A stretch of DNA of 64,000 nucleotides from a virus (IMGVR_UViG_2609460327_000001:142308-206307); one strand, 5' to 3'. Shown: positions 1 to 64,000, numbered from the stretch's first letter. The notes: generated by a model from the letters alone, not told the origin. Numbers and translations: made by a program.

Positions 1-3000
1 TATGGATCAGGAGTCGTCCGGCTTAAAGCAAGCGTTTATGATAATGAAGCTGAAGCCACGATCCATATCGTAGGACAGACGCAACCCATCCTGCACTTTG
101 CAGAAACCAATATACTCATGGCGCCAGGAGAGCGAAAATCGATCTATCCCGCTATCGTAAATGATGATGGTCGCAGCCGGCCGATTGCGTGGGACATCCA
201 GCAAAACAGCTGCCTTAATATCGTAGATGAAGGCGCAAGTAAACTTGTGTTTGAAGCTATCACGAATGGCAGAGCCACAATCATCTGCAAAGCAGGGGAT
301 CTGAAGCAACAGATTTATGTCGATGTATCCGAGAACCGGATTCAAGCGTTCAGCACCGAGGCAGTAGATGGATCGATTTATATTCCGACAGAAGACTCTC
401 CAGAACAATGGACGGATGTAGAAAAAGATCCGAATTATATTGAGAGCCCAGGGATGCTGACGAGCATGTATACCCGGACAAGCGGAGAAGAAGATCCGAA
501 CTATGCTTTCCACTCAGGGATCGGGGATCAAGACGACCTGCTGGTGAAAAAGCCTCAGCTAGAAAACAGCGTCCAGCCATTCCAATATGCAGCACGTCTG
601 CGCGGGAAGAAACGCCATTCCATTATGATCTATCCAGAAATCGCATTCCAATACAGCGTTCAGTATAAAGGCGATCTCTACGTGACCTATAACGAGTCTC
701 CATTCAAGGTGAGCATTGATGCTTATCCAGCGAAGAAGTTCGAGTTTACGATCAAAGAAGACCGCAAGCTTGAAACAATCAAGGACTATGAGGTTGAAAT
801 GTCCGTGGAAGGGCAAGTTACGAAAAAGGATTTGGAGTACGCCGTCAACTGGAAAGCAAATGTGGAAGTGAATGATGAAGGTGACGTAAAAGGATTGTTC
901 GTTTCTGGAGGAGACAAAGGAGACTTCATCGGTAGCGGCACCGCGTTGTCTTGGCGACTCGGAAGCGGATACGTCTATGACACATACAACCTCAGCCGGT
1001 TCAGTGGCGTTGTGGCAAAGAAATACTATGACTACACTAGCTACGAAGCTGAGTTTGATTACAAGCCAATTGCGGGCGACTCATCAGGCATTGCAGACGA
1101 TGACCTTATCGGACTGATCTTCAAAGCAAGAGATAAGCGAAACTTCTACATGCTGCTGATTGAAAGCCATGAGCGTGCAAGAAACTCAAACCGTACAGGC
1201 GACAACTTGGAAGGGTTCAATATCTACACTGGGACACCGGAACAATGGAACGCGCGATCTGTAAGAGGAGCCAGCTATCAGACCGAATCAGAATGGCGGC
1301 TATATACGCAGAGCATGGGGTGGAAGACACAGCATAGACGCGTCTACAAAGTAACCGATGGAGTAATGAGTCGGGTTAATGTAAATGATCTAGGCGGCGG
1401 CAATGGATGGGATTTCAATGTCATGCAGAGCATGATGGTCCGCTCCATGGGTAAGAAGGTAGAGCTTCATGTCCGCCACAGCTTAAGCGGCAACTATGCA
1501 AAAATATTCGAGTTCAATACGGATTGGGAAGAGGGAAGCTTTGGGATGTGTAATATCTCTCAGGCTGTTCAGTTCCATGGGATTCGTGTGCGGGAATGGA
1601 ATCAGATCGAAGGGCGCATTCCGGAAACCGGCTATGACAAATATACGGGGATCGGAAGTAAAACGATCTCTTCTTCTGGTAGAGAATACGTGAAGACTCA
1701 AGTCGTATCTAAACTCAGCTCGCCATCACAGAAATATGAAGTCACAGAAGTAGCTGGCGAATTAACGGATAGCTCTGCTGGCAGTATCACGGCATCTGTC
1801 ACAGGAGCCATCGTGGTGAAGTCCAACAATCCGCCTAATGCAGGAGAGCCGATCACGCAGAAGTTTACGAAGAGTGGCCAGATTCGAATTACGCCCGACA
1901 ACATTGATTTGAATACGGCTGCCGAAGTCTATACGAATGCTCAAGAGTTCTTTAAAGCAGAGCTGTCTAAATTCAAGAGTGATCATCCGGAAATGTCTGC
2001 AAGCAGTGTCGTGCCGACCTTTACGCTAGTTAAGCCGGCTGTTGATGATGCGGAGAAAGACTTTACGCAAGAGCGCCTATTGATGTGGGAGACTGAACCC
2101 GAGATTGTAACAACCGAGATTGATTATGAGCATAATGTATTTGCTTATGAAGGATGGGTCGCAGGACGGCCTCTGACGGACTTTGTAGGCGGTAACTGGG
2201 CAACCTACACATTAACCTTCCATGATAACTCAGGGACCGTCAACGAGCAGTATGACGCTTGGAAGTGGCAGAACAGCGGAGCAGTCGACATTCATCATGA
2301 TCCGTCCGATGTGCTCATGCTCAAAACAACAGAGTGGTACAAGGGGATATTCCCTGCCGATATCCTGAATGAAGGAATCGTTAATAGTGAAGAAGACAGC
2401 TTCGTTGATATCCCGCCAAGCCATGAACATTACATCGAGCCGTATCTAAGCACACCGATGCCAGGCATCTATGACAACGTTCATTATCTTTTGTATAAGG
2501 AGCCTATCGGCAAGCAGACATTCACTTGGATGTATTGGGAAAGCCAGCCGGGAATCACAACCCGCAACAGCGGACTTCCTATTAATCAGTTGACCGGCAA
2601 ACCAATCATCAAGACAGATCGTCAGAATGATCGCGTTGTGGTGAAGTGTGATGAAGATCCAAGATACATCCCTTATACAACGGGGAAAGAAATTGGATAT
2701 GGAAAAGTTAATGGCAAGCGTCCATTCTTCGGAGACTCAGCTGGGCGAGCAAACATGATTGGGGTTCCAACAAACACAGTGTTCATCCCTGAGAATATGG
2801 TCAACATTACAGGGCCGTATATCGAAGTTAGCGACGATCGTGTGAGCTACAGCATCGATGCCGGAGGAAAGACGGTTACGTTCAGCTCTGATTTCAAAGA
2901 CGCTTACGTTTGGCATACCGATTGGTATACGGGCTGGCATGAAGATGAGAGAGGTTTCCATGCAGATCTGAATACGACAACAACCATAGGCGATCCAATC

Positions 3001-6000
3001 TCCATCAATCCGGAGGATCAGGAAGACTATGATGATAATGTCTCTATCGAAGGCGTTGAAGTCATCAGCAACAATCCGTTTGTTTCTGTCTGGCCAACTC
3101 AAGCAGAGGGAAGTTCTTCAGGACTCTTGGGAACGTACTATCGCTACCCACAAGAGATTGAGAACTTGCTTGAGAAGTTTGTTGTCGGCGGTAACTTCCA
3201 AATCAAAGAGCAGGTCTTTGTCATTGAAGAAGCGGTGGCTCCAGTAAATACGCCAGGATTACCTGCATCCGAAACGTTCATTCCCGGCAGTGCGCCGGTG
3301 AGAGGAACCATTCAAGGAGTTACGGAGTTCGAGGTAGCGACAGTATATGTTCCTGCAGGAAAGCCAATCCTTAAGATCGCATCGAACTTCATGATTGATA
3401 CTGGAAATAAGTATCCTGACCTGCTTGTGACTGCGCCGAACGGTGAACAGTTTGGTGTTAAATACATGAATGGGACTTGGTCTGCTTCAGGAACAACTGC
3501 ATCCGATTTCTTAAGCTGCAGACAGTACACGCACTCTGGAGATAGCGGGCATGCAGAAGTGATGACCTTCACGCTGCCGATTGAGGGGACATGGACCATT
3601 AGCGTATTCAACCAAGGGAATGCACAGACCGCTTACATGGTGACAACTAACATTGGTACCGATGTACGTAAGGTGCTGAGCCTGAGCTATGTACCAGACC
3701 CTGATTCTGTTTCGGTCAAAGTGAACGGCATTTCAATTACAGCTTTCGCTATGGATCGTAAGGATGTCATTATTACAGCGCCGATCGTGAACGAAGATGT
3801 CATTGAGGTAAATTACTCTGCAGGTGGAATCAAGATCAAAGAGCTGCCTATGCAAACAGACTTCCCGATGTATGATGTGCCGCCTTACAAGGTGCTGTCA
3901 GTCAGAAAGAATGATGTGGAGATTCCGGAGAGTACAACAAACGGATACTCCATTGATGGTCAGACCTTTAAGATCAGAGGAAGCTATGTAACGCCAGGCG
4001 TTATTCGAATCAGATACGGTGTTGGTGAGATTGATAACACATTTGATTTAGCCAATGATCCGCAGCTATCTCCGGAAGTTTATCTAAATGGAACGAAGCT
4101 GGATGAAACGAAATACAGCATCAGCGGTCGTGTTCTTACAGTGGATAAAGAATTGCTCATGCCTAAAGATTGGATTCACTTGCAGTCTTACAGAGTGGCC
4201 AAGCGTTTCGATCCTCAGAAAGAAAACTACTTGGGTGATGTGAAAATGTCCCGCGTCGATCCATTCATTAACTTTAATTGGGGAACGCAATCACCGTTCA
4301 CAGAGAGCCTGGAGCCTGCCGGCTTCCGCATGATGGCCGTCATTCCAGATCAGATTAAATTCAATCTGAATGTTGAGATGGAGATCAGTTATCCTTCATC
4401 TGAAGTCATCGACACCAGCAACTTCACAGGTGTATGGAGTAAGTTTGACGAGAACATCGGATCGAATGTAGGGGATTGGCATGGACCACCGGAAGCTGGA
4501 TACGACAAAGTAACAAACCTTGCTAACCAGAGCTACCGATCCGGATGGTATAACCCTGAGCATGCAGATATGACAGACTATGATTTTGAGTTCATGGTGC
4601 AGGAAATTGGCTCCGGGGATGACGATATGTATGGAGCTATTTTTAGGTTCAATCCATCCACTAAAAACTTCTACTCATTCGAGTGGGATGCCAATGGGAT
4701 GGACACGAAAGGGATGGCTGTTTATCGAAACATCTGTACGAACCCATCTCAATATGGAACTGCGCTTCTGTCATATAACAAAGTGAAGCTTGCTCACCTG
4801 CCAGAGCCTTGGGCGTATGGTACCGATCAAACGAATAAGATCAGAGTTCGAGTAGTAGGGCAGTCCATTCAAGTCTACACCAACGATGTACTGAAATTTG
4901 ATATCGTAGATAATTCACCAGACGCACTGATTTCAGGAGCGTGGGGTCCAGTGACAATGTCTCAACCGAGAACATACTTTTGGAATTTCAGCACCTCGAA
5001 AATTCTAAAGGAAACAATCCGGAAGCCGATGAGCGCAGAGAAGATGAAGTCACTAACGGACAGTATCCGAACCGAGGAAATGCTAGTTAGTGACCAGCGA
5101 ATGATTGATTTCTTTAGCAGCGAATTAAGCAGCTTCTTGAGCGCGCATGGATTCAATCGAAGTGATGTATCCCTACAGTACTTTATCAAAAACGATACAA
5201 GTGATTACAAGACGCACTTTACGACAAGCGGTATTGTTACATCTAGTGATGATGCCAAAGTATCGGCTACTGTGATTACACGTCCCGCGTCCACGCCGGA
5301 ACAACCTGCTTGGCTGGATTACCGTGAAGTCAACCGAGGGCACTTGCCACCAGACACATCGGTGGATGTTTACAGTCCTGATCAGCCAGAGCCTTACATC
5401 GATCCGATTCAGCCGGCCGATGAAGGGACACCAAATGATGGCTTTGCGATTAACTGGAAGGGCAGTATCTATGCACCAGTATCAGGAACCTACACCTTCT
5501 ACTCCACATCGGATGATGGCTTCCGACTCTGGATCGATAAGAAACTCATCATTGATAAGTGGGTTCTGCAATCTGCAACGACTCATGTCGGCAGTATTGA
5601 ATTGCAGGGAGGCAAATGGTACGACTTCAATGCTAACTACTTCGAGAACGAAGGCACAGCCAGCGTGAAGTTGGAGTGGTCACATCCGGCAACAGAGCGG
5701 GCAATGATCTCACCTGATTTCTTCACTCCTCGTTTAGGATATGCAGTGAATGCCAGAGTGAAAGAAGCAACACCGCTGCCGTGGAGCCCGATGATTCATA
5801 ATGGCTATTACTACTTCAAAGATAAGGAACATTACTTGTATGCGAAGAAGACGCGCCATGTGATGACACCGGTCGATCACCAGCTTCTCATTCAACCACG
5901 TCCGCAGCAAGGAGCGCCAATGATCGTGAGAGATAACGAAGGAAATATTCTTCGCAAGACGGCTTTCTATGAAGAAGTCTTTAATGAGAATGGCTTGCTC

Positions 6001-7047
6001 ATTGATATCCAGCAGACATTGACTTATAAAGAAGAGCTGATGGGCAATGGATACAGTAAGTACTATCTAACCTATAAGGGGATTGATCCGGATAGTCTTA
6101 TAATTAAATTGAATGGCATTACAATTTCAGCAGATAAATATGTATTTGATGCAGAGAAATCATCGATTCAGTTCATGAACAATGTAGGAAACCGTGATAT
6201 AATGAACTTCGAATATAGCTTGATGTACAGCTATTTTGTAGACTACAACCATGATCCGAATAATGATGTCGCCAAGATTGTTCTTCATCCGAACTATGAT
6301 CCAGACAAGATGAAAGATATGGAGATCATTTATGAAGGCGATGCGTTTAGTCCGTTCTATCGAGCAAAAGAAATCGCACTGAATCCGCTGCTCACTCATA
6401 ATCACAAGGGCTTCCTATACTTGACCAACAAGATATTGGATACACCAAAATCTGTGGATATCAATGTATCACCAAAGACACTGTCTTCCGATGGATTAGG
6501 AAAGGTTCTAGTGACAGGGAAGGTACTGGACAAATACAACAATCCTATTCAGAACAAGAATGTGGACGTATATCGTGATGGAGAATTAATCTACAGCGGT
6601 CCAACGAACCGTGCAGGAGAAGTCTACGTTTACGATAAGCCGGTGCCTAGAGCTGAAATGATCAGCGTATATCAGATTATTTGCGAAGACTTAAATAACC
6701 AAACACTTCTAAATTTCTATGTTCCTAATATGAAGGATCGCTACTTCCTTGAAGTGAAGACCAGTAAAGCAGCGATCCAAGCGGGGCAGGATGATAAGGC
6801 GACCATCTACATCACGCTTCGGAATGAGAACTGGGAGAACGTGGCTGGGGAGAGAATCAAGATCGTTTGTCGTAATACGAAAGGTGAAATCACTACTTCT
6901 GAAATGACGACAAATGTCTATGGCCAAGCAGAGTGGACAGTCTCCGCTTTGAATGAGCAACAAGGCAATATTACTGTAACAGCTTCTTACAGTATGGAAG
7001 GTGAAACAGCAAGCAACTTCATCTACCTGAAGGTAATAGGGGCGTAA
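1..7047 (+). CDS. Giant virion/adsorption protein, 5'-truncated (over 2340 aa): two thrombospondin-C-like lectin domains, split PA14 domain, C-terminal Ig-like domains
   Basis: Frame is open from base 1 (no stop before ATG 118). Motifs DDDLIGLIF and DDDMYGAIF (TSP-C-like), FAINWKGSIYAPVSGTYTFYSTSDDGFRLWID (PA14) and Big-1-like VLDKYNNPI / LRNENWENV. Confidence 0.75.
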   Translation, partial: YGSGVVRLKASVYDNEAEATIHIVGQTQPILHFAETNILMAPGERKSIYPAIVNDDGRSRPIAWDIQQNSCLNIVDEGASKLVFEAITNGRATIICKAGDLKQQIYVDVSENRIQAFSTEAVDGSIYIPTEDSPEQWTDVEKDPNYIESPGMLTSMYTRTSGEEDPNYAFHSGIGDQDDLLVKKPQLENSVQPFQYAARLRGKKRHSIMIYPEIAFQYSVQYKGDLYVTYNESPFKVSIDAYPAKKFEFTIKEDRKLETIKDYEVEMSVEGQVTKKDLEYAVNWKANVEVNDEGDVKGLFVSGGDKGDFIGSGTALSWRLGSGYVYDTYNLSRFSGVVAKKYYDYTSYEAEFDYKPIAGDSSGIADDDLIGLIFKARDKRNFYMLLIESHERARNSNRTGDNLEGFNIYTGTPEQWNARSVRGASYQTESEWRLYTQSMGWKTQHRRVYKVTDGVMSRVNVNDLGGGNGWDFNVMQSMMVRSMGKKVELHVRHSLSGNYAKIFEFNTDWEEGSFGMCNISQAVQFHGIRVREWNQIEGRIPETGYDKYTGIGSKTISSSGREYVKTQVVSKLSSPSQKYEVTEVAGELTDSSAGSITASVTGAIVVKSNNPPNAGEPITQKFTKSGQIRITPDNIDLNTAAEVYTNAQEFFKAELSKFKSDHPEMSASSVVPTFTLVKPAVDDAEKDFTQERLLMWETEPEIVTTEIDYEHNVFAYEGWVAGRPLTDFVGGNWATYTLTFHDNSGTVNEQYDAWKWQNSGAVDIHHDPSDVLMLKTTEWYKGIFPADILNEGIVNSEEDSFVDIPPSHEHYIEPYLSTPMPGIYDNVHYLLYKEPIGKQTFTWMYWESQPGITTRNSGLPINQLTGKPIIKTDRQNDRVVVKCDEDPRYIPYTTGKEIGYGKVNGKRPFFGDSAGRANMIGVPTNTVFIPENMVNITGPYIEVSDDRVSYSIDAGGKTVTFSSDFKDAYVWHTDWYTGWHEDERGFHADLNTTTTIGDPISINPEDQEDYDDNVSIEGVEVISNNPFVSVWPTQAEGSSSGLLGTYYRYPQEIENLLEKFVVGGNFQIKEQVFVIEEAVAPVNTPGLPASETFIPGSAPVRGTIQGVTEFEVATVYVPAGKPILKIASNFMIDTGNKYPDLLVTAPNGEQFGVKYMNGTWSASGTTASDFLSCRQYTHSGDSGHAEVMTFTLPIEGTWTISVFNQGNAQTAYMVTTNIGTDVRKVLSLSYVPDPDSVSVKVNGISITAFAMDRKDVIITAPIVNEDVIEVNYSAGGIKIKELPMQTDFPMYDVPPYKVLSVRKNDVEIPESTTNGYSIDGQTFKIRGSYVTPGVIRIRYGVGEIDNTFDLANDPQLSPEVYLNGTKLDETKYSISGRVLTVDKELLMPKDWIHLQSYRVAKRFDPQKENYLGDVKMSRVDPFINFNWGTQSPFTESLEPAGFRMMAVIPDQIKFNLNVEMEISYPSSEVIDTSNFTGVWSKFDENIGSNVGDWHGPPEAGYDKVTNLANQSYRSGWYNPEHADMTDYDFEFMVQEIGSGDDDMYGAIFRFNPSTKNFYSFEWDANGMDTKGMAVYRNICTNPSQYGTALLSYNKVKLAHLPEPWAYGTDQTNKIRVRVVGQSIQVYTNDVLKFDIVDNSPDALISGAWGPVTMSQPRTYFWNFSTSKILKETIRKPMSAEKMKSLTDSIRTEEMLVSDQRMIDFFSSELSSFLSAHGFNRSDVSLQYFIKNDTSDYKTHFTTSGIVTSSDDAKVSATVITRPASTPEQPAWLDYREVNRGHLPPDTSVDVYSPDQPEPYIDPIQPADEGTPNDGFAINWKGSIYAPVSGTYTFYSTSDDGFRLWIDKKLIIDKWVLQSATTHVGSIELQGGKWYDFNANYFENEGTASVKLEWSHPATERAMISPDFFTPRLGYAVNARVKEATPLPWSPMIHNGYYYFKDKEHYLYAKKTRHVMTPVDHQLLIQPRPQQGAPMIVRDNEGNILRKTAFYEEVFNENGLLIDIQQTLTYKEELMGNGYSKYYLTYKGIDPDSLIIKLNGITISADKYVFDAEKSSIQFMNNVGNRDIMNFEYSLMYSYFVDYNHDPNNDVAKIVLHPNYDPDKMKDMEIIYEGDAFSPFYRAKEIALNPLLTHNHKGFLYLTNKILDTPKSVDINVSPKTLSSDGLGKVLVTGKVLDKYNNPIQNKNVDVYRDGELIYSGPTNRAGEVYVYDKPVPRAEMISVYQIICEDLNNQTLLNFYVPNMKDRYFLEVKTSKAAIQAGQDDKATIYITLRNENWENVAGERIKIVCRNTKGEITTSEMTTNVYGQAEWTVSALNEQQGNITVTASYSMEGETASNFIYLKVIGA

Positions 7048-7065
7048 CAACCCCTATTGCTTTTT
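7033..7065 (+). terminator. Intrinsic terminator-like hairpin
   Basis: Stem gtaatagggg/cccctattgc followed by ttttt, overlapping the stop codon. Confidence 0.6.
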
Positions 7066-7071
7066 ACATAG

Positions 7072-10000
7072 GTGAAAGAAGGGAGATTAAAAGTGATTAA
7101 AGACTTTTATCGCATCGCATGCATTATCTCAGTAAAGGATCAGAATGAACTTGATAAGGTATTTGTATATGACGATTACTTTACGATTAACGAAACCATG
7201 AATCAGGCTGCAATCGGACAGGCGCTTTGCGGTGGAATGAGCATGCAGGAAGTATTCCAGAATCAGATTGATGATTACATTCAGGAATATGGGATTCAAC
7301 CGAACAGAGTCACGGTCGTTGGCTATCAAACTAAATCAGGCCACAAGGATATTTCAGTCGTTTTCTATAAAGATGGAGTTGAACAGAAAGTTCAAACAGC
7401 TGACGGATCCATGAAAGCAGTAGCTTATTATCACAAGGATGAGCGATTAGACTACGGGCTTGAATTGTTTGAGTTTGATAAGGCGCTGCCTAACGGTAAG
7501 CTCTCTCTCAGAGTGGGTGAGCAGGTGCCAACTGGCGATGTGAATCTGGCTTATATCCATAGCCCGCGAATCAATGTAGAAGAGAACGTATCTTTGATTG
7601 ATACTTCTTCAGTCAATGAAAATGTAATCCCTATTGATCAGATTGAGTCCTTAGTTGTGCCGGATGCAAACGGTGTTCTCTCTTATGCTGATGTGGTTTC
7701 CGATGATCAGCCGATCATTATGCGTCCGCCATACAGCAGGTTTCCATCCAAGAATATCAACATCACTAGACGATTTACGCAGAACGAAACTGTAATATCC
7801 AATGCACTGTTCTATAAATTTGAACTAAAGTATCATTACGACAGTGATCCGGGAGAAGCAGGAAAGGTAATACGTTACACTGGCAGCCAAATTCAGCTAA
7901 CCGATGAGAACGGAAACCTGCTAGGACCTGAGTTTAAACGTCTGATCTATGCTCAAGCGACTGAACAGAATCCTAAGATCTATTGGGTGAAGATTTATAT
8001 TCAAAGCAATACAGATGAAGAGCAGACCTTTAAGGTTCGCTACAATCATGTCGAGACTCCTGCTCCAGATGAAGAATTAAAGAGTACCACAAAAACGGTG
8101 GAGCTTTATTCTAATCAAGGGAACGTTGGATTGATTGAGGGTGGTAAGCTGCGAGTGATCAATGGGATCGGCGCGTACGAGCAGGTAACAGCAGAAGACC
8201 TGCGGGCAGCCGAGGACATTCAAGAGGTGTATTCGATTGAGGAATATCCGGATAAGGATGGATATAAAATTACGGTACCGCAACGTTCTATGAATGACCC
8301 AAGAGCACGTAACGCATTCAACTATAAGCTGTCTGCCACCTATTTGGATGACAAGAACAACCAGCGCACATTAACCTTTGGATACGTAAGCGATTGGACA
8401 ATGAATGCAGACGCCCTCCTTGCTCATGAGAAGCTTGAGTTTACCGGAGAGTATAAAACCTTGGGCGTGAATATTGGCGGCGGATACGTAGACGCACGGA
8501 GCCTCATTCAATCGATTATGCCAGTAGACATGCCTTCTCTTCCGATGGATGCCATATTTAAAATTGAAGATGCCAGCGGGAACCTGCTCTATACAACTCA
8601 AACCGCTTCAGACAATGGATCAGTAGAAAGCATTGTAGCAGAAAGCGGAAGCTCACCGGCACAGGCAAAATCAAATACGACAACTGCTAAGTGGACGGGA
8701 GCCAGCGGAAGCAATGTGAAACTGAAGAATAACCCAATCGAACATCAGGTTACGGTCTATCCTGAACAGCAGAAGTCAGAAGTAGACTTCACATGGGAAG
8801 CCAGCGGATCAGGAGAGATCATTACTTCGCAAAGCTATCAAGGACGATGGAAGGTATGCCAAAACGTAACGATCGAAAAAGCCTTCACAGCAAAGCCGAT
8901 TGACGTATTTACAGGATGGGACTTTATCGGCTCCAATGAGACACGAGGCAAATGGGAATATAACAAAGCCAGAGATGTACTTCTGCTTACGGTAAATAAA
9001 ATCGAAGTCAGTGGCTACTACAATGGTGCCCACAAAGATAAAGAGAACTACATTTTCTCTGCATGTGTTACGGTAAACGACCACAACGATGATGACGTGA
9101 TCGGGATTCAGTTCCGAGTTAACAATGATAAAGAGTACTATTGCTTCCTATGGGAAAAAGATCAGCTCATGCGCGAGCCAGGAGCCAACGGTAACGGCGT
9201 AGGTCGCGTACTCGTGGATGAACGCGGCGTATCTGCGGTGCTCTACTACAAGAATCCAGACCCTAATAAATTTAACAGCGCCTATGAAGCTGAAACGAAT
9301 ATGACAAAGTACATGTCAGACTACGGATTTAAAAACCGTAAGAAGGGTATATTCAAAGCCAGCCCGACTACACTTCCGCCTTACTCTGATGCACTGCATC
9401 CGAACTGCCAGTACAAATCAGACCGGACGGGATCATCCTTTGAGAATATAACGAGCAACGTAAACTATAATGCGAAAGGATGGGTACCGGGGGAGACATA
9501 TAAGATTCGTGTCGTGGTTGCCGGTAGTAAGTTCCAGGTCTACATCGGTAACGATACTTCCGATGATGCATTAGGAACATTGGTTTGTGAAGCTGAGGAC
9601 AGCACCTACAGCAAAGGCTCTTACGGAATCTGTAATATCTCTCAAGAGAATGCGCTATGGTCTAAACTGAAATTCACAGAACTGGATGTTCACGAACTCT
9701 GCACAGACTGGGAGAACGTGACGCTAACTAGTAACGATTGGGTTAAAGTGTCCGACAAGAAGCCGGCCGACATTTTAACCCCACTCATTGAACAATACAT
9801 GAAAGACACCTATGGTAATGACATGCCTTATACTGTTACGACTCCAAGTGTTGTCGGTGATCCGGCAGACCTTAGAGCAGAGGTTCGAAACGATGGCTAC
9901 ATTTGGGCAGTGACGAACAGCAGCCAGGCAGGAGGGACGTTAAGTACTCCTTGGCTAACCAGTGATAATCGCAAGAATATTACCGGCACAGGCAAGGCGG

Positions 10001-12243
10001 TCATGAGGGCAGACGGCGTTATGGATGTAACACTCACCCCGCCAATGCTAACGAAGGATAATATACCGATTGAAGTTCAGAACTTCTCTTGGAATCGAAT
10101 ATGGGCAACAAGCGGTGAAGGCGTAAACATTCGGATTAACGGTGACAACTCTGTTTCTGCTGAGGTCGATGTGCCGCCGATCATTCCGATTGGAGCACCA
10201 CTCACCCTGCCACTGGAAGGAACAGATAAGATTTATAAGCAGGAAGGTATGAAATCGATGGGCCTTCTTTTCGGGACAGGAAACATTCTCGAGAAGCTAA
10301 ACATTTCATCCAGTGTTCCTGCAAATGAATTGCTTCTGCGTATCGAGAGAGGGGATTCAGCGGGTAACAATCGGGAGAATCGAGTGAACTATCGCTGGCA
10401 TTATAACTGGCAGAACCGAGAATACTTCGAGGTGGATCAGGCAAATCGAGGCGTTAACCGGATGCGCATGAAAAACATCCTGCAGCCGGGAACAACAAAT
10501 GTGATCGAAGGGCTTACGGCTGACCTTGTAGCGTGGACAACTTTCGAAGAGCTAGAGTCAGTGCCGGTGTTGGCCATTAAGATTGATGATGATAAAAAGA
10601 TCGAAATGGAGAAGCCAAAGGTTGAGCGAGACAACACGGAGATCGACAACTGGTATGTACGGGTGAAGAACGGCAGGGTGAAGAAGCGATATGTCCTTCC
10701 TTATTATGAGGCTGGTGAAAAAGTCCCGCAGCTCTATGTATCCTATCCAGAATTGATTCCATACGCTCCGATGAATCCGGAAGAACGAAAAGAAATCATT
10801 ATGGATTATACGGTGCCGGAATATACGAACCAAGAGTTCTACAATGAACCGGTCATTCTGATTGATCGAGAGCATCCTGTCATTCTCAATGATAAAGCGA
10901 TTCAAGTTGGATTCACGCCAATTGCGATGGCATCCGAAGCTGGCGTAAGCTATCTCGAAGTCGAAGCGATCCGAATGAATCAGTCTCGTAAGCTAAGAGT
11001 TTCCGACATCGATGCGAAAAAAGGTATCATTTATCTGCACGATAGGATTCGAGATCAGGACGAAGTGATTGTACGATATGCTTATGTAGAGGATTGGTAC
11101 ACGTACCGCGGGTACAATCGCAGCGGAGAGTTCTTCCATCTGGACTTAAACCCAAGTCCAGGACACCGATTTACGATGGCCCAAGATGGATTTCATGAAT
11201 GGGTGCCGGGAGATGTGACGCTGCGCGAATCGTACACAACGACCGAGAAGCAAAGCAATGAATTATTAGTTAGACAAATGCACGTCTATCTAAGACCCAC
11301 ATCCATCTGGATACAAGAGGAATCAGGACCTCAGCTCATTAGTGGTACAACTCGTAATCAAGCGATCTTCCATACGGATGACAACTACTGGTTTGAGCCA
11401 GATGATTATAACTATGATCCATCCATGCTTCGACTAGGGAAAGTAACAGTCCAAGCCAACTCCAGCCTTAAGAAAGATGTGGTCATTATGGACACCCGGA
11501 CAAGAGGCGGTGGTCTGGATGAAGCATTATCTAAAGCGGTCATTGCCAAGGTAAATAAAGAATCACTTTACCATTGGGATATCGGCTACTTTGATGGAGA
11601 AGCGTATCAGGAAAATGGAGTCATTATTGTTCGGCTCCCGCGCAGTATCCTAGCCACTCCAAATAATCCAAACGGATTTAGTGAAGCTGAAGTGCAAGCA
11701 GCTGTAGCGAAGCATAAAGGATACGGAATCCTGCCGATCATTGAATACTATGATCTGCAGCCAACCGATCTTAACGTGCTTGGTAATCCAGAGTTCCTTT
11801 ACGGCAAGCACCTGAATGAATATAACACGAATCTATCAAGCGGATTATACTTCATTAATCAGCAAGACCTCGGTACTGGCGACAACTCTATCCTTCAAAT
11901 TGAAGAGGGAGGCGTATACGGCATCCTGCTATCCACAGCCAATCTGGAGTACAGTGATTACACTTTGGATATCAAGGCGAAGAAGATGTCTAAGGCGGAG
12001 GATCGTTCGGCAGCTGTCATCCGGTATGTATATCGAAACGGAGAAACGGCAGAAGTACCGATGGCCACAATCAACAGTGAAGACTGGATGATTTATACGG
12101 CTGACATTATGAATGACGGTAATATTGATTCCATCATTATTCAGGTGAACAGCAAGGAAGCTAAAGGTGGCATTCTTGTAGACTATGTTAAGATGTTCCC
12201 GAAATTTACGGAAATAGATGGAGTGGAATTTATAGAATTGTAA
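7072..12243 (+). CDS. Large virion structural protein (about 1720 aa) with a TSP-C-like domain and a C-terminal carbohydrate-binding-like domain
   Basis: Long ORF, NDDDVIGIQF motif. A start at GTG 7093 after gaagggag is plausible. Confidence 0.7.
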   Translation: MKEGRLKVIKDFYRIACIISVKDQNELDKVFVYDDYFTINETMNQAAIGQALCGGMSMQEVFQNQIDDYIQEYGIQPNRVTVVGYQTKSGHKDISVVFYKDGVEQKVQTADGSMKAVAYYHKDERLDYGLELFEFDKALPNGKLSLRVGEQVPTGDVNLAYIHSPRINVEENVSLIDTSSVNENVIPIDQIESLVVPDANGVLSYADVVSDDQPIIMRPPYSRFPSKNINITRRFTQNETVISNALFYKFELKYHYDSDPGEAGKVIRYTGSQIQLTDENGNLLGPEFKRLIYAQATEQNPKIYWVKIYIQSNTDEEQTFKVRYNHVETPAPDEELKSTTKTVELYSNQGNVGLIEGGKLRVINGIGAYEQVTAEDLRAAEDIQEVYSIEEYPDKDGYKITVPQRSMNDPRARNAFNYKLSATYLDDKNNQRTLTFGYVSDWTMNADALLAHEKLEFTGEYKTLGVNIGGGYVDARSLIQSIMPVDMPSLPMDAIFKIEDASGNLLYTTQTASDNGSVESIVAESGSSPAQAKSNTTTAKWTGASGSNVKLKNNPIEHQVTVYPEQQKSEVDFTWEASGSGEIITSQSYQGRWKVCQNVTIEKAFTAKPIDVFTGWDFIGSNETRGKWEYNKARDVLLLTVNKIEVSGYYNGAHKDKENYIFSACVTVNDHNDDDVIGIQFRVNNDKEYYCFLWEKDQLMREPGANGNGVGRVLVDERGVSAVLYYKNPDPNKFNSAYEAETNMTKYMSDYGFKNRKKGIFKASPTTLPPYSDALHPNCQYKSDRTGSSFENITSNVNYNAKGWVPGETYKIRVVVAGSKFQVYIGNDTSDDALGTLVCEAEDSTYSKGSYGICNISQENALWSKLKFTELDVHELCTDWENVTLTSNDWVKVSDKKPADILTPLIEQYMKDTYGNDMPYTVTTPSVVGDPADLRAEVRNDGYIWAVTNSSQAGGTLSTPWLTSDNRKNITGTGKAVMRADGVMDVTLTPPMLTKDNIPIEVQNFSWNRIWATSGEGVNIRINGDNSVSAEVDVPPIIPIGAPLTLPLEGTDKIYKQEGMKSMGLLFGTGNILEKLNISSSVPANELLLRIERGDSAGNNRENRVNYRWHYNWQNREYFEVDQANRGVNRMRMKNILQPGTTNVIEGLTADLVAWTTFEELESVPVLAIKIDDDKKIEMEKPKVERDNTEIDNWYVRVKNGRVKKRYVLPYYEAGEKVPQLYVSYPELIPYAPMNPEERKEIIMDYTVPEYTNQEFYNEPVILIDREHPVILNDKAIQVGFTPIAMASEAGVSYLEVEAIRMNQSRKLRVSDIDAKKGIIYLHDRIRDQDEVIVRYAYVEDWYTYRGYNRSGEFFHLDLNPSPGHRFTMAQDGFHEWVPGDVTLRESYTTTEKQSNELLVRQMHVYLRPTSIWIQEESGPQLISGTTRNQAIFHTDDNYWFEPDDYNYDPSMLRLGKVTVQANSSLKKDVVIMDTRTRGGGLDEALSKAVIAKVNKESLYHWDIGYFDGEAYQENGVIIVRLPRSILATPNNPNGFSEAEVQAAVAKHKGYGILPIIEYYDLQPTDLNVLGNPEFLYGKHLNEYNTNLSSGLYFINQQDLGTGDNSILQIEEGGVYGILLSTANLEYSDYTLDIKAKKMSKAEDRSAAVIRYVYRNGETAEVPMATINSEDWMIYTADIMNDGNIDSIIIQVNSKEAKGGILVDYVKMFPKFTEIDGVEFIEL

Positions 12244-12252
12244 TGCGTTACA
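12239..12252. promoter_or_regulatory. Palindromic operator TGTAATGCGTTACA
   Basis: Copy of the recurrent TGTAA-N4-TTACA motif, overlapping the stop codon and upstream of 12316. Confidence 0.7.
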
Positions 12253-12269
12253 TGATATGATAATACACA

Positions 12270-12299
12270 GCAGCTCGCATATACTGCGGGCTGTTTCTT
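12270..12299 (+). terminator. Hairpin / intrinsic terminator
   Basis: Stem gcagctcgca/tgcgggctgt followed by ttctt. Confidence 0.55.
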
Positions 12300-12315
12300 A
12301 TAAGGAGGAAAAGGT

Positions 12316-13374
12316 ATGCCAATCACAGATACAAGGAATATCGTGCAGTTTGTGAATGAGCTTGAATCGAGGATTAATAACTTAGATCAGGACCTTTTGG
12401 ATTGGGAGAATAATAAAAGCCAAATTCTAAATGCCCTGCCTCAGATCAATCTCAACCGCACGAATGCCATCACTGCAATCGTTAAAGCAGAGGATGCACT
12501 AGCAGAGCTTAATACGGCAACTTACGGTGTCGTTGCGGCTAAAGGGCAGCGCCTTAAAAAACTGCTCGATGATCTGAAAGCACAAGTCATTGAGATTGCC
12601 GAGAATGCACCAGGCAAAGGCATTGAGATTGACTCTTACATTCAAGATGAAATCAACAATGCGATCGCCGGTGTAGACAGTGCAATTCACGATGGATTAA
12701 AGCTGGACTATCGCATTAGGCAAGTTCAGGATATGGCTCAAGAAGGAGTAGAGTTTGCTCAAAAAGAAATCATTCTTCCTTTTAGCCATAAAACAATTAA
12801 TCCATTAAATCATTATGAGGTTCAGCTCGAACCGCAAGAAGGCGTAGAGTATGTCAAAGGGGATGTGACAGTACTTGATGCCGGCGGGGATCGCGTTGTG
12901 CTTGGAACGAATCAAGAAGCCATTACTGGAACGATCTATGAGAACGGAACGATTATTCTTTCTGAGTCTCCTAAAGTGCCAGTAACGCTGATTTATCCAG
13001 CACGGCTAAACTTTAATGATGTGCCAGAAGACTTCTTGTATTACACGTTGCAAATGATGCTATCGAAGTCTAGTCCAACCCTTACATTCGTTCAGAAAGT
13101 TGAATCGATCGTAACGGAAATCCTTACAGATATCCGGTACATGAAGGGAACGAACTGGACAGTAGATCACAGCATTATGCGTAACCGAAAGGACATACTG
13201 CTGGAAAGTATCACGCCTAAAGGTTTGCAGGTAGATGTCCAAAACGGAAATGTTCACGCTATGTTCAGCTACAACGATCATCCGAACTTGAAACACTTTG
13301 TTCTGGAGAAGTTAAATCCAGAAACGAATGAGTTCGAGCCGTATGATGGGGCTGAGGGGATTATTTCTAAATGA
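12316..13374 (+). CDS. Hypothetical protein, probably structural, with N-terminal coiled coil
   Basis: 352-aa ORF with strong RBS aaggagg. Confidence 0.7.
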   Translation: MPITDTRNIVQFVNELESRINNLDQDLLDWENNKSQILNALPQINLNRTNAITAIVKAEDALAELNTATYGVVAAKGQRLKKLLDDLKAQVIEIAENAPGKGIEIDSYIQDEINNAIAGVDSAIHDGLKLDYRIRQVQDMAQEGVEFAQKEIILPFSHKTINPLNHYEVQLEPQEGVEYVKGDVTVLDAGGDRVVLGTNQEAITGTIYENGTIILSESPKVPVTLIYPARLNFNDVPEDFLYYTLQMMLSKSSPTLTFVQKVESIVTEILTDIRYMKGTNWTVDHSIMRNRKDILLESITPKGLQVDVQNGNVHAMFSYNDHPNLKHFVLEKLNPETNEFEPYDGAEGIISK

Positions 13375-14105
13375 CCGAGTTGATGAGCCGATACCAGGAA
13401 TTGAATGCAAGAGAAAAACCCGAAACTTCTAGCCGAGGGAAAAGAAATATGGCTGGTATTATTGTCAGTGAAGGATTTGCAGAACACATGAGAGTTACCT
13501 CAGGAGATCATGAACTTACGCCTGTAAGAATATCTGTCGACGGAACTGTTGCTCCTGCAGATGAAGAAACATTCTTAGCATCTAGGGCAATCCCAAGCAG
13601 AGGTAGGGGGTATAACTTTCCTCAAGAAATATTAGGAACCTTTTTTGATGGGTTGAGGACTAATATAAGGACAGATGATCTTCCGTATTATCCAGGAGTG
13701 AATCCTATTGAATTTGCTGACGAGGAAGTGCCAGAAGATGCATATACGCGCCAAGAAAGTTTCGACGATTATGCTGTATCTATTTATGCAGGTGGAGTAC
13801 CTATTCCTGGAGTCTTGAGATATGAAATGACAGAGCAATTTGAAAACAGGAGAATTGAAGGCTACTTAGAACTACAGCGTTTTGGCGGCGATTCGATTTT
13901 GTATCAGGTTGCCAGGGAGCAGGAATCCCGTATCCGAACTATGATGATACGCATGATTAGAGACAGTGGTGAAGTGATAACCCAAGACGTGACCAATGTG
14001 CACTGGATTCGCCGGACAATCAGCAGATCGGCAGGCGAAGACATGGAGACTGAGCGCTTTTATTTTACAGCTAATTCTATCAGATCATATGGTAGTGAAA
14101 ATTAA
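13371..14105 (+). CDS. Hypothetical protein with MTELMSRYQE leader; C-terminal part is reminiscent of tail-tube proteins
   Basis: ATGA overlap, RBS gagggga, shared N-terminal peptide. Confidence 0.7.
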   Translation: MTELMSRYQELNAREKPETSSRGKRNMAGIIVSEGFAEHMRVTSGDHELTPVRISVDGTVAPADEETFLASRAIPSRGRGYNFPQEILGTFFDGLRTNIRTDDLPYYPGVNPIEFADEEVPEDAYTRQESFDDYAVSIYAGGVPIPGVLRYEMTEQFENRRIEGYLELQRFGGDSILYQVAREQESRIRTMMIRMIRDSGEVITQDVTNVHWIRRTISRSAGEDMETERFYFTANSIRSYGSEN

Positions 14106-14120
14106 AGTGAGGGATTATAT

Positions 14121-14567
14121 TTGACGGAGTTAATGAGTCGATATCAGGAAAATGCAGTTCAGAAGCGAATACATCTTCAGGGGATTTTGAAATCTGGCGA
14201 AGACGGGATGAAGTTTGAAGATGGCTATGATACCATTGCCCGAACGATTGCCGGTCAGATAGCGTCTTGTAATGAATCCAGGCATCAACCGGAAGATGAT
14301 TATCGATCAGATTATTCCCTTTGTCTACCGGAAGTTTTCCTCCGATTCTATTTGAGTGACAAGAAAGTCTCGCTGGAAGAAGCAGAAGAAAAGCAGATTA
14401 TGATGTCGATCGGGGAGCTTGATATTTATACGGAATGGTACGGCTATTCAGAGTATACGATTGAAGGGTATTGTGTCGAAAACTTCACCATCGGTAACCA
14501 TGACATTGAATCGATCCTGAAGACGTATAAGGGGAAATACGCACACATCATTATGGAGATTTATTGA
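14121..14567 (+). CDS. Hypothetical protein with MTELMSRYQE leader
   Basis: TTG start after gtgagggga. First 10 aa are identical to those of the previous gene. Confidence 0.7.
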   Translation: MTELMSRYQENAVQKRIHLQGILKSGEDGMKFEDGYDTIARTIAGQIASCNESRHQPEDDYRSDYSLCLPEVFLRFYLSDKKVSLEEAEEKQIMMSIGELDIYTEWYGYSEYTIEGYCVENFTIGNHDIESILKTYKGKYAHIIMEIY

Positions 14568-14590
14568 AGGCAGCTCGTAGGCTGTCTTTA
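14567..14590 (+). terminator. Intrinsic terminator-like hairpin
   Basis: aaggcagc-tcgtag-gctgtcttt. Confidence 0.5.
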
Positions 14591-14610
14591 CATACGAAAG
14601 GAGGAGTGAC

Positions 14611-14925
14611 ATGTTAAAGACTTTAGCTAGGGTGCCACTATTTTGGTTACTGTTTTCTTGGAATATAGGAGTAGTCATCCTTGCTGGTGTTATTATTTAT
14701 AAGTTATTCTTTTGGATTCTTGGGTTTTGGAAGTGCAAGACTTGCAAGAAAGCACATTGGGCTGACACATTATCTTGTAACTATGAGAGCGCAAAAGGAT
14801 ATGTATCAGGTCCTTTCTGTGAAAGTTGCTACATTGTTTTTTTGGAAAGTCGCACAATTAAACCGCCACCGCCCAGCTGGCGACCATCGAAACCAGCACC
14901 ACCGAAACCAAGGAGTGGACAATAA
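14611..14925 (+). CDS. Small membrane protein with CxxC...CxxC zinc-binding motif and Pro-rich tail
   Basis: RBS aaaggagga, hydrophobic N-terminus, CKTC and CESC. Confidence 0.65.
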   Translation: MLKTLARVPLFWLLFSWNIGVVILAGVIIYKLFFWILGFWKCKTCKKAHWADTLSCNYESAKGYVSGPFCESCYIVFLESRTIKPPPPSWRPSKPAPPKPRSGQ

Positions 14926-14927
14926 AG

Positions 14928-17399
14928 ATGAGTAACTATTTAGACCAATTCCTTTCCACGCTCCCGCAGACTCAAAAGCAAAAGCTTATGGAGCTTCTGG
15001 AGTTAAAGCAAAGAGAAGGATACATCAAGAGTGATACCGAGTTCCAAGCCGAACTCGAACGGCTGCTTAAAGTCTTGGATTCAGCGAATGCAACGCCGAC
15101 TTTTCAAGCTCGACACCAAACCGGCAAGACGGATTCCAGAAGTTATAACAGTAACCTTGAAGAGATTGCATTTGATCTCTCTACAATATTTGCAGCTTCG
15201 AACCAGATCGACAGCTTAATGGATGATAATCAGCGGTTGTCACGGTCAATGCTTGCAGACATTCGCAAGAAAATCTATGCCCTTGAAGCAGAGGTTGAGA
15301 AGCAAGCATTGATAATGAAGAACACAGATGGATTCGTAGAAGGAGTCCATGAGCAATTCAAAGCTCCCCAATATACTGAAACTAGCGAATCATCGCTTGC
15401 AATTCTCAGAAAAGATCGCTATGGCCAATATCTAAATAACAAATACAGTGCTGAGATTGTCAGTGACTCACTACAGCTTGCTTCATTCGAAACGATAGAC
15501 CAGCTTAAGAATCCCTATGGAAGAAAGCTGGCATCGATTCAGGTGTTGAACCGGATCGGAACAGTGGCCACAAATAATAATCATCCAATATCTAATGCCA
15601 TAGATGGTTCGCAAGAAACCTTCTGGGCAGAAGTCATTCTGGCCGATGATGTGATTACGCAAAATATCAGTGATCTGTGGACACATGACTATGAAGGCTA
15701 TGAGATGGATGGGGCAATGTGTGAGCTTGAAATTAGGCTGAACGGTATTACGACCGTATCTGAGATTAGCCTTGATCCGTATGCTTCTTATCCTCTTGAG
15801 ATTGTGGCCATTCATGGATATGAATCTTCCGATTACGCAGGGAAGACTTACAAACTCGTTACGCCTAATCATGAGAATCCGCATCAGCGAAGCAAGAAGT
15901 CTGTAGGACAGATGACATTCCAATTCCCATCGGTCGATGTGGCCAAGATTCGTATCCTGCTTCGCCAAGAGAATTACGTAAAAGAAAACTATCTGGTGAA
16001 TGTAGATGAGCAGAACAACATGGAGCTGTGGAATAAAATTGCAGGTTCCGCAGAACTTATGCAGCTCGGCACCGATGCTATTGCCGATCAACGGGAGCCA
16101 GGGGAAACCATTGCTGAGTTCGATAAGAAGAATCAGCTTACAGGCTGGAGCCAATATCTCACAGCGCTTCAAGAGTGGGCTGAAAAGCAGGGCGACAAAG
16201 CGAAGTCTGTTCTAAGTGCTGCCAAGTCAGCCATGGAGCAGGTCAGAATGGGTAACTATCAAAACCCTATGATGCTTGCTCTGCGTTCGATCAGTGCAAA
16301 TACGAATCAAGCTACAGTGGATGAAGGCACACTGAGTCAGCAATATATTGCAGCCAACAAGCTATCCTATCTTTATGGCTTATACAATGTCAGCATTACC
16401 GGGCGGAAGTATTTGCAAAGATCGATCTACGTGTCTGAAGGACTGCCCGTGTCCGGAAATGTGAAACGCATGTCTCTTGTTACAGAGGAGAAGCATCATG
16501 ATATGGATTTAGAGAATGGGGATAAGGCACGGATCACGGATGTTGAGTACTACATCAGCTACAAAAAGAATCCAGAGCCAACTGCATGGCATCCTATTAT
16601 GCCGGCTGGCAAGGATTATGTAAGAGGCGAACTCCTGCTAGGCAGCTCGGTTGGGGGCGATGATTATCTCCTGCAGAACACCATTAACTTCAGCTTTCGC
16701 TTCCCTGTCATCTCTAAAGATACGGTTACTGTCCGGAGAGATGGCGTGCCAATCGGCGGTGACCAATATGTCATTACGGATGATGGAAAGAGAATAGGGA
16801 TCAGGCAATCATTCTATTCTGCTTCCAGCATCTACACTGTAGACTACAAGCCAGCGAACGAGGCTTATTACGTTGACGTGGATGCAGAGACTGTACAGCC
16901 AATGCAGTACATTAACCCACAAGGGGAAACAGGTGAATATTTCAACGGCGTGAATGCGAACAACACGATCACGCTGCAGCATACTCCTTACGTTTACCGG
17001 AGTGAGATCTTCAATTACGACTCACAGAATGACCGCTACACACAAGACAGCAGTCAGCTCAGCATGGATAAACTTTACTATCCGGTTATCGTCCGGGTTG
17101 GCGGAGTGGAGTACAAGAATATCACAGACTATGCTAGTGGCACTTATGATAAGAACCGGCTCCAAAACGAGAACGATGGCAGGAACTTTGCTCAAATTGG
17201 CAACACCCTTTACTTCCCTATTTCCACATTTGATGGAGAGCTGAAAGATATTGTGGTGGACTATTACTACCTCACAACAGACGTTCGATTAAAAGCGATC
17301 CTGCGTAGAAATAGTGCCGGTTACGAGAGCGTTACACCTTCCGTATATAGCTGGTCCATTCGTTGTCAGACTTATGATCAAGAGGTGCGAGATGAGTGA
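14928..17399 (+). CDS. Virion structural protein, coiled-coil plus discoidin-like paralog family
   Basis: DSRSYNSNLEEIAFDL and NAIDGSQETFW motifs shared with neighbouring genes. Confidence 0.7.
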   Translation: MSNYLDQFLSTLPQTQKQKLMELLELKQREGYIKSDTEFQAELERLLKVLDSANATPTFQARHQTGKTDSRSYNSNLEEIAFDLSTIFAASNQIDSLMDDNQRLSRSMLADIRKKIYALEAEVEKQALIMKNTDGFVEGVHEQFKAPQYTETSESSLAILRKDRYGQYLNNKYSAEIVSDSLQLASFETIDQLKNPYGRKLASIQVLNRIGTVATNNNHPISNAIDGSQETFWAEVILADDVITQNISDLWTHDYEGYEMDGAMCELEIRLNGITTVSEISLDPYASYPLEIVAIHGYESSDYAGKTYKLVTPNHENPHQRSKKSVGQMTFQFPSVDVAKIRILLRQENYVKENYLVNVDEQNNMELWNKIAGSAELMQLGTDAIADQREPGETIAEFDKKNQLTGWSQYLTALQEWAEKQGDKAKSVLSAAKSAMEQVRMGNYQNPMMLALRSISANTNQATVDEGTLSQQYIAANKLSYLYGLYNVSITGRKYLQRSIYVSEGLPVSGNVKRMSLVTEEKHHDMDLENGDKARITDVEYYISYKKNPEPTAWHPIMPAGKDYVRGELLLGSSVGGDDYLLQNTINFSFRFPVISKDTVTVRRDGVPIGGDQYVITDDGKRIGIRQSFYSASSIYTVDYKPANEAYYVDVDAETVQPMQYINPQGETGEYFNGVNANNTITLQHTPYVYRSEIFNYDSQNDRYTQDSSQLSMDKLYYPVIVRVGGVEYKNITDYASGTYDKNRLQNENDGRNFAQIGNTLYFPISTFDGELKDIVVDYYYLTTDVRLKAILRRNSAGYESVTPSVYSWSIRCQTYDQEVRDE

Positions 17400-19227
17400 A
17401 CCTATTAAGAATAATTCGCAGCTCCTGTATGAGCAGGCGAAAGCACAATTCGATGCAGCTAAAGCCGCATTCGATGATGGAAGCATTAAGACAAATACGA
17501 AGCTGATACAGACTGTCTTCCAAGCGTTCGAGAGCTTCTTCACTTCGATAGGGCAACCGCAGATGGTCTTGCGGCTTGCTCCCGAAGGCGGGCCGCCATG
17601 GTCAGAAGATTACAACAACATGATGGATGAGATTAAAAAAGACATGGAGATTATGTATCAGGAGATTGATCTGATCGGCAGGGCGCTGTACACGGATTTC
17701 AATCATAACATGGTACAGCACAGCATCCTGCAAAGTCAGTTCGGTGTGATACAGGATAAGCTAAAAGACCTTCAGCTTCTATCTTCTAATATGCAGTCGA
17801 ACGGAAAGATCACTTTCCACCGCAATGACTTTCTGAATAACGATAAGATTGATTATGATCGCACAACCGGAACGGCAGCTAGTATTGAGAACGGGATTGT
17901 GACGTTACCGCAGACGGACAGTATCAACTTAAGTCAGGTGGCACAGGTTACGATCATTCCAGGAAACAAGACTTACGACAGCTTCATTCTCGGCACGGAG
18001 TCCAACGGATTCCCTGGCAATAATCATGAGGTGACAGTGAGCGGAGGAAACACTCAGAATGACTACACCTACCAGTATGTTGGCGGTAAAAACAATCACG
18101 CCGCATACGGATCCGTGCTTGATGGAAACCCGGATACATGGTTCGAATACGAGTTGGTGAATATCCGAGATCATGATAAGCAGAACGTGGCCAAGAACCT
18201 AGGCTTTGCTTATCAGGTGCATGGAAATCAAAGATTGAATTGGGCAAGAGATCCGGAGAATGGCGTGCTGAAGCTTCATATGCAGATCATCTTGAATGAA
18301 GCGACAACCGTAAATGCAATAGATGTTGAGATGTATACACCTCCGAACCAAGGTGCAAGAACAGCAATCGTAAAAGACATTCTTATTTCAGACGGCAGCG
18401 GGATGCCAGAATCCGTAATCGGGTCAAATAAAAAAGATGATGATTATGTATTTCATTTTGCTCCACGAACAGCCAAAGTCATTTCTGTACTGTTTGAACA
18501 GCGAACAAAGTATTACACCGATATTGGCCATGAGTACTATGAGCAGAATCAGCAAGCCGGAAGCGATATTGACTATGCCATGAATACCGCAACCAAGCAG
18601 GTTAAGCCAGGCTATCTTCCCCGAGTGGAAGGTCCGCTCATGGCACTGCAAGATATCGGTGTTGAAGTTAGCGTAAAGGATTCATCTGTTAACGCCTACT
18701 ATCCGCTTCAAGGTGAAGACGCTTCAAGTCCGGTGCTCGATGATGCCATTACTTCTTTATCGAGAGGCATCACACAGCAGACGATTGATATCGGCACAGA
18801 GCGCTTCGAGGGCTGGCGCTACACTATCGGCATCCGAAACATTAATGTTTACTCCTATGAGTATGAGCAAAGCGGAGAGATCGTAACAGAGCCTTATTTC
18901 TTTGAGCAGCCGCTAGAGAAGATTACGCTGTCTGTCGATGAAGACAATCCTCTCATGATTGAAAATGCACAGCCAGGAACGGAGTATAAATGGATTAAAT
19001 ACTTTATCTCCATCGACGATGGTGCAACGTGGTATCCGATTTCACCGCTTGAGCATCAAGAGTATAACAGTGGTGGGGAAGAGGCGCCGCCTAAAATATA
19101 TACGGTGCAGCAGGTAGAGAAGTCGAGCCAAGCACTTACGACAAAGACCGGCTATATTGAATCAGAATATCCAGTATATAGTCTCAGATTAAGAATGCTA
19201 TTCGAAAGACCGGAGGATGAAGAATGA
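17392..19227 (+). CDS. Virion structural protein, coiled-coil plus discoidin-like paralog family
   Basis: Start MSEPIK after gaggtg. WSEDYNNMMDEIKKDM and SVLDGNPDTWF motifs. Confidence 0.7.
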   Translation: MSEPIKNNSQLLYEQAKAQFDAAKAAFDDGSIKTNTKLIQTVFQAFESFFTSIGQPQMVLRLAPEGGPPWSEDYNNMMDEIKKDMEIMYQEIDLIGRALYTDFNHNMVQHSILQSQFGVIQDKLKDLQLLSSNMQSNGKITFHRNDFLNNDKIDYDRTTGTAASIENGIVTLPQTDSINLSQVAQVTIIPGNKTYDSFILGTESNGFPGNNHEVTVSGGNTQNDYTYQYVGGKNNHAAYGSVLDGNPDTWFEYELVNIRDHDKQNVAKNLGFAYQVHGNQRLNWARDPENGVLKLHMQIILNEATTVNAIDVEMYTPPNQGARTAIVKDILISDGSGMPESVIGSNKKDDDYVFHFAPRTAKVISVLFEQRTKYYTDIGHEYYEQNQQAGSDIDYAMNTATKQVKPGYLPRVEGPLMALQDIGVEVSVKDSSVNAYYPLQGEDASSPVLDDAITSLSRGITQQTIDIGTERFEGWRYTIGIRNINVYSYEYEQSGEIVTEPYFFEQPLEKITLSVDEDNPLMIENAQPGTEYKWIKYFISIDDGATWYPISPLEHQEYNSGGEEAPPKIYTVQQVEKSSQALTTKTGYIESEYPVYSLRLRMLFERPEDEE

Positions 19228-22200
19228 CCCAGAAGAATAAAACGCCTCTCTTAAAAGGCTTCACGATTAAAGCATACACTGGCGCGGAGGCTTCCGATAG
19301 CGAAGCTTCCCTGCGCAGGGCAAGTACAAGCGAATCCGGCAGCGGTTCTGACGTTGTTGATCCGCCGTATTATCCGCCAGAGCCTACGGATCCGTCTGCG
19401 CCAGATAACCCTGGGGGCGGTGGGACGAATCCAACCAATCCAACTGACCCAGAGAATCCAGGAGGCGGCGGAGGATCGGGTGACGAAGATAACCCAGGAG
19501 GCGGAAGCAATCCTGACAATCCGGGCGGAGGCGGCGGAACGGACGACCCAGAAGATGATCTTCCTGACGACCCTAGTGATGGTGTCTCGAGTAATGGGCG
19601 CATCTATATTAGAATCCTTGAAAGAAAAGACAATCCGGATAAGTACTGCTTAGGAATAGATTATCCTGTTAAGGTGCGTGCTTGGACAGCGAGTGAAGAA
19701 GAGAAGATTATAAAAATTGTTCTCAAATTCAAAATGCGGCACAAAGGTGGCAAGCTAACAGAGTTTGTTTATAAAGAATACACCTATCCTGGAAGTGTTG
19801 AAGAGAGCATTGAACTCGTCATACCAAAGGCAACATTGGATGAATGGGGAGTTAAAGAAAGAACTTATCTGCAATTGATTGCTGTCGTTTATACGGACCA
19901 AGGAAGAGATACACACACCACAGACTATGTGAGATTCGAAAACTGTGGGGAAGAGGAGGATGATCCAGATAAAGATACAGACGGGGATGGGATTCCAGAT
20001 AAAGATGATCCTAATCCTGAGCAGCCAGATGAGCTGCAAGTCACCATCACACCTAAGACAACAGAGATATGCTATGGTGATGATTTAATCGTGTCTGGAG
20101 TGGCTGACGGCCCGTATCCAATTACGAAAGTCGTTATGCTTGTCAACGGAACACCTCTTGAAGATATCGTCACAGAGGAGCCTACAGAGCCGGAGACGCC
20201 GACTGAGCCGAACACGCCGAACAGCATCAGCTATTTTGTAGACGGCTCAATCTCACCATCAAGTATTAACCAAGATTACTGGACAGGAAATAAAGCCTTT
20301 AGCGGGAATGTCCAAATTACTGCAGGTAATATCGTGCCACTGAATATACAGCCTAACTTCTTTACCGGAAGAAACCAATGGCTTGATTTCATGGAGAAGG
20401 TTAGACGAGCGCTTGCTCCTGAAGAAGATACGATCTATACCAAAAGCAATATCAGTATTCAGAATTTTCATGCCTATCTATGGAAGTTCCATCAAGACAA
20501 CTTAAGAGGACTAGTCACATTACCTCAGCCGTGGTCGACGTTTAAGTCGTGGGCGGTAAGTAATTTACCGGGATTGACGGAGCTTCAGCTGGGCAGCATC
20601 TATGCAACCTATAAGATCAAGGCCATCAGCTTCTTCTTCCCAAGTGCAAGCTCATATCTTTCAGGAGATATTATTGATACGTTGTCTGACCTTGTGGCCA
20701 AGACGAATACGTACACCTATCACTGGATCGACTTCAATGATATTCAAGGTAATCCGAGTGTCGCGGCTTGGGCGAAGGATGGGGAGCTGCCGCAATTTTA
20801 TTCCTTTATTAATTTTGAACCTGATGCCTTGAATGCCAGTGTCATCAATCTTATGGCATACCGGCCAACAGATTATACGTCTAACTCTTCAAGGGATGAG
20901 AGCGACACGCTGACGCCGCTGGACAAATACAAGAGCTACTGGCTCCCAGTAGGATCGCTAGGAACAGCAGACCTGCAGACACTCAACAACAATCAGCCCG
21001 CATGCCGACCATACATTGCAGGAGAGATTGCAATCCATGAGATTGGACATGCTGTTGGATTCTACGGGGCGGACTATTATAAGTTTGATGCTGGCCATAA
21101 ATATGCAAGCGACATAGGTAAGAGCCTGCACGACTACAGAGAATGGCAAGAGATTAGCGGGTGGGACTCCATCAACTGGTCGGGTATGAGACAATACTAC
21201 AAGCTAAATAAATCGAATCCGGGAACGAAGCTAGACAACGGAAAAGAAGCACCTGTCACTGCTTATGGATGTACGCAGCCCGCAGAAGGATTCGCTGAAG
21301 CTTACAGATTGTACATTATCAATCCAAGTTTCCTGAGAGACAACTTCCCTAAGCAATACGCATTCATGGAGAAGTACGTTAAGAACATGGAATCCATTGA
21401 TGTAATGAGCACGGCAAGCTTCAGAAGAATGAGTGAGACGGTTGTGATCGATGGCTACCATAGTCCTTTCTGGATGGCTGCTTCGCCTTATGAACAAACC
21501 TTCAACTTCCGATACCCAACGCTTGGTCATGAAGTAGGTGACAGCTTTGTGGTTGAAGTGAAGGCTTATGATAGCGAAGGTAACGAGGCATCCGACAGCA
21601 TGACGGTCACAGTGAAGGATTGCTCAATTGATCCGGAAGGACCGAAGGTGAGAGACTGCTTAATGTTCGATACACTGCATGTGGAATACTACGATGCCAA
21701 TCTTCAAGACATTAAAAAGTTTGATATTCCTGCCGACTGGCTCCCGTATGAAATTAACAATGGTGACGGGGCAACGGCCATGTTCGGATGGGGAGAAGAC
21801 GACACGATTACTGCATGGTTTAAAGATGGAGGAAACAGCAGTGGCTACGGATTCCAGCTCAGCTCGATTGGCGTCAATTATTTGGATGAACACAATAATG
21901 CAAAAACAGCCTGGGCATCCAACATCTATTACGAAACCGCAGGTGTAAAGAACAGCAGGAAGATGCTTGGTGATCCTACAGGTAAAGATACTTCATGGAT
22001 GAATCAAATCCTCACAAGCGGCAGCTATACGGAAAGCCCATCGATCGGATCGAAAGGTGACTATGTTAAATTCAAATTCCCTTCTGCTTGGAGTTCGAAT
22101 CAATGTCCGATCAATAAAGATATTATCCGTCCAGAAGATGATGACTCGCCAGAAGAAGATCCAACGAACCCGAACGTTCCAGATTATGATCCGGAGAAGA

Positions 22201-24206
22201 ATCCAGTCCGCGACTGCTTGATGCTAGATAAGATCATCTTCCAGTATTACAGTGACGTGACCAAAGAAATGCAGACGAATATTGTGCCTTTGGAATGGCT
22301 TGTAACTCAGGAGTTGACGATCGAGACGAAGGCGGGGCCTGTTACACTGGTTGCAGGATGGTCGGATTATTATAAAGGCGTATCGCTTATGATCCGGAAT
22401 GCAACCGGCGCAAACAACATCTTCCTAACGGGAGTCGGCATCATCTTCAAAGACTTCTATGATGATTCGAAAACCGCATGGGCTTCGGATATTAACTTCA
22501 AGACAGCAGGAGCAAAGAACACCGGCTGGATGACTGGCGGGCCGAAGAACTTAGATGAGCTGCCATGGGTGGCAGAAGTAGATGCAGGAAACTACGGCAA
22601 TGCCCCTGTGATCGGTAAGACAGGAGACTTCATTGTAAGCAAGCACATGGATTTATTTACTTCTCAGGTCTGCTCCATTGATCCAGAGCATAACTCTGAC
22701 CCGGAAACAGGGGTAGGAGCTGATCCAATTCTTGAAGTCACTGTGCCATCACTTAATCCGGAAGAGATTACGCATTGTAATACAGACCCATTAACCATTG
22801 GAGGATATGCAGAGATTGCACCTAAAGTTACTGAGATTAAAGCGACATTCAATGGAGAAGAGTTCTATCAACGAAATGGTAATGCGTTTCACGAAGACTT
22901 TAACTTCACGATTCCTTCAAGAGCGTTTGGAGAAGGTGGATCAGGAGGAAGCAGCGAAGGTGGCATTGCAGATATTATCTTCTTAATTGACTACTCCGGA
23001 AGTATGGGTGAACACATTGCCTCAGTTGCAGACAATGTAAACAACTTCATCAGAAGGCTGAACGATGACAACGTAGACTATCGACTTGGATGTGTGCGAT
23101 ACAGCGATATTAACTATAGTGAACCGACTACCAAGACATCGTTGACCACAAGCGCTTCAGAGTTTGAATCCATGCTAAGAGCAATTGTACTGGCCGGTGG
23201 AGGAGATACAAGAGAATCGGTTCTGGAATCCATTATGGATCCTGTGAATGGGGCACTCACTTATGATTTTAGAGAGAATGCTGCGAAGCACTTTGTCTTA
23301 GTGACCGATGCGCATTTCCACGATAAAGAAGTGGATGGAATGTCTATCTATACCGCAGCTCAAGCCATAAGTGCTATGAGGGAAAAAGGTGTTATCATCA
23401 ACATCATTGGTCCGATGGGTGAAGGAATGTTCACGCTAAAACAGCTTAGTGATGGAACTGGTGGACAGTACCTTGATATCAAAGGAGACTACGGAAACCA
23501 GCTCACGAGTATTTCTGGCCAGATATCAGAGGATGCAGGTGAACTCATATCTGGATACGTAGTTATTACAGCAACCGGCACAGATGGCAAGACTGTAACA
23601 CGCCGAATTAAAATCAATGTAGTGGATTGCTCGGTGCCACCGCCAGGGTCAACACCAGATGAAGGAAACATCGAAAACAGCTACGACTTACTCTTTAGAT
23701 TAAGATGGGGCATTCCAACAAACACTGCCTCTGACGCAAGATCAGATATGGATCTTCACGGATACCTTGATAGAGATGAGGCTAAGCATATATTTTACGG
23801 CTCTCGCGTGGATGCTGAGTATCCGGGTTATCGATCATATATTGAAGGAACGAATAAGATTTATCTAAACTTTGACTATGCTGACCATATGAGAAATAGT
23901 GGGATCGACCATTGGAATAATGAAGTGGAAATCATTACAGTAGATGGGTTTGTTAACCGAACACTTACTCTTGTAGTCGATAAATATTACGGCGTGGATG
24001 TTTCTGATCTTGATCGAGCACCGCAGGTTGAAATTGTGGATGCAGGAACAGGATCTATACTTCAGACAATCGTTCTGAGTCCTACTGACTTCAATTCGAA
24101 GCGTTCTATTATCGTCTGTGATATTGCTCTAAAAAACCCTGGTCAAACTAAAATATCTGATATTACAATAAGAAAAGAACCAAGAGATTATCCAACTCCA
24201 AATTAA
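19224..24206 (+). CDS. Large multidomain virion protein: Pro/Gly/Asp-rich linker, Ig-like repeats, TSP type-3-like repeat, HExxH zinc metallopeptidase, internal duplication, vWA domain
   Basis: DTDGDGIPDKDD; IHEIGH...EGFAEAY; IIFLIDYSGSM (MIDAS); VRDCLM repeat twice. Confidence 0.75.
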   Translation: MTQKNKTPLLKGFTIKAYTGAEASDSEASLRRASTSESGSGSDVVDPPYYPPEPTDPSAPDNPGGGGTNPTNPTDPENPGGGGGSGDEDNPGGGSNPDNPGGGGGTDDPEDDLPDDPSDGVSSNGRIYIRILERKDNPDKYCLGIDYPVKVRAWTASEEEKIIKIVLKFKMRHKGGKLTEFVYKEYTYPGSVEESIELVIPKATLDEWGVKERTYLQLIAVVYTDQGRDTHTTDYVRFENCGEEEDDPDKDTDGDGIPDKDDPNPEQPDELQVTITPKTTEICYGDDLIVSGVADGPYPITKVVMLVNGTPLEDIVTEEPTEPETPTEPNTPNSISYFVDGSISPSSINQDYWTGNKAFSGNVQITAGNIVPLNIQPNFFTGRNQWLDFMEKVRRALAPEEDTIYTKSNISIQNFHAYLWKFHQDNLRGLVTLPQPWSTFKSWAVSNLPGLTELQLGSIYATYKIKAISFFFPSASSYLSGDIIDTLSDLVAKTNTYTYHWIDFNDIQGNPSVAAWAKDGELPQFYSFINFEPDALNASVINLMAYRPTDYTSNSSRDESDTLTPLDKYKSYWLPVGSLGTADLQTLNNNQPACRPYIAGEIAIHEIGHAVGFYGADYYKFDAGHKYASDIGKSLHDYREWQEISGWDSINWSGMRQYYKLNKSNPGTKLDNGKEAPVTAYGCTQPAEGFAEAYRLYIINPSFLRDNFPKQYAFMEKYVKNMESIDVMSTASFRRMSETVVIDGYHSPFWMAASPYEQTFNFRYPTLGHEVGDSFVVEVKAYDSEGNEASDSMTVTVKDCSIDPEGPKVRDCLMFDTLHVEYYDANLQDIKKFDIPADWLPYEINNGDGATAMFGWGEDDTITAWFKDGGNSSGYGFQLSSIGVNYLDEHNNAKTAWASNIYYETAGVKNSRKMLGDPTGKDTSWMNQILTSGSYTESPSIGSKGDYVKFKFPSAWSSNQCPINKDIIRPEDDDSPEEDPTNPNVPDYDPEKNPVRDCLMLDKIIFQYYSDVTKEMQTNIVPLEWLVTQELTIETKAGPVTLVAGWSDYYKGVSLMIRNATGANNIFLTGVGIIFKDFYDDSKTAWASDINFKTAGAKNTGWMTGGPKNLDELPWVAEVDAGNYGNAPVIGKTGDFIVSKHMDLFTSQVCSIDPEHNSDPETGVGADPILEVTVPSLNPEEITHCNTDPLTIGGYAEIAPKVTEIKATFNGEEFYQRNGNAFHEDFNFTIPSRAFGEGGSGGSSEGGIADIIFLIDYSGSMGEHIASVADNVNNFIRRLNDDNVDYRLGCVRYSDINYSEPTTKTSLTTSASEFESMLRAIVLAGGGDTRESVLESIMDPVNGALTYDFRENAAKHFVLVTDAHFHDKEVDGMSIYTAAQAISAMREKGVIINIIGPMGEGMFTLKQLSDGTGGQYLDIKGDYGNQLTSISGQISEDAGELISGYVVITATGTDGKTVTRRIKINVVDCSVPPPGSTPDEGNIENSYDLLFRLRWGIPTNTASDARSDMDLHGYLDRDEAKHIFYGSRVDAEYPGYRSYIEGTNKIYLNFDYADHMRNSGIDHWNNEVEIITVDGFVNRTLTLVVDKYYGVDVSDLDRAPQVEIVDAGTGSILQTIVLSPTDFNSKRSIIVCDIALKNPGQTKISDITIRKEPRDYPTPN
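19345..19580 (+). repeat. Low-complexity coding repeat (P-D/E-N-P-G-G-G-G units)
   Basis: Four NPGGG units in the translation. Confidence 0.7.
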
Positions 24207-24219
24207 GAGGTGATGAGCT

Positions 24220-26286
24220 ATGGGCATCCGGCAGACACAGCTGTCGCGCACAGTAGAAAAGATCGTAAGGTCCTATCTGCAGCGCGGAAGATATCCCAGT
24301 ATTCAAACCATCACTTATCATCTAGGGCAGTGGCTCCGGGAGCATACTCCTGGGGCTCCGTCCTTTTCGCCTCGTAAGGTTCTCCGCAAAGAGAAGTCGG
24401 ACAGCGAAAGCTACAATGATAATGTGATGATGATTAGACAGGACATTGGCGATCTGTATGACGCCACAATTAATCAAACCATTCGAATTATGAATGACTT
24501 TAACTTTGCCGAGACAGAACGCGCCAAAATCAATCATGAACTATCGATGCTATCGAAGAAGATTGATCAGCTTCTCCTTGTATCAGGCGCAGGCAGCAGC
24601 TACCTAGATACGGTTATTGAAGACTTCATTGATACGAGTCGGATGAATACCGGCAATAGTACAGTAGCCATTGATCTGAATAACGGTCAAATCACATTGA
24701 AAGAGAATCAAAGGCAGAGTAATAAAGTTTTACTATCAGGATCTCAAGCAACTTTTAATGCACTTACACCTAACGTAAAGCAGTCTGCTATCGAAACGAT
24801 CAACAATGCGTTCGATGATAATATTAATACAGCTTGGTGGCATGTAATTAAAACGACAGGGCCAGGCACCGTAAAAGCAGAGCTGACGATCAGGTTGGCC
24901 AGTGTAGAAGAGATTAATGAAATAGAGTATATTGCTCATCACGGTAAACCAGTTTTGATCCAAGTAGAATACTCTCTTGATGGATCGACATTCACACCGC
25001 TGCCTGAAAAGAATAACAAGCAATCCGTAAGTAATCGAGCGGTATGGAACTTCTCTCAGTTGAAAGTGAAGGCAATTAAGTTCACCTACGAGAAGAAGGA
25101 CCATGATGATAATTCTGCCGGCGTGTATAACTACTACTTCGGTGCAAAGAGTATTTCGATTTCAAAGAAAAGCTATCTCAGCGAAGGCACCTTAATTACG
25201 CAGCCATTTGTATTTAGTTCTGATAACATCAATATGGTTTCGCTTAGCGCCTCACAGGATATCCCTTTCGGGACAACGATTGATTATGAAGTTGCGCTAA
25301 CGAATGAAACAACTGCACTGGATAGCCTAATCTGGTATCCGATCAGCCCCTCTGAAGACACAACTCCTAAATATTCGAAGACAGTAGAGTTTAACGCTCG
25401 CGCATCGAAGAATATAGAGTTTGGACAAGCAGAAGCTACGCAGGAAGTAAAGAATGGCATGAAGGTATTTAGGCTCCTCAAAGATGACAAAGACGGCACC
25501 CTACCAGAAAGCTTTGACGATATCCAGAATCCTATCCTGCTTCGCGGAATTAATCAGTGGAGAAGAGAGCGGTCTTATATTAAGTTTGACGGCACCATCC
25601 CGCTGAACAGCACATGGAAGTCACAATATGATAACCGGCCAGATTCAATCCGTACTGACTATCAAGCTATCGGCAACCAATTAAATTTGCGCCGTGAGAA
25701 TGGCGGCAAGTCCGATAATTTCTATCGCTTCACCACTTGTGTGTATAGCGAAGAAGCCAGAGTAGAACCACTATCCCTGGCTGTCATTCAGACTGTATCC
25801 GGCGTAAGAAAACGTATTGGAACATATGCAGTATATGTAGATGGTAAACGTATGGTACCGTCCAATGAAGAAGTAACTTTGACATTGGCAGCAGGATGGA
25901 GTGAGATTCAAATCCTATTCCATTGGGGAGATATGCAGCTTCGGCAGGATTTTACAGATGGCGATCTGCCTAATGAAACCCTGCTAGGCAAATTCAACTT
26001 CCTCTTGGAGAAACGGGTAAGGGCAGATAAGGATAGTCTCAAGATCGTGGACGAGCATTCACTGTATTACAATATCTCCCCGAATAATAGAGACTACTTC
26101 GCGATTTATGAAAACCAAGTCGTGCTGAATTACCTACCAACAAATTGCATCTTCCAGTTGGTCTATGAAGTCATTGATAGTTCTATTCAGAATAATCAAG
26201 TCGTGATGAGAGCTTCGATGAGGCGGGAAGAAAGTATTCCACACATCACGCCGAAAATAATGCGTCTGCAGCTGCAAGCGAAGTGA
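24220..26286 (+). CDS. Virion structural protein, coiled-coil plus discoidin-like paralog family
   Basis: SDSESYNDNVMMIRQDI and NAFDDNINTAWW motifs. Confidence 0.7.
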   Translation: MGIRQTQLSRTVEKIVRSYLQRGRYPSIQTITYHLGQWLREHTPGAPSFSPRKVLRKEKSDSESYNDNVMMIRQDIGDLYDATINQTIRIMNDFNFAETERAKINHELSMLSKKIDQLLLVSGAGSSYLDTVIEDFIDTSRMNTGNSTVAIDLNNGQITLKENQRQSNKVLLSGSQATFNALTPNVKQSAIETINNAFDDNINTAWWHVIKTTGPGTVKAELTIRLASVEEINEIEYIAHHGKPVLIQVEYSLDGSTFTPLPEKNNKQSVSNRAVWNFSQLKVKAIKFTYEKKDHDDNSAGVYNYYFGAKSISISKKSYLSEGTLITQPFVFSSDNINMVSLSASQDIPFGTTIDYEVALTNETTALDSLIWYPISPSEDTTPKYSKTVEFNARASKNIEFGQAEATQEVKNGMKVFRLLKDDKDGTLPESFDDIQNPILLRGINQWRRERSYIKFDGTIPLNSTWKSQYDNRPDSIRTDYQAIGNQLNLRRENGGKSDNFYRFTTCVYSEEARVEPLSLAVIQTVSGVRKRIGTYAVYVDGKRMVPSNEEVTLTLAAGWSEIQILFHWGDMQLRQDFTDGDLPNETLLGKFNFLLEKRVRADKDSLKIVDEHSLYYNISPNNRDYFAIYENQVVLNYLPTNCIFQLVYEVIDSSIQNNQVVMRASMRREESIPHITPKIMRLQLQAK

Positions 26287-26294
26287 GGTAGCTT

Positions 26295-28244
26295 ATGCCA
26301 ACAATAGAAAAAGTACTATTTTATTTTGATGATGATAATGTATTTCCTTACGAAATGGACTTCGCTGATGTGCTTGGCAATACCGGTATCAGTACATCGG
26401 AAGGCTATAGTATTGTGCCTGAGATTCAGAGCGCAGACAACCTGACAATCCGCATTGTAAACTTTGCTCCACCGTTGTCCTCACCATCAAGCAAGTTCGG
26501 CAGTCTCTTGGGGATTGCTTATGTTTACGATAATGGGGTAAAGAGTTGGATAGAAGAAGTTGTTCGGTACGGACCTAATTCAAGCAATCTGGAAGTGGCA
26601 ATAGGGGATTGGGTTGACGGAAAAACGATCAGCCAGGTTCGAAGCGATGCCCGGTACCGAAAGCCATACATCGGATATGTTGAAGCACAGGATTATGTAG
26701 AGTACAGAATTGAAGCGTATCAGGACCCACCGCCACCGCATGTACCACTATCAGGAACAATTGATCCTCCCGAAGTACGTATCCGGATTGGAGAAACGGC
26801 CAGCTTCAAGATTACTTTAACCGGTAGCAATACAACCATTAGAGATTGCGATTGGTTCTATGATGCAGACTCAACCATTGTAAGGCCGATCTCGTTCACG
26901 GATTTAACCAATAGTGCTCGTTTTAGCAGAGCAGGAACATATCACGTAACGTATAATGTGAATAATACAATAGGTGAAAATTTCACAATAAGTGCGCCCA
27001 TATATGTCGCTGATCCTGCGCCTATACTCGTTGATATCCTTCAACCAAGTACACACTCTTTGTCGCAAGGTGAGAGTTTGGCCCTCGATGCTATTGCCGA
27101 ATCAGAAGCCGAGATTAGTCTCAGGCGGTGGGATATTCCGACAGGAGTAGATATTCTTAACCAGAATGGGGAGCAGGCTATACTCAGCTTTAATCGTCTT
27201 GGAACGTATACGATCAAGTTCTATGCTGAGAATGTAGAGGGATCGCACGGCGAAGATTCAGTTGTCGTTTCCGTATTGGAACCGCCAAAGAAAAAGCCAG
27301 GAATAGAATTATGGATTGGCACTAATGATGGCCAGGTGCAAGTTAATCCTTCGATTATGATGAATGAGCTGCCGATCAATAAGGATGATATTTTTCTATC
27401 CTACAAAAATAGCGGAGATTCGGCTTGGAAATTTGTCGAATTTAAGGTAGAGGTCGGTGCAGAATCATTCACCTACATGGATGGGCGCACTCAGATACAA
27501 GAATCGGTAACGATTGCTGCCGGTGGAGAATACCGAATCCGCGCAGCACTGCATGATTACGATGCTCGTAAGAGGTATACGATTATTCTTAAGGCTGTCA
27601 TGAATGATGATCAAGGACAAGCACTCACGAGATTCTATGAATTAAGATGGATCGCCACGGCAGATGACGGATACGATCTAGTGATCGTAGAGCGCAGGGA
27701 TGATAATTACCACTACCCAAATATCATGAAGCGTAATGCAAGATATCGGGGGCAGCGCGAATCAGAGAAGGTATTATCTGATCACCAAGAACAGATTTTA
27801 GACATCCGATTGAATCACATGATGATAGAAAATCATACGAAAAATCAAGATGATGCCGTAAAATCGTGGTTTCAGGGGGAAAACGAAGCTGGAGTGGAAA
27901 ATATTACGTATTCTGCAGTAAAAACGTTCAGTATAAATATGGAACAAACCAGTTACCCTCTCATGCCTGGAGTGGCAGAAAGCTCTTTTTCAAGGCTTGT
28001 GGTATTCTTAGATGGAGCAGAACTCAATAGTCCTGGGGATTTTGTGTTCGAAAACGGATATATCAAATTAAAAAGTAACGCGTTACAAATTGGAGATATG
28101 AAAGTCGAGTACACTGTAACGGTTGCGGTGGCCGAACAGAAGATGAACGGCCTTTATCCTGTGGCAAATAGGATGAATCAGATGAATGAGCATTTGGCTG
28201 AATTAGAGAGGAGACTTCAGAGCTATGAGAATGCCTACAAGTAA
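26295..28244 (+). CDS. Virion protein with PKD/Ig-like repeats and C-terminal coiled coil
   Basis: RFSRAGTYHVTY and SFNRLGTYTIKF PKD-like signatures. Confidence 0.65.
   Translation: MPTIEKVLFYFDDDNVFPYEMDFADVLGNTGISTSEGYSIVPEIQSADNLTIRIVNFAPPLSSPSSKFGSLLGIAYVYDNGVKSWIEEVVRYGPNSSNLEVAIGDWVDGKTISQVRSDARYRKPYIGYVEAQDYVEYRIEAYQDPPPPHVPLSGTIDPPEVRIRIGETASFKITLTGSNTTIRDCDWFYDADSTIVRPISFTDLTNSARFSRAGTYHVTYNVNNTIGENFTISAPIYVADPAPILVDILQPSTHSLSQGESLALDAIAESEAEISLRRWDIPTGVDILNQNGEQAILSFNRLGTYTIKFYAENVEGSHGEDSVVVSVLEPPKKKPGIELWIGTNDGQVQVNPSIMMNELPINKDDIFLSYKNSGDSAWKFVEFKVEVGAESFTYMDGRTQIQESVTIAAGGEYRIRAALHDYDARKRYTIILKAVMNDDQGQALTRFYELRWIATADDGYDLVIVERRDDNYHYPNIMKRNARYRGQRESEKVLSDHQEQILDIRLNHMMIENHTKNQDDAVKSWFQGENEAGVENITYSAVKTFSINMEQTSYPLMPGVAESSFSRLVVFLDGAELNSPGDFVFENGYIKLKSNALQIGDMKVEYTVTVAVAEQKMNGLYPVANRMNQMNEHLAELERRLQSYENAYK
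28074..28087. promoter_or_regulatory. Operator-like site inside a CDS (AGTAACGCGTTACA)
   Basis: 13/14 match to the recurrent palindrome, about 140 bp upstream of 28225. Confidence 0.35.
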
Positions 28245-29463
28245 ACCAGGAGGCGCCCAGTTTCGGGGCGCTACTTCTTCCTCGGATTACAATAACAACG
28301 AAGATAATAAATACCTAGAGCTTGTAGAGCTGTATCGACAAAGCAATCTGAACATCCAGAATCTTTCAGAGGCTCATCAGATCATCCTTGCAGCGAATAC
28401 AGCCCTACACAACTATGCGATGATGCTTGAGCGAAAGACCGTAGAGTTAGAAGCACAGATGAATCGAATTGAATCAGCAGGGCCTTACGAGCCGATCTTC
28501 TTCAAGACCGGCTTCGTACAGGATATGACAACGGTTTACCCAAACATCTCCCAAGAGAACGGAGAGACAAGCCTGCGCTGCGATGTGGACTTGAACTACC
28601 GCTATGCAACAGTACCTCTGATTCATCAGATACCAAAGACGCACACGGTCAATGAAAAGAACGGTGCTGTGGTTGTTCCTACGGAGCTGAAGGTTCAAGT
28701 AGGTCGCACGAATACCAAGGGCGAAGTCATTGACAACAACCTGCTTAATGCATTCAACGGAGATAATGAATCTTACTGGCACAGAACAGTAACATATAAT
28801 ATTGCTGAATGTCCGGATCAAGAGGATGTCATCCTTGAGATTGAACTGCCTAGTCATCTAGTAAACAATCTCAACATAAACACGGTGCAGATCCATCCAC
28901 ATCCGGAACGTGGCATTCAGGTCAAGAATGTGGAGATTCATTATAACAGCGCTTGGAATACCATTCAGGGATTTATACAGCCAGATATGGCTGCTGTAAA
29001 CAGCAACGAGTATACACCCCGCAAGAAGTGGTTCTTCCCTGGCGTTCCCGTTCAGAAGATTCGCATTACGTTGGTTCAAAAGAATCCTCTTGATATTGGC
29101 GGTAAGAAAGTATTCGTTCTCGGAGCGCAAGAGATCGGCGTTTACTTGACGATGTTTGAGCCAGGCGGCGGCACAATATTAACACCATTCGATATGGAAG
29201 GCATCTATAACATTGAATCTGTAGAGCACGTCTTTCTCAATCGCGATGCATTTGGTATTGATCGCAACTTGGATCAGCTTATGGAGGGACGAGTTTTTGA
29301 GTACGAATTGCTGAGAGAAGAAGCCGATGGCTTCCTTACTCCCCTCAAGAATACTGAATGGTCAGGTCAGTTTTCGGAGCGGATCTGGGTTCGTACAAAG
29401 CTGCTGATGTACAATGGCGTGAATCCATGCCTTCATGCGGTAAGGCTTAATTATTCTCGATGA
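28225..29463 (+). CDS. Virion structural protein, coiled-coil plus discoidin-like paralog family
   Basis: TSSSDYNNNEDNKYLEL and NAFNGDNESYW motifs. Confidence 0.7.
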   Translation: MRMPTSKPGGAQFRGATSSSDYNNNEDNKYLELVELYRQSNLNIQNLSEAHQIILAANTALHNYAMMLERKTVELEAQMNRIESAGPYEPIFFKTGFVQDMTTVYPNISQENGETSLRCDVDLNYRYATVPLIHQIPKTHTVNEKNGAVVVPTELKVQVGRTNTKGEVIDNNLLNAFNGDNESYWHRTVTYNIAECPDQEDVILEIELPSHLVNNLNINTVQIHPHPERGIQVKNVEIHYNSAWNTIQGFIQPDMAAVNSNEYTPRKKWFFPGVPVQKIRITLVQKNPLDIGGKKVFVLGAQEIGVYLTMFEPGGGTILTPFDMEGIYNIESVEHVFLNRDAFGIDRNLDQLMEGRVFEYELLREEADGFLTPLKNTEWSGQFSERIWVRTKLLMYNGVNPCLHAVRLNYSR

Positions 29464-29470
29464 GAAAGAG

Positions 29471-29968
29471 GTGAAACCGATGAGTCGCTTTGAGCTCGGA
29501 AAAACACTTAGCTTAGATAATATGGCTTCTTCATCAACTGCAGTATGGGCAACAATAGGTGGAGTTTTCGGGTCAATCGTAGAAACCGTATACGGCGGCG
29601 GAGAAGAGCGGAAGTTTATGATTGCCATCTATGCATTCTTTATCTTTATGGACTGGATCAGTGGGATCGCCGCTTCCAAGAAAGATGGAAGTTATTCTTC
29701 CGAATATGGTATCAATGGCGTACTGAGGACTTTATTCATACTTTGTTTTCCGGCAGCAGCCAACATGCTTGACTATGTATTAAACACGCCAGGCGTTATC
29801 TTCTATTTTGTAACGACGGGCTTGATCTTCCACACCTTCAACAGCTTAACGGCTAACTCTGTACGAGCTGGATGGGAGAAGTGGATTCCAAACAGCATCA
29901 TTAACTTTGTTCAATCTGAGATTGAAAATAAATCTAATCGATCTTCCAAAAATACGGAAGAGAAATAG
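29471..29968 (+). CDS. Phage holin (holin-4 family); ATG 29480 is a possible start
   Basis: Several TM segments; MDWISGIAAS...SS..GINGVLR signature. Confidence 0.75.
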   Translation: MKPMSRFELGKTLSLDNMASSSTAVWATIGGVFGSIVETVYGGGEERKFMIAIYAFFIFMDWISGIAASKKDGSYSSEYGINGVLRTLFILCFPAAANMLDYVLNTPGVIFYFVTTGLIFHTFNSLTANSVRAGWEKWIPNSIINFVQSEIENKSNRSSKNTEEK

Positions 29969-29979
29969 GGGGAAACGAA

Positions 29980-30258
29980 ATGTTAACAAGCGTTCGCAAA
30001 GCTCTTGAATATCTAGCAATTACGCCGGCTGTCGTTCAATTGGTCTTCACCTTGGTTGCTCTTTTCGAAACAGAGGGCAACGGTGCAGAGAAGAAACAGG
30101 CTGTTCTTGATACTGTCAGAGTAGTCTACGCAGAGGTTAATGGAGTGTTCGCACTTAAAGTCTCTGAGTCGTTCGTTCTGAGAGTTGCAGGAAGCACTGT
30201 CGATATTGTTGTCAGCTTCCATAATCTCGTTGGCACGTTTAAAAAGAAAGAAGCTTAA
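29980..30258 (+). CDS. Small holin-like protein
   Basis: Hydrophobic N-terminus and G.GAEKK motif typical of small Bacillota phage holins; adjacent to the holin gene. Confidence 0.5.
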   Translation: MLTSVRKALEYLAITPAVVQLVFTLVALFETEGNGAEKKQAVLDTVRVVYAEVNGVFALKVSESFVLRVAGSTVDIVVSFHNLVGTFKKKEA

Positions 30259-30275
30259 TACTTCTATCTCTTTCT

Positions 30276-30309
30276 AGCGCAAGATATCTCTCGATATCTT
30301 GCGTTTTTT
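30276..30309 (+). terminator. Intrinsic terminator ending the virion/lysis operon
   Basis: Stem gcgcaagatatc/gatatcttgcgt followed by a T run. Confidence 0.8.
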
Positions 30310-30320
30310 CAATTTTTCTC

Positions 30321-30368
30321 TTGATTCCTAAAATTCAGCGTGCTATCATACAAATGTAACGCATTACA
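30321..30368 (+). promoter_or_regulatory. SigmaA promoter (TTGATT-17-TATCAT, extended -10) with operator TGTAACGCATTACA at +1
   Basis: -35 at 30321-30326, -10 at 30344-30349, operator at 30355-30368. Confidence 0.75.
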
Positions 30369-30435
30369 TTTAGGTGTTGCTTCGGCATCTGTTGAAGAAT
30401 ATAATAAGAAAGCAGTCAGTATACAGGAGGCGTCT

Positions 30436-31638
30436 ATGAGACCTACAATTGAGAAATACCTTCCGGACATGGATCAGATCAAAAAGATCCGTGAGTCTTT
30501 GAAGGAATGTAAGGACGAATGGCTAGAAACCAAACCGGGGAGCGGAAAGAAACCTGCAAGTAAGTATATGGGCGTAAACACCGTTCGCCAAATTTTAGAT
30601 AACGCTGTGTCAGGATATACGTATTGGGACTTCGGCTTGATTGATAATTGGAGAGAAGAAGTCTACAAGTATGATAAGGATTCCAAGACATGGTCCTTTG
30701 ATGGATATGTTTATCACGCTCGCGGCTTCCTGTTCATTCCCGGACTTGGCCAGCGTGAGCAATATGGTTGCAAAATTGCTGTCGGCGGCAAGGATAATCA
30801 AGACAGTGCTTATAAGGCAGCTGCTTCTAATGTCTTAGTAAAAGCGGCATCACTCTTTGGCGTAGGCGAGTCTATCTATTCCAAAATTAAAGTCGAAACG
30901 GATGCTGATGAGGAACAAAACGCTTATGATCAAATGCAGCAAAGCGGACAGTATCAATTCCAACACCAACCGCAAGGTGGGTTCCAGCAGCCGCAAGAAA
31001 CTTATGCTCAGCCTCAGCAAAGCTTCGGACAGCCTTATACTGATCCGTATCAACAACAGCAACAGCAAGCTTATTTCCAACCTACGCCTGAACAGCAGCA
31101 GCAGTTTTCACAACAACAGCAAGGTGGCTTTAACGGACAGTGGGGCGCACCACAACAGCAAACGAACTGGGCTGTAGATGTAAATAACGAGGCTAACGGA
31201 AATTTTAATGTAGCGCCAGAGCTTCATGAAGATCAATATCCATTTAATCCTCATGAGCCAAACACACCAGAAGCCATTGCTTGGGATCAGCGCAATCTGC
31301 CGAACAAGCAACCAGAAGCTGCTAAAGAGCAGTCGTTCCAAGCGACCCCTCAAGCGGAAGCAACGCCGCAAGCATTCAAGGCTGAAGCTAAACCAGTTGG
31401 CGCGCCGGTTCAAACTGAGGCACAGAGTGCTCCGCAGCAAAGTGCTATTCCGCCGCAATGGGATCAGGTTGAGATACAAAAGATACATCAGCACAAGGCA
31501 AGGCTCAATATACAAACCGATAACGACATGCTTCCTTTACTCAGAGAGTTCTTGAAGAAAGAGGATGCAGTTCCAGGCGATTTAACTCCGGGGAATTTAG
31601 CTGAATTTAATATCTTCTTGGAGAAGTTTGCCGCCTAA
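30436..31638 (+). CDS. Rad52/Sak-family single-strand annealing protein with Q-rich linker
   Basis: RBS aggagg. KYMGVNTVRQILD...AYKAAASNVLVKAASLFGVG matches the Rad52/Rad22 pattern. Confidence 0.75.
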   Translation: MRPTIEKYLPDMDQIKKIRESLKECKDEWLETKPGSGKKPASKYMGVNTVRQILDNAVSGYTYWDFGLIDNWREEVYKYDKDSKTWSFDGYVYHARGFLFIPGLGQREQYGCKIAVGGKDNQDSAYKAAASNVLVKAASLFGVGESIYSKIKVETDADEEQNAYDQMQQSGQYQFQHQPQGGFQQPQETYAQPQQSFGQPYTDPYQQQQQQAYFQPTPEQQQQFSQQQQGGFNGQWGAPQQQTNWAVDVNNEANGNFNVAPELHEDQYPFNPHEPNTPEAIAWDQRNLPNKQPEAAKEQSFQATPQAEATPQAFKAEAKPVGAPVQTEAQSAPQQSAIPPQWDQVEIQKIHQHKARLNIQTDNDMLPLLREFLKKEDAVPGDLTPGNLAEFNIFLEKFAA

Positions 31639-32324
31639 TGAATCGAGATGGGTTGATTTATCAGCTCTCAGGATGGTTCGTATGCACGATAGTCGGTATT
31701 CCGATACAGAATGCCGACTCTCGTATCCGGACTAACATATCATCTATTCAGAAATTAGTTAAGGATGGATGGGAGCTGGAAGAGATTCAAGCAGAGATCG
31801 AGAAGTTTGCCCAAGATTACCCGGATATGGTCAAACGAATTTATATGCTTGAAGAGATTTTCGCCACAAAGAAACCACCGAAGAATATCATGAATCCGGA
31901 TATCTTCTACTATCACAACCGGCTGAGGGAAACTTCTCCTGCGCCTAAGATGCGTAAAGGACCGGACGGCAAATATATTCAAGAAGTGGAGCCGTTCTTC
32001 TTGGAGATGAAGAAACGCTTTACGATGGAAGAACTGCTTGAGTACTGGTATGAAAAGATGAACATTCAGAGCAATCCTCATATGATTAAGCAGGATGAAG
32101 GAAAATTTAATTACTTACTCGGCATCTATGATCTGGACGAAATCCTGTTTGCCATCGATGAAGCAAAGCGCATTCGCTTAAGCTGGCAACGGAGCCTTCT
32201 TCGAAACGCTTTTGATATTGAGAAATATGTAGATGAAGCTAGAGAGACGATATCACAAAAGAAGAATATTCATCAGATACATGGGATTAACCGAGTGATT
32301 CGAAAACAGGTGATCGCACAGTGA
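31638..32324 (+). CDS. Hypothetical replication-module protein
   Basis: 228-aa ORF coupled to the flanking genes. Confidence 0.7.
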   Translation: MNRDGLIYQLSGWFVCTIVGIPIQNADSRIRTNISSIQKLVKDGWELEEIQAEIEKFAQDYPDMVKRIYMLEEIFATKKPPKNIMNPDIFYYHNRLRETSPAPKMRKGPDGKYIQEVEPFFLEMKKRFTMEELLEYWYEKMNIQSNPHMIKQDEGKFNYLLGIYDLDEILFAIDEAKRIRLSWQRSLLRNAFDIEKYVDEARETISQKKNIHQIHGINRVIRKQVIAQ

Positions 32325-33418
32325 ATGAGTTCCAGCTTTTTGTGGAATGCGGAGCGGACACCAATTCGGAAAAGTTTCCATTTACACGAAAGCATTATAT
32401 GCATCCTTCCGAGACCATCAAGTTTCGGAATTACTACAACAACATAGGCGTCTATGAGACTGTAATGCAATACATTAACCCTGAGTTCTTTCAAAATGAA
32501 AAAGGGAAATGGGTATTGAATGCAAGGGATGCTCTGAAATGGGGCGATCTTTATCTGGACTTTGATAAGCCATTAGAGACAGAAGAGGATTACACCAAAT
32601 TAAAGTATGACGTGCATATTGCCTTTCGTTATCTTAAGCATATTCTTTCAATCGAGCCTGATCAGATCAATGTATTTTATTCGGGACACAAAGGGATTCA
32701 CTTGACTGTCAGCGGACATGTGCTTGGGCTAAATCCGCACGTATCCCTGAATCAAATCTACCGTGAGATTGCACTTGATATCGCGAAGTACACACTGTTT
32801 GGAACAATGGATACAGCAATATACGATGATAAGCGCATGTTTCGAATGGTCAACTCCTTCAATAAGAAGGGTGGTCATTATAAGATACCCATAACGCAGC
32901 AGGAGCTTCGCACTTGTACACTAGAACAAATTAAGGAACTGGCAAAAGAACCGAGATTCCTTCAACCTGCTCCACTGGTAACATCAAATAGAGCTAAGTT
33001 ATCCCTTGATCGGTACATCCAAAAATGGACCGAACGGAATATAAAAGCAAAGGAATACCAAGGGAAGATTCGCAAGCTAGAAACTCTGCCGCCATGCATT
33101 CAGACCATGCTTGAGCGTACATTTAAAGAAACTGTGGACGAGCGTAATAACTCTGGGACTGCACTTGCCAGCTTCTATATGCAGCAAGGAATGGAACGAG
33201 ATGAAGCAATGGCGCGGATGCTCATATGGGGCGAAGAGAACTGCATGCCTCGATTGAACAGAAGAGATATCGAAACTATTGTGAACTCAGTTTATAACGG
33301 ACAATACCGATACGGCTGTGAAGCTTTTGCTAGACTGAGCGGCGTATGCGATAAAGATAAATGTCCTCTCTTTAATAAAGAGTTGAATAAAAAAGCAGAG
33401 GAAGAGAAAAAGGCCTAA
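32321..33418 (+). CDS. Archaeo-eukaryotic-type primase with C-terminal PriCT/Cys-rich domain
   Basis: LYLDFD (DxD), SGHKGIH, D.AIY..KRMFR; PPC...RNN; CEAF...VC...CP. Confidence 0.8.
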   Translation: MNEFQLFVECGADTNSEKFPFTRKHYMHPSETIKFRNYYNNIGVYETVMQYINPEFFQNEKGKWVLNARDALKWGDLYLDFDKPLETEEDYTKLKYDVHIAFRYLKHILSIEPDQINVFYSGHKGIHLTVSGHVLGLNPHVSLNQIYREIALDIAKYTLFGTMDTAIYDDKRMFRMVNSFNKKGGHYKIPITQQELRTCTLEQIKELAKEPRFLQPAPLVTSNRAKLSLDRYIQKWTERNIKAKEYQGKIRKLETLPPCIQTMLERTFKETVDERNNSGTALASFYMQQGMERDEAMARMLIWGEENCMPRLNRRDIETIVNSVYNGQYRYGCEAFARLSGVCDKDKCPLFNKELNKKAEEEKKA

Positions 33419-33570
33419 GCGTCCCTTAGAGGGTTGTGTTTTTATACGCACCTTGTAAGGGGCAGCTTAGGACCCTGCTCGAACCTCAACTTCACCCAAC
33501 ACACAACACACAGGGATCTCTCCCTGTGTAATGCTTACGAACACTCGCAGGTATTACACGGGAGAGAGAT
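33414..33570 (+). ncRNA. Candidate structured intergenic RNA (two long imperfect hairpins with alternative pairings)
   Basis: Stems at 33414-33471 and 33516-33570 with several G-U-compatible mismatches. Confidence 0.5.
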
Positions 33571-33592
33571 AAGCCGTATGGAAGGAGCAGCT

Positions 33593-34696
33593 ATGAGCAA
33601 TACACAGCCAGGACAATTTAGTTTTACGGACATCATGCATCAAGTTGAAAGACAAATGCAGCAAGATCCAAATGCATTCGGCTTTGAGCCCGAAATGAGA
33701 AAAAAGGTTATTGTTACAAATGTCGAGGGAATACTTGGTCGTCCGTTAAACAGAATCGAAGAAAAGATGCTCCGCAATATCATGAATATGGATGCTCACT
33801 CATGGGCCAGAGGGAAAAACGGGGGATTAATTTCAGGGTTGCAATCATTCGATGACGCCTTTGAAGGCGGGGCTCAGCCTGGGCTTATCTTATTTGCCGC
33901 TGCACCAAACGTCGGTAAATCCGCCTACATGCTTCAAGTATGTAAAGGAATATCAGAGAGAAATGAAAAGGTCTATGTTTCGTATCATTCGCTTGATGAT
34001 GCCAATAACGATCTTATGCCGCGCTATATTGCCAACGATCAACAAATCACGATCGGCCAAGCAAAGTCGCCAGCTAAGTATGAAGACGATGAAGAGATTA
34101 TCAATAAGCGTAATGAAGGAATCAAGAACCTGTATCGCAGAGTAGACCGCTTCGGCATGTTCGATTCCAATGATATGACCAGCGTTGAAGCCATTGAAGA
34201 GCACATCAAGGATATTAAGATGACGATGCCTGAAGGCACTCGAATCGTAATTGCAATTGACTCCTTCAATGACTTGACAGTAGAGAGCAAGACCTTCAGC
34301 AACAATGATGATAAGACGGCTCACGTATCTAAAACGATCAAAGGCTGGGCTACAAGATTTGATGTTGTCGTTATGTGTACAGCTCACTTGCGTAAAACGA
34401 ACGGCAAGCGTCCGATAGAGGATGATCTGAAGGATACAATCACTCTTCGTTATGAAGCAACAATGGTCTGCCTTATGTACAACGAAGTCGGCATCAAGGA
34501 AGAGAATGCTGAAATCTATTGGGTCGATGAAGATGAAGACTTGAAGATGCCTGTCGTGGAAGTGAAGTTCGCTAAGAATAAGCACGCATCCATGAAGAGT
34601 ACTAAGTTCTTTAATTTTATTCCCGATTACTCTCTGTTTATCCAAGCGGAAGATGAAGCTCAGCGCCGATTCGCCTCTAAGATTTATCAAAACTAA
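33593..34696 (+). CDS. dnaB: Replicative DnaB-like helicase
   Basis: RBS aaggag, Walker A AAPNVGKS, IAIDS and FAKNK motifs. Confidence 0.8.
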   Translation: MSNTQPGQFSFTDIMHQVERQMQQDPNAFGFEPEMRKKVIVTNVEGILGRPLNRIEEKMLRNIMNMDAHSWARGKNGGLISGLQSFDDAFEGGAQPGLILFAAAPNVGKSAYMLQVCKGISERNEKVYVSYHSLDDANNDLMPRYIANDQQITIGQAKSPAKYEDDEEIINKRNEGIKNLYRRVDRFGMFDSNDMTSVEAIEEHIKDIKMTMPEGTRIVIAIDSFNDLTVESKTFSNNDDKTAHVSKTIKGWATRFDVVVMCTAHLRKTNGKRPIEDDLKDTITLRYEATMVCLMYNEVGIKEENAEIYWVDEDEDLKMPVVEVKFAKNKHASMKSTKFFNFIPDYSLFIQAEDEAQRRFASKIYQN

Positions 34697-34708
34697 GGAG
34701 GAATTGAT

Positions 34709-35227
34709 TTGGATCAAATTAAGATCATGGCCAACACGCCAGACCAGAACCGGAACTATCTCCGGACTTACCTACAGGAAGAAATCTCCCAAAAGATTCG
34801 GCTAGAAGAAACCATTAAGCTTTATGAGGTGCAGTTGGACGAGCTAACTGAGGAAGTCGTTGATCAGGCGGAAACCATGCGGGCTATGAAGAATGATGAG
34901 ATGGCTGATAAAGCGTCAAGCCGATTGAGCCGTATGGAGCTCATGAAATTCACCGTTCAAAAGTATTTGCAGCATTTGAAAGAGCGGAATCATGAAATGG
35001 TAGAAGATAGCCAGGCTCACATGGTTGCTTTATCTGAAATCGAAATAGAACAAGGAGGCTTTGTTGCACTCCTGTTTGGCCTTCGAGACAATGTAGAATT
35101 TGAGCCAGTATCACAAGGGCTCACATTCGAGCCAGGGGGCAGCGTTGAATCTATTATCGGTACATCCCTAACCTCTTGGAAGGACAGCTCTCAGCTAAAA
35201 ATAACCCTAATACGGGAGGGGAACTAA
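34709..35227 (+). CDS. Hypothetical coiled-coil protein
   Basis: TTG start after aaggagg. Confidence 0.65.
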   Translation: MDQIKIMANTPDQNRNYLRTYLQEEISQKIRLEETIKLYEVQLDELTEEVVDQAETMRAMKNDEMADKASSRLSRMELMKFTVQKYLQHLKERNHEMVEDSQAHMVALSEIEIEQGGFVALLFGLRDNVEFEPVSQGLTFEPGGSVESIIGTSLTSWKDSSQLKITLIREGN

Positions 35228-36979
35228 TTGAGATACTCTTACTTCTTTAATGAAGAAAAGTCACACCGCATTGATTACTCATTCGAAGTCCAAAGCTATC
35301 GAGCTAGAAATAATGGAGACATTGAATTAGTCTTTATTGCTCGTGTAACTGAGTTCATTGATAACACACAAGCTCGAACAGAATCAAAGACAGGCACTTT
35401 CGTATTTCCTGCCGGTAATTCAAGTCATGACGTTGATCTGCAGCGCATCCGAATTGCTGAGCAAAACAAATGGGTCTTCCATGTGAAAAACAATAAGAAT
35501 GCCTCTCAAGATGTGATTGTAGGGCTAATTAGTAAGACGGCTGCTGCCAACCCATTAGGAGAAGACATTTACCATGATACTCCAAGCTATAAGGCAGAGC
35601 TGAAAGCAAACAACTTGGCCGTCCTTGAACAGGAGTATCAGCCGCCAGTGCTCACACAAACGCTTGTGTATACAACGTTTGCTACACCTGAGTACCCGAT
35701 TGGCTTTAGCTCCGAAACGGCTGAATATAATAGTCAGCGCTTAATGTATCAGTTGAAAGGATTCGAACAGATCCTCCCGCAGGAAATCGATGCTTATACT
35801 GCTTTCTCTGTTGAGATGAACATTGCTCCGCGCAATGTAGTTCCTAAAGGAAATTCAATCTTCTGGATAAATATTGATGGCGTCGGTCGCTTTGACTTCC
35901 AAAAAGAGAACATGGTGTATGTGAACGAAGGGGATGATTACAACAATGCTATTAAGATCCCTCTGGAAACAAGACTTACTCCAGATTTGTTCTATTATAA
36001 TAATGCATTTGTCCCTGCATCGAAGCTTACAATCTCCGGCAACGGCACTGGCAAGCTCACGATCACTTATTTTAACAAGCAATTTATCGTGGATTACAAT
36101 GCCGGCCAAACAATTCAGTTCGTCAACCTGATTGCACAGGAAGCCGAAATTAACGCTATGGCATTTAAAACGATGGCAGCTGCGACAGATATCGATCTAA
36201 CTGAAGGATCTGAAGTGTTCAGCGGCGGGGATCGACTTGGCATTGCTGGTGAATGGGATGCCAAGAATGCAATTGATAACAATGAAACTACAGCTTGGGG
36301 ATCAGTGCAAGCCGGTAACGTAGACGGTCTGGCATGGATTGGTTTTGATCTAAAGGTGCCAACCGGACTGCGGAACATTACATTTAAGCAGTCAGAGGAT
36401 TGTGGGGTAGACCTTATAGATATCGAAACATCTGAAGATGGCAACACATGGACTTATGTTGAATCTGTCAGCACCCACAGTCAGCCACTTGTATCTATCG
36501 ATCTAAGCGTCAATGCCATAGCAAGATACTGGCGCTTAGTAGCTGCCTCACCGATCGTCAGCTTCCCTGATACCGGGGAAGCTTGGGAAGCGCGCATGGT
36601 GGATCAATCCTGGATCATTCATGAAGTTGAAATGTATCAGGCGCTAGAAGAGTCACTTCCGGCTCCAAGCGACCTGCAGGCAATTATCCAAGAGGATAAC
36701 ACCGTCAAGCTCACATGGACTTATGATGGTCCAGATGCTACCTTCCGTATTTATAACCGTGGAGTATTCCTTGGGATAGAAGTGGAAGGAGTTAATGAGG
36801 CGATTCTTTCTAATCTGATTGAGGACAAAGAATACAGCATTCAGGTTACAGCAAAATCAGGATCTATCGTATCTCCATCCAGTGAGCCTGTTACTTTTAC
36901 ATTGGATGATCCCCAAATTGAATGGGGAAATCGTATTCCGGTTTACCTCGATAACCTGGTCATTAAATTCTACAAATAA
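35228..36979 (+). CDS. Discoidin (F5/8 type C) plus fibronectin-III domain protein
   Basis: NAIDNNETTAW...ARYWRL; PAPSDL...LTW...YSIQVTA...S..SEPV. Confidence 0.7.
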   Translation: MRYSYFFNEEKSHRIDYSFEVQSYRARNNGDIELVFIARVTEFIDNTQARTESKTGTFVFPAGNSSHDVDLQRIRIAEQNKWVFHVKNNKNASQDVIVGLISKTAAANPLGEDIYHDTPSYKAELKANNLAVLEQEYQPPVLTQTLVYTTFATPEYPIGFSSETAEYNSQRLMYQLKGFEQILPQEIDAYTAFSVEMNIAPRNVVPKGNSIFWINIDGVGRFDFQKENMVYVNEGDDYNNAIKIPLETRLTPDLFYYNNAFVPASKLTISGNGTGKLTITYFNKQFIVDYNAGQTIQFVNLIAQEAEINAMAFKTMAAATDIDLTEGSEVFSGGDRLGIAGEWDAKNAIDNNETTAWGSVQAGNVDGLAWIGFDLKVPTGLRNITFKQSEDCGVDLIDIETSEDGNTWTYVESVSTHSQPLVSIDLSVNAIARYWRLVAASPIVSFPDTGEAWEARMVDQSWIIHEVEMYQALEESLPAPSDLQAIIQEDNTVKLTWTYDGPDATFRIYNRGVFLGIEVEGVNEAILSNLIEDKEYSIQVTAKSGSIVSPSSEPVTFTLDDPQIEWGNRIPVYLDNLVIKFYK

Positions 36980-36990
36980 GGAGAATCACA

Positions 36991-37356
36991 ATGTTAATTG
37001 GTAAACATTTTACAACCGAAGAGCTTATGACAATCATGAAAGACAAGATTACGGATCTGGATATGGAGACTCGTAAGCTGCAAAAAGAGTACAACGATTT
37101 AAACAAAGATATGGCTTCTAATCCACCTCAGAAGAATAAAGATGACGAACGCCCTATGAAGCTGAAGCAGCTTAGGGAGATCATTGAAGACAAAATGAAT
37201 GAAGGAGTTTGGCTAGAGCAAAAAGTCGATGAAGCTGAAAAAGCCATCGAAAAAGATCCTAATGTAGCCAGCCAAAAAACAATGTTGTCTCTAAACGACA
37301 TGCTCCGCCTAGGTGTTGAAGATCCGGAAGAGCCTGTTGTAGAAAACGAAGAATAA
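36991..37356 (+). CDS. Hypothetical coiled-coil protein
   Basis: RBS aaggag, 121 aa. Confidence 0.65.
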   Translation: MLIGKHFTTEELMTIMKDKITDLDMETRKLQKEYNDLNKDMASNPPQKNKDDERPMKLKQLREIIEDKMNEGVWLEQKVDEAEKAIEKDPNVASQKTMLSLNDMLRLGVEDPEEPVVENEE

Positions 37357-37371
37357 AGGGGATTTAAGTTC

Positions 37372-37965
37372 ATGGATTTTATGGAGAAAGCCTATCAAGG
37401 CGGCCTTACAGAGAGCGATCGCAGAGAGATGCTGGAACAATACAAAGCTGGCATGATGAAGCAGGAAAGCTTTAAGGCACCGAAAGGGAAGGTACTATCC
37501 AAAGAAGATCCGCTGAATATGCCAAGACATCAAGTGTACGGCGAGTGCATTCGTTTCCACGAATGCCCGCTGTGCTTTAAATGCAGAAACTTCAATTCTT
37601 CTGACTCCGAATGCCGCAGCTGTATCCTCTTTGAAGAGGGCTCCATTTGCAATACAGAAAAGCATAACGAGAAGATTCTGAACATGATGATCCGCAGGCA
37701 GCGTGTTGATTTGGATGGAACTGACTTCAAATTATTTGATGTGCATTGCGAGGATGGCCACAGCGGGGTGCACAAGATTATCTTGCCTGGTGGCAAAGTT
37801 ATTTTACGCAGCGAAGAAGAGTCGGATGCTGATACATCAACGATGATCCCATTCATCGGGCAGAAGCTTGAGTACTTCGTTAATAACGAATCCCAAGGCA
37901 AATTCATCCTGAAAGATGCTGACCATTTAGGCGTCTTCTCTTTAAAGGAGGTTAACGCAAAATGA
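37372..37965 (+). CDS. Cys-rich hypothetical protein
   Basis: CIRFHECPLCFKC...CRSC...C. Confidence 0.65.
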   Translation: MDFMEKAYQGGLTESDRREMLEQYKAGMMKQESFKAPKGKVLSKEDPLNMPRHQVYGECIRFHECPLCFKCRNFNSSDSECRSCILFEEGSICNTEKHNEKILNMMIRRQRVDLDGTDFKLFDVHCEDGHSGVHKIILPGGKVILRSEEESDADTSTMIPFIGQKLEYFVNNESQGKFILKDADHLGVFSLKEVNAK

Positions 37966-38138
37966 ATCTAACAGTAAAAGAACACATGGATTATATTCAA
38001 CTGCTCATAGATGCTCGCAATTCGGGGCTTCATGATGCTGAGGGTCCTCTTAGGAACGCGATTATTCTATTCGATCGCAGATATATCAGGCCACCGAAAC
38101 TTGAAGAGCCAGAGGTAAGACCTAGTGAAAAAGAATAG
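37962..38138 (+). CDS. Small hypothetical protein (58 aa, not in the ORF track)
   Basis: RBS aaggagg, ATGA overlap, MNLTVKEHMDY. Confidence 0.6.
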   Translation: MNLTVKEHMDYIQLLIDARNSGLHDAEGPLRNAIILFDRRYIRPPKLEEPEVRPSEKE

Positions 38139-38346
38139 CCCTATGAGCTTTGAGCAGATTATGATCCAGCAATCTTATCAAAGCGTTGAGCAACCTGTGT
38201 ACTGTCGCTTTTGCGGAATGAATGTAAAAACCCCAAGCAGCAATTCTCCAGGAGGAAATAATGGAGCTTGGAGAAGAAATTTGGATTGGGAAATTAAAAA
38301 TCATTGCCATGTAAAATGTGCAAGCGAAAATCAAGGAGGACGCTAA
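38125..38346 (+). CDS. Small zinc-finger-like protein
   Basis: CRFC...HVKC; GTG start after gaggt. Confidence 0.55.
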   Translation: MKKNSPMSFEQIMIQQSYQSVEQPVYCRFCGMNVKTPSSNSPGGNNGAWRRNLDWEIKNHCHVKCASENQGGR

Positions 38347-38347
38347 C

Positions 38348-38833
38348 ATGTCAGAAGTAAAGCCAGCCGTACTTATTTTTAAAGAGGAATTGGAGCAATT
38401 TAACGATCCTGAGATTCAAAGTTTTACTCAGAATGCATTATCTATGGCGCCAGAAAGCTTCTACAATGATGAGGAGCTCGTTACTTATACAAAGAACGTA
38501 TACCGCATACTTATGGGTTTCTTGGGGGAAGAGTCCAAGATTCGAGGCCTAGCCGATGCATTCCGTGCAGGAGCTTTACTTCAGGATCTGTGCTTCAATG
38601 AAACTGGCGATGCGTATCGTCGTATTCATCCGGTTATGGTCCGCACCTTCCTTGCACCTCTGAAAAAAGATCTTCAGACTAATATCTTTGATGCCATTCT
38701 TGGCATGGTCGAAAGCCATGAGGCCGATCAATCTCCGTCCCCGTTGCTGGAACCAAAGCCAACAAATTCCGCTTTTTTATTGGCAATGGCCAACAAGGTT
38801 GCACGCTTCAATTTCATTGAATTTAAAGACTGA
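38348..38833 (+). CDS. HD-domain-like protein with degenerate active site
   Basis: APESFY...LVTYTK...GALLQDL...HP...VESH resembles phage HD hydrolases, but HD is replaced by QD. Confidence 0.55.
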   Translation: MSEVKPAVLIFKEELEQFNDPEIQSFTQNALSMAPESFYNDEELVTYTKNVYRILMGFLGEESKIRGLADAFRAGALLQDLCFNETGDAYRRIHPVMVRTFLAPLKKDLQTNIFDAILGMVESHEADQSPSPLLEPKPTNSAFLLAMANKVARFNFIEFKD

Positions 38834-38847
38834 GGAGCTGTATTTAA

Positions 38848-39177
38848 ATGGACAAAAATGTTGTAGCAAAAAAAGTAGTTGATCGCATCTCTCTAATCGA
38901 AGTGGAAACTGGCAAAGTCATCTTGGAAGTTGATGCTGATGACAATAGCGAAGAAATAAAAGGGCTGATAGAAAAATATACTTTTGACTTTACGATTGCT
39001 CATAAAAACGTGGTTGATCAATTAGCGAATGCTTTAATCATCTTAAAAAAGATGCCGCAGGATCATGATACGAGACGAATGATGGATTCAGTCAAGGATG
39101 CAATACAAATTGCAGATAGCATCTTCATAGATCATTACAGAAGCAGTCATCCGCAATACGAAAAAGAAATCAAGTAA
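38848..39177 (+). CDS. Hypothetical protein
   Basis: RBS gaggag, 109 aa. Confidence 0.6.
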   Translation: MDKNVVAKKVVDRISLIEVETGKVILEVDADDNSEEIKGLIEKYTFDFTIAHKNVVDQLANALIILKKMPQDHDTRRMMDSVKDAIQIADSIFIDHYRSSHPQYEKEIK

Positions 39178-39184
39178 AGTTTAA

Positions 39185-39508
39185 ATGAAAGCAGGGGAAG
39201 AAATGAAATTCGGACATGCACTTGAGCTCTTAGAGAAAGAAGAAAAGTTAAGACGCGATTCTTGGGCACCTGGCAGCTTCATTGTAATGATGCCTTCTCT
39301 TTATCTGCCGCCTTTTAGTACAGCTAGTACATTTTTGAAGGTTAACGATCGCACAGCAAAACATATTGGTGTAAATACGCCTCTTAATTCGCAGCCGTAT
39401 ATCGCATTTTTTAATGGCGAAACGGATGAATGGCAGCCAGGCTGGCTTCCTGCTCAGGCGGATTTGTTTGCCTCAGACTGGTATGCAACCAAGCAAACGC
39501 CATATTAA
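39185..39508 (+). CDS. tad2: DUF2829 / Tad2-family anti-defence sponge protein (ATG 39203 is a possible start)
   Basis: MKFGHALELL...RR.SW...PYI...GWLPAQADLFASDW matches the Tad2 pattern (FGEAL...R.GW...WVPSQTDVLAEDW). Confidence 0.75.
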   Translation: MKAGEEMKFGHALELLEKEEKLRRDSWAPGSFIVMMPSLYLPPFSTASTFLKVNDRTAKHIGVNTPLNSQPYIAFFNGETDEWQPGWLPAQADLFASDWYATKQTPY

Positions 39509-39523
39509 GGAGCAATTAATTAA

Positions 39524-39688
39524 ATGGATCACATTATGCTTGCAGTCAATATTTTAATTTTAAGTCTTAGTGCACATTTTTATGGGGATAGCCGTAAGCG
39601 CAATTTAAAAATTCAATGGGTCTTTTTAGCTTTCACGATTGTTTATTTGCTATTAGTTGCGGCTCGTCTCAAAGAAATCTGGGGGTAA
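39524..39688 (+). CDS. Small two-TM membrane protein (54 aa, not in the ORF track)
   Basis: RBS aaggag, MDHIMLAVNILILSL...WVFLAFTIVYLLLV. Confidence 0.55.
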   Translation: MDHIMLAVNILILSLSAHFYGDSRKRNLKIQWVFLAFTIVYLLLVAARLKEIWG

Positions 39689-39702
39689 AGGAAGAGGTAT
39701 AT

Positions 39703-39996
39703 ATGGGAGAAAAGAAGAGAAAAGAGAGCCTGCCGATAACACGAGGCGGGGTAATCCCCATCTCTCGCGAATTGCTATCTCACATCTTAAGTGAGAAGTT
39801 GGGTGTGCAGGTCCAAGTAAGCCACGCAGAAAGCTTATACTATGCAGATTGCATCGGGTTCGCTGTGAAGACCAAAGATGAGAGGTTTCCAATAGTCTAT
39901 CCAGGTAGTCGATTGGAAAACATATCATTGGAACAGCGTATAGATTCAGATGGAAAAATTCATATAACGAACGTCACGCCGTTTAGCGAACTATAA
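39703..39996 (+). CDS. Hypothetical protein
   Basis: ATG after gaggt, MGEKKRKES. Confidence 0.6.
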   Translation: MGEKKRKESLPITRGGVIPISRELLSHILSEKLGVQVQVSHAESLYYADCIGFAVKTKDERFPIVYPGSRLENISLEQRIDSDGKIHITNVTPFSEL

Positions 39997-40064
39997 AAAC
40001 TGCGTATAATTAAGATTTTACGCAGTTTCTGTTTTAAGCAATTTTTTTCTGAGGAGGTGGGCAG

Positions 40065-40232
40065 TTGGACGTAAAAATCGTTCAGAAAGAAGGGCTTGAA
40101 AAACCCTTTTATCAACCAACTCTTTCCAGTAGAGAAATTAAAGAGATGTATGACTATTTTTATCCAAAAAGATGGAGTAGTAAGTACGCCGAGCAGATAC
40201 TCAACATACTGGAAGACCACCTCTCTTCTTAA
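40065..40232 (+). CDS. Small hypothetical protein (55 aa, not in the ORF track)
   Basis: Strong RBS gaggaggtg then TTG. Confidence 0.55.
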   Translation: MDVKIVQKEGLEKPFYQPTLSSREIKEMYDYFYPKRWSSKYAEQILNILEDHLSS

Positions 40233-40243
40233 TATTGCGTAAT

Positions 40244-40257
40244 TGAAATGCATTGCA
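40244..40257. promoter_or_regulatory. Degenerate operator TGAAATGCATTGCA
   Basis: Intergenic, 12/14 match to the recurrent palindrome. Confidence 0.5.
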
Positions 40258-40278
40258 TTTTAGAAAGGTTAGATAAAT

Positions 40279-40398
40279 ATGTATTGTAAAGATTGTATGT
40301 CTTTTTTTGTTAGCTGCCCCTGCTGTGATGAGCACTTCTGCCCAGACTGTCAGAAGCGTGAGGAAGATATCGAAGAGGAAGAAGAGGAGGAGGAATAA
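40279..40398 (+). CDS. 39-aa Cys-rich microprotein with poly-Glu tail
   Basis: RBS gaaagg; MYCKDCMSFFVSCPCCDEHFCPDCQKREEDIEEEEEEEE. Confidence 0.55.
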   Translation: MYCKDCMSFFVSCPCCDEHFCPDCQKREEDIEEEEEEEE

Positions 40399-40403
40399 TT
40401 GAC

Positions 40404-40883
40404 ATGACAAGAGGTAGACCGCCGAAAAATCCGGCCGATCCAGGTAAACTCCCTTTTCAGCAAGGGTTGCAGACTAGGCAAGTGACACCCGAAGAAGCTG
40501 AAAAGTATGGGATCAAACTAGAAGATATTCCAAGCAAAGAAGTTGAATGGTATTCCAATAGTATCAATGTCAAAGATCCAAGCATTGGTTTTCAAAAATC
40601 TGGAGGAATCCATATTAATAAAGAGGCTGGCGCACTTCTAGGAATTAAAGAAGGTGACAAGATTCAGATTGGATTCAGAGGCAACCCTCGTCAAATCGTA
40701 CTAAGAAAATCAGAAGACGGTATACGTCTTGGAGCTATAAAAGGTAATAACAAAGGCAGTGGTTTTAAATGCTCTAACGCTGGACTCGTGAAGTGGATAG
40801 CTCAAAAAGGAGCCGAGACAAAGCGCTATGTCATTCGTTCAACCGATGAAGAAGGAATTTTTGTAGCAAACCTATATCAATAA
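40404..40883 (+). CDS. AT-hook plus AbrB-like DNA-binding protein
   Basis: N-terminal RGRPPK; IHINKEAGALLGIKEGDKI AbrB-like signature. Confidence 0.55.
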   Translation: MTRGRPPKNPADPGKLPFQQGLQTRQVTPEEAEKYGIKLEDIPSKEVEWYSNSINVKDPSIGFQKSGGIHINKEAGALLGIKEGDKIQIGFRGNPRQIVLRKSEDGIRLGAIKGNNKGSGFKCSNAGLVKWIAQKGAETKRYVIRSTDEEGIFVANLYQ

Positions 40884-40902
40884 GCAAGGAGAGGTTATTA
40901 AA

Positions 40903-41283
40903 ATGAAATCAGCATTAGAGCAATACTTACTTAATCTAAAGAAAATTAAGAACATGGACGAAATGTATGATGAGATCGGTGCCCTTACTGAAGACACTTT
41001 CAGCAACCATTTCTATGGAGGATACCTGACTCGTGCTTTGGAAACATTCAGCAATTCTGTCGATGGCAAAGACCTGAAACTTGAAATGGTTGTGTTAACT
41101 GAAGCACTGGTCAACAATACTCCTGAAGATGGGGAAGGCGACCCTGTCTATAATGAAGAAGAACGCGATCTGTTTATATTCAAAAAGCTGCGTTCGATTG
41201 GATCAACCGTAACAATGGAGCAGATCAGAGAAGTATGTGATGCTGAAGGAGAATACCTTGATCAGCTTATGAGGACAGAATAA
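40903..41283 (+). CDS. Hypothetical acidic protein
   Basis: RBS aaggagagg. Confidence 0.65.
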   Translation: MKSALEQYLLNLKKIKNMDEMYDEIGALTEDTFSNHFYGGYLTRALETFSNSVDGKDLKLEMVVLTEALVNNTPEDGEGDPVYNEEERDLFIFKKLRSIGSTVTMEQIREVCDAEGEYLDQLMRTE

Positions 41284-41687
41284 TGAATTTAGTCGTATTT
41301 AGTGCCTTATTTATTCTTCAATTTGTTGGCCACAGGATAGGAGATTTTATTCTGCAGACGGATGTTCAAGCTCAAAATAAAACAAAAGACTGGAAGGCCA
41401 GATTACGCCATTGCTTTTCTTACTCTTTATCGGTAAGCCTGCTAACATGGATCCTGTTACCGATACATTATCTCCCTATCATATTCTTAATAACGATCGT
41501 CGAGCATTTTATCATCGATGATCGAAGATTTGTTGTTTGGCTTAAAACAAATATCGAGACAAAAATCGCCAAACAGAAGGAGTTTAATATTAGTACGGTC
41601 CCTGGATTTGTAATTATCGAGATCGATCAAACCATTCATATGATCCGAATGCTATTAATCGCAATTCTTTTCAGCTATATTATGTAG
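41283..41687 (+). CDS. DUF3307-family membrane protein
   Basis: HRIGDFILQT, HFIID and DQTIH motifs. Confidence 0.7.
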   Translation: MNLVVFSALFILQFVGHRIGDFILQTDVQAQNKTKDWKARLRHCFSYSLSVSLLTWILLPIHYLPIIFLITIVEHFIIDDRRFVVWLKTNIETKIAKQKEFNISTVPGFVIIEIDQTIHMIRMLLIAILFSYIM

Positions 41688-41711
41688 CCTTGTATCAAAC
41701 GAAAGGCCTCA

Positions 41712-41759
41712 GCACTATATGTTGGGGTTTTTCGAATGTCAAGACTTTAAATGTAGAAA
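41712..41759 (+). promoter_or_regulatory. Tandem NrdR-box-like sites
   Basis: gcactatatgttgggg (41712-41727) and actttaaatgtagaaa (41744-41759), 32 bp apart, upstream of nrdI-nrdA-nrdB. Confidence 0.55.
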
Positions 41760-41791
41760 AATATAGAATACAATAACAATTGCACACTAAA

Positions 41792-41805
41792 TGTAATGCG
41801 TTACA
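41792..41805. promoter_or_regulatory. Operator TGTAATGCGTTACA
   Basis: Recurrent palindrome just upstream of the nrdI RBS. Confidence 0.75.
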
Positions 41806-41821
41806 AAAAGGAAGGTTTCAC

Positions 41822-42166
41822 ATGTTATTGAGTTATTATTCTTTATCTGGCAAAGCAGAAAGTTTCGTTAAAGAAACAGGAATGCATGCCGTAAGGATTG
41901 GCCCTGCACTTCGAATGCAGCAACCTTATGTGCTGATTACAAGCACTGAAGAAACAGGCAGCTTTCCCGAGGAAGTATCCGACTTTCTTATACATAACCA
42001 TAATCTTATGGTTGGGTGCAGCATTATCGGCCAACACAACAGGGAAGAACTTCATGAATTGAGCCTGGCTGTTCCATACATCTCATCAGATTCTGTTGAG
42101 AAATTTATAAAAGAGGTGAATCAAATTGAGCGCAACACCGTTGAAAGTTACAAAGCCCAACAATAG
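41822..42166 (+). CDS. nrdI: NrdI-like flavodoxin, divergent and shortened
   Basis: YYSLSGK..SFV...PYVLIT.T; located before the RNR genes. Confidence 0.6.
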   Translation: MLLSYYSLSGKAESFVKETGMHAVRIGPALRMQQPYVLITSTEETGSFPEEVSDFLIHNHNLMVGCSIIGQHNREELHELSLAVPYISSDSVEKFIKEVNQIERNTVESYKAQQ

Positions 42167-44453
42167 AGAGCTGGCATTTGACGTCAACCGAATCCAAGTA
42201 TTCGCTGAACGTATTATGGCAGGTTTAAAAGATTCGCAGGGAGAGACCCTGAATATACAGCGCCTAATGCGTGGCGTATTATCCAAGCTCAGATATAAAG
42301 AAGTAACTGCAGATGAGATTACAAATGCATTTACTATGTCTGCACTGGAACTGATTTCAAAAGAAGAACCGAATTGGAAGTTTGCAGCCGCTCGTTCCTT
42401 TTTAACATCGTTATATAAAAAGGCGGCTTTCAATCGTAATTATAAATCCTATACAGATAAACCTTATGGCTCCTTCTATAATCTGATTACTACAATGGTA
42501 GAGAAGAACCTATTCAGAAAAGAACTGCTAGAAGCTTACACCAAAGAAGAGATCGAGGAGCTAGAAGCTACAATATCTCCGGAGAATGATTTGCTGTTCG
42601 ACTATATTGGCCTAATGACATTGAATGAGCGATACCTAACCAGCGACTATGACGGCAATGTGATGGAGCTGCCGCAAGAGCGCTATATGGTTATCGCCAT
42701 GTTCCTAATGCACCAGGAGCCAGCAGAGAAGCGTATGGAGCTGGTTAAAGAATCTTACTGGGCTATGAGCAACCTGTACATGACAGTCGCAACGCCGACT
42801 TTATCCAACGCAGGTAAAGCCACAGGAGGACAATTATCCAGCTGCTTTATCGATACTGTGGATGATTCCCTCGAAGGGATTTTTGATTCCAATACAGACG
42901 TAGCTCGCCTTTCTAAAATGGGCGGCGGCATCGGCGTATATTTAGGCAAAGTTCGATCCAGAGGCTCCGACATTCGTGGTCATAAGAATACTAGCTCTGG
43001 CGTTGTTCCATGGATTCGCCAATTAAATAATACAGCAGTCAGCGTAGACCAACTGGGCACTCGTAAAGGCGCTGTAGCTGTCTATCTGGACGTTTTCCAT
43101 AAAGACATCCTGTCCTTCTTGGACCTTAAATTAAACAACGGTGACGAGCGTATGAGAGCGCATGACATCTTCCATGCTGTCTGTCTGCCGGATCTATTCA
43201 TGGAAGCAGTCCGTGAGCGCGAAGAATGGCACCTGTTCTGCCCTCATGAAGTGAAGAGCATTATGGGATGGACAGATGCAAAGGGGCGTAAATTGGGCTT
43301 AGAAGACTTCTATGATGAGAACCTTGGAAGCGGATCGTTCCGTGAGAAATATGCCGAAGCTGTGGCCAACCCGCTGCTGCCACGCATTACCGTACAAGCG
43401 ATTGATATCATGAAGCGTGTCATGAAGTCTCAGCTTGAGACAGGAACACCGTACATGTTCTATCGTGATACAGTAAACCGGGCGAATCCGAATAAGGCGC
43501 ATGGCATGATATATTCTTCAAATCTCTGCACAGAGATCATGCAGAACCAATCGCCAACAGTGGTCGAGTCCGAAGAGCTTGTAACTAAAGATGGTGAGAC
43601 ACGAATCATCATTTCCAAAATTCCAGGCGACTTTGTTGTATGTAACTTGAACTCAATCAACCTATCCAGAGCCGTTCCAGATGATGTATTAGAACGCCTC
43701 GTTCCAATCCAGGTTCGCATGCTGGATAACGTTATCGACATTAATAACATCGAAGTGCTTCAAGCACAGCATACAAACACTAAGTATCGTGCCGTTGGTC
43801 TTGGAACATTCGGTCTCCATCATTTGCTTGCTCTGCTGAAGATTCGTTGGGAGTCCGATGCGGCTGTTGATTATAACGACACTCTCTATGAGAAAATCAA
43901 CTTCCTTGCGATTAAAACAAGTATGGAGCTGGCTAAAGAAAAAGGAGCCTATCCAAAGTTTGAAGGCAGCGAATGGCAAAGCGGAAATTACTTTACAGAT
44001 CGGAACTACAACACTGCTGAGTGGACTCAACTTGCCGGAGATATCCGTAAATACGGTATCCGCAATGCGAATCTAATTGCAATAGCGCCAAACGGCACCA
44101 CATCCATTATTGCAGGTTCTACAGCTACGATTGACCCTATTTACGAACTCGTTTCTTATGAGGAAAAGACAACGTATAAAGTGGCCAATCCTGCTCCGGA
44201 TCTGAATAACGATACTCTTTGGTATTACAAAACAGCATTCCTGATTGACCAGCACGCCAGCATTAAAATGGCCGGTGCTCGATCAAGACATATTGACCAA
44301 GGACAAAGCTTTAACCTTTATGTAACTCCAGACATCAAAGCAAGTGACCTTTTGAACTTGCATATGGCAGTTTGGGAGAACGGGATCAAGTCCAGCTACT
44401 ATCTCCGAAGCCGCGCATTGACAATTGAAGAATGCGAGAACTGTGCTTCATGA
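42126..44453 (+). CDS. nrdA: Class I ribonucleotide reductase alpha subunit with ATP cone
   Basis: ATPTLSNAG, QLSSC, SNLCTEI, VCNLNSINL, SSYYLR and C-terminal CENC. Confidence 0.95.
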   Translation: MSATPLKVTKPNNRELAFDVNRIQVFAERIMAGLKDSQGETLNIQRLMRGVLSKLRYKEVTADEITNAFTMSALELISKEEPNWKFAAARSFLTSLYKKAAFNRNYKSYTDKPYGSFYNLITTMVEKNLFRKELLEAYTKEEIEELEATISPENDLLFDYIGLMTLNERYLTSDYDGNVMELPQERYMVIAMFLMHQEPAEKRMELVKESYWAMSNLYMTVATPTLSNAGKATGGQLSSCFIDTVDDSLEGIFDSNTDVARLSKMGGGIGVYLGKVRSRGSDIRGHKNTSSGVVPWIRQLNNTAVSVDQLGTRKGAVAVYLDVFHKDILSFLDLKLNNGDERMRAHDIFHAVCLPDLFMEAVREREEWHLFCPHEVKSIMGWTDAKGRKLGLEDFYDENLGSGSFREKYAEAVANPLLPRITVQAIDIMKRVMKSQLETGTPYMFYRDTVNRANPNKAHGMIYSSNLCTEIMQNQSPTVVESEELVTKDGETRIIISKIPGDFVVCNLNSINLSRAVPDDVLERLVPIQVRMLDNVIDINNIEVLQAQHTNTKYRAVGLGTFGLHHLLALLKIRWESDAAVDYNDTLYEKINFLAIKTSMELAKEKGAYPKFEGSEWQSGNYFTDRNYNTAEWTQLAGDIRKYGIRNANLIAIAPNGTTSIIAGSTATIDPIYELVSYEEKTTYKVANPAPDLNNDTLWYYKTAFLIDQHASIKMAGARSRHIDQGQSFNLYVTPDIKASDLLNLHMAVWENGIKSSYYLRSRALTIEECENCAS

Positions 44454-44662
44454 TCGATGTATCAAGCGAAATATTGATCTGGTATGTATGGGCCACCGCC
44501 ATCATCGGTGGCCTTACAGCCTTGGGTCTACTCATATGGTTCATGATCTGGGTCTGGGATCATACACTCAATTCCATATTGGTCATGTTTAAAATCAAGA
44601 TGCTATTTGCTGAATTTATGCGTGACCATTACAGGGGAAAACAAAACAAGAGAGAAGAGTGA
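44450..44662 (+). CDS. Small membrane protein between the RNR subunits
   Basis: ATGA overlap with nrdA; hydrophobic helix. Confidence 0.6.
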   Translation: MIDVSSEILIWYVWATAIIGGLTALGLLIWFMIWVWDHTLNSILVMFKIKMLFAEFMRDHYRGKQNKREE

Positions 44663-45699
44663 ATGAAATGAAAATGCAAAAAATTTTTAACACCGAGGCG
44701 CCAAATAAATCTACTCGGATTATCGAAGGCGAGAACTCAGGGATTCTTAACTGGAACGATATCCGTATGCCACATATGTATAAACTCTATAAGGTTCTGC
44801 TGTTGAACCATTGGATCGCTGACGAGATTCCAATGTCTAAGGATGCACAGCAATTCCCGCTACTGGATGCAGAGGAGCAGCGCACATTTAAAATCAATAT
44901 CGGACTGTTGGCAGTTTTGGACTCCATGCAAACTATGTTTGTCGGTGATGTAAAGCGTTACTTTACAGACTCTTCACTTGAAGCAATCTCAGCTATTATC
45001 GGGCAGCAAGAAGTTGTTCATAATCAATCCTACTCCTACGTGCTGTCGTCATTAGTTTCTGAGCAGGAGCAGCGAGAAATCTTTGAATATTGGAAGCATG
45101 ATCCGGTACTGCTGGAACGCAATACATTTATCTCAGAAATCTACCAAGAGTTCCGTGATGAGCAGACGCCACAAACTTTCTTTAAAGCTATGGTAGCTGA
45201 TCTAATCCTTGAAGGCATCTTCTTCTACAGCACATTCGCATTCTTCTACAACCTGGCTCGCGACCAAAAGATGATGGGTACTAGCCAAATGATTTCATAC
45301 ATCCAGCGGGATGAAAATCAGCATTGCTACTTCTTCGCAGAAGTATTTAAGCAGCTGCTTGCAGACTTCCCTGAACTGAATACGCCAGAGAACATTCAGT
45401 ACGCTTATGACACTATTGATCGTGCCGTACAACTGGAGACCAATTGGGCTTACTATACACTAAAAGAAGTCCGTGGTATCGATCTTGAAGAATTGTCTGA
45501 CTACATCAAATACATGGCCAACCGTCGCCTGAAGATGCTCGGTCTGGAGAAAGCTTACGAAGGCGTGGATGTAAACTGCATGCCGTGGATTAAGCCATTC
45601 TCTGATGAAGCATTGAATGCTACTAAATCTGACTTCTTCGAAACCAAGTCTCGCAACTACGGAAAAACCAGTGACGATAACGGCTTCGACGATCTATAA
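44659..45699 (+). CDS. nrdB: Class I ribonucleotide reductase beta subunit
   Basis: LDSMQ, EVVHNQSY, LEGIFFY and RDENQH metal and radical ligands. Confidence 0.95.
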   Translation: MNEMKMQKIFNTEAPNKSTRIIEGENSGILNWNDIRMPHMYKLYKVLLLNHWIADEIPMSKDAQQFPLLDAEEQRTFKINIGLLAVLDSMQTMFVGDVKRYFTDSSLEAISAIIGQQEVVHNQSYSYVLSSLVSEQEQREIFEYWKHDPVLLERNTFISEIYQEFRDEQTPQTFFKAMVADLILEGIFFYSTFAFFYNLARDQKMMGTSQMISYIQRDENQHCYFFAEVFKQLLADFPELNTPENIQYAYDTIDRAVQLETNWAYYTLKEVRGIDLEELSDYIKYMANRRLKMLGLEKAYEGVDVNCMPWIKPFSDEALNATKSDFFETKSRNYGKTSDDNGFDDL

Positions 45700-45726
45700 G
45701 AATAATAAGAAAAGAGGATAAACAAC

Positions 45727-46176
45727 ATGGAATTAATGCAACCGTATCAATACGAAGGCAAAGGACTAGACTACGCTTACGACCAGGTGAAAGCTTTCCA
45801 AAAAGCGTTTAATCATCCAGTTAGCGAACTGCCGACATTCATGAATGCAGAGCGTGCGGCAAAGCGAATGAATTGGGTTAATGAAGAAGTACAAGAGTTT
45901 TTGGATTCTAAAAATGTTGTCGATCAAGCTGACGCTATGATTGATGTGATCTACTTTGCTATTGGCACACTGGTAGAGCTAGGCGTAAAACCTCAAGAAC
46001 TCATGGATATCGTTCAGAATGCAAACATGAGCAAATTATGGCCAGACGGCAAACCTCATTACAAAGAAGACGGCAAAGTAATGAAGCCTGAAGGATGGGA
46101 AGATCCTTACGAAAAGCTCGCTGCAGCGATTGCCCGTCAATATGATACAGCAAGAGAGAACCTTGCGGGAGCTTAG
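45727..46176 (+). CDS. MazG-like (DR2231-type) NTP/dUTP pyrophosphohydrolase with MELMQPY leader
   Basis: EEVQEF...DAMIDVIYF...ANMSK...DGKVMKP. Confidence 0.8.
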   Translation: MELMQPYQYEGKGLDYAYDQVKAFQKAFNHPVSELPTFMNAERAAKRMNWVNEEVQEFLDSKNVVDQADAMIDVIYFAIGTLVELGVKPQELMDIVQNANMSKLWPDGKPHYKEDGKVMKPEGWEDPYEKLAAAIARQYDTARENLAGA

Positions 46177-46202
46177 GCTCCTCTTGGTACATAGGAGGCC
46201 AT

Positions 46203-46391
46203 ATGGCTTACGAAAATGCAATCCGCTGCCTCGAAGAACGGATCGGTGTATATCGCCGGATGAGAGATCGACATATGAGAACGAGCTATAACATAAACAC
46301 AAGGATTGGAGAAATGGAATCAGCAGTTCGCGTCCTTAAAACAGCTCAGAGTAGACAAGAAAAATTTGAGAAAGTCAGCCAGAAGCAATAG
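46203..46391 (+). CDS. Small hypothetical protein
   Basis: RBS aggagg, 62 aa. Confidence 0.6.
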   Translation: MAYENAIRCLEERIGVYRRMRDRHMRTSYNINTRIGEMESAVRVLKTAQSRQEKFEKVSQKQ

Positions 46392-46407
46392 TCCAGGAGG
46401 ACCGCCT

Positions 46408-46617
46408 GTGGAGTTAATGAAAAAGTATTATGAGCGCTGCGGCGTGATTAATGATCCGCCTAAGAAGCCAAGAGTAGTAGTAAGTGAGAAGGCTTTCAAT
46501 TGCCTTCATGGCGGACAGGGATATGACTTAATAAGGGAAGCTGTTGAACTAGAAGTCGAAAGACGCATTCGGCTACAAGAAGCTCACTTAAAAGCGTTCA
46601 ACTCGTTATTTAGATAG
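46408..46617 (+). CDS. Small protein with MELMKKYY leader
   Basis: GTG start after aggagg (inside track ORF 46306). Confidence 0.65.
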   Translation: MELMKKYYERCGVINDPPKKPRVVVSEKAFNCLHGGQGYDLIREAVELEVERRIRLQEAHLKAFNSLFR

Positions 46618-46632
46618 AAAGGAGTCATCACT

Positions 46633-46965
46633 ATGGAACTTATGCAGGAATACAGAAAGAGATTTAGACAATCAACTGCTGCGGAAATCCTGGAAAGAAT
46701 TAAGTCAAGCGGAATAATCGAAGGAAGAATGAAAAGAAGTAATGAATATGGAAAAAATCTGTTTGAAGAAGAGATTCAAGCTGAACTTGAAAGAACCCTA
46801 ACTAGAAGAGTGAGTGATGCTATTGAAGTTCCATATGTAGGCATGCCGAATAATGAGTTAAATAGACAAAGACTAACGGGCGAAGTGCAGAGAACGCTTG
46901 AAGATCTAAGAGGGGGAAACCTGCGTGGAACTATTCCGCCCGTATTTAAAACGTCACGTCTATGA
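46633..46965 (+). CDS. Protein with MELMQEY leader
   Basis: RBS aaaggag. Confidence 0.65.
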   Translation: MELMQEYRKRFRQSTAAEILERIKSSGIIEGRMKRSNEYGKNLFEEEIQAELERTLTRRVSDAIEVPYVGMPNNELNRQRLTGEVQRTLEDLRGGNLRGTIPPVFKTSRL

Positions 46966-47230
46966 CAACATGGGAGTCAGTAATATGGTTTCTGAAATCG
47001 CAAATGAAACGTTAAGAGATATGCAATATCTTATGCTGACTCCCGAAAACCTACAGATCATGGGCAAAGAGATATCAAAGAGGGCAGCAGGAAGGTTGTC
47101 TGGTCTTATGGATGACAAGCTTTACTTCGATGTTATGGTTGTATTGGGTCAAAACAATAGCGCGAATTTAATATGGGATATTCGGGATTGGGAAGGCAGA
47201 GCTGTAGAGGTAGAAAGGTTGATACCATGA
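46925..47230 (+). CDS. Protein with MELFRPY leader
   Basis: GTG start after gaggggg. Confidence 0.6.
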   Translation: MELFRPYLKRHVYDNMGVSNMVSEIANETLRDMQYLMLTPENLQIMGKEISKRAAGRLSGLMDDKLYFDVMVVLGQNNSANLIWDIRDWEGRAVEVERLIP

Positions 47231-47970
47231 CTGAAATTACAATAGAACAGCTGTACGATTTTAAAACCTGCCCCTTGCAATATAAGTTTACAAATATCGA
47301 TAAACTGCCTCGCTTAAAGACAGAGGAAAGCAAGGGGCTTCGTGAAGTTATGCTGGCCACGATCAGCTATTATTATGTCAACCTTCATGAAGGTAAATTT
47401 CTTACACTGAGTCAGCTGAAGGATAAGTTTACAAGCCTTTGGTATGACAAAGATAAAATCTATAAGATCAAGTTCGACCAGAAGCAGAATCAGCGTAAGA
47501 AAGAGCTTGAGGCTTTCGGCATGCTGGCACTATTCCATCGACAGCAGCAGTACAACCCGGATAAGACCGTCGGTGTTAATGTGGACTTCCGACTAAAGAT
47601 CGATCCGGACTTTCATATTGTGGGGCGTATTCCTGTGATCAGGGAAACGCCAGGCGGTAAACATGAGATCGTAAACTTTCAAACAAGAGTACAGCGCCCC
47701 ACCGAGTTCTATCAGCGGACAGATATGGGCATCACACTACAGGCATTAGCTTTTCATTCAATGTACAGAAAAGAAGTAGATACGTATGTATTGCATCATT
47801 TAAAGACCTCTCAGTCCATCTATGTAGATCGGAAGCGTGCAGACTATCAAAGACTGTATAAGTCAGCTCGAATGCTTAAGAAGTCGATGGACGAAGGCTG
47901 GTACTACCCTCGGGAAGGTTTCCACTGTGATAGCTGCCCGACTCAAAAATATTGCATGGAGTGGCGCTAA
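47227..47970 (+). CDS. PD-(D/E)XK (RecB/Cas4-like) fold protein with degenerate catalytic motifs
   Basis: FKTCPLQY...CDSCPTQKYC Cys set; GRIP and IVNFQT where GRID and I.DYKT are usual. Confidence 0.7.
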   Translation: MTEITIEQLYDFKTCPLQYKFTNIDKLPRLKTEESKGLREVMLATISYYYVNLHEGKFLTLSQLKDKFTSLWYDKDKIYKIKFDQKQNQRKKELEAFGMLALFHRQQQYNPDKTVGVNVDFRLKIDPDFHIVGRIPVIRETPGGKHEIVNFQTRVQRPTEFYQRTDMGITLQALAFHSMYRKEVDTYVLHHLKTSQSIYVDRKRADYQRLYKSARMLKKSMDEGWYYPREGFHCDSCPTQKYCMEWR

Positions 47971-48332
47971 TGGAATTAATGAGAAGATATAGGCTAAATA
48001 TCAGCGAAGCAGAGGAAAAAAGCAACGACCAAGTAATGAGACTGGCTGGAAATATCGTTTATGATGTATTAAAACGTCGTGTCATAATGGATCGCTTTGG
48101 CGGTCCCTCGGTAATAAATAGAGCAGATATGGAAAAAGAAATTTATGATAATTTACTGACCGCTGGTCTTGCTTATCATGTTCGTGTCTTAATAAATAGG
48201 CAATATACTAACTGTCAGATTCGCTATATGAGATCCAAAAAAGCGGGAGATTTAACAGGCGTAATGGATGAACATGATCTTGAGCGATACAAGGAAGAAG
48301 GGATAGTTCCACCTCATGGAATTAGATGGTAG
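47970..48332 (+). CDS. Protein with MELMRRY leader
   Basis: TAATG overlap with the preceding stop. Confidence 0.65.
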   Translation: MELMRRYRLNISEAEEKSNDQVMRLAGNIVYDVLKRRVIMDRFGGPSVINRADMEKEIYDNLLTAGLAYHVRVLINRQYTNCQIRYMRSKKAGDLTGVMDEHDLERYKEEGIVPPHGIRW

Positions 48333-48338
48333 AAGCCT

Positions 48339-48599
48339 ATGGAGATGATGAAAAGATATCAAGATCGTCATAGGAACGTGACAAAGGTTCCTACGTCTAC
48401 ACCAAGAACGATAGGTATGGATCGGCCAAAGGGTACTATTGTGCATGAAGGAGTACGTCCACAAGGCAGAGGAACGAAGAAAGTAAACACATGTGGGTGG
48501 CCAGAAGAGGATAAAGCGTTTCGGAGATTTGGGTGGACAATGGTAGGGGTTGGCATACTCGTTATCATTTCGTTTATTGTTCAGAACTTGGGGGAGTAA
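48339..48599 (+). CDS. Membrane-anchored protein with MEMMKRY leader
   Basis: C-terminal TM helix. Confidence 0.6.
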   Translation: MEMMKRYQDRHRNVTKVPTSTPRTIGMDRPKGTIVHEGVRPQGRGTKKVNTCGWPEEDKAFRRFGWTMVGVGILVIISFIVQNLGE

Positions 48600-48603
48600 T
48601 CAT

Positions 48604-49098
48604 ATGGAGCTTTTGTCAAACTACCAGCAAAAGGTAAGGGATGAAATTAAAGATATATATTTAAGAGGACACAAGGGCACTGGGCAGATTATAGGTTGGA
48701 ATATACCGGTGCCGGTTGATGTGAGAGAAGAGATAGAGCGAATATCCATACAACCTGCGACTATTCTTCAGGACCCTGGAAGTGTTACGTATATACCGGA
48801 AGAAATACGCAACTGGCAAGATCTACTCGAAGAAGAGCAGCGTCGTTCCGGGGATTCCGACATTGTAGATTATAGTCGAGAAGCTGAGAGAATATTCGAA
48901 GATAGAAGGCTTGAGGATGCTAGGCGACGGGCGCAAGAAAGAGAAGAATTAGCAGCCAAAGCACTTGCTGACTTAGAAAAAGCTGCAAAGACAAGAGAAG
49001 CCACAAAAAAGAAAGAAGACCGAATATGGCGGATCACAATAGTTACAGGATCTTTATTGATATTATCATCAGTCATAAATGCATTTCTAAACTCATAA
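48604..49098 (+). CDS. Membrane-anchored coiled-coil protein with MELLSNY leader
   Basis: RBS gggggag, C-terminal TM helix. Confidence 0.6.
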   Translation: MELLSNYQQKVRDEIKDIYLRGHKGTGQIIGWNIPVPVDVREEIERISIQPATILQDPGSVTYIPEEIRNWQDLLEEEQRRSGDSDIVDYSREAERIFEDRRLEDARRRAQEREELAAKALADLEKAAKTREATKKKEDRIWRITIVTGSLLILSSVINAFLNS

Positions 49099-49113
49099 AA
49101 GGAGCGAATTAAT

Positions 49114-49482
49114 ATGTCAACAATAACAAGCAGCACCCGCAAAGAGTCTTTCGATCTGGTTAAACAGGATGTAGCAACTCGTCAGAACATCATACATAGC
49201 TTTCTTCTTCAATATGAAGATGGCTTAACAGCTAACGAAATTGCAGCTAAAATGTACGAGGCTGACCTCTTAAAAGGATGGGATCGCAATCTGGTTCATC
49301 CGAGACTAACAGAAATGACAATGTCCGGAAGAGTAAGAGTTGAAGAAAGAAGAAAATGCAGTATTACCGACCGATCTTGTGGAGTGTATATAGCTGTTAC
49401 TGATGAAGAACTCCAGGCTTATATGGATCAAATCAAAGAACAAGACCTCTTTATAGATTTTTCACAAACTACTGAAAAGTAA
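49114..49482 (+). CDS. Winged-helix DNA-binding protein
   Basis: GLTANEIA...VHPRLTEM...G.V. Confidence 0.6.
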   Translation: MSTITSSTRKESFDLVKQDVATRQNIIHSFLLQYEDGLTANEIAAKMYEADLLKGWDRNLVHPRLTEMTMSGRVRVEERRKCSITDRSCGVYIAVTDEELQAYMDQIKEQDLFIDFSQTTEK

Positions 49483-49484
49483 AA

Positions 49485-49498
49485 TGTAACGTGTTACA
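49485..49498. promoter_or_regulatory. Operator TGTAACGTGTTACA
   Basis: Recurrent palindrome upstream of the protease gene. Confidence 0.7.
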
Positions 49499-49541
49499 AT
49501 TATAGAAGATAGGATACAGGGTGAAAACATAGGAGGAAACT

Positions 49542-50435
49542 ATGAGTGACACCCAAACGGACTATAAAGTCGTCCAAACCCATGGCGCAGAGATGCGCGA
49601 TGACATTATTGATTGGGGCATTGAAGCCGTAAATGCACCCGATGTATGGAATACCACAACCGGTAAAGGAGTCAAAGTGGCTGTCCTTGATACGGGCGTG
49701 GATCGTGATCATCCAGACCTGCAGCCGAACTTGAAAGTCTATGCAGACTTCACTCGCTCTCCTTATGGGCCTGAAGACAAGCAGGGGCATGGAACACATG
49801 TTGCTGGCATCATTGGAGCGGCAGACAACGGAATAGGAGTTGTAGGGATCGCACCTGATGCAGAGCTGTATGTCGCAAAAGTCCTTGGAGACAATGGAGG
49901 AGGCAACTTTCAATCCATTATCAATGGCTTGCGATGGGCAATTGAGCAAAATGTAGATATCATCAACATGAGTCTCGGCTGCGCAAGCGAGCCGCCTCTG
50001 GAATTATACAAAGTTATTAAAGAAGCGGCTGCCGCGGGCATTATAGTTGTTGCTGCTACAGGCAATGAAAATACAGGTGTATGTTGGCCAGCCATGTATG
50101 ACGAAGTAATCGCTGTATCTGCAATGTCTCCAGGGAAAGAAAGAGCTCCATTCAGTAACTATGGCATAAAGAATGAAGTCATGGCTCCTGGTGTAGACAT
50201 CTTCTCTACGTATAAAGATGGAGGCTATGCGAAGCTATCCGGCACCAGCATGGCAACGCCTATTATCTCCGGATGTATTGCACTGTATATTAGCTTCTGC
50301 AGAGGGCAAGGAGTAGAGCCCACGCTGGAAGAAGTTCATGCAAAGCTAGAAGAATCCTGTGAGGATTTAAGTATTCCAGGCAGAGACATTTATACTGGCG
50401 ATGGACTTATCGATCTCGAAAAATTAATCGGCTAA
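49542..50435 (+). CDS. S8 subtilisin-family serine protease, no signal peptide
   Basis: Catalytic triad motifs VAVLDTG, HGTHVAG and SGTSMATP. Confidence 0.95.
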   Translation: MSDTQTDYKVVQTHGAEMRDDIIDWGIEAVNAPDVWNTTTGKGVKVAVLDTGVDRDHPDLQPNLKVYADFTRSPYGPEDKQGHGTHVAGIIGAADNGIGVVGIAPDAELYVAKVLGDNGGGNFQSIINGLRWAIEQNVDIINMSLGCASEPPLELYKVIKEAAAAGIIVVAATGNENTGVCWPAMYDEVIAVSAMSPGKERAPFSNYGIKNEVMAPGVDIFSTYKDGGYAKLSGTSMATPIISGCIALYISFCRGQGVEPTLEEVHAKLEESCEDLSIPGRDIYTGDGLIDLEKLIG

Positions 50436-50437
50436 TA

Positions 50438-50464
50438 GGAGGGGCGAAATCCCCTCTTTTTTTA
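50438..50464 (+). terminator. Intrinsic terminator
   Basis: gagggg-cgaaat-cccctc followed by a T run. Confidence 0.75.
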
Positions 50465-50475
50465 TGCAGAAATTG

Positions 50476-50504
50476 TGTTATAATGTAAAACGTAACGCAT
50501 TACA
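50476..50504 (+). promoter_or_regulatory. Extended -10 (TGtTATAAT) followed by operator CGTAACGCATTACA
   Basis: -10 at 50479-50484, operator at 50491-50504. Confidence 0.7.
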
Positions 50505-50556
50505 TTTTAAGTAAACAAGAGATATAGAGACTATAATGGAGAATGGTGGTGAAAAC

Positions 50557-50697
50557 ATGGGAGGATATCGTATTATTGAAGACCTAGGTCGTGGTGTATT
50601 CACGGAAGATTTAGCACCTAAGAAAGGAGATGTCAAAGAGAATGAGGATCGGTCCGAAAAGGAATTGGGCAGTGGAAAGCCAGCAGACGGAGAGTAA
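50557..50697 (+). CDS. Small hypothetical protein (46 aa, not in the ORF track)
   Basis: ATG after ggtggtg, MGGYRIIEDLGRG. Confidence 0.45.
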   Translation: MGGYRIIEDLGRGVFTEDLAPKKGDVKENEDRSEKELGSGKPADGE

Positions 50698-51094
50698 GGA
50701 AGATGAGAAACTTGTAAAGATGTCAAAAAAGTCCGAACAAGGAGTCACGAACATTGACTTTATCTTGGAGCCGGAGCAGTTTGATGAACTTGGCCGCACC
50801 TGCAGACTAACCTTCGATGAGTTCTGCGCTGTCATGAATAAGATCGCTGACGAGGAAGAAGCTGAATGGGACGAGCTCCGAATGAAAGATCAGGTGAATA
50901 TTACTCGTGATGCTATCTTAGAGGCGACAGTTTTGAAGTATGTAAAGCAAGAATACGGACTTGATCCAGAAAAATTTACTGGGCGTGATCTTAATTACAA
51001 CAAGCGATACGATAGTGAAGGACGCTTCATTGGTGAAGCATTAATTATCACATGTATGCACATTCCCACGATGGCAATGAAGGTGAATAAATAA
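50630..51094 (+). CDS. Hypothetical protein (start uncertain)
   Basis: 154-aa ORF coupled to the next gene. Confidence 0.6.
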   Translation: MSKRMRIGPKRNWAVESQQTESKEDEKLVKMSKKSEQGVTNIDFILEPEQFDELGRTCRLTFDEFCAVMNKIADEEEAEWDELRMKDQVNITRDAILEATVLKYVKQEYGLDPEKFTGRDLNYNKRYDSEGRFIGEALIITCMHIPTMAMKVNK

Positions 51095-51348
51095 TGGCTA
51101 AAAATACAGACATCTTAATGATCATAGAGGGCGAAACCTCCTGTGTTAAAACAGTAACCAAGCTAAGTCATATAGATGTGATCGGATTCGATAGTCTCAC
51201 GAAAGAAGCAATGAGGGGTAAGCAATACGACAAAGTGTTACTTCCTTTATCAATGAGGGAGTCCGAGGGTCATATAAAGGTGCTTCAGATTATCAAGCCA
51301 TTAGTATTGATCCACGACGACTTCGATATTCGCATTATTTACTACTAA
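51094..51348 (+). CDS. Hypothetical protein
   Basis: TAATG overlap. Confidence 0.6.
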   Translation: MAKNTDILMIIEGETSCVKTVTKLSHIDVIGFDSLTKEAMRGKQYDKVLLPLSMRESEGHIKVLQIIKPLVLIHDDFDIRIIYY

Positions 51349-51361
51349 GGAGATACCGATC

Positions 51362-51946
51362 ATGGAAACACTTATCCTGCCGATGATGATGTTCGGGAGC
51401 TATAAGTCTTATGAGAAAGAAAAGGACCCCGTCACTGGAAGATGGAAGATTAAAAAGGAGTTAAACGGCAAGGGCAAGCTAAAGCCAGTGAAGAAAGTTT
51501 ACACCCATGTAGAGGCACTTGGAGACCCTGGTTTCTACCCTTCCGTTAACCATATCTATGAAAATACAGGCAGAGGCGGCAAGAAGCTGACGAAGCCGGC
51601 AGAAGATCTATTTGAAAAATGGCACGCCTTGGCTTATGCTTGGAGCTTAAAAAATGATTGGAAAATGACGACAAAAGATAAAGTGGTTCTTGAACTTACA
51701 GCCTACTTTCCAGATGAGAAGAAACGCGATACTCATAATGTCTTTAAGCTAATGATGGATGCTTTAGAAGGCGTCATTTACAAAAACGACCACTATGCCC
51801 TGCCAAGAGTAAAAGATTTTCACTATTTAGAAAAAGACTGCGGCATTCAGCCTTACTTCGAGCTTCGGATCTTCCGGAAAGCTGACGAGATTGACCCGGA
51901 GGATGTGAGGAAGGAATATGAAGAAGCAAGACGATCCGCTTCATAG
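51362..51946 (+). CDS. rusA: RusA-family Holliday junction resolvase
   Basis: PSVNH...RDTHNVFKLMMDALEGVIYKND. Confidence 0.75.
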   Translation: METLILPMMMFGSYKSYEKEKDPVTGRWKIKKELNGKGKLKPVKKVYTHVEALGDPGFYPSVNHIYENTGRGGKKLTKPAEDLFEKWHALAYAWSLKNDWKMTTKDKVVLELTAYFPDEKKRDTHNVFKLMMDALEGVIYKNDHYALPRVKDFHYLEKDCGIQPYFELRIFRKADEIDPEDVRKEYEEARRSAS

Positions 51947-52697
51947 TTATCTTGAAGAAGGCGATGCCAATCCTCTGATGAGAAGATATCACAAGATGAT
52001 ACGAAGATACAGCAGGCTTCTTGTCTACGGAGAAATGGATTTTAAAAGCTATGATTCTAAGCGATTTATATCCTGCTTCATTCGGGAAGCTGAAATCATC
52101 AATGATCTTTGTAAAGCTGGAGGATGCAAAAGCGAAACGATCGAGAAGGTTTATGATGTCATCAAGAACATTCGAGACACTTTCTCCGTCTATGATATAG
52201 CGGAGATCGAGCATGAGCTGCTAATCGTATTGTTAGAATGTGCGCACTCCTATAAAGAAATGGGATTCGGCTTTAGCCGATATGTATACAGTGTGTTTAG
52301 ATACCGAGTAAAGCGGTTTGTGGATAATAAGATGTTCGAGAGTATGGAAGAAGAGCAGTACTCTTACAAAGATGACCGCTACATAAATGACGATCGAGCC
52401 ATAGACAGCATCATAGAAAACAGGTATTATTATGAGCCTCTAAATATGGAGGTTGATGAGTATACTGAACTGGACAATATTCTGTGGTTGAACGGCATAG
52501 TAGGTAGCGATTTGTTCAAAGAACTGAGTTATAGCGAAAGATTTATTCTTCTTAAGGCTTACGATGAAGGCATGACAGATAGAGAGATTGCTCGAATTAA
52601 CGGGCTCCATCATCGATCTGTTTATCGCATTCGAAAACGAATCGCTGATAGCTTCCGCGAAAAACGTGTAAAGGGAGAAATAAAATGTCTACGATGA
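51918..52697 (+). CDS. Sigma-70 family RNA polymerase sigma factor (phage-encoded)
   Basis: Region 4 LSYSERFILLKAYDEGMTDREIARINGLHHRSVYRIRKR; region-2-like GFSRYVY. Confidence 0.75.
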   Translation: MKKQDDPLHSYLEEGDANPLMRRYHKMIRRYSRLLVYGEMDFKSYDSKRFISCFIREAEIINDLCKAGGCKSETIEKVYDVIKNIRDTFSVYDIAEIEHELLIVLLECAHSYKEMGFGFSRYVYSVFRYRVKRFVDNKMFESMEEEQYSYKDDRYINDDRAIDSIIENRYYYEPLNMEVDEYTELDNILWLNGIVGSDLFKELSYSERFILLKAYDEGMTDREIARINGLHHRSVYRIRKRIADSFREKRVKGEIKCLR

Positions 52698-52933
52698 TGA
52701 ACTTTAACGAGAACACTATGATTGCTGGAGTTGCCACCTTGGATTGTTCGAACAACTTAAATCATTTTCCATTGGAACTAAGACTGAAAGAAATCACTGA
52801 ACGAGATAACTATGTTGTTGCAGGAAATCTAATTGTACCCAGTAAGTTCTTTAATCAAATTGTCTTATGCAACCGAGAAATGTATTCAGATCTCACAACC
52901 GAAGATGAAGAGGCAGTAAGCGGAGATAATTAA
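52685..52933 (+). CDS. Hypothetical protein
   Basis: RBS aagggag. Confidence 0.55.
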   Translation: MSTMMNFNENTMIAGVATLDCSNNLNHFPLELRLKEITERDNYVVAGNLIVPSKFFNQIVLCNREMYSDLTTEDEEAVSGDN

Positions 52934-52950
52934 GTTTATCTCCGCTTTTC
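52918..52950 (+). terminator. Intrinsic terminator
   Basis: Stem aagcggagataa/ttatctccgctt followed by tt. Confidence 0.7.
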
Positions 52951-52952
52951 TC

Positions 52953-53005
52953 TTGATTCCTTCTATTATCTCGTTTATAATTGAAATGTAACGCATTACA
53001 TTTCA
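52953..53005 (+). promoter_or_regulatory. SigmaA promoter (TTGATT-17-TATAAT) with operator tgaaaTGTAACGCATTACAtttca at +1
   Basis: -35 at 52953-52958, -10 at 52976-52981, operator core at 52987-53000. Confidence 0.8.
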
Positions 53006-53018
53006 TAGAGGGGGTCGG

Positions 53019-53882
53019 ATGATGGCGGGATTGCTTCAAACCTATATCGAACGACATCAAAAAGAGAAACTAGCCAATGAAACAAGGCCGATGAGAAAGC
53101 TTCATCCATCTACGATCGGCATGTGTAAGCGGAAAATCGTATTCGATATGCTTATGGTTCCGAAGCCAGAAACTGATCCGCAGCTCATCCGAATCTTCGA
53201 AAATGGTCATAGCATGCATCACCGTTACGAGAAGTTGTTCGCTGATATGGGAATCCTCGTTCAGGCAGAAATGAAGTTAGAACGGGACGATATCAGCGGA
53301 CATACGGATGCGCTTATCAGTATTCCAAGCTTTCTAAATCCCTTTGGGGAGAAGTTCTTGGTCGAGCTAAAGAGTGCATTCAGTCATAGCTTTAAGTGGA
53401 TGAAAGAAAACAATAAACCAAAGGCTGAACATAAGGCGCAGCTTACGTTTTACATGCATCTATCTGGCATCCACAAAGGAATCATTTTCGTTGAAGAGAA
53501 GGACACACAAGACGTTTGGGAATACCACATGAATTATGACCCTGTATACGGCAAGAAGCTAGAGCAAAAAGCAAACGAATGTATACAGCTGGCCAAAGAC
53601 AGAAAGCTCCCTCCGCTTGAAAAAGGATATACGCCGAGCAATTATAAGTGCAAAGATTGCCCTTTTAATATCTACTGCCACTCAGATAGTGCCAAGAATG
53701 ATGGTAGTATCCGTAATCCTAATCCGTTCAACTTCGGCAGCGAAGCTTACAAGGATGTCGAAAATATCAGAGCTGCTATAAAAGAAGGCAGACCTATCCC
53801 CGACGTAATCACCGGCGACACAAATGGAGATCTTGTGCGCGAAGTAGCTGAGAAAAATATAACTTTCTCAAAGGTGGATTAA
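53019..53882 (+). CDS. Cas4-like PD-(D/E)XK exonuclease
   Basis: PSTIGMC, GHSMH, SGHTD, LVELKS, QLTFYM and CKDCPFNIYC motifs. Confidence 0.8.
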   Translation: MMAGLLQTYIERHQKEKLANETRPMRKLHPSTIGMCKRKIVFDMLMVPKPETDPQLIRIFENGHSMHHRYEKLFADMGILVQAEMKLERDDISGHTDALISIPSFLNPFGEKFLVELKSAFSHSFKWMKENNKPKAEHKAQLTFYMHLSGIHKGIIFVEEKDTQDVWEYHMNYDPVYGKKLEQKANECIQLAKDRKLPPLEKGYTPSNYKCKDCPFNIYCHSDSAKNDGSIRNPNPFNFGSEAYKDVENIRAAIKEGRPIPDVITGDTNGDLVREVAEKNITFSKVD

Positions 53883-53885
53883 CTT

Positions 53886-54182
53886 ATGTACATCGATATC
53901 GGTTTTGGAAATTTCATTGAAGAAAGCAAGATCATTTCAATCAGTCGTCCAGACAGCTCACCAATACGTCGCATGATGACTCAAGCTAAAGACGATGGGC
54001 GCTATGTGGACATGACACAAGGAAGAAAAACACGCTCCATCATTCTAACTAGCGGCGTAGGAGGCATGGTTGTTATTGGATCGCCTGTAGCTCCAACTAC
54101 TGTTGTAAAGCGCGCAGATGGAAGATTTGGGCCAATTATTTCATCGCTCGACGTGATCGGGGAAGGCCAGTCGAAAGATTAA
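53886..54182 (+). CDS. remA: RemA (YlzA/DUF370) family regulator
   Basis: IDIGFGN...PDSSPIRRMM..AK..G..VDMTQGRKTRSII matches RemA. Confidence 0.85.
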   Translation: MYIDIGFGNFIEESKIISISRPDSSPIRRMMTQAKDDGRYVDMTQGRKTRSIILTSGVGGMVVIGSPVAPTTVVKRADGRFGPIISSLDVIGEGQSKD

Positions 54183-54204
54183 TCGCAAGGAGAGCGAGTC
54201 ATCT

Positions 54205-57200
54205 ATGATCAATCATTTACATGTACACTGTGAATACTCAGAGCTTGATGGTCTTTCTACCGTAAAAGACCTCGTCAAGCGTGCAAAGGAAATCGGTAGC
54301 TCCGCGCTCGCCATTACGGATCACGGCGTTTGCGGGGCTATTCCCGATTTTATAACCGCATGCAAAGAGGAAGGGATCAAGCCGATCCCAGGCTGCGAAG
54401 CTTATATGACGAAGAATCGTCACCTTAAAAGTGATTTCCATAAAGCTTCAAAAGCTATTTTTTTAGAGAAGTATGGCATCAAGGATAAGGCTTGGAAGGC
54501 ATTTCGGAAAGCAGTAAGAAACAATCCTGACAACTTTATGCTTGAAGCTCGGGAGCTGCTGAAGGACTATATCATGCGTGAAGATCTTAAGTCTATGGCT
54601 AGTGGATCAGAAGAAGAATTAGACTTGTTCGGTTTCGGCATGATGGAAGAAGAGAAACCACTCGTTGTAGGGTTTTCGCCAGACGATGCGCTTGAAGACT
54701 TCCGGAAAGAGTTCTATGAATTAATCAAGCATGATAACTTTCATATTGTCCTGATGGCCACTAACCAACAAGGATTGGAGGACTTATATGAAATTATTTC
54801 AGATGCTCATATCAGCGGTTTTTATAGTAATCCTCGTACTGATCTTGCCTTTATTCGTGATCGTGGTCTTGGCAAGCACATTATTGCTACCTCTGCTTGT
54901 CTTGGTAGTTACCTTGCTCGCTTTGCCCTTGCTGGTGATCTGGCAGAGTGTCGCTCATTCATACAAGAGTGCAAAGACACGTTTCACTCATTTTATTTGG
55001 AAAAGCAGGCAACGCGCATTCCAGAGCAAATCAGGCTTAATGAAATCATTGACCAACTGGCTCTGGAAACAAACACGCCGAAAATCGTAACAACAGATGT
55101 TCACTATGCCAATAAAGACGACCGTGACATCCACGATATTCTAGTTGCATCCAGTATGAATAAGTGTATTCATGATAACGACCGCTTGATATACGCTCAT
55201 GAGTTCTGGATGAAATCAGAGGATGAGATTCGTGAGATTATTAATGATGATGAAGCCATTGAAAATACACTCAGAATTGCAGAGTTGGTCGATGTAGACT
55301 TGCCTAAAGATCCTTTGTTCCCTAAATACATTGTTGATGAAAATGATACAGCGGAAGAGCAGCTAGAGAAGCTGGCATGGAACCGGCTGTTCACCTACAC
55401 ATTAAAGACGCCGATTGATCTGGAGCAATATAGTCAGCAGCTACAATATGAGCTGAGTGTTATTAATCCACTTGGATTTGCTGATTACTTCCTGATTGTA
55501 TCTGACTATATCAATTGGGCGAAGGAAAATGGATTCGAAGTCGGACCTGGAAGGGGATCAGCTGCCGGCTCACTCGTTGCTTTCGTTATTGGTATTACAA
55601 CGATCGATCCGATTAAATGGGATCTAATGTTTGAGCGCTTCCTGAATCCAGAACGCGCAGGCTATCCAGATATCGACGTAGACTTCTCGTATGAAGGCGC
55701 TAGAGCTGTACAGGAATACATGAAGCAGAAATACGGTGATCTTAACGTAGCTCAGATTGGCACCTATGGAACTCTTGCAGGTAGATCGGTTATTCGTGCA
55801 GTTGGTAAGGCACTTGGATACAGTGCGCAGGATCAAGACCGGTTTGCGAAGTCTATCCCTGAAACGCCAGGCATTACATTAGACAAGTATATTAATAAAA
55901 ACGGAAAAGAAGTGGATGGTGCTTATCAGATATCACCTGAAACTCGGATGTATGCAGATAGATATCCTGAATGGTGGCAAGCTGCCAAAGCACTTGAGGG
56001 ACACGTCAGAAGTGCAGGAGTGCATGCTGGAGGCATCGTTCTTTCACCTAAGCCGCTTACGAACACTGTTCCTCTTCGACTGGATAAGGAAGGACTTACG
56101 ACAACTCAATACGATATGGAGTGGATCGAAAAGTTCCTAGTTAAATTCGACATTCTTAAACTGTCTACACTCGACCTGATCAAGAAGACAAAACAGAATG
56201 CAGGGATTATGGATCTTGATCTGAATACAATTGACTTTAATGATCCGAAGATTTATGAAGAAATTTATAATAAGCTGAATCTCTCAGGAATCTTCCAGTG
56301 CGAGTCTGATTTATTCCGCGGAATCATTAAAGACATGGAGCCTTCAAACGTAGAGGATATTTCCGTTATCGTAGCGCTAGGCAGACCAGGACCACTCGAC
56401 CTTATTCCCTCTTATATCCGAAGAAAGAAAGGACAAGAGAGAGTTACTTATCCGTTCGATAGCTTAGAGCCGGTTCTTGGAAAGACGTATGGTATTTGGG
56501 TCTACCAAGAGCAGATCATGAAAGCTTCCATGATTCTTGGAGGATTCACTACCGGTCAATCTGATATCCTGCGTAAAGCCATCTCGAAAAAGAATCACGC
56601 ACTAATGGAAGAATGGATCAACTACATGATCTATGGCAGCGCTGAAAAAGATGCTGAGCTAATCGCTAAAGGCAAAGAGCCACTTAACATTCCAGGAGCT
56701 ATTTCCCTTGGATATGACGAGGCAACACTTCTTAAAATCAAAGAAGACTGGATCAAGTTCGGTGACTACTGCTTCAACTATGCGCATAGCGCTTGCTACG
56801 CAGTACTCTCTGTTATGACAGCTTATCTGAAGGCTTACTATCCAACAGAGTTTATGGCTGCGCTCATGACAATCTCAGAGGGCAAGCTGAAAGATGGTGT
56901 TCCCCGTAACGTTGCATACATGAAAGAATGCGAAGAAATGGGAATCAGCATCCTGCCACCAGATATCAACTACTCTAACGACAGCTGGACACCAATCAAT
57001 GCTCAAGAGGGCGAAGAAGGTCTTGGTAAGATTTTGTATGGCCTTGCAAGTATCGCAGGAGTCAGCAGCAAAGATCTTGATGTCATTACGGAATGCCGAC
57101 CATTCAAAGAATTTGATGATTTCTTATTGGCCAATAGAACAATGAAACTCAATAAAACAAAAACATCCAATCTCATTAAGTCCGGAAGTTTCGATACAAT

Positions 57201-57660
57201 ATCCGACAACCGCAATCTCTTATTGCGCAGATATTTCGAATACCGCGGCGAAGAGTTTGAACATATGCCATCCAAAACAACGAAGAAGGACATTATCGCC
57301 TATGAGCGTGAAATGCTCGGCACAAATGTAAGCATTCGTTCTCGGTGGGATAGCATTGAAGATGGCAGAGAGAATATCACGTTCACCGGCTACATTATAG
57401 AGTCTAAGCCTTTCACAGCCAAGAGTAGCGGCAAGGTAACAGGTAAGGCGAAGATAGAGACGGCAGAGGATGAATTGAGTCTAGTCATCTTCAATAAGAT
57501 ATGGAGCAAGAATGCAGATGACTTCATTATCGGACGCAAGATTAAAGTCGTCGGCAAACGAAGCGGTTCAGATCTCATCGTAGATAAAATTACGTACATG
57601 GATCATGCCGAACAATCGGAAGAGGAAATAATGAATCAGTTCCAGGTGGAATTTAGCTAA
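54205..57660 (+). CDS. dnaE: DNA polymerase III alpha subunit
   Basis: PHP motifs HLHVH..YSELDG and TDHG; GPGRGSAAGS, PDIDVD, HAGG, KFDIL and FNYAHS. Confidence 0.95.
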   Translation: MINHLHVHCEYSELDGLSTVKDLVKRAKEIGSSALAITDHGVCGAIPDFITACKEEGIKPIPGCEAYMTKNRHLKSDFHKASKAIFLEKYGIKDKAWKAFRKAVRNNPDNFMLEARELLKDYIMREDLKSMASGSEEELDLFGFGMMEEEKPLVVGFSPDDALEDFRKEFYELIKHDNFHIVLMATNQQGLEDLYEIISDAHISGFYSNPRTDLAFIRDRGLGKHIIATSACLGSYLARFALAGDLAECRSFIQECKDTFHSFYLEKQATRIPEQIRLNEIIDQLALETNTPKIVTTDVHYANKDDRDIHDILVASSMNKCIHDNDRLIYAHEFWMKSEDEIREIINDDEAIENTLRIAELVDVDLPKDPLFPKYIVDENDTAEEQLEKLAWNRLFTYTLKTPIDLEQYSQQLQYELSVINPLGFADYFLIVSDYINWAKENGFEVGPGRGSAAGSLVAFVIGITTIDPIKWDLMFERFLNPERAGYPDIDVDFSYEGARAVQEYMKQKYGDLNVAQIGTYGTLAGRSVIRAVGKALGYSAQDQDRFAKSIPETPGITLDKYINKNGKEVDGAYQISPETRMYADRYPEWWQAAKALEGHVRSAGVHAGGIVLSPKPLTNTVPLRLDKEGLTTTQYDMEWIEKFLVKFDILKLSTLDLIKKTKQNAGIMDLDLNTIDFNDPKIYEEIYNKLNLSGIFQCESDLFRGIIKDMEPSNVEDISVIVALGRPGPLDLIPSYIRRKKGQERVTYPFDSLEPVLGKTYGIWVYQEQIMKASMILGGFTTGQSDILRKAISKKNHALMEEWINYMIYGSAEKDAELIAKGKEPLNIPGAISLGYDEATLLKIKEDWIKFGDYCFNYAHSACYAVLSVMTAYLKAYYPTEFMAALMTISEGKLKDGVPRNVAYMKECEEMGISILPPDINYSNDSWTPINAQEGEEGLGKILYGLASIAGVSSKDLDVITECRPFKEFDDFLLANRTMKLNKTKTSNLIKSGSFDTISDNRNLLLRRYFEYRGEEFEHMPSKTTKKDIIAYEREMLGTNVSIRSRWDSIEDGRENITFTGYIIESKPFTAKSSGKVTGKAKIETAEDELSLVIFNKIWSKNADDFIIGRKIKVVGKRSGSDLIVDKITYMDHAEQSEEEIMNQFQVEFS

Positions 57661-57678
57661 TAAGAGGAGGAGTCATCT

Positions 57679-58023
57679 GTGAATCTCATGGAAGTCTATT
57701 TAGATCAAACTGTCGAGAGCTTTATGCTCTGGATAGTAAATAAAAGGAAGCAAACCGTATCTCTGACGGTGTCACGATTAGAGGAGTTTAGGCCCCATCC
57801 GGACTATTCAGATGTAACACAGGGCAAAGTCATTATTGAAGAGTGGGTCATGGAAGAACTTAAAGACGATCCATCTATGGATGGATGGGAAGATCGCATG
57901 CGTGTTTTGATGATGAAATTCATAGGCGGGGGAGAGCGGGCATATCAAATTGTCTATCATAGGCTTGGCCGGCAAATGGACGGTAGCTGGCTGCTCACAT
58001 TCAATTGTAAGGAATACGAATAA
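57679..58023 (+). CDS. Protein with MNLMEVY leader
   Basis: GTG start after gaggaggag. Confidence 0.65.
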   Translation: MNLMEVYLDQTVESFMLWIVNKRKQTVSLTVSRLEEFRPHPDYSDVTQGKVIIEEWVMEELKDDPSMDGWEDRMRVLMMKFIGGGERAYQIVYHRLGRQMDGSWLLTFNCKEYE

Positions 58024-58475
58024 TGGAATTGATGAGCACTTATCTAAAAAGAGATCTGGATGTATATAAATGGCTATTCTCTATGAAGCTGAATGTTCCT
58101 GAAAGTGAAAAGCATTGGCATGAAGAAAACATGGCGCTTATTTATAATCCAATGACGGATGAAATTATTAAAGGCTATGCTACTTCTGTAAAGATCGAGA
58201 AACTTAATGATCACATATATTCAAATACGACTGGCTCGTTTGATATGCACTTGCGTCCTTCGAGTGCATTCACAACTTCAAGAGTAATCGCAAGCATACC
58301 TTTTACATTTAGCAATTTAAAAGATATGAGAAAATTTATAGAGTGGCAAGATAGAACCTCCATTGAAATACTTACTAAGCAGCATTTCATAAGAGGAATC
58401 ATTGTTGGCACGCTCGTCTTTGATGGATCCATTTATACCGACCTTGAGGCAGTTCATATTGAGACAAAAGTATAA
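58023..58475 (+). CDS. Protein with MELMSTY leader
   Basis: TAATG overlap. Confidence 0.65.
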   Translation: MELMSTYLKRDLDVYKWLFSMKLNVPESEKHWHEENMALIYNPMTDEIIKGYATSVKIEKLNDHIYSNTTGSFDMHLRPSSAFTTSRVIASIPFTFSNLKDMRKFIEWQDRTSIEILTKQHFIRGIIVGTLVFDGSIYTDLEAVHIETKV

Positions 58476-58505
58476 TGACATGTCGAATTTATGATAAATA
58501 AGTAG

Positions 58506-58531
58506 TATAATCAAAAATGTAATGCATTACA
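58506..58531 (+). promoter_or_regulatory. -10 TATAAT followed by perfect operator TGTAATGCATTACA
   Basis: -10 at 58506-58511, operator at 58518-58531. Confidence 0.75.
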
Positions 58532-58557
58532 TTATAACTAAAAAGGAGTGAGGCTCA

Positions 58558-59553
58558 ATGTTGAGCAAAAGCGAATTTATTGCAGCTGCCTTGAAACAAT
58601 ATGTGGTTGTCCTAGATGATGGCCACGGTATGCAGACAATTGGCAAGCGCACACCGATCTTCCCTGCAGGAAGCGGGATGAAGAGCGAAACGGGCAACTT
58701 CATGCATGAGAACGAATTTAATCGCGCTGTTGTGAAGTATGCAAAGGATCATCTGGAGCGCTGTGGTATCAAAGTTATTGAGTCAGCTGCAGGTGATGGC
58801 GATGTTCCGCTGGCTACACGTTCTTGGATTGCACGCAATGCTAAAGCAGATGTATTCGTAAGCGTTCATGCTAATGCTAATAATGGCAAATGGAATAGCG
58901 CTAAAGGGGTAGAGACTTATTATCAAACAGGCGCTGGATCTGACAGCATCAAGCTTGCAAATATCATGCAAAAGCATCTGTTGATGGGAACGAAACAATC
59001 CAGTCGTGGCGTTAAATCGAACAGCTATCAAGTTCTTCGTGAGACTCACGAGCATATGGCTTCCGTCCTAATCGAATGCGGCTTCATGGATAACCTCGAA
59101 GAAGCAAAGTTGCTCATTGATGATAACTACCGACGCGAAACCGGTAAAGAAGTAGCCCAAGCTATATGCGAATATCTTGGTGTTACATTTATTGAGAATA
59201 CGGCAGTAGGTGGTATCTCTACTTCTAAGAAAGAAGAAGAGGCATCTAAATACCCACCAGCAACTGTTGTAGTAGAAAAAGAAAATGGGTCTCTTCGACC
59301 TCTCTCAACACCTGGATTTATTAACAAAGGCACTTCATATGTTCCGGTGAAAGCTGTATCTATTGTTGCCGGTAAGTCTGTTGGATTTGATAACAAAACA
59401 AAGAAAGCATCAATAAACGAAGTCGTACTTGATAATACGATTGTTGAAAATGGTGTGGCTTATGCGCCTTCCAGAGATGTTGCAGCTGCGATCGGCATGA
59501 TTGCTCAGTGGAGCCAATCTATATCACAAGTTAAATTTGTTTTTGGTGAATAG
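58558..59553 (+). CDS. N-acetylmuramoyl-L-alanine amidase (Amidase_3) with copper-amine-oxidase-N-like wall-binding tail; probable endolysin
   Basis: LDDGHG, HENEFN, FVSVHANA and VLIECGFM; SYVPVKAVS tail. Confidence 0.9.
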   Translation: MLSKSEFIAAALKQYVVVLDDGHGMQTIGKRTPIFPAGSGMKSETGNFMHENEFNRAVVKYAKDHLERCGIKVIESAAGDGDVPLATRSWIARNAKADVFVSVHANANNGKWNSAKGVETYYQTGAGSDSIKLANIMQKHLLMGTKQSSRGVKSNSYQVLRETHEHMASVLIECGFMDNLEEAKLLIDDNYRRETGKEVAQAICEYLGVTFIENTAVGGISTSKKEEEASKYPPATVVVEKENGSLRPLSTPGFINKGTSYVPVKAVSIVAGKSVGFDNKTKKASINEVVLDNTIVENGVAYAPSRDVAAAIGMIAQWSQSISQVKFVFGE

Positions 59554-59637
59554 CATGGCTATGACCACCGGCACGGCTATCCTTATTCCAGGGAAGAAGA
59601 AAGGCAGCCTAAAAAGAAAGTAGCAGGACACTGTGAG

Positions 59638-59946
59638 GTGAGCCTGATGAAGAAGGACTTTGTTCATTACGAGCCTAGGGACATTGCTGCTGTCGTTTGT
59701 CCATTGCATCCACTTGAAGGGATGATCGGTACGATCTATGAAGCTTCAAATGAGAAGATGAGATATCTCGTCCGATTTGATGATGGAATATCTGATAGCT
59801 TCTCTTGGAACCAGATTAAACATCACCGATCGGAGGATGACCTCGATGCATTGATCGACCTTTCATTGACCCTTGGTGAAGCAGGGGTGGATCTGTTTGA
59901 AGACTGGAGCACGGAGAAGATTCTTCGATTCCATAGGCCAAATTAG
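59638..59946 (+). CDS. Small protein with IDEAL-like C-terminus
   Basis: LIDLSLTLG....LFEDWS. Confidence 0.55.
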   Translation: MSLMKKDFVHYEPRDIAAVVCPLHPLEGMIGTIYEASNEKMRYLVRFDDGISDSFSWNQIKHHRSEDDLDALIDLSLTLGEAGVDLFEDWSTEKILRFHRPN

Positions 59947-59966
59947 CACAGGGGGAGATACAGGGG

Positions 59967-60242
59967 ATGGATACACGCGATTCAAGGGAGCTTACACGTT
60001 TTGCCTTTGGTGAGCCGGAAAATACTCAGGACGAATATAACGAATGGGGCTATCCAAAGGAAATCGATGAAATGTTGGTTGCCGAGACCAGGGAAGAAAG
60101 GCGATCAATTGCAAAAGCATGGCGCAAGTTTAATGGCATTGAAGATGTTGAGAATCGTCGTGCAGCTGAGAAGAAGAAAAAAGATAAGAGCAAGAAGCAG
60201 TCTGCTCATGCTAAAGCATCAAGAAAGAAAAATAGAAAGTAA
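59967..60242 (+). CDS. Hypothetical protein with basic C-terminus
   Basis: 91-aa ORF with RBS. Confidence 0.55.
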   Translation: MDTRDSRELTRFAFGEPENTQDEYNEWGYPKEIDEMLVAETREERRSIAKAWRKFNGIEDVENRRAAEKKKKDKSKKQSAHAKASRKKNRK

Positions 60243-60296
60243 CCTCTGAGAGAGGTTGCTGTCATCTGCCCAGCCGCTGAAGAAGGAGTTATCAGT

Positions 60297-60512
60297 ATGG
60301 AGATTAGCAAAACGTTGATCAATCGCATTCGAATTTTAATCATGGTTGGCATATTTATTGCCGTTTACCACTTCATCGATCCGATGTGGGCTTTCGGTTT
60401 TGCCTTATATTGCATCTTGGTAGATATTGCCGATCTGAATGAAGACATGGATGAGTTAACGGAGGAAAGAAAAACATGGAAGAGTTTCTTAACCAATCGA
60501 AAGGGTTTCTAG
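60297..60512 (+). CDS. Small membrane protein
   Basis: RBS aaggag, two hydrophobic segments. Confidence 0.6.
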   Translation: MEISKTLINRIRILIMVGIFIAVYHFIDPMWAFGFALYCILVDIADLNEDMDELTEERKTWKSFLTNRKGF

Positions 60513-60706
60513 GAATCCTGCAAAGCATGCTTACGGACAAAGAAAAGGAAAACTCAGCTGAAGCAGCTGACTTGATGTTCGAAGAGATCCGTAAGATATC
60601 AGAAGACAAAGAATTAAACATTAGGGAAATGATGAATGCTGCACTCGCTGTCCAGGCAGAAATACTGCAGCTCGTTATAGAAAAGACAGAAGAGATGAAA
60701 GGGTAG
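60476..60706 (+). CDS. Hypothetical protein
   Basis: RBS ggagg, 76 aa. Confidence 0.55.
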   Translation: MEEFLNQSKGFLGILQSMLTDKEKENSAEAADLMFEEIRKISEDKELNIREMMNAALAVQAEILQLVIEKTEEMKG

Positions 60707-60712
60707 AGTGAT

Positions 60713-61330
60713 ATGAAGAAAATGTTCATCATAGCCCTTGAGGGACTTGATAAGAGTGGGAAAGCCACTCAAGCAAAGCTGCTTACTGAAGCATTGCGGG
60801 AGAAAGGTCTCAAGGTAGAGCAGAGTGAGTTTCATCGGTATGATACGCCAACCGGAGAGCTCATCGCAAAATGGCTTCGTAAGGAATACCCTGTTAGCCA
60901 AGCTACTATCGAGCTGATCATGGCAGCCGATAAGCATGCTCAACAAGAATACTTCAATGAACTAGAAGCTGCCGGTGTAGATGTACTAATCCTAGATCGC
61001 TATACTCTAAGTCAATTTGTTTATGGCATAGTGAATGAAATGCCATATGATTGGTGCGAAAAGCTTCAGGAGCTTTTACGTAAGCCAGATATGGATATTG
61101 TTATTGAAATTCCACCAGAGCTCAGCATGGAGCGAAAAGGAAAGCATAATGGCGGTGTTAATGATCGTTATGAATCTGATCTTAATTTGCTTCATCAAGT
61201 TAGCTTTGCCTATCGAATCTTCAGAAGAAAAGATCATCCAATTATAGATGGAAATGCGCCGATCGAGGATGTTCATGAAGAAATTAAGAAGGAAGTCATC
61301 GCAAGACTTAAAGACGAGGACATCCTATAA
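60713..61330 (+). CDS. tmk: Thymidylate kinase
   Basis: P-loop EGLDKSGKATQ, ILDRY and DRYE motifs. Confidence 0.9.
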   Translation: MKKMFIIALEGLDKSGKATQAKLLTEALREKGLKVEQSEFHRYDTPTGELIAKWLRKEYPVSQATIELIMAADKHAQQEYFNELEAAGVDVLILDRYTLSQFVYGIVNEMPYDWCEKLQELLRKPDMDIVIEIPPELSMERKGKHNGGVNDRYESDLNLLHQVSFAYRIFRRKDHPIIDGNAPIEDVHEEIKKEVIARLKDEDIL

Positions 61331-61335
61331 TACTA

Positions 61336-61360
61336 AGCCACCAGCAATGGTGGTTTTTTT
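61336..61360 (+). terminator. Intrinsic terminator
   Basis: gccacca-gcaa-tggtggt followed by a T run. Confidence 0.8.
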
Positions 61361-61501
61361 CTTCCGCCGATAGGCGGCAAAGGGAGAGGGGCAGCTAAAA
61401 AAGGTTTGACGCCGAGAGGTAGAATGTGGCATGATTGCTTCTTTTAACATTGGATGTCTTTCTATTATGAATTTTTCATACACTGAAATAATTATATGTA
61501 T

Positions 61502-61525
61502 TGTAATGCATTACATTTCATTATA
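61502..61525 (-). promoter_or_regulatory. Leftward -10 TATAAT followed by perfect operator TGTAATGCATTACA
   Basis: attata at 61520-61525 on the + strand, operator at 61502-61515. Confidence 0.65.
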
Positions 61526-61596
61526 TACTAGCTATAGGAACAAATGACCTTTTTTCCTGCTCCTTGATTTTTCTCTCTTTGACTTATTTTCCCTAT

Positions 61597-61627
61597 AAAA
61601 AAGCCTGCCGTGTTGGCAGGTTTTTTT
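61597..61627. terminator. Bidirectional intrinsic terminator
   Basis: aaaaaa-gcctgcc-gtgtt-ggcaggt-tttttt. Confidence 0.8.
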
Positions 61628-61898
61628 AGTGCAGATTAAATTTCATATTTCGTATTTCAGATGATATATTTTTGCAAGCCTCTGCTATTGACCTAGTGAT
61701 AATAGAAGATGAGTGCACTTTTACGGTAGCCTTTAACTTGTCACCATCAAGATAAGGCAGAATTATTCTTCCTATTACATTGTACTGATCGTCTCGCAAA
61801 TTCGTGTCAGTCTGTAGTCGTTCAATGATGATTTGCTTTTGCAAATCTGTGTGATCGGTTAAGTCAGCAATCTCCATTTGAACTACCATATCATTCAT
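61626..61898 (-). CDS. Hypothetical protein
   Basis: 90 aa, coupled to the upstream gene, RBS ggagg. Confidence 0.6.
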   Translation of the reverse strand: MNDMVVQMEIADLTDHTDLQKQIIIERLQTDTNLRDDQYNVIGRIILPYLDGDKLKATVKVHSSSIITRSIAEACKNISSEIRNMKFNLH

Positions 61899-62050
61899 TA
61901 ACGATTTTCCTCCTTGGCTTCTTCGTCAGAGTACCAATCAGATTCAATGCCTTCTTCTTTAAGATTGCTAATAAAAGTATCTCGCTCTGAAGGAGTTTTG
62001 AATCCTCTATCTTGGACTTGATCATTTTCAACCCAGGTTACAATGTACAT
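61898..62050 (-). CDS. Small acidic protein (MYIVTWVEND)
   Basis: ATG after agggga. Confidence 0.5.
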   Translation of the reverse strand: MYIVTWVENDQVQDRGFKTPSERDTFISNLKEEGIESDWYSDEEAKEENR

Positions 62051-62063
62051 GCAGCTCAATCCC

Positions 62064-62612
62064 CTATCTTGATGTATTGACGTGCTTCCAAATAAAAGTG
62101 GTGGCATCTTCCGCTGGAATAGACCATTCGCTCTTGATCTTCCGCCCATGAAGCCTCTTGGTATTTATGGCTTTTACTATACCAGCCGGTGTAAGGCCAG
62201 TCATAAGCGCCAATTGTTTTGCTGTGATCGGTTCGCCAGCATCTAGTGTAATTCTTATGTAGGTGCATCTTACAAACCTTCCGATCAAGGTTTTTTCCCA
62301 CTTTAGCCAGTCGATAGTAAAGAATGTTTCATTCAGAAAGTTGTTCTCCCAAATTAGAGAGCAGATACTTTCTAGCATGCTTACTATGTCTTGCGGCATT
62401 TCTCTTTGACCGATCATATAGAGATAGATCTCTCGTATTTGTGCTGCAAGAGGATAAGGATATTGAACACCCTCTACAGTAACCGGCGTGGGCATTAAAT
62501 GCAGCCCAGGGCAATACAGATTCAATTTTGCATGGAGCGCCTGGAACTTTTGGTCGATCTCTACGATCATCTCTCCGTAGTATTTTTCGTCTAAGCCTTT
62601 GACATATTTCAT
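62064..62612 (-). CDS. HTH DNA-binding protein (excisionase/MerR-like C-terminal HTH)
   Basis: ITAKQLALMTGLTPAGIVKAINTKRLHGRKIKSEWSI. Start MKYVKG lies downstream of a TTGACA-17-TATACT promoter. Confidence 0.7.
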   Translation of the reverse strand: MKYVKGLDEKYYGEMIVEIDQKFQALHAKLNLYCPGLHLMPTPVTVEGVQYPYPLAAQIREIYLYMIGQREMPQDIVSMLESICSLIWENNFLNETFFTIDWLKWEKTLIGRFVRCTYIRITLDAGEPITAKQLALMTGLTPAGIVKAINTKRLHGRKIKSEWSIPAEDATTFIWKHVNTSR

Positions 62613-62643
62613 AATGACCACCCAACATCCATTTGTTGGGTTT

Positions 62644-62672
62644 AGTATATTATACCAAACTTTTAGTGTCAA
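62644..62672 (-). promoter_or_regulatory. SigmaA promoter TTGACA-17-TATACT for the leftward operon
   Basis: Reverse complement reads ttgaca ctaaaagtttggtataa tatact; inverted repeat cccaaca/tgttggg just downstream. Confidence 0.7.
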
Positions 62673-62749
62673 GTCGTTGTCAAATCATACCTTGGTGATA
62701 AAAGTACTGGGGGAGTTTCCAAAGTCTAAGAATGTATGTTAATATCAAT

Positions 62750-62875
62750 AAAAGGAAAAAGCCACCCGTGGTCAGGTGGCTTAAAGGTTCCTGCTATACC
62801 TAGACTTTAGTGTCATGGCTCCTTGAAAATTGAGAGAATCATCAGAGAGATATAGAGGAATATGATTTTTACGTT
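62750..62875 (-). ncRNA. Predicted antisense countertranscript RNA to the rep leader (about 125 nt)
   Basis: Minus-strand promoter TTGACA (62910-62905)-17-TATACT (62887-62882) and minus-strand terminator hairpin at 62759-62782 with U tail. Confidence 0.7.
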
Positions 62876-62932
62876 AGGTCTAGTATATCGGAGCCTCCTA
62901 TTCCTGTCAATTACTTGAGGAGGTCTTTGAAG

Positions 62933-63907
62933 ATGGGCGACAGCACGAATAACATACATTATTTCCGTTATGAAAAGACGGGTAATAAGGTGCAACGAAT
63001 AAGAAAAGTTAACGGGGAGAATATTGAAGAAATGGTCGAAGAGACGAGGAAGATCTATTACACCGAAAAAGATGTCACTAGTTATTCGCTCGAGAACTTG
63101 GGTCTTTCACTGCCCTACACACCAGGCAACAAAACCACCGTTCATAACTACTTAATCAAATTTTGGCAATACTTTCTTGGGCCAGAAGCAACCATGACCT
63201 ACATAAATTATCTGAGCCTTTCGTTCAATGAATCAATCCCGCATATGTCTCAAGAGCATATGGCAGAGATGATGGGGATCAGTCGCGTTACCCTGATTAA
63301 ATACTTAAATAAGCTTGAAGACTACGGTTTTGTTATGCGCTTTTGGGCAGAAAGCAAAAAGAAAAAAGGCATGAACGATAGTACTCGAGTGAAGGTAAGG
63401 CAGACTGTTCCTTTTCTGAGCGAAGTGGAGCTGAAGCAGCTGCCGGATTGGCTACTTCTTCAGCACAATCGTTTCATGGAAAAACTTTTTGAATCGAACG
63501 ACATTATGCTTCCTGAGAATAATGACCATGAAGATGAGATCAAGAAGCTGCATGAAAAAGGGAGATCTAGAACTCCTGGGACAATTGAAATTACCGCACC
63601 GCTGGAAGTACGAATCAATAAAAAGCGCGAAGAGCTACTTCTAAATCGAACCCCTGAAGACATACGAGTATGGAGCGAGATAGAAGATTTTCTGAAGCGA
63701 TCTATAAGTGCCGTAACATTTGGGACGTGGTTCAAAGAAACTTTTGGTTTCTTTGAAGACAACAAATTAATTGTACTTGCTCCGGTTCCATTCGCAGCAG
63801 AATGGATTGATTTTCACCACTCGAAACAAATACTGAACATCTTCAGAGCTTTGACGAACAATGATGACGCAATCATTTGTGTTACTACAGCAGAAAAATT
63901 CTTATAA
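62933..63907 (+). CDS. Replication initiator: winged HTH plus C-terminal DnaA domain-I-like region
   Basis: RBS gaggagg; SQEHMAEMMGISRVTLIKYLNKLEDYGFV; ISAVTFGTWFKET...LIVLAPVPFAAEWI. Confidence 0.75.
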   Translation: MGDSTNNIHYFRYEKTGNKVQRIRKVNGENIEEMVEETRKIYYTEKDVTSYSLENLGLSLPYTPGNKTTVHNYLIKFWQYFLGPEATMTYINYLSLSFNESIPHMSQEHMAEMMGISRVTLIKYLNKLEDYGFVMRFWAESKKKKGMNDSTRVKVRQTVPFLSEVELKQLPDWLLLQHNRFMEKLFESNDIMLPENNDHEDEIKKLHEKGRSRTPGTIEITAPLEVRINKKREELLLNRTPEDIRVWSEIEDFLKRSISAVTFGTWFKETFGFFEDNKLIVLAPVPFAAEWIDFHHSKQILNIFRALTNNDDAIICVTTAEKFL

Positions 63908-63913
63908 AAAGAG

Positions 63914-63943
63914 AGCAGAGGGAGACATCCTTCTGCTTTTTTT
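63914..63943 (+). terminator. Intrinsic terminator
   Basis: agcagaggga/tccttctgct followed by a T run. Confidence 0.8.
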
Positions 63944-63949
63944 ATTAAA

Positions 63950-64000
63950 AAGATATCCACAGATTTTGTGATTAACTCTTACGTTAAAATATATATATAT
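63950..64000. other. Possible start of a replication origin (DnaA-box-like sites plus AT repeat)
   Basis: atatccaca (63953-63961), inverted tgtgattaa (63967-63975), then an (at)n run at the window edge. Confidence 0.4.

What the first reader, a model, noticed from the sequence alone, without database searches (positions are those of the whole stretch)
12239..61515. Window-wide operator regulon: palindrome TGTAA-YGCR-TTACA at nine intergenic sites
Cores start at 12239, 30355, 40244 (degenerate), 41792, 49485, 50491, 52987, 58518 and 61502, plus one intragenic copy at 28074. At 30355, 50491, 52987, 58518 and 61502 the core lies 4-6 nt after a sigmaA -10 box, covering +1, which is a repressor geometry. 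Two promoters also share ttttctcttgattcct at -35. Controlled units include SSAP/primase/helicase, RNR, protease, RusA/sigma, Cas4/RemA/DnaE and the amidase. The site resembles the CcpA cre box in length and arms but has central GC rather than CG. Inference: one repressor silences the lytic programme at dispersed operators. The binding protein is unidentified.
Basis: partly seen in the sequence, partly recalled or inferred. Interest (0 to 1): 0.7.

Follow-up and report, generated by a model that had tools for sequence, protein, structure and literature searches.

The report
Dispersed palindromic operator of a giant phage
A 14-base palindrome repeated about thirty times across a 206-kb bacteriophage genome sits on the start sites of its promoters and most likely is the docking site of one phage-made regulator that switches many operons together, a design already known from phages P1, L5 and SPbeta.

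Summary
TGTAAYGCRTTACA occurs 6 times exactly in the window (0.00 expected) and 15 times at up to 2 mismatches (0.79 expected). The window is the last 64 kb of a 206,307-bp phage record, which holds 13 exact and 17 one-mismatch copies. Ten of the 13 exact copies are intergenic. The motif starts about 5 nt after sigmaA-type -10 boxes. It recurs upstream of the same orthologous genes in related ~200-kb phages of 34-52% GC. It is phage-specific: in one carrier genome all 10 copies lie on the phage contig, and 288 of 301 genomes of that class have none. The best candidate lies outside the window: an 80-aa MerR-type winged-helix protein found in 8 of 8 motif-bearing genomes and in 0 of 5 motif-less relatives (four by profile, one by single-protein search). 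It sits next to a core winged-helix/coiled-coil protein whose promoter carries degenerate copies. Binding, repression and lysogeny are inferred, not shown. The design is known from P1 C1, L5 stoperators and SPbeta SPBRE; this motif and clade are new.

The parts
12239..12252 (.). Exact copy TGTAATGCGTTACA, 64 nt before the gene at 12316; TAGAAT directly adjacent upstream
   Evidence: A copy lies upstream of the ortholog in 6 of 6 genomes compared (row 154623).
28074..28087 (.). One-mismatch copy inside ORF 26295-28244, 144 nt before the start of gene 28225-29463; possible internal promoter or operator
   Evidence: The same offset (144-145 nt) occurs in G004 and G013, so 3 of 6 genomes (row 170532).
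30314..30368 (+). Promoter TTGATT-17-TATCAT, 5 nt, then exact copy (30355-30368). It drives the 400-aa gene at 30436, the primase-like gene and the DnaB-like gene.
   Evidence: A copy lies upstream of the ortholog in 6 of 6 genomes (row 172743).
32461..32474 (.). One-mismatch copy inside the primase-like ORF; function doubtful
   Evidence: Not seen at orthologous places.
40244..40257 (.). Degenerate copy (2 mismatches), intergenic, 147 nt before gene 40404
   Evidence: The downstream gene is not conserved in relatives.
41792..41805 (+). Exact copy before the NrdI-like/RNR operon; TACAAT lies 17 nt upstream
   Evidence: Copies also lie before the RNR large-subunit ortholog in G003, G014 and G012 (row 184433).
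49485..49498 (+). One-mismatch copy 44 nt before the subtilase (S8) gene 49542
   Evidence: Copies lie 46-52 nt before the ortholog in 4 of 6 genomes (row 191849).
50491..50504 (+). One-mismatch copy 6 nt after TGtTATAAT; heads the operon with RusA (51362-51946) and the sigma-like gene (51918-52697)
   Evidence: 5 of 6 genomes (row 192949).
52946..53000 (+). Promoter TTGATT-17-TATAAT, 5 nt, then exact copy (52987-53000). It drives Cas4-like, RemA-like and DnaE genes.
   Evidence: 5 of 6 genomes (row 195326).
58518..58531 (+). Exact copy 6 nt after TATAAT, 27 nt before the amidase gene 58558
   Evidence: Also present in G004 (row 200865).
61502..61545 (-). Exact copy 4 nt after a minus-strand TATAAT. 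The unit runs towards the hairpins at 61337-61385 and has no convincing ORF; possibly a small RNA.
   Evidence: No Rfam family and no tRNA in the window. The 52-aa GTG ORF lacks a ribosome-binding site (read).

Best explanation
The palindrome (extended consensus aAW-TGTAAYGCRTTACA-WTt) is a DNA operator. It is read by a symmetric dimer of a phage-encoded winged-helix regulator. Because it begins about 5 nt after the -10 box of host-type (sigmaA-like) promoters, a bound protein would cover the transcription start. That would shut many operons at once: replication, nucleotide metabolism, the phage sigma-like factor, lysis and several tail operons. Shown here: the motif is non-random, intergenic, fixed in register with -10 boxes, kept upstream of orthologous genes across diverged relatives, and confined to phage DNA. 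Inferred: that a protein binds it, that binding represses, and which protein does it. My odds for the binder are about 45% for P0001, an 80-aa MerR-type DNA-binding-domain protein (G000 34074-34316, minus strand, outside the window). I give about 25% to its downstream neighbour P0002, a 212-aa winged-helix plus 70-residue coiled-coil protein (G000 32611-33249), and about 10% to both acting on the same sites. Whether the silenced state is an episomal lysogeny or a temporal shut-off during lytic growth is open; I lean to the former.
For: Enrichment: 6 exact copies in the window versus 0.00 expected; 13 exact plus 17 one-mismatch copies in the 206,307-bp genome.
Location: 10 of 13 exact copies are intergenic where 8.5% of the genome is intergenic, p=4.5e-9. 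The same holds in 5 relatives.
Register: of 92 intergenic copies (up to 1 mismatch) in 6 genomes, 47 have a TATAAT-like hexamer ending 3-7 nt upstream, with a peak of 20 at 5 nt.
Clade: 16 of 18 related virus records carry the motif, with 10-25 copies per complete genome; the reversed control gave 0. G020 adds 17 copies. GC content ranges from 34 to 52%.
Same orthologous promoters: 6 of 6 genomes for two genes, 5 of 6 for seven more.
Phage-specific: 10 of 10 copies of a 3.6-Mb carrier genome lie on its 198-kb phage contig. 288 of 301 genomes of that class have no exact copy; the reversed control hit 11 genomes once each.
One copy serves two divergent promoters at G000 65632: it lies in the spacer and -10 of TTGTCA-17-TACAAT, and 5 nt after TATACT on the other strand.
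P0001: Pfam MerR_1 at 8.2e-11. The AF2 model has pLDDT 83 and a MerR-like fold; best Foldseek rows are HiNmlR, CadR, CarH, BmrR, BldC and RacA, none below E 1e-3. It is present in G000 and in 7 of 7 further motif-bearing genomes tested: G003, G004, G012, G013, G014, G020 and G279:C2. Its family profile finds nothing in the motif-less G011, G019 and W01, and only E=0.025 in W02. The single protein finds nothing in G023.
Synteny is RecA-UDG-[P0001]-P0002, with P0001 present only in motif-bearing genomes.
P0002: winged helix plus long helix. Degenerate copies lie in its promoter in all 6 genomes looked at.
Against: There are no binding, transcription-start or expression data. P0001 is only 80 aa and lacks the long dimerisation helix and effector domain of typical MerR proteins, so a symmetric dimer is not assured. 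MerR operators normally lie in the -35/-10 spacer, not at +1.
The P0001/motif co-occurrence rests on one clade, so it may reflect a single evolutionary event. P0003 (window 34709-35227) showed the same profile by tblastn, but I did not re-test it with a profile.
P0002 homologs with the same recognition helix exist in the motif-less G011, G019, W01 and W02. This speaks against P0002 as the specificity determinant.
About half of the intergenic copies (45 of 92) have no -10-like hexamer at 3-7 nt. Three of the 13 exact copies in G000 are not intergenic under my gene calls (two inside or overlapping ORFs, one in a doubtful 38-aa ORF).
SPbeta carries the same palindrome twice without any P0001 or P0002 homolog. 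A different reader therefore exists at least there.
No integrase was found in G000, G003, G004 or G013, so classical lysogeny is unproven.
Confidence: 0.7

Rival explanations
1. The reader of the palindrome is P0002, the core winged-helix/coiled-coil protein, acting as an autoregulated repressor. P0001 would be an accessory, for example a Cro-like or anti-repressor partner.
For: P0002 has a winged helix followed by a 70-residue helix, which suits an obligate dimer. Its gene has its own terminator-insulated promoter with 2-3 degenerate copies over the -10 region in G000, and degenerate copies occur in all 5 orthologous promoters inspected. Recognition-helix residues S72, A74, T75, R78 and A79 are invariant in 8 of 8 clade members. 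Distant family members hit HTH_24, MarR and IclR models. In run X3 (RNA only guessed) the deepest contig of the 10 kb laid covers this gene and its leader.
Against: The family profile also finds full or partial homologs in four motif-less genomes: G011 at 5.6e-17, G019 at 2e-14, W01 at 1e-8 and W02 at 8e-9. Their recognition helix is nearly the same, and their promoters show no such palindrome. Foldseek gave no hit below E 1e-3, and Pfam hits for P0002 itself are below threshold.
Confidence: 0.25
2. The motif is part of a phage-specific promoter read by the phage's own RNA polymerase (the gp99/YonO-like enzyme, G000 60892-64524) or by host polymerase with the phage sigma-like factor. It would then not be a repressor site.
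For: The clade encodes a homolog of 0305phi8-36 gp99, annotated as a putative DNA-directed RNA polymerase of the RdRP family. It also encodes a sigma-like protein. For 0305phi8-36 itself, 14 intergenic copies of a 21-bp phage-specific 'promoter candidate' were described and tentatively assigned to that polymerase (PMC2147016; passages read). The motif keeps a fixed register with an upstream hexamer.
Against: The motif is a perfect dyad, whereas promoters are asymmetric. The flanking elements match sigmaA -35/-10 consensus with 17-nt spacers. At G000 65632 the motif lies inside a spacer rather than downstream of the -10. The polymerase homolog is present in motif-less G011 and W02 too. 0305phi8-36 has 0 copies of this motif.
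Confidence: 0.1
3. A host transcription factor (CcpA-like or other) binds the palindrome, and the phage taps a host circuit.
For: The length and arms resemble the cre box (consensus recalled, not tested by a call). The same palindrome occurs twice in SPbeta of Bacillus subtilis, which has no P0001 or P0002 homolog. The motif is kept across phages with 34-52% GC, and so probably across different hosts.
Against: There are no copies outside the phage contig in a 3.6-Mb carrier genome. 288 of 301 genomes of the class have no exact copy, which matches the reversed control. The central bases are GC, not the CG that I recall as nearly invariant in cre. Relatives lacking P0001 lack the motif.
Confidence: 0.05
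4. The palindrome acts in RNA, as a 5' hairpin of the transcripts that gives stability or serves as a processing signal.
For: It would lie at the very 5' end of many transcripts if starts are about 7 nt after the -10.
Against: The 14-mer hairpin is predicted at only -0.5 kcal/mol. The -3.4 kcal/mol form needs bases upstream of the likely start. Copies inside promoter spacers (G000 65632; SPbeta 77857) would not be transcribed from those promoters. Strict two-fold DNA symmetry with a free central YGCR fits a protein dimer.
Confidence: 0.03

Closest known systems
Phage P1 C1 repressor and its dispersed operators
   Same: A large phage kept as a plasmid-like element, with about twenty copies of one operator spread over the genome at promoters of many operons. 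[quoted passage not shown] The present phage also carries an actin-like segregation protein and a replication-initiator-like gene, and it assembles as its own contig in isolate genomes.
   Different: The P1 operator is asymmetric and read by C1. Here the site is a perfect dyad, and the candidate proteins (MerR-type, winged helix) are unrelated to C1 as far as Pfam shows. No Coi, Lxc or antisense immunity parts were looked for.
SPbeta MrpR (YopR/SroF) and the SPBRE repeated element
   Same: A large Bacillus phage with a short motif at about ten promoters, proposed from sequence alone long before ChAP-seq and EMSA identified its reader (PMC10516654; passages read). It has the same logic: one master repressor and dispersed sites.
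   Different: MrpR has a tyrosine-recombinase fold. No Phage_integrase-family ORF exists in G000, G003, G004 or G013. The repeated element I find in SPbeta (AAAAATATGTATATA-like, 6-7 copies) differs from this palindrome; that it equals SPBRE is my inference, because the paper's logo is a figure I could not see. SPbeta does hold the present palindrome twice, but only in the aimX/yopM control region.
Mycobacteriophage L5/cluster A repressor gp71 and stoperators
   Same: Numerous repressor sites are distributed across the phage genome and down-regulate lytic expression (PMC9283540; search listing and start of abstract only).
   Different: Stoperators are asymmetric, are read by a monomer, and act by stopping elongation within operons. 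Here the sites are symmetric and sit on promoter start sites.
0305phi8-36 21-bp phage-specific promoter-candidate motif
   Same: The same phage lineage (major capsid protein 47% identical). A phage-only motif occurs in 14 intergenic spaces and was not found in the host genome (PMC2147016; passages read).
   Different: It was interpreted as a promoter for gp99 polymerase. Its sequence is given only as a figure, which I could not read, and my k-mer search did not recover it. 0305phi8-36 has 0 copies of the present palindrome and no P0001.
RacA and its 14-bp inverted repeats; TnrA/GlnR TGTNA-N7-TNACA sites
   Same: These are MerR-type winged helices without the usual effector domain that read dyad sites. 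The RacA-DNA complex is among the structural matches of the P0001 model (5i44_A, rmsd 2.2 over 61 columns, E 4.1e-2). The TGTNA half-site of TnrA/GlnR resembles TGTAA (recalled, no call).
   Different: RacA organises the chromosome origin and is not a promoter repressor. TnrA/GlnR spacing is 7, not 4, and neither protein appeared in the PDB sequence search with P0001 at E<=1. The site sequences of both are recalled, not checked.
CcpA cre box and PadR ATGT-N8-ACAT operators
   Same: The same length and similar outer arms. With its flank the motif often reads ATGT-N8-ACAT, which is the canonical PadR repeat (PMC3506622; passages read).
   Different: The centre is GC, not CG. No host regulon exists. 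The flank is A in only 15 of 26 symmetrised positions. No PadR domain was found in six frames of the genome at E<=10.

Membership tests
Dispersed-operator master-regulator regulon of large temperate phages (P1 C1, L5 gp71, SPbeta MrpR type) | One short motif in many copies across the phage genome, far above chance and concentrated between genes | tested here: met
   13 exact plus 17 one-mismatch copies in 206 kb. The window has 6 exact copies versus 0.00 expected. 10 of 13 exact copies are intergenic versus 8.5% intergenic DNA, p=4.5e-9.
Dispersed-operator master-regulator regulon of large temperate phages (P1 C1, L5 gp71, SPbeta MrpR type) | Copies overlap promoters or transcription starts of lytic operons | tested here: inconclusive
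   Consensus -10 boxes end 3-7 nt upstream at 47 of 92 intergenic copies, with a peak at 5 nt. No mapped transcription starts exist.
Dispersed-operator master-regulator regulon of large temperate phages (P1 C1, L5 gp71, SPbeta MrpR type) | A phage-encoded repressor binds the motif | not testable with these tools
   Only co-occurrence is available. P0001 is in 8 of 8 motif-bearing genomes.
Dispersed-operator master-regulator regulon of large temperate phages (P1 C1, L5 gp71, SPbeta MrpR type) | The phage has a quiescent (lysogenic or plasmid) state | tested here: inconclusive
   A relative forms a whole 197,999-bp contig of an isolate genome. The window's own sequence lies on a 190-kb contig of a 5.8-Mb assembly that may be its source. 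Six relatives are classed as provirus. An actin-like segregation protein is present. No integrase was found in 4 of 5 genomes.
SPBRE/MrpR system of SPbeta | Reader with tyrosine-recombinase fold and the SPBRE sequence | tested here: not met
   PF00589 is absent from G000, G003, G004 and G013. The repeated element in SPbeta differs from this palindrome.
CcpA cre regulon | Central CG and many sites in the host chromosome | tested here: not met
   The centre is GC in every exact copy. There are 0 copies outside the phage contig in a carrier genome, and 288 of 301 genomes of the class have no exact copy.
MerR family (for candidate P0001) | N-terminal MerR-type winged helix-turn-helix | tested here: met
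   PF13411 scores 42.3 bits against a cut-off of 21.6, E 8.2e-11. The best PDB sequence match is a MerR protein, 4ua1, at 1.1e-4. The fold matches MerR proteins, although no match is below E 1e-3.
MerR family (for candidate P0001) | Long antiparallel coiled-coil dimerisation helix and C-terminal effector domain; operator inside a 19-20-bp promoter spacer | tested here: not met
   The protein is 80 aa with only a 16-residue terminal helix, 64-79. Most copies lie downstream of the -10, not in the spacer. The spacers seen are 17 nt.
PadR family operator/regulator | PadR domain protein and ATGT-N8-10-ACAT repeat | tested here: not met
   No PF03551 match in six frames at E<=10. The A of ATGT is present in only 15 of 26 symmetrised flanks.

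The most novel reading that the evidence does not exclude
A subclade of ~200-kb 0305phi8-36-like phages that persist in Bacilli isolates gained a stand-alone MerR-type DNA-binding domain between its UDG gene and a core winged-helix gene. With that gain came a genome-wide set of about 30 identical dyad operators that silence host-polymerase promoters. This would be a master-repressor regulon built on a protein type not known in that role. The same 16-bp palindrome sits on the yopM/sroA promoter and next to the AimR site of SPbeta, which lacks that protein. The site may therefore belong to a wider, still unrecognised operator/reader pair in the lysis-lysogeny switches of Bacilli phages.
Probability: 0.3. 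Interest if true: 0.7.

Novelty: new member of a known kind. Interest (0 to 1): 0.55.

Why it matters
Phages of 200 kb in Firmicutes are almost unstudied at the level of gene control. For the only characterised lineage member, 0305phi8-36, a phage-specific promoter motif was noted in 2007 and never explained. Here a crisp operator, its conserved target promoters and a two-gene shortlist for its reader are laid out across at least eight genomes. One of these genomes sits in a culture-collection strain, so the regulon is directly testable by EMSA, ChIP-seq and reporter fusions.

It would also show how gain of one small gene can rewire some thirty promoters.

The identical palindrome in the arbitrium/sro switch of SPbeta, a model system, is an unexplained element there and deserves a look.

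If it proves to be an ordinary repressor-operator set, the value is good annotation of promoters and operons in a poorly known phage group.

Tried and rejected
- **PadR idea.** The flank often makes ATGT-N8-ACAT, but no PadR domain was found in six frames and the flank is only 58% A.
They are not conserved in relatives. Their relaxed Pfam hits are all below threshold.
- **P0002 as the unique determinant.** This looked good by tblastn. It was weakened when a profile found homologs in motif-less genomes.
- **A different dispersed palindrome in motif-less relatives.** My palindrome and k-mer scans found none in G011, W01 or G019, while the same scans recovered the motif in G000. The 59-fold repeat in G011 is a CRISPR array.
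- **The 21-bp motif of 0305phi8-36.** Exact 12-mer counting did not recover it.
- **Fold searches.** No PDB match below E 1e-3 for either model.
- **Word-indexed protein searches.** These gave only 3 and 4 hits. The phage-collection tblastn with P0001 gave two weak Enterococcus phage hits that I did not follow.
- **Sequencing runs.** No RNA holder was listed. In X3, whose RNA nature is only guessed, contigs cover L002 13353-14359, 14584-14956, 15107-15358 and 15642-15792. The rest of the 10 kb laid has no cover, and that proves nothing.
- **Rfam and tRNA scans of the window.** Nothing found.
- **Literature.** A search for the string TGTAATGCATTACA found 0 papers, and a search for MTATph1 found 0 papers.
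- **Covariation test.** I compared position 6 of the half-site (40% C in G000, 5-25% elsewhere) with helix changes in P0001 and P0002. There are too few independent lineages to use it.

Full report
**Observation.** The pattern TGTAAYGCRTTACA has 6 exact matches in the window: 12239, 30355, 41792, 52987, 58518 and 61502. One hundred dinucleotide-preserving shuffles gave a mean of 0.00. At up to two mismatches there are 15 matches against a mean of 0.79, largest 3. The shared 16-mer TTTTCTCTTGATTCCT occurs exactly twice in the genome, at the -35 regions of the 30355 and 52987 promoters.

**Context.**
- The window is bases 142308-206307 of a 206,307-bp virus record, classed as linear with CheckV completeness 100%.
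- The whole genome holds 13 exact and 17 one-mismatch copies.
- Symmetrised flanks extend the consensus to aAW-TGTAAYGCRTTACA-WTt.
- Genes run leftwards from about 65.4 kb. That arm holds DnaN, SNF2 helicases, DnaG, UvrD-like, ThyX, RecA, UDG and many small ORFs.
- Genes run rightwards from 65.7 kb. That arm holds an actin-like protein, capsid, giant tail proteins and holin. It then holds a second replication block with primase-like, DnaB-like, RNR, a sigma-like factor, Cas4-like, RemA-like, DnaE, amidase and thymidylate kinase.
- The major capsid protein is 61% identical to that of Moorella phage MTATph1 and 47% to that of Bacillus phage 0305phi8-36.
- A 1210-aa ORF (G000 60892-64524) is the homolog of 0305phi8-36 gp99, annotated as a putative RdRP-family RNA polymerase.

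**Geometry.**
- Ten of the 13 exact copies in G000 are intergenic, although only 8.5% of the genome is intergenic under my gene calls (p=4.5e-9). The five relatives studied show the same bias.
- Among 92 intergenic copies (up to 1 mismatch) in six genomes, 47 have a TATAAT-like hexamer ending 3-7 nt before the palindrome on one side. The distribution peaks sharply at 5 nt, with 20 cases.
- Where -35 boxes are visible they fit sigmaA spacing, for example TTGATT-17-TATAAT at 52987.
- The palindrome therefore spans about -1 to +14.
- At G000 65632 one copy lies in the spacer and -10 of a rightward TTGTCA-17-TACAAT promoter. The same copy lies 5 nt after a leftward TATACT, at the point where the two gene arms diverge.
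- The other 45 of 92 copies lack such a hexamer, so not every copy follows one rule.

**Conservation.**
- A capsid-based search found 24 related loci in IMG/VR.
- Of the 18 records scanned, 16 carry the motif, with 10-25 copies in the complete ones. The reversed pattern gave 0 in all.
- G020 adds 17 copies, and G279 contig 2 adds 5 exact copies.
- These genomes range from 34 to 52% GC, and their proteins are mostly 30-65% identical.
- Copies nevertheless lie upstream of the same orthologous genes. This holds in 6 of 6 genomes for the genes at window 12316 and 30436. It holds in 5 of 6 for the Cas4/DnaE operon, the RusA/sigma operon and five operons outside the window. It holds in 4 of 6 for the subtilase.
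- This is a phylogenetic footprint of a functional site.
- Motif-less relatives are G011, G018 (a fragment), G019, MTATph1, 0305phi8-36 and the metagenome-assembled genome G023.

**Not a host regulon.** One relative is a whole 197,999-bp contig of a genome record that the tool titles Alicyclobacillus shizuokensis NBRC 103103. All 10 copies (up to 1 mismatch) of that 3.6-Mb genome lie on that contig. Among 301 genomes of the same class, 288 have no exact copy. The 13 with copies include that carrier (3, all on the phage contig) and G279 (5, all on one contig). The reversed control hit 11 genomes once each.

**Who reads it: candidates set aside.** I set them aside as the common reader.

**Who reads it: P0001.**
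- By tblastn, three genes were present in all five motif-bearing relatives and absent from motif-less ones: P0001, P0002 and P0003.
- P0001 (80 aa) is a MerR-type winged helix: PF13411 at 8.2e-11, and a PDB MerR protein at 1.1e-4.
- Its AF2 model has pLDDT 83, with structural neighbours HiNmlR, CadR, CarH, BmrR, BldC and RacA.
- It is present in all 8 motif-bearing genomes tested.
- A profile of its family finds nothing in G011, G019, MTATph1 or SPbeta, and only E=0.025 in 0305phi8-36.
- Gene order is RecA-UDG-[P0001]-P0002, with P0001 present only in motif-bearing genomes.

**Who reads it: P0002.**
- P0002 (212 aa) folds as a winged helix plus a 70-residue helix and a small beta hairpin.
- Its promoter carries degenerate copies in all six genomes looked at.
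- However, a profile finds homologs with nearly the same recognition helix in four motif-less genomes. The family is therefore a core gene of the lineage.

I rank P0001 first, P0002 second, and joint action third. P0003 has no DNA-binding signature and was not re-tested by profile.

**Lifestyle.**
- No tyrosine or serine recombinase was found in G000, G003, G004 or G013. G012 has a tyrosine recombinase.
- The two ends of G000 map about 20 kb apart inside relatives that have terminal repeats, so the record is a permuted whole genome without host flanks.
- Several observations point to stable carriage, possibly as an episome. The phage carries an actin-like segregation protein and a replication-initiator-like gene. 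It sits on a separate contig in two isolate assemblies, one of which may be the window's own source. Six relatives are classed as provirus.
- None of this shows that the motif maintains lysogeny. A temporal shut-off in lytic growth would fit the sequence data equally well.

**Comparison with known systems.** The design matches three described systems:
- P1 C1, with 22 dispersed operators (PMC8546580).
- SPbeta MrpR with SPBRE (PMC10516654).
- Cluster A stoperators (PMC9283540, abstract only).

It is not the SPBRE. SPbeta's own repeated element differs, and no recombinase-fold protein exists here.

**The same palindrome in SPbeta.**
- SPbeta holds the exact palindrome at 77857-77870. The record annotates it as 'palindrome', and it overlaps the TACAAT -10 of the yopM promoter.
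- A one-mismatch copy lies at 77773, about 30 nt after the AimR repeat.
- About 0.004 exact copies would be expected by chance in that genome, by my own calculation from base composition.
- No paper in the library holds the string.

**Rivals and limits.**
- A promoter for the phage polymerase or sigma-like factor is possible. A perfect dyad next to good sigmaA boxes argues against it.
- An RNA hairpin role is unlikely, at -0.5 kcal/mol.
- All functional statements rest on sequence. My gene calls are crude. The P0001 association may reflect one evolutionary event. Figures and logos of the cited papers could not be seen.

Noticed in passing
SPbeta record NC_001884, 77773-77786 and 77857-77870 (locus L134 2274-2287 and 2358-2371): The same palindrome occurs twice between aimP and yopM. 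The exact copy is annotated only as 'palindrome' and overlaps the -10 of the yopM (sroA) promoter. The one-mismatch copy lies about 30 nt after the ATCACT-N25-AGTGAT repeat. SPbeta has no P0001 or P0002 homolog, and I found no paper holding the string.
   Followed up: partly
window 61331-61625: Between the thymidylate kinase terminator and the terminator of the minus-strand island lies a minus-strand TATAAT, then 4 nt, then a palindrome. The roughly 150-nt unit has no credible ORF and no Rfam match. It may be a small RNA under the same control.
   Followed up: partly
window 62612-62672: The HTH gene 62064-62612 (minus strand) has a consensus promoter, TTGACA-17-TATACT. It is followed at once by a different inverted repeat, ACCCAACA-N6-TGTTGGGT. 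This may be a private operator of a separate local circuit beside the replication-initiator-like gene 62915-63907.
   Followed up: no
window 62740-62885: A second minus-strand TTGACA-17-TATACT promoter leads into an 11-codon ORF and a strong terminator. It may be a small RNA or a leader peptide.
   Followed up: no
G000 33533-34030 (L002 14533-15034), outside the window: An MpsC-like gene (PF10057) sits between P0001 and P0002. It has a perfect TTGACA-17-TATAAT promoter without the palindrome and its own terminator. It is absent from all relatives, which is a moron-like insertion.
   Followed up: partly
G000 60892-64524, outside the window: A 1210-aa ORF is homologous to 0305phi8-36 gp99, an RdRP-family putative single-subunit RNA polymerase. 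Orthologs in G003 and G011 pass the Pfam PF05183 cut-off.
   Followed up: partly
G011 contig, 31-3968 (L035): This motif-less relative begins with an array of 59 copies of a roughly 30-nt repeat with 36-38-nt spacers, which is a CRISPR array. Three consecutive spacers are identical. Whether it is phage-borne or host flank was not examined.
   Followed up: no
window 39185-39508: This ORF has a Tad2-like (Thoeris anti-defence 2) domain, Pfam PF11195 at 7.6e-17.
   Followed up: no
G000 40314-42245, outside the window: A ThiF-like E1 and a prokaryotic E2 (Prok-E2_D) lie side by side. This is a ubiquitin-like conjugation pair in a phage genome.
   Followed up: no
window 28074-28087: The 'intragenic' copy keeps the same distance (144-145 nt) to the next gene start in G004 and G013. 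It may mark an internal promoter rather than a chance copy.
   Followed up: partly
0305phi8-36 record NC_009760, whole genome: Its commonest 12-mers are hairpins of the form xCGTGCGAACGx' (18 copies over three variants), probably terminator loops. The published 21-bp promoter motif was not recovered by my simple counts.
   Followed up: partly

Follow-up and report, generated by a model that had tools for sequence, protein, structure and literature searches.

The locus analysed here raises the question of why many otherwise unrelated proteins of one phage begin with nearly the same short peptide. The window, i.e., the whole stretch of 64,000 nucleotides that was analysed, forms the terminal part of a myovirus genome of 206 kb (206,307 bp) akin to Bacillus phage 0305phi8-36. 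A preliminary description had listed 11 strong leader starts in it and proposed a portable docking signal. Codons and peptides were verified for all 11, as was the use of different start codons (ATG, GTG and TTG). The leader genes of the window are as follows.

13371..14105, + strand: leader gene, 244 aa, ATG, MTELMSRYQE, with an extra Thr behind Met; ORFan located within the tail/baseplate module
14121..14567, + strand: leader gene, 148 aa, TTG, MTELMSRYQE; body is phrog_20281 (E=2e-19)
45727..46176, + strand: leader gene, 149 aa, ATG, MELMQPY; MazG-like (PRA-PH) nucleotide pyrophosphohydrolase (E=7e-17)
46408..46617, + strand: leader gene, 69 aa, GTG, MELMKKY; ORFan
46633..46965, + strand: leader gene, 110 aa, ATG, MELMQEY; ORFan
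46925..47230, + strand: leader gene, 101 aa, GTG, MELFRPY; ORFan
47970..48332, + strand: leader gene, 120 aa, ATG, MELMRRY; ORFan
48339..48599, + strand: leader gene, 86 aa, ATG, MEMMKRY; C-terminal hydrophobic anchor (tail-anchored)
48604..49098, + strand: leader gene, 164 aa, ATG, MELLSNY; C-terminal hydrophobic anchor (tail-anchored)
57679..58023, + strand: leader gene, 114 aa, GTG, MNLMEVY
58023..58475, + strand: leader gene, 150 aa, ATG, MELMSTY; ORFan immediately preceding the amidase endolysin

The assignment of 45727 as a MazG-like enzyme was borne out by its PRA-PH match, and that of 48339 and 48604 as membrane-anchored proteins by their hydrophobic C-terminal segments. Two weaker members proposed earlier were dropped. 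The start at 53022 (MAGLLQTY) exists, but its N-terminus is a helix specific to a conserved nuclease family and is present also in an outgroup homologue; it was therefore rejected as a leader gene. The start at 40903 (MKSALEQY) also exists; it lacks E2-L3, is out of register and was not counted.

Distribution and register of the leader

A simple purpose-made caller identified 229 genes in the 206,307-bp genome, and the leader motif was found on 22 of these. Together with two uncalled small ORFs (G000 58426- and 7243-), this gives 24 leader genes, 11 of which are inside the window; the leader is thus present on about one in ten of the proteins of the genome. A six-frame scan of the whole genome at the nucleotide level returned 22 motif matches (19 at called starts, one at start+1 and two at the uncalled ORFs) and none outside gene starts or uncalled leader ORFs.

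The consensus comprises eight residues, M1-E2-L3-[I/V/M]4-x-x-Y7-[L/I/M]8. In the exact register, the motif occurred at 19 of 229 N-termini and at one of 1671 internal Met residues in this genome (Fisher p=3e-17), and across eight related phage genomes at 91 of 1822 N-termini and 10 of 11672 internal Met residues (p=5e-68). No enrichment was seen in the C-terminal 40 residues of proteins (8 found, P=0.21). The leader is therefore confined to the extreme N-terminus in a fixed register. Among the 86 N-termini starting MEL[IVMLFAT], position 7 was Tyr in 79 and Phe or Trp in none, and 70 of the 79 Tyr7 leaders had no inserted residue. Position 4 varied by phage lineage: this genome has Met there, whereas Ile/Val is found in the other genomes. 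No residue after position 8 was conserved among 110 leaders (position 10: R 25, N 13, I 10, T 9). Residues 1, 3, 4, 7 and 8 would form a hydrophobic face and residues 2, 5, 6, 9 and 10 a polar one, consistent with an amphipathic helix of two turns.

Enrichment above background was also evident in comparisons with outgroup phages and one host chromosome. Three outgroup phages had the motif at 0 of 693 N-termini, and sister phages, whose ribosome sites are the same and whose arrays are similar, lack the leader. The pattern matched 13 times on the 198-kb phage contig of one host assembly and twice on the remaining 3.4 Mb (control: 2). The leader is thus essentially absent from this host chromosome and, therefore, mimics no common host signal. 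Best hits of the leader proteins in relatives had the strict pattern in 16 of 22 cases and close variants in the other six; for example, homologues of the 57679 protein in two relatives begin MELVEQY and MELIEAY. The leader is specific to one clade of Bacillales jumbo myoviruses, whose records are attributed by their sources to Paenibacillus, Alicyclobacillus and Bacillus, and it is nearly identical throughout.

Peptide conservation and unrelated carrier bodies

Selection on the leader acts on the peptide and not on the DNA, as the preliminary description had held from synonymous codon variation. Wobble positions of leader codons were near random (0.02-0.1 bit), and all six Leu codons were in use at Leu3 (TTA 20, CTC 17, CTT 16, CTG 15, TTG 12, CTA 7; TTY never). 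The genes at 13371 and 14121 encode the same 10-residue leader, yet differ by five synonymous changes in 30 nt. Leader-bearing genomes span 34-52% GC. At each listed start, a GGAGG-type ribosome site precedes the first start codon by 7-9 nt, and nothing else was found to be conserved upstream of leader genes. Translation from the second Met, which the preliminary description had named as a possible refutation, was rejected, because most relatives have Ile or Val at position 4 and the distance to the ribosome site fits codon 1.

Conservation that overlaps start codons in clustered genes could also reflect an RNA/DNA element at the translation start (e.g., an operator bound by a repressor of translation) or one family of divergent paralogues. 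Both forms of this explanation are highly improbable. An RNA operator was rejected because nucleotide-level and wobble conservation was missing, with only an ordinary ribosome site upstream and every Leu codon in use. A single family was rejected because the 103 carriers across the clade fell into 66 BLAST families or 68 iterative-HMM families, their bodies staying unmerged in iterative profile searches, and the MazG-like, dUTPase and Tad2-like domains among them belong to distinct Pfam families. After leader trimming, the best pairwise BLASTP match among carriers of this genome had E=0.015, and the earlier statement that the bodies are unrelated thus stands. Fifty-one families were singletons, so that the majority of carriers are genome-specific; the 13371 protein, for instance, had no Pfam match, no PHROG match and no homologue in seven related genomes.

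The carriers are mainly small, fast-evolving ORFans in tandem arrays within replication and nucleotide-metabolism regions. This genome had 11 adjacent leader-gene pairs against about two expected, and ORFs with two or three leader copies exist, which suggests fusion and decay within arrays. Known bodies were MazG-like, dUTPase and Tad2-like, the last in three of 101 carriers (best E=2e-11). A hydrophobic 19-residue window was present in only four of 103 carriers, C-terminal in three and N-terminal in none. A Sec, Tat or lipoprotein signal peptide was rejected on this basis and because residues 9-17 are mixed or polar.

The leader is a bolt-on to these bodies because homologues outside the clade lack it. 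The MazG-like protein at 45727 keeps leader variants in its clade orthologues, whereas its homologue in Jenst, outside the phage group, has no leader, as a check suggested earlier was meant to reveal. In the 14121 family, three of 25 homologues have the leader and 22 begin directly at the body; this protein also has a faint Tad6 match below the cutoff.

A probable shared reader and the subtilase candidate

The leader is likely to be a portable tag with one shared reader. Together with a few unconserved linker residues, it would form an N-terminal tag bolted onto accessory proteins. During infection, its amphipathic helix would dock into the reader in the host cytoplasm, and the reader would decide whether tagged proteins are processed, turned over or assembled. 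That the reader is cytoplasmic and phage-encoded is proposed tentatively. The explanation as a whole, in which a portable amphipathic-helix tag docks into a single shared reader that is cytoplasmic and probably encoded by the phage, is the one we prefer, with considerable reserve. Cytosolic enzymes and the Tad2-like domain among the carriers, and the lack of N-terminal hydrophobic segments, favour a cytoplasmic setting. The most concrete candidate for a phage-encoded reader would be a protease embedded in the leader arrays.

49542..50435, + strand: putative reader, intracellular-type subtilase (Peptidase_S8) without a signal peptide or long prodomain; adjoins the leader array

The catalytic triad of the subtilase is intact, and the enzyme is close to subtilisin BPN' and intracellular serine proteases. 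In seven of seven genomes, a leader gene is found 1-3 genes away from it, a proximity that reflects shared synteny and not seven independent events. Subtilases accept a hydrophobic P4 and a large hydrophobic P1 residue, and leader positions 4 and 7 appear to match this spacing; the enzyme could cut after Tyr7, with Tyr as P1 and Ile/Val/Met as P4. Where BPN' has Gly166, the alignment shows Gly or Cys in the seven clade enzymes and Asn and Met in the two outgroups that lack the leader; where it has Tyr104, six of the seven have an aromatic residue and the outgroups Leu and Val. We take these to be S1 and S4 pocket residues, respectively. The subtilase is also encoded by Moorella MTATph1 and on a MAG contig, two phages that lack the leader. 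The subtilase-substrate model accounts for positions 4 and 7 alone; it leaves unexplained the strong E2/L3 conservation, the fixed distance from Met1 and the lack of Phe, Leu or Met at position 7. That the reader is the subtilase specifically is quite unlikely. No clade-specific protein with an informative annotation was found to co-occur with the leader.

Intracellular subtilisins have an N-terminal [LVI]-[IFLV]-P-[YFH] pro-peptide that lies across the active site (PMC6220982). Like this LIPY/F pro-peptide, the leader is short, N-terminal and built of aliphatic residues plus an aromatic one (Tyr/Phe in the pro-peptide, Tyr in the leader), and a subtilase of this cytoplasmic type sits in the leader arrays. 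However, the LIPY/F motif occupies residues 6-9 of the enzyme itself, whereas the leader places L-[IVM]-x-x-Y, with no Pro, at residues 3-7 of other proteins. The leader was rejected as such a motif because its aliphatic pair is followed by two variable residues before Tyr and Pro occurs at x6 in only five of 110 leaders.

A virus-encoded proteome-sorting code, in which the tag marks fast-evolving early effectors and a cytoplasmic machine of the phage activates or removes the whole set on schedule, is a speculative and somewhat unlikely extension of the shared-reader model. Reader candidates for such a code are the intracellular subtilase, a Cdc48-like unfoldase or an unannotated clade-specific protein. 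If true, it would represent a phage-owned N-degron-like or licensing pathway that newly captured genes join by gaining the tag.

Rival readings, known tags and significance

Instead of a phage reader, the leader might dock onto one conserved host protein (a protease adaptor, chaperone, ribosome exit site or the replication machinery), delivering carriers to a host pathway or protecting them from it. The near-identical leader across records from three host genera and the lack of any annotated phage receptor agree with this idea, and the fixed N-terminal register would suit a partner that recognises free N-termini. It is nevertheless improbable, given that the host chromosome lacks this N-terminus and position 4 drifts with phage lineage; moreover, to our knowledge, no known Bacillales degron matches the leader. 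We give equally little credence to an intrinsic N-terminal cap that needs no reader, improves stability or early elongation, has spread within the arrays by tandem duplication and grafting, and is retained for some non-specific advantage. Although the excess of adjacent pairs, the multi-leader ORFs and the predominance of singleton families would be expected from such a cap, E2, L3 and Y7 are residue-specific across the whole GC range with Phe never replacing Tyr, bodies that function elsewhere without a leader have acquired one, and the sister phages noted above lack it despite the same ribosome sites and similar arrays. The phage also encodes a beta-type clamp, and sliding-clamp binding peptides are PIP-like (Qxx[LIM]xx[FY][FY]). 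The spacing of leader positions 4 and 7 fits this motif, but Met stands at position 1 and an aliphatic residue at position 8; given the membrane-anchored and sponge-like carriers, the leader is unlikely to be a clamp-binding peptide.

The main rival is capsid targeting of the T4 type, in which the leader would dock cargo to the prohead scaffold or shell, packaging counter-defence and other effectors for injection together with the DNA. For the T4 capsid-targeting sequence (CTS), the first 10 residues of the protein are sufficient, and targeting hinges on residues 4 and 7 (PMC9026906); the same two positions are hydrophobic or aromatic in the leader. Like the CTS of IPI-IPIII, the leader is a short (ca. 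10 residues in T4) extreme N-terminal peptide common to diverse, polymorphic and otherwise unrelated accessory proteins and portable to foreign bodies. T-even internal proteins are diverse defence inhibitors with the CTS alone in common (PMC3012670), and the Tad2-like domain and faint Tad6 match point to possible counter-defence carriers here. The large capsid is also compatible with packaging, and P1 DarB provides a precedent, its N-terminal signal of >9 and <=30 residues being enough to direct a reporter into the capsid (PMC9024508). However, the P1 Dar proteins have no common consensus (PMC9024508), whereas that of the leader is sharp and found on dozens of proteins. The T4 CTS marks a handful of basic virion proteins and has a protease site at residues 8-10; in contrast, this genome alone has 24 leader carriers, and the carriers are acidic on average (median pI 5.6 vs 5.8 for other small proteins, with no basic bias). 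Among the carriers of the clade are MazG-like and dUTPase enzymes as well as three membrane proteins with a tail anchor. No prohead-protease site was found at a fixed position after the targeting residues, as there is no conserved cleavage mark past position 8 (position 10 is Arg in 25 of 110). In addition, no head-module gene has the leader, all head genes are at least 12 genes from any leader gene, and ca. 10% of all genes would have to be cargo. Capsid targeting is thus unlikely. The docking-signal proposal itself largely survives, in that the leader is portable, peptide-conserved, N-terminal, on unrelated bodies and missing outside the clade, whereas its lead example, T4-like virion packaging, is weakened.

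PEXEL/TEXEL tags of apicomplexan effectors (ASP5) and the cargo peptides of encapsulins and microcompartments similarly place one terminal motif on many unrelated proteins for one protease or shell; they involve other organisms, motifs and machinery, and the resemblance to the leader is an analogy only. Among phages, portable short tags are known from few cases (T4 CTS, P1 DarB), each covering a handful of virion proteins. The leader, by contrast, marks ca. 10% of the genes of one jumbo phage and >60 unrelated families in eight genomes, mostly ORFans, and is a larger phenomenon than the preliminary description stated. No description of the motif was found in the main-text literature covered, which included parts of PMC2147016 and PMC7824862. 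A common fate of the carriers would give access to dozens of functionally uncharacterised proteins together, and the leader could serve directly as a minimal tag in the engineering of Gram-positive phages or their hosts. It opens the concrete question of how a phage sorts or times its accessory proteins.

Occurrence of the leader in the genome and its relatives

The shared N-terminal peptide proposed in the preliminary description, a leader on unrelated phage proteins for which the consensus M-E-L-[I/V/M]-x-x-Y-[L/I/M] is used here, was confirmed and extended, and the 13 listed starts all (13/13) had the stated codons and peptides. The window spans bases 142,308–206,307 of a 206,307-bp virus record (genome G000), which is rated complete by CheckV and has PHROG matches to a large terminase, portal, major head protein and tail sheath. 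Our own gene caller, which chose genes greedily by codon log-odds and ribosome-site score and did not use the motif as input, predicted 229 genes, which take up 92% of the genome. Among the predicted N-termini, 22 fit M(M/T)?[EDN][LM][MLFI]xxY, and no internal M-core match occurred in the 63,163 residues of the G000 proteins. A six-frame nucleotide scan of G000 for start-[EDN]-[LM]-[MLFI]-x-x-Y returned 22 matches genome-wide, of which 19 lay at called starts, one at start+1 and two at the head of uncalled small ORFs:

G000 58426, minus strand: uncalled small leader ORF, 81 aa
G000 7243, minus strand: uncalled small leader ORF, 52 aa

After two MTELM genes were added, G000 had 24 leader-bearing proteins (carriers), 11 of them inside the window. 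In the exact register, the motif was present at 19 of 229 N-termini vs. 1 of 1671 internal Met (p = 3e-17). The window carriers occupied three places: 13371 and 14121 lay between giant tail genes, those at 45727–49098 between ribonucleotide reductase and the subtilase, and those at 57679–58475 between DNA polymerase III alpha and the endolysin. A sigma-70 promoter scan of window positions 39500–59000 was uninformative on timing (50 sites vs. 44.6 expected). The case at 53022, previously counted as a weak member, was removed since its N-terminus is family-specific. The encoded protein (53019–53882, plus strand) and its homologues form a conserved nuclease family with a cluster of Cys residues; the N-terminal helix is particular to the family, and in two of the relatives the C-terminus is leader-like, NELINQYI or NELVTQY.

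Identity of the major head protein was 61% with the Moorella phage MTATph1 protein and 46% with its counterpart in Bacillus phage 0305phi8-36. IMG/VR contained 24 related loci, 21 of them with 74%–94% identity in this protein and several on contigs of 190–229 kb. The source-given names of homologous proteins and records include Paenibacillus (as ‘plasmids’), Alicyclobacillus and Bacillus. Close relatives (the records behind P0003, P0016 and L106) are filed as plasmids or separate whole contigs in isolate assemblies of these three genera, which points to pseudolysogeny or a carrier state like that of a plasmid. Two relatives have a large terminase gene divided into ORFs of ~325 aa and ~275 aa (G002 29143–32502; G003 71303–73442), with additional ORFs between the two parts in G002, suggesting an intervening element.

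A strict DNA pattern with ATG at codon 4 gave 13 sites in G000 (control 0) and none in five complete relatives, which was an artefact of the pattern. Relaxing codon 4 to NTN gave 17, 11, 10, 12 and 15 sites in the five relatives (reversed-pattern controls 0, 0, 0, 0 and 2), none in 0305phi8-36 or the Moorella phage, one each in two other Bacillus jumbo phages, and six in an Acinetobacter phage, all with TTG starts (control 1). After gene calling in the clade of eight leader-bearing genomes, G000 included, the exact-register motif was found at 91 of 1822 N-termini vs. 10 of 11,672 internal Met (p = 5e-68), with 3 to 24 per genome. In three outgroups, namely 0305phi8-36, MTATph1 and a 195-kb MAG contig (head protein 64% identical), it was found at 0 of 693 N-termini; neither MEL-starting N-termini nor any other over-represented N-terminal word was detected there. 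In one host assembly, the ATG pattern had 13 matches on a 198-kb phage contig and two on the remaining 3.4 Mb (control 2).

Conservation of the peptide and its residues

A DNA logo was built from 91 leader starts of the eight genomes. Its upstream part contained an ordinary GGAGG site at −13 to −8, the same as in 1,730 other genes, and no conservation beyond it. In the coding part, information was concentrated at first and second codon positions, and the wobble positions 9, 12, 15, 18 and 24 held 0.02–0.07 bit. All six Leu codons were used at position 3 (TTA 20, CTC 17, CTT 16, CTG 15, TTG 12, CTA 7; TTY 0), Glu2 was encoded by GAA 43 and GAG 40 times, and the identical 10-residue leaders of 13371 and 14121 differed at five synonymous sites in 30 nt. 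Because the wobble positions are uninformative, all Leu codons are used and the clade spans 34%–52% GC, the conserved entity is the peptide rather than the DNA, as first proposed. The random wobble positions, the six Leu codons and the ordinary upstream region likewise rule out an RNA or DNA element at the start. Translation from the second Met is also ruled out, because position 4 is mainly Met in G000 and Ile or Val in relatives; the ribosome-site spacing suits codon 1.

Among 86 clade N-termini starting MEL[IVMLFAT], 79 had Tyr7; the seven others had Q, Q, L, D, R, K and A, with no Phe or Trp. Given the remaining motif, position 2 was E 70, N 4 and D 2, position 3 was L 70, M 3 and C 1, and position 4 was I 27, V 20, M 15, L 8, A 6, T 2 and F 1. 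Position 8 (n = 86) was L 43, I 12 and M 7; positions 5, 6 and 9 were polar or Ala, position 10 tended to Arg, Asn or Lys, and conservation was absent past position 10. The register was tight, without insertion after Met1 in 70 of 79 cases. On our own reading of a helical wheel, residues 1, 3, 4, 7 and 8 would lie on one face and 2, 5, 6, 9 and 10 on the opposite one.

The motif rate per position was 9.5e-3 at N-termini vs. 9.4e-5 in protein interiors. Use at the C-terminus was rejected: cases were few (e.g., NELINQY in the nuclease family of two relatives), and the C-terminal 40 residues showed no enrichment overall (8 found, P = 0.21). Leader-like motifs also occurred two or three times in frame within single ORFs, e.g., at residues 1, 45 and 65. 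These ORFs look like fused or decaying neighbour leader genes, or nested in-frame starts:

L102:3214–3696, plus strand (G004 123214–123699): multi-motif ORF
G001 196430, minus strand: multi-motif ORF
G001 195852, minus strand: multi-motif ORF

Carrier proteins and the leader as an addition

The carrier set (n = 103) was defined by the pattern with up to two inserted residues and left out proteins of at least 400 aa, among which a conserved 594–624-aa family starting MIQVR..QY was taken to match by chance. Once the leader plus three more residues had been trimmed off, the carriers formed 66 single-linkage BLAST families, 51 of them singletons, or 68 families by iterative profile search. Between any two of the 24 trimmed G000 bodies, the lowest E-value was 0.015, which upholds the earlier statement that the bodies are unrelated, and hidden paralogy was rejected after iterative phmmer/hmmsearch on leader-trimmed proteins left the families unmerged. 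The carriers had a median length of about 120 aa and a median pI of 5.6 vs. 5.8 in 1,264 other proteins of 45–300 aa (P = 0.33); hydrophobic segments were found in 4 of 103 (three C-terminal) vs. 119 of the 1,264 others. Domains were scanned in 101 of the 103, leaving out two that cross locus borders. Pfam identified PRA-PH/MazG-like (3), Tad2-like (3; best E = 2e-11), dUTPase (1) and HTH/sigma region 4 (1) proteins, and PHROGs and NCBIfam added a sigma-factor family (3) and a transposase (1); about 85% of carriers had no domain or family match. Carrier genes were clustered, with 11 adjacent pairs in G000 vs. about 2 expected, and clustering also exceeded expectation in 6 of the 7 other genomes.

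The three sigma-factor carriers have two inserted residues and were not counted as true leaders, because ELIxxYQxxGD is the native N-terminus of the family and is shared with 0305phi8-36. This sigma-factor-like family (51918–52697, plus strand; G001 190695, G004 127355, G005 77777 and 0305phi8-36 113986) thus has a native sequence resembling the leader, and may have been its evolutionary source.

Comparison with homologues indicated that the leader is an add-on to the carrier bodies. Over residues 7–138 the MazG-like protein (45727) shared 57.5% identity with a protein of Brevibacillus phage Jenst, and the Jenst homologue has a different N-terminus of 59 residues; two clade orthologues (72% and 69% identity) start MSELVGAYQ and MNLTETYM. 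Among 5.8 billion proteins, the 14121 protein had 25 homologues. The three closest (71%–100% identity; two on contigs of 206–215 kb, one on a contig of 1.7 kb) start MTELMS(R/Q)YQ, and the other 22 (39%–57% identity) start straight at the body, their IHLxG corresponding to residue 17 of the window protein. Eight G000 carriers had homologues in other clade genomes, giving 22 best matches, of which 16 kept the strict pattern and six were near variants with Thr/Ala at position 4 or one inserted residue. For 14 of the 22 called G000 carriers, no homologue was found in the other seven genomes.

Only one carrier family, represented by G000 11781–12245 (minus strand, 154 aa), was present in every clade genome. 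Its 13 large-database members all bore the leader (13/13), two of them having over-long annotated starts, and profile searches of the ESM Atlas and PDB returned no usable match. The operon L004:7247–13620 (minus strand) includes the gene of the core leader protein together with those of an SNF2 helicase (1081 aa), a DUF6094 methyltransferase-like protein (420 aa) and two unannotated proteins; a search of 50,697 cultured phage records with the DUF6094 protein returned no match.

Candidate readers and comparison with known systems

These comparisons strongly support the view that the leader would act as a portable, peptide-level N-terminal tag, and one shared partner recognising it (a reader) is probable. 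Gene content was compared between leader-bearing genomes and the three outgroups, a clade-specific gene being one found in all five other complete clade genomes and the 97%-complete G010 and absent from the outgroups. The clade-specific proteins were mostly unannotated, and Pfam and PHROGs gave nothing informative on the core genes. A RemA-like protein (Pfam E = 9e-22) was found in all complete leader-bearing genomes examined as well as in G010, and in none of the three outgroups. A beta sliding clamp, a single-domain AAA protein and a Peptidase_S8 subtilase stood out as the annotated candidates. The loci of these proteins and of the phage polymerase are as follows:

53886–54182, plus strand: RemA-like protein, directly upstream of the polymerase
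54205–57660, plus strand: phage-encoded DnaE-type polymerase III alpha subunit
L004:3581–4918, minus strand: beta sliding clamp, 445 aa, only about 30% identity among clade members
L005:6185–7837, minus strand (G000 26185–27837): single-ring AAA protein, 550 aa, closest to D2 of VAT/Cdc48/p97 unfoldases, with a conserved 235-residue N-domain and a full-length match to phrog_8638 (E = 1e-113)
49542–50435, plus strand: subtilase (Peptidase_S8), complete subtilisin-type serine protease without signal peptide or long prodomain

Leaderless outgroups also have the AAA protein and the subtilase; therefore, these two would be at most pre-existing readers, not co-invented with the leader. A 417-aa gene between terminase and portal was dropped as a clade-specific docking platform, because ORFs occupy the corresponding position in the outgroups. 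The nearest leader gene lay 1–3 genes from the subtilase (7/7 genomes), 17–27 from the AAA gene and 12–65 from head-module genes; because synteny is shared, the proximity of the subtilase is not independent evidence. The lack of a long prodomain follows from its alignment to subtilisin BPN' residues 4–271, in which residue 23 is the first residue of the phage enzyme to align. Intracellular serine proteases are also among its matches and, judged from its sequence, it belongs to the intracellular type; conservation extends across the clade and to MTATph1. Pocket positions were mapped through the BPN' alignment. At the Gly166 position, Cys or Gly is present in all seven clade enzymes, and Asn and Met in the two outgroups; at the Tyr104 position 6 of 7 clade enzymes have an aromatic residue and the outgroups Leu and Val. 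We take these positions to be residues lining the S1 and S4 pockets. A cut after Tyr7 would place the aliphatic position 4 at P4 and Tyr7 at P1. In intracellular subtilisins, an N-terminal [LVI]-[IFLV]-P-[YFH] pro-peptide is known to sit in the active site (PMC6220982). However, the subtilase model does not account for E2 and L3, for the fixed register or for the exclusion of Phe. A reader that is phage-encoded and cytoplasmic is offered tentatively; the subtilase, as one version of that reading, is by itself unlikely. It is doubtful that the target is a host protein, and the case in which the leader has no reader at all appears just as poor.

Capsid targeting would explain a short peptide on unrelated bodies by packaging, and the capsid targeting sequence (CTS) of T4 is the closest known system. 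It comprises the first ten residues of internal proteins, with targeting set by residues 4 and 7 and processing by residues 8 and 10; it is portable to foreign proteins and common to diverse, polymorphic defence inhibitors (PMC9026906, PMC3012670). For P1 DarB, an N-terminal packaging signal is reported within 30 residues, with no consensus among Dar proteins (PMC9024508). The likeness of the leader to the T4 CTS lies in the logic and the 4/7 spacing. The remaining hallmarks of the T4 CTS are absent or in doubt here: the leader has no fixed cleavage position, and its carriers are not basic, include enzymes and tail-anchored proteins, and are encoded far from the head module. Capsid targeting is rather unlikely as the function. 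No description of the motif was found in the main-text literature searched, including passages of the 0305phi8-36 comparative paper and of a jumbo-phage review. Given the differences from T4, the leader is not classed as a CTS; as a tag added to unrelated proteins throughout this phage clade, it may nevertheless work like one.
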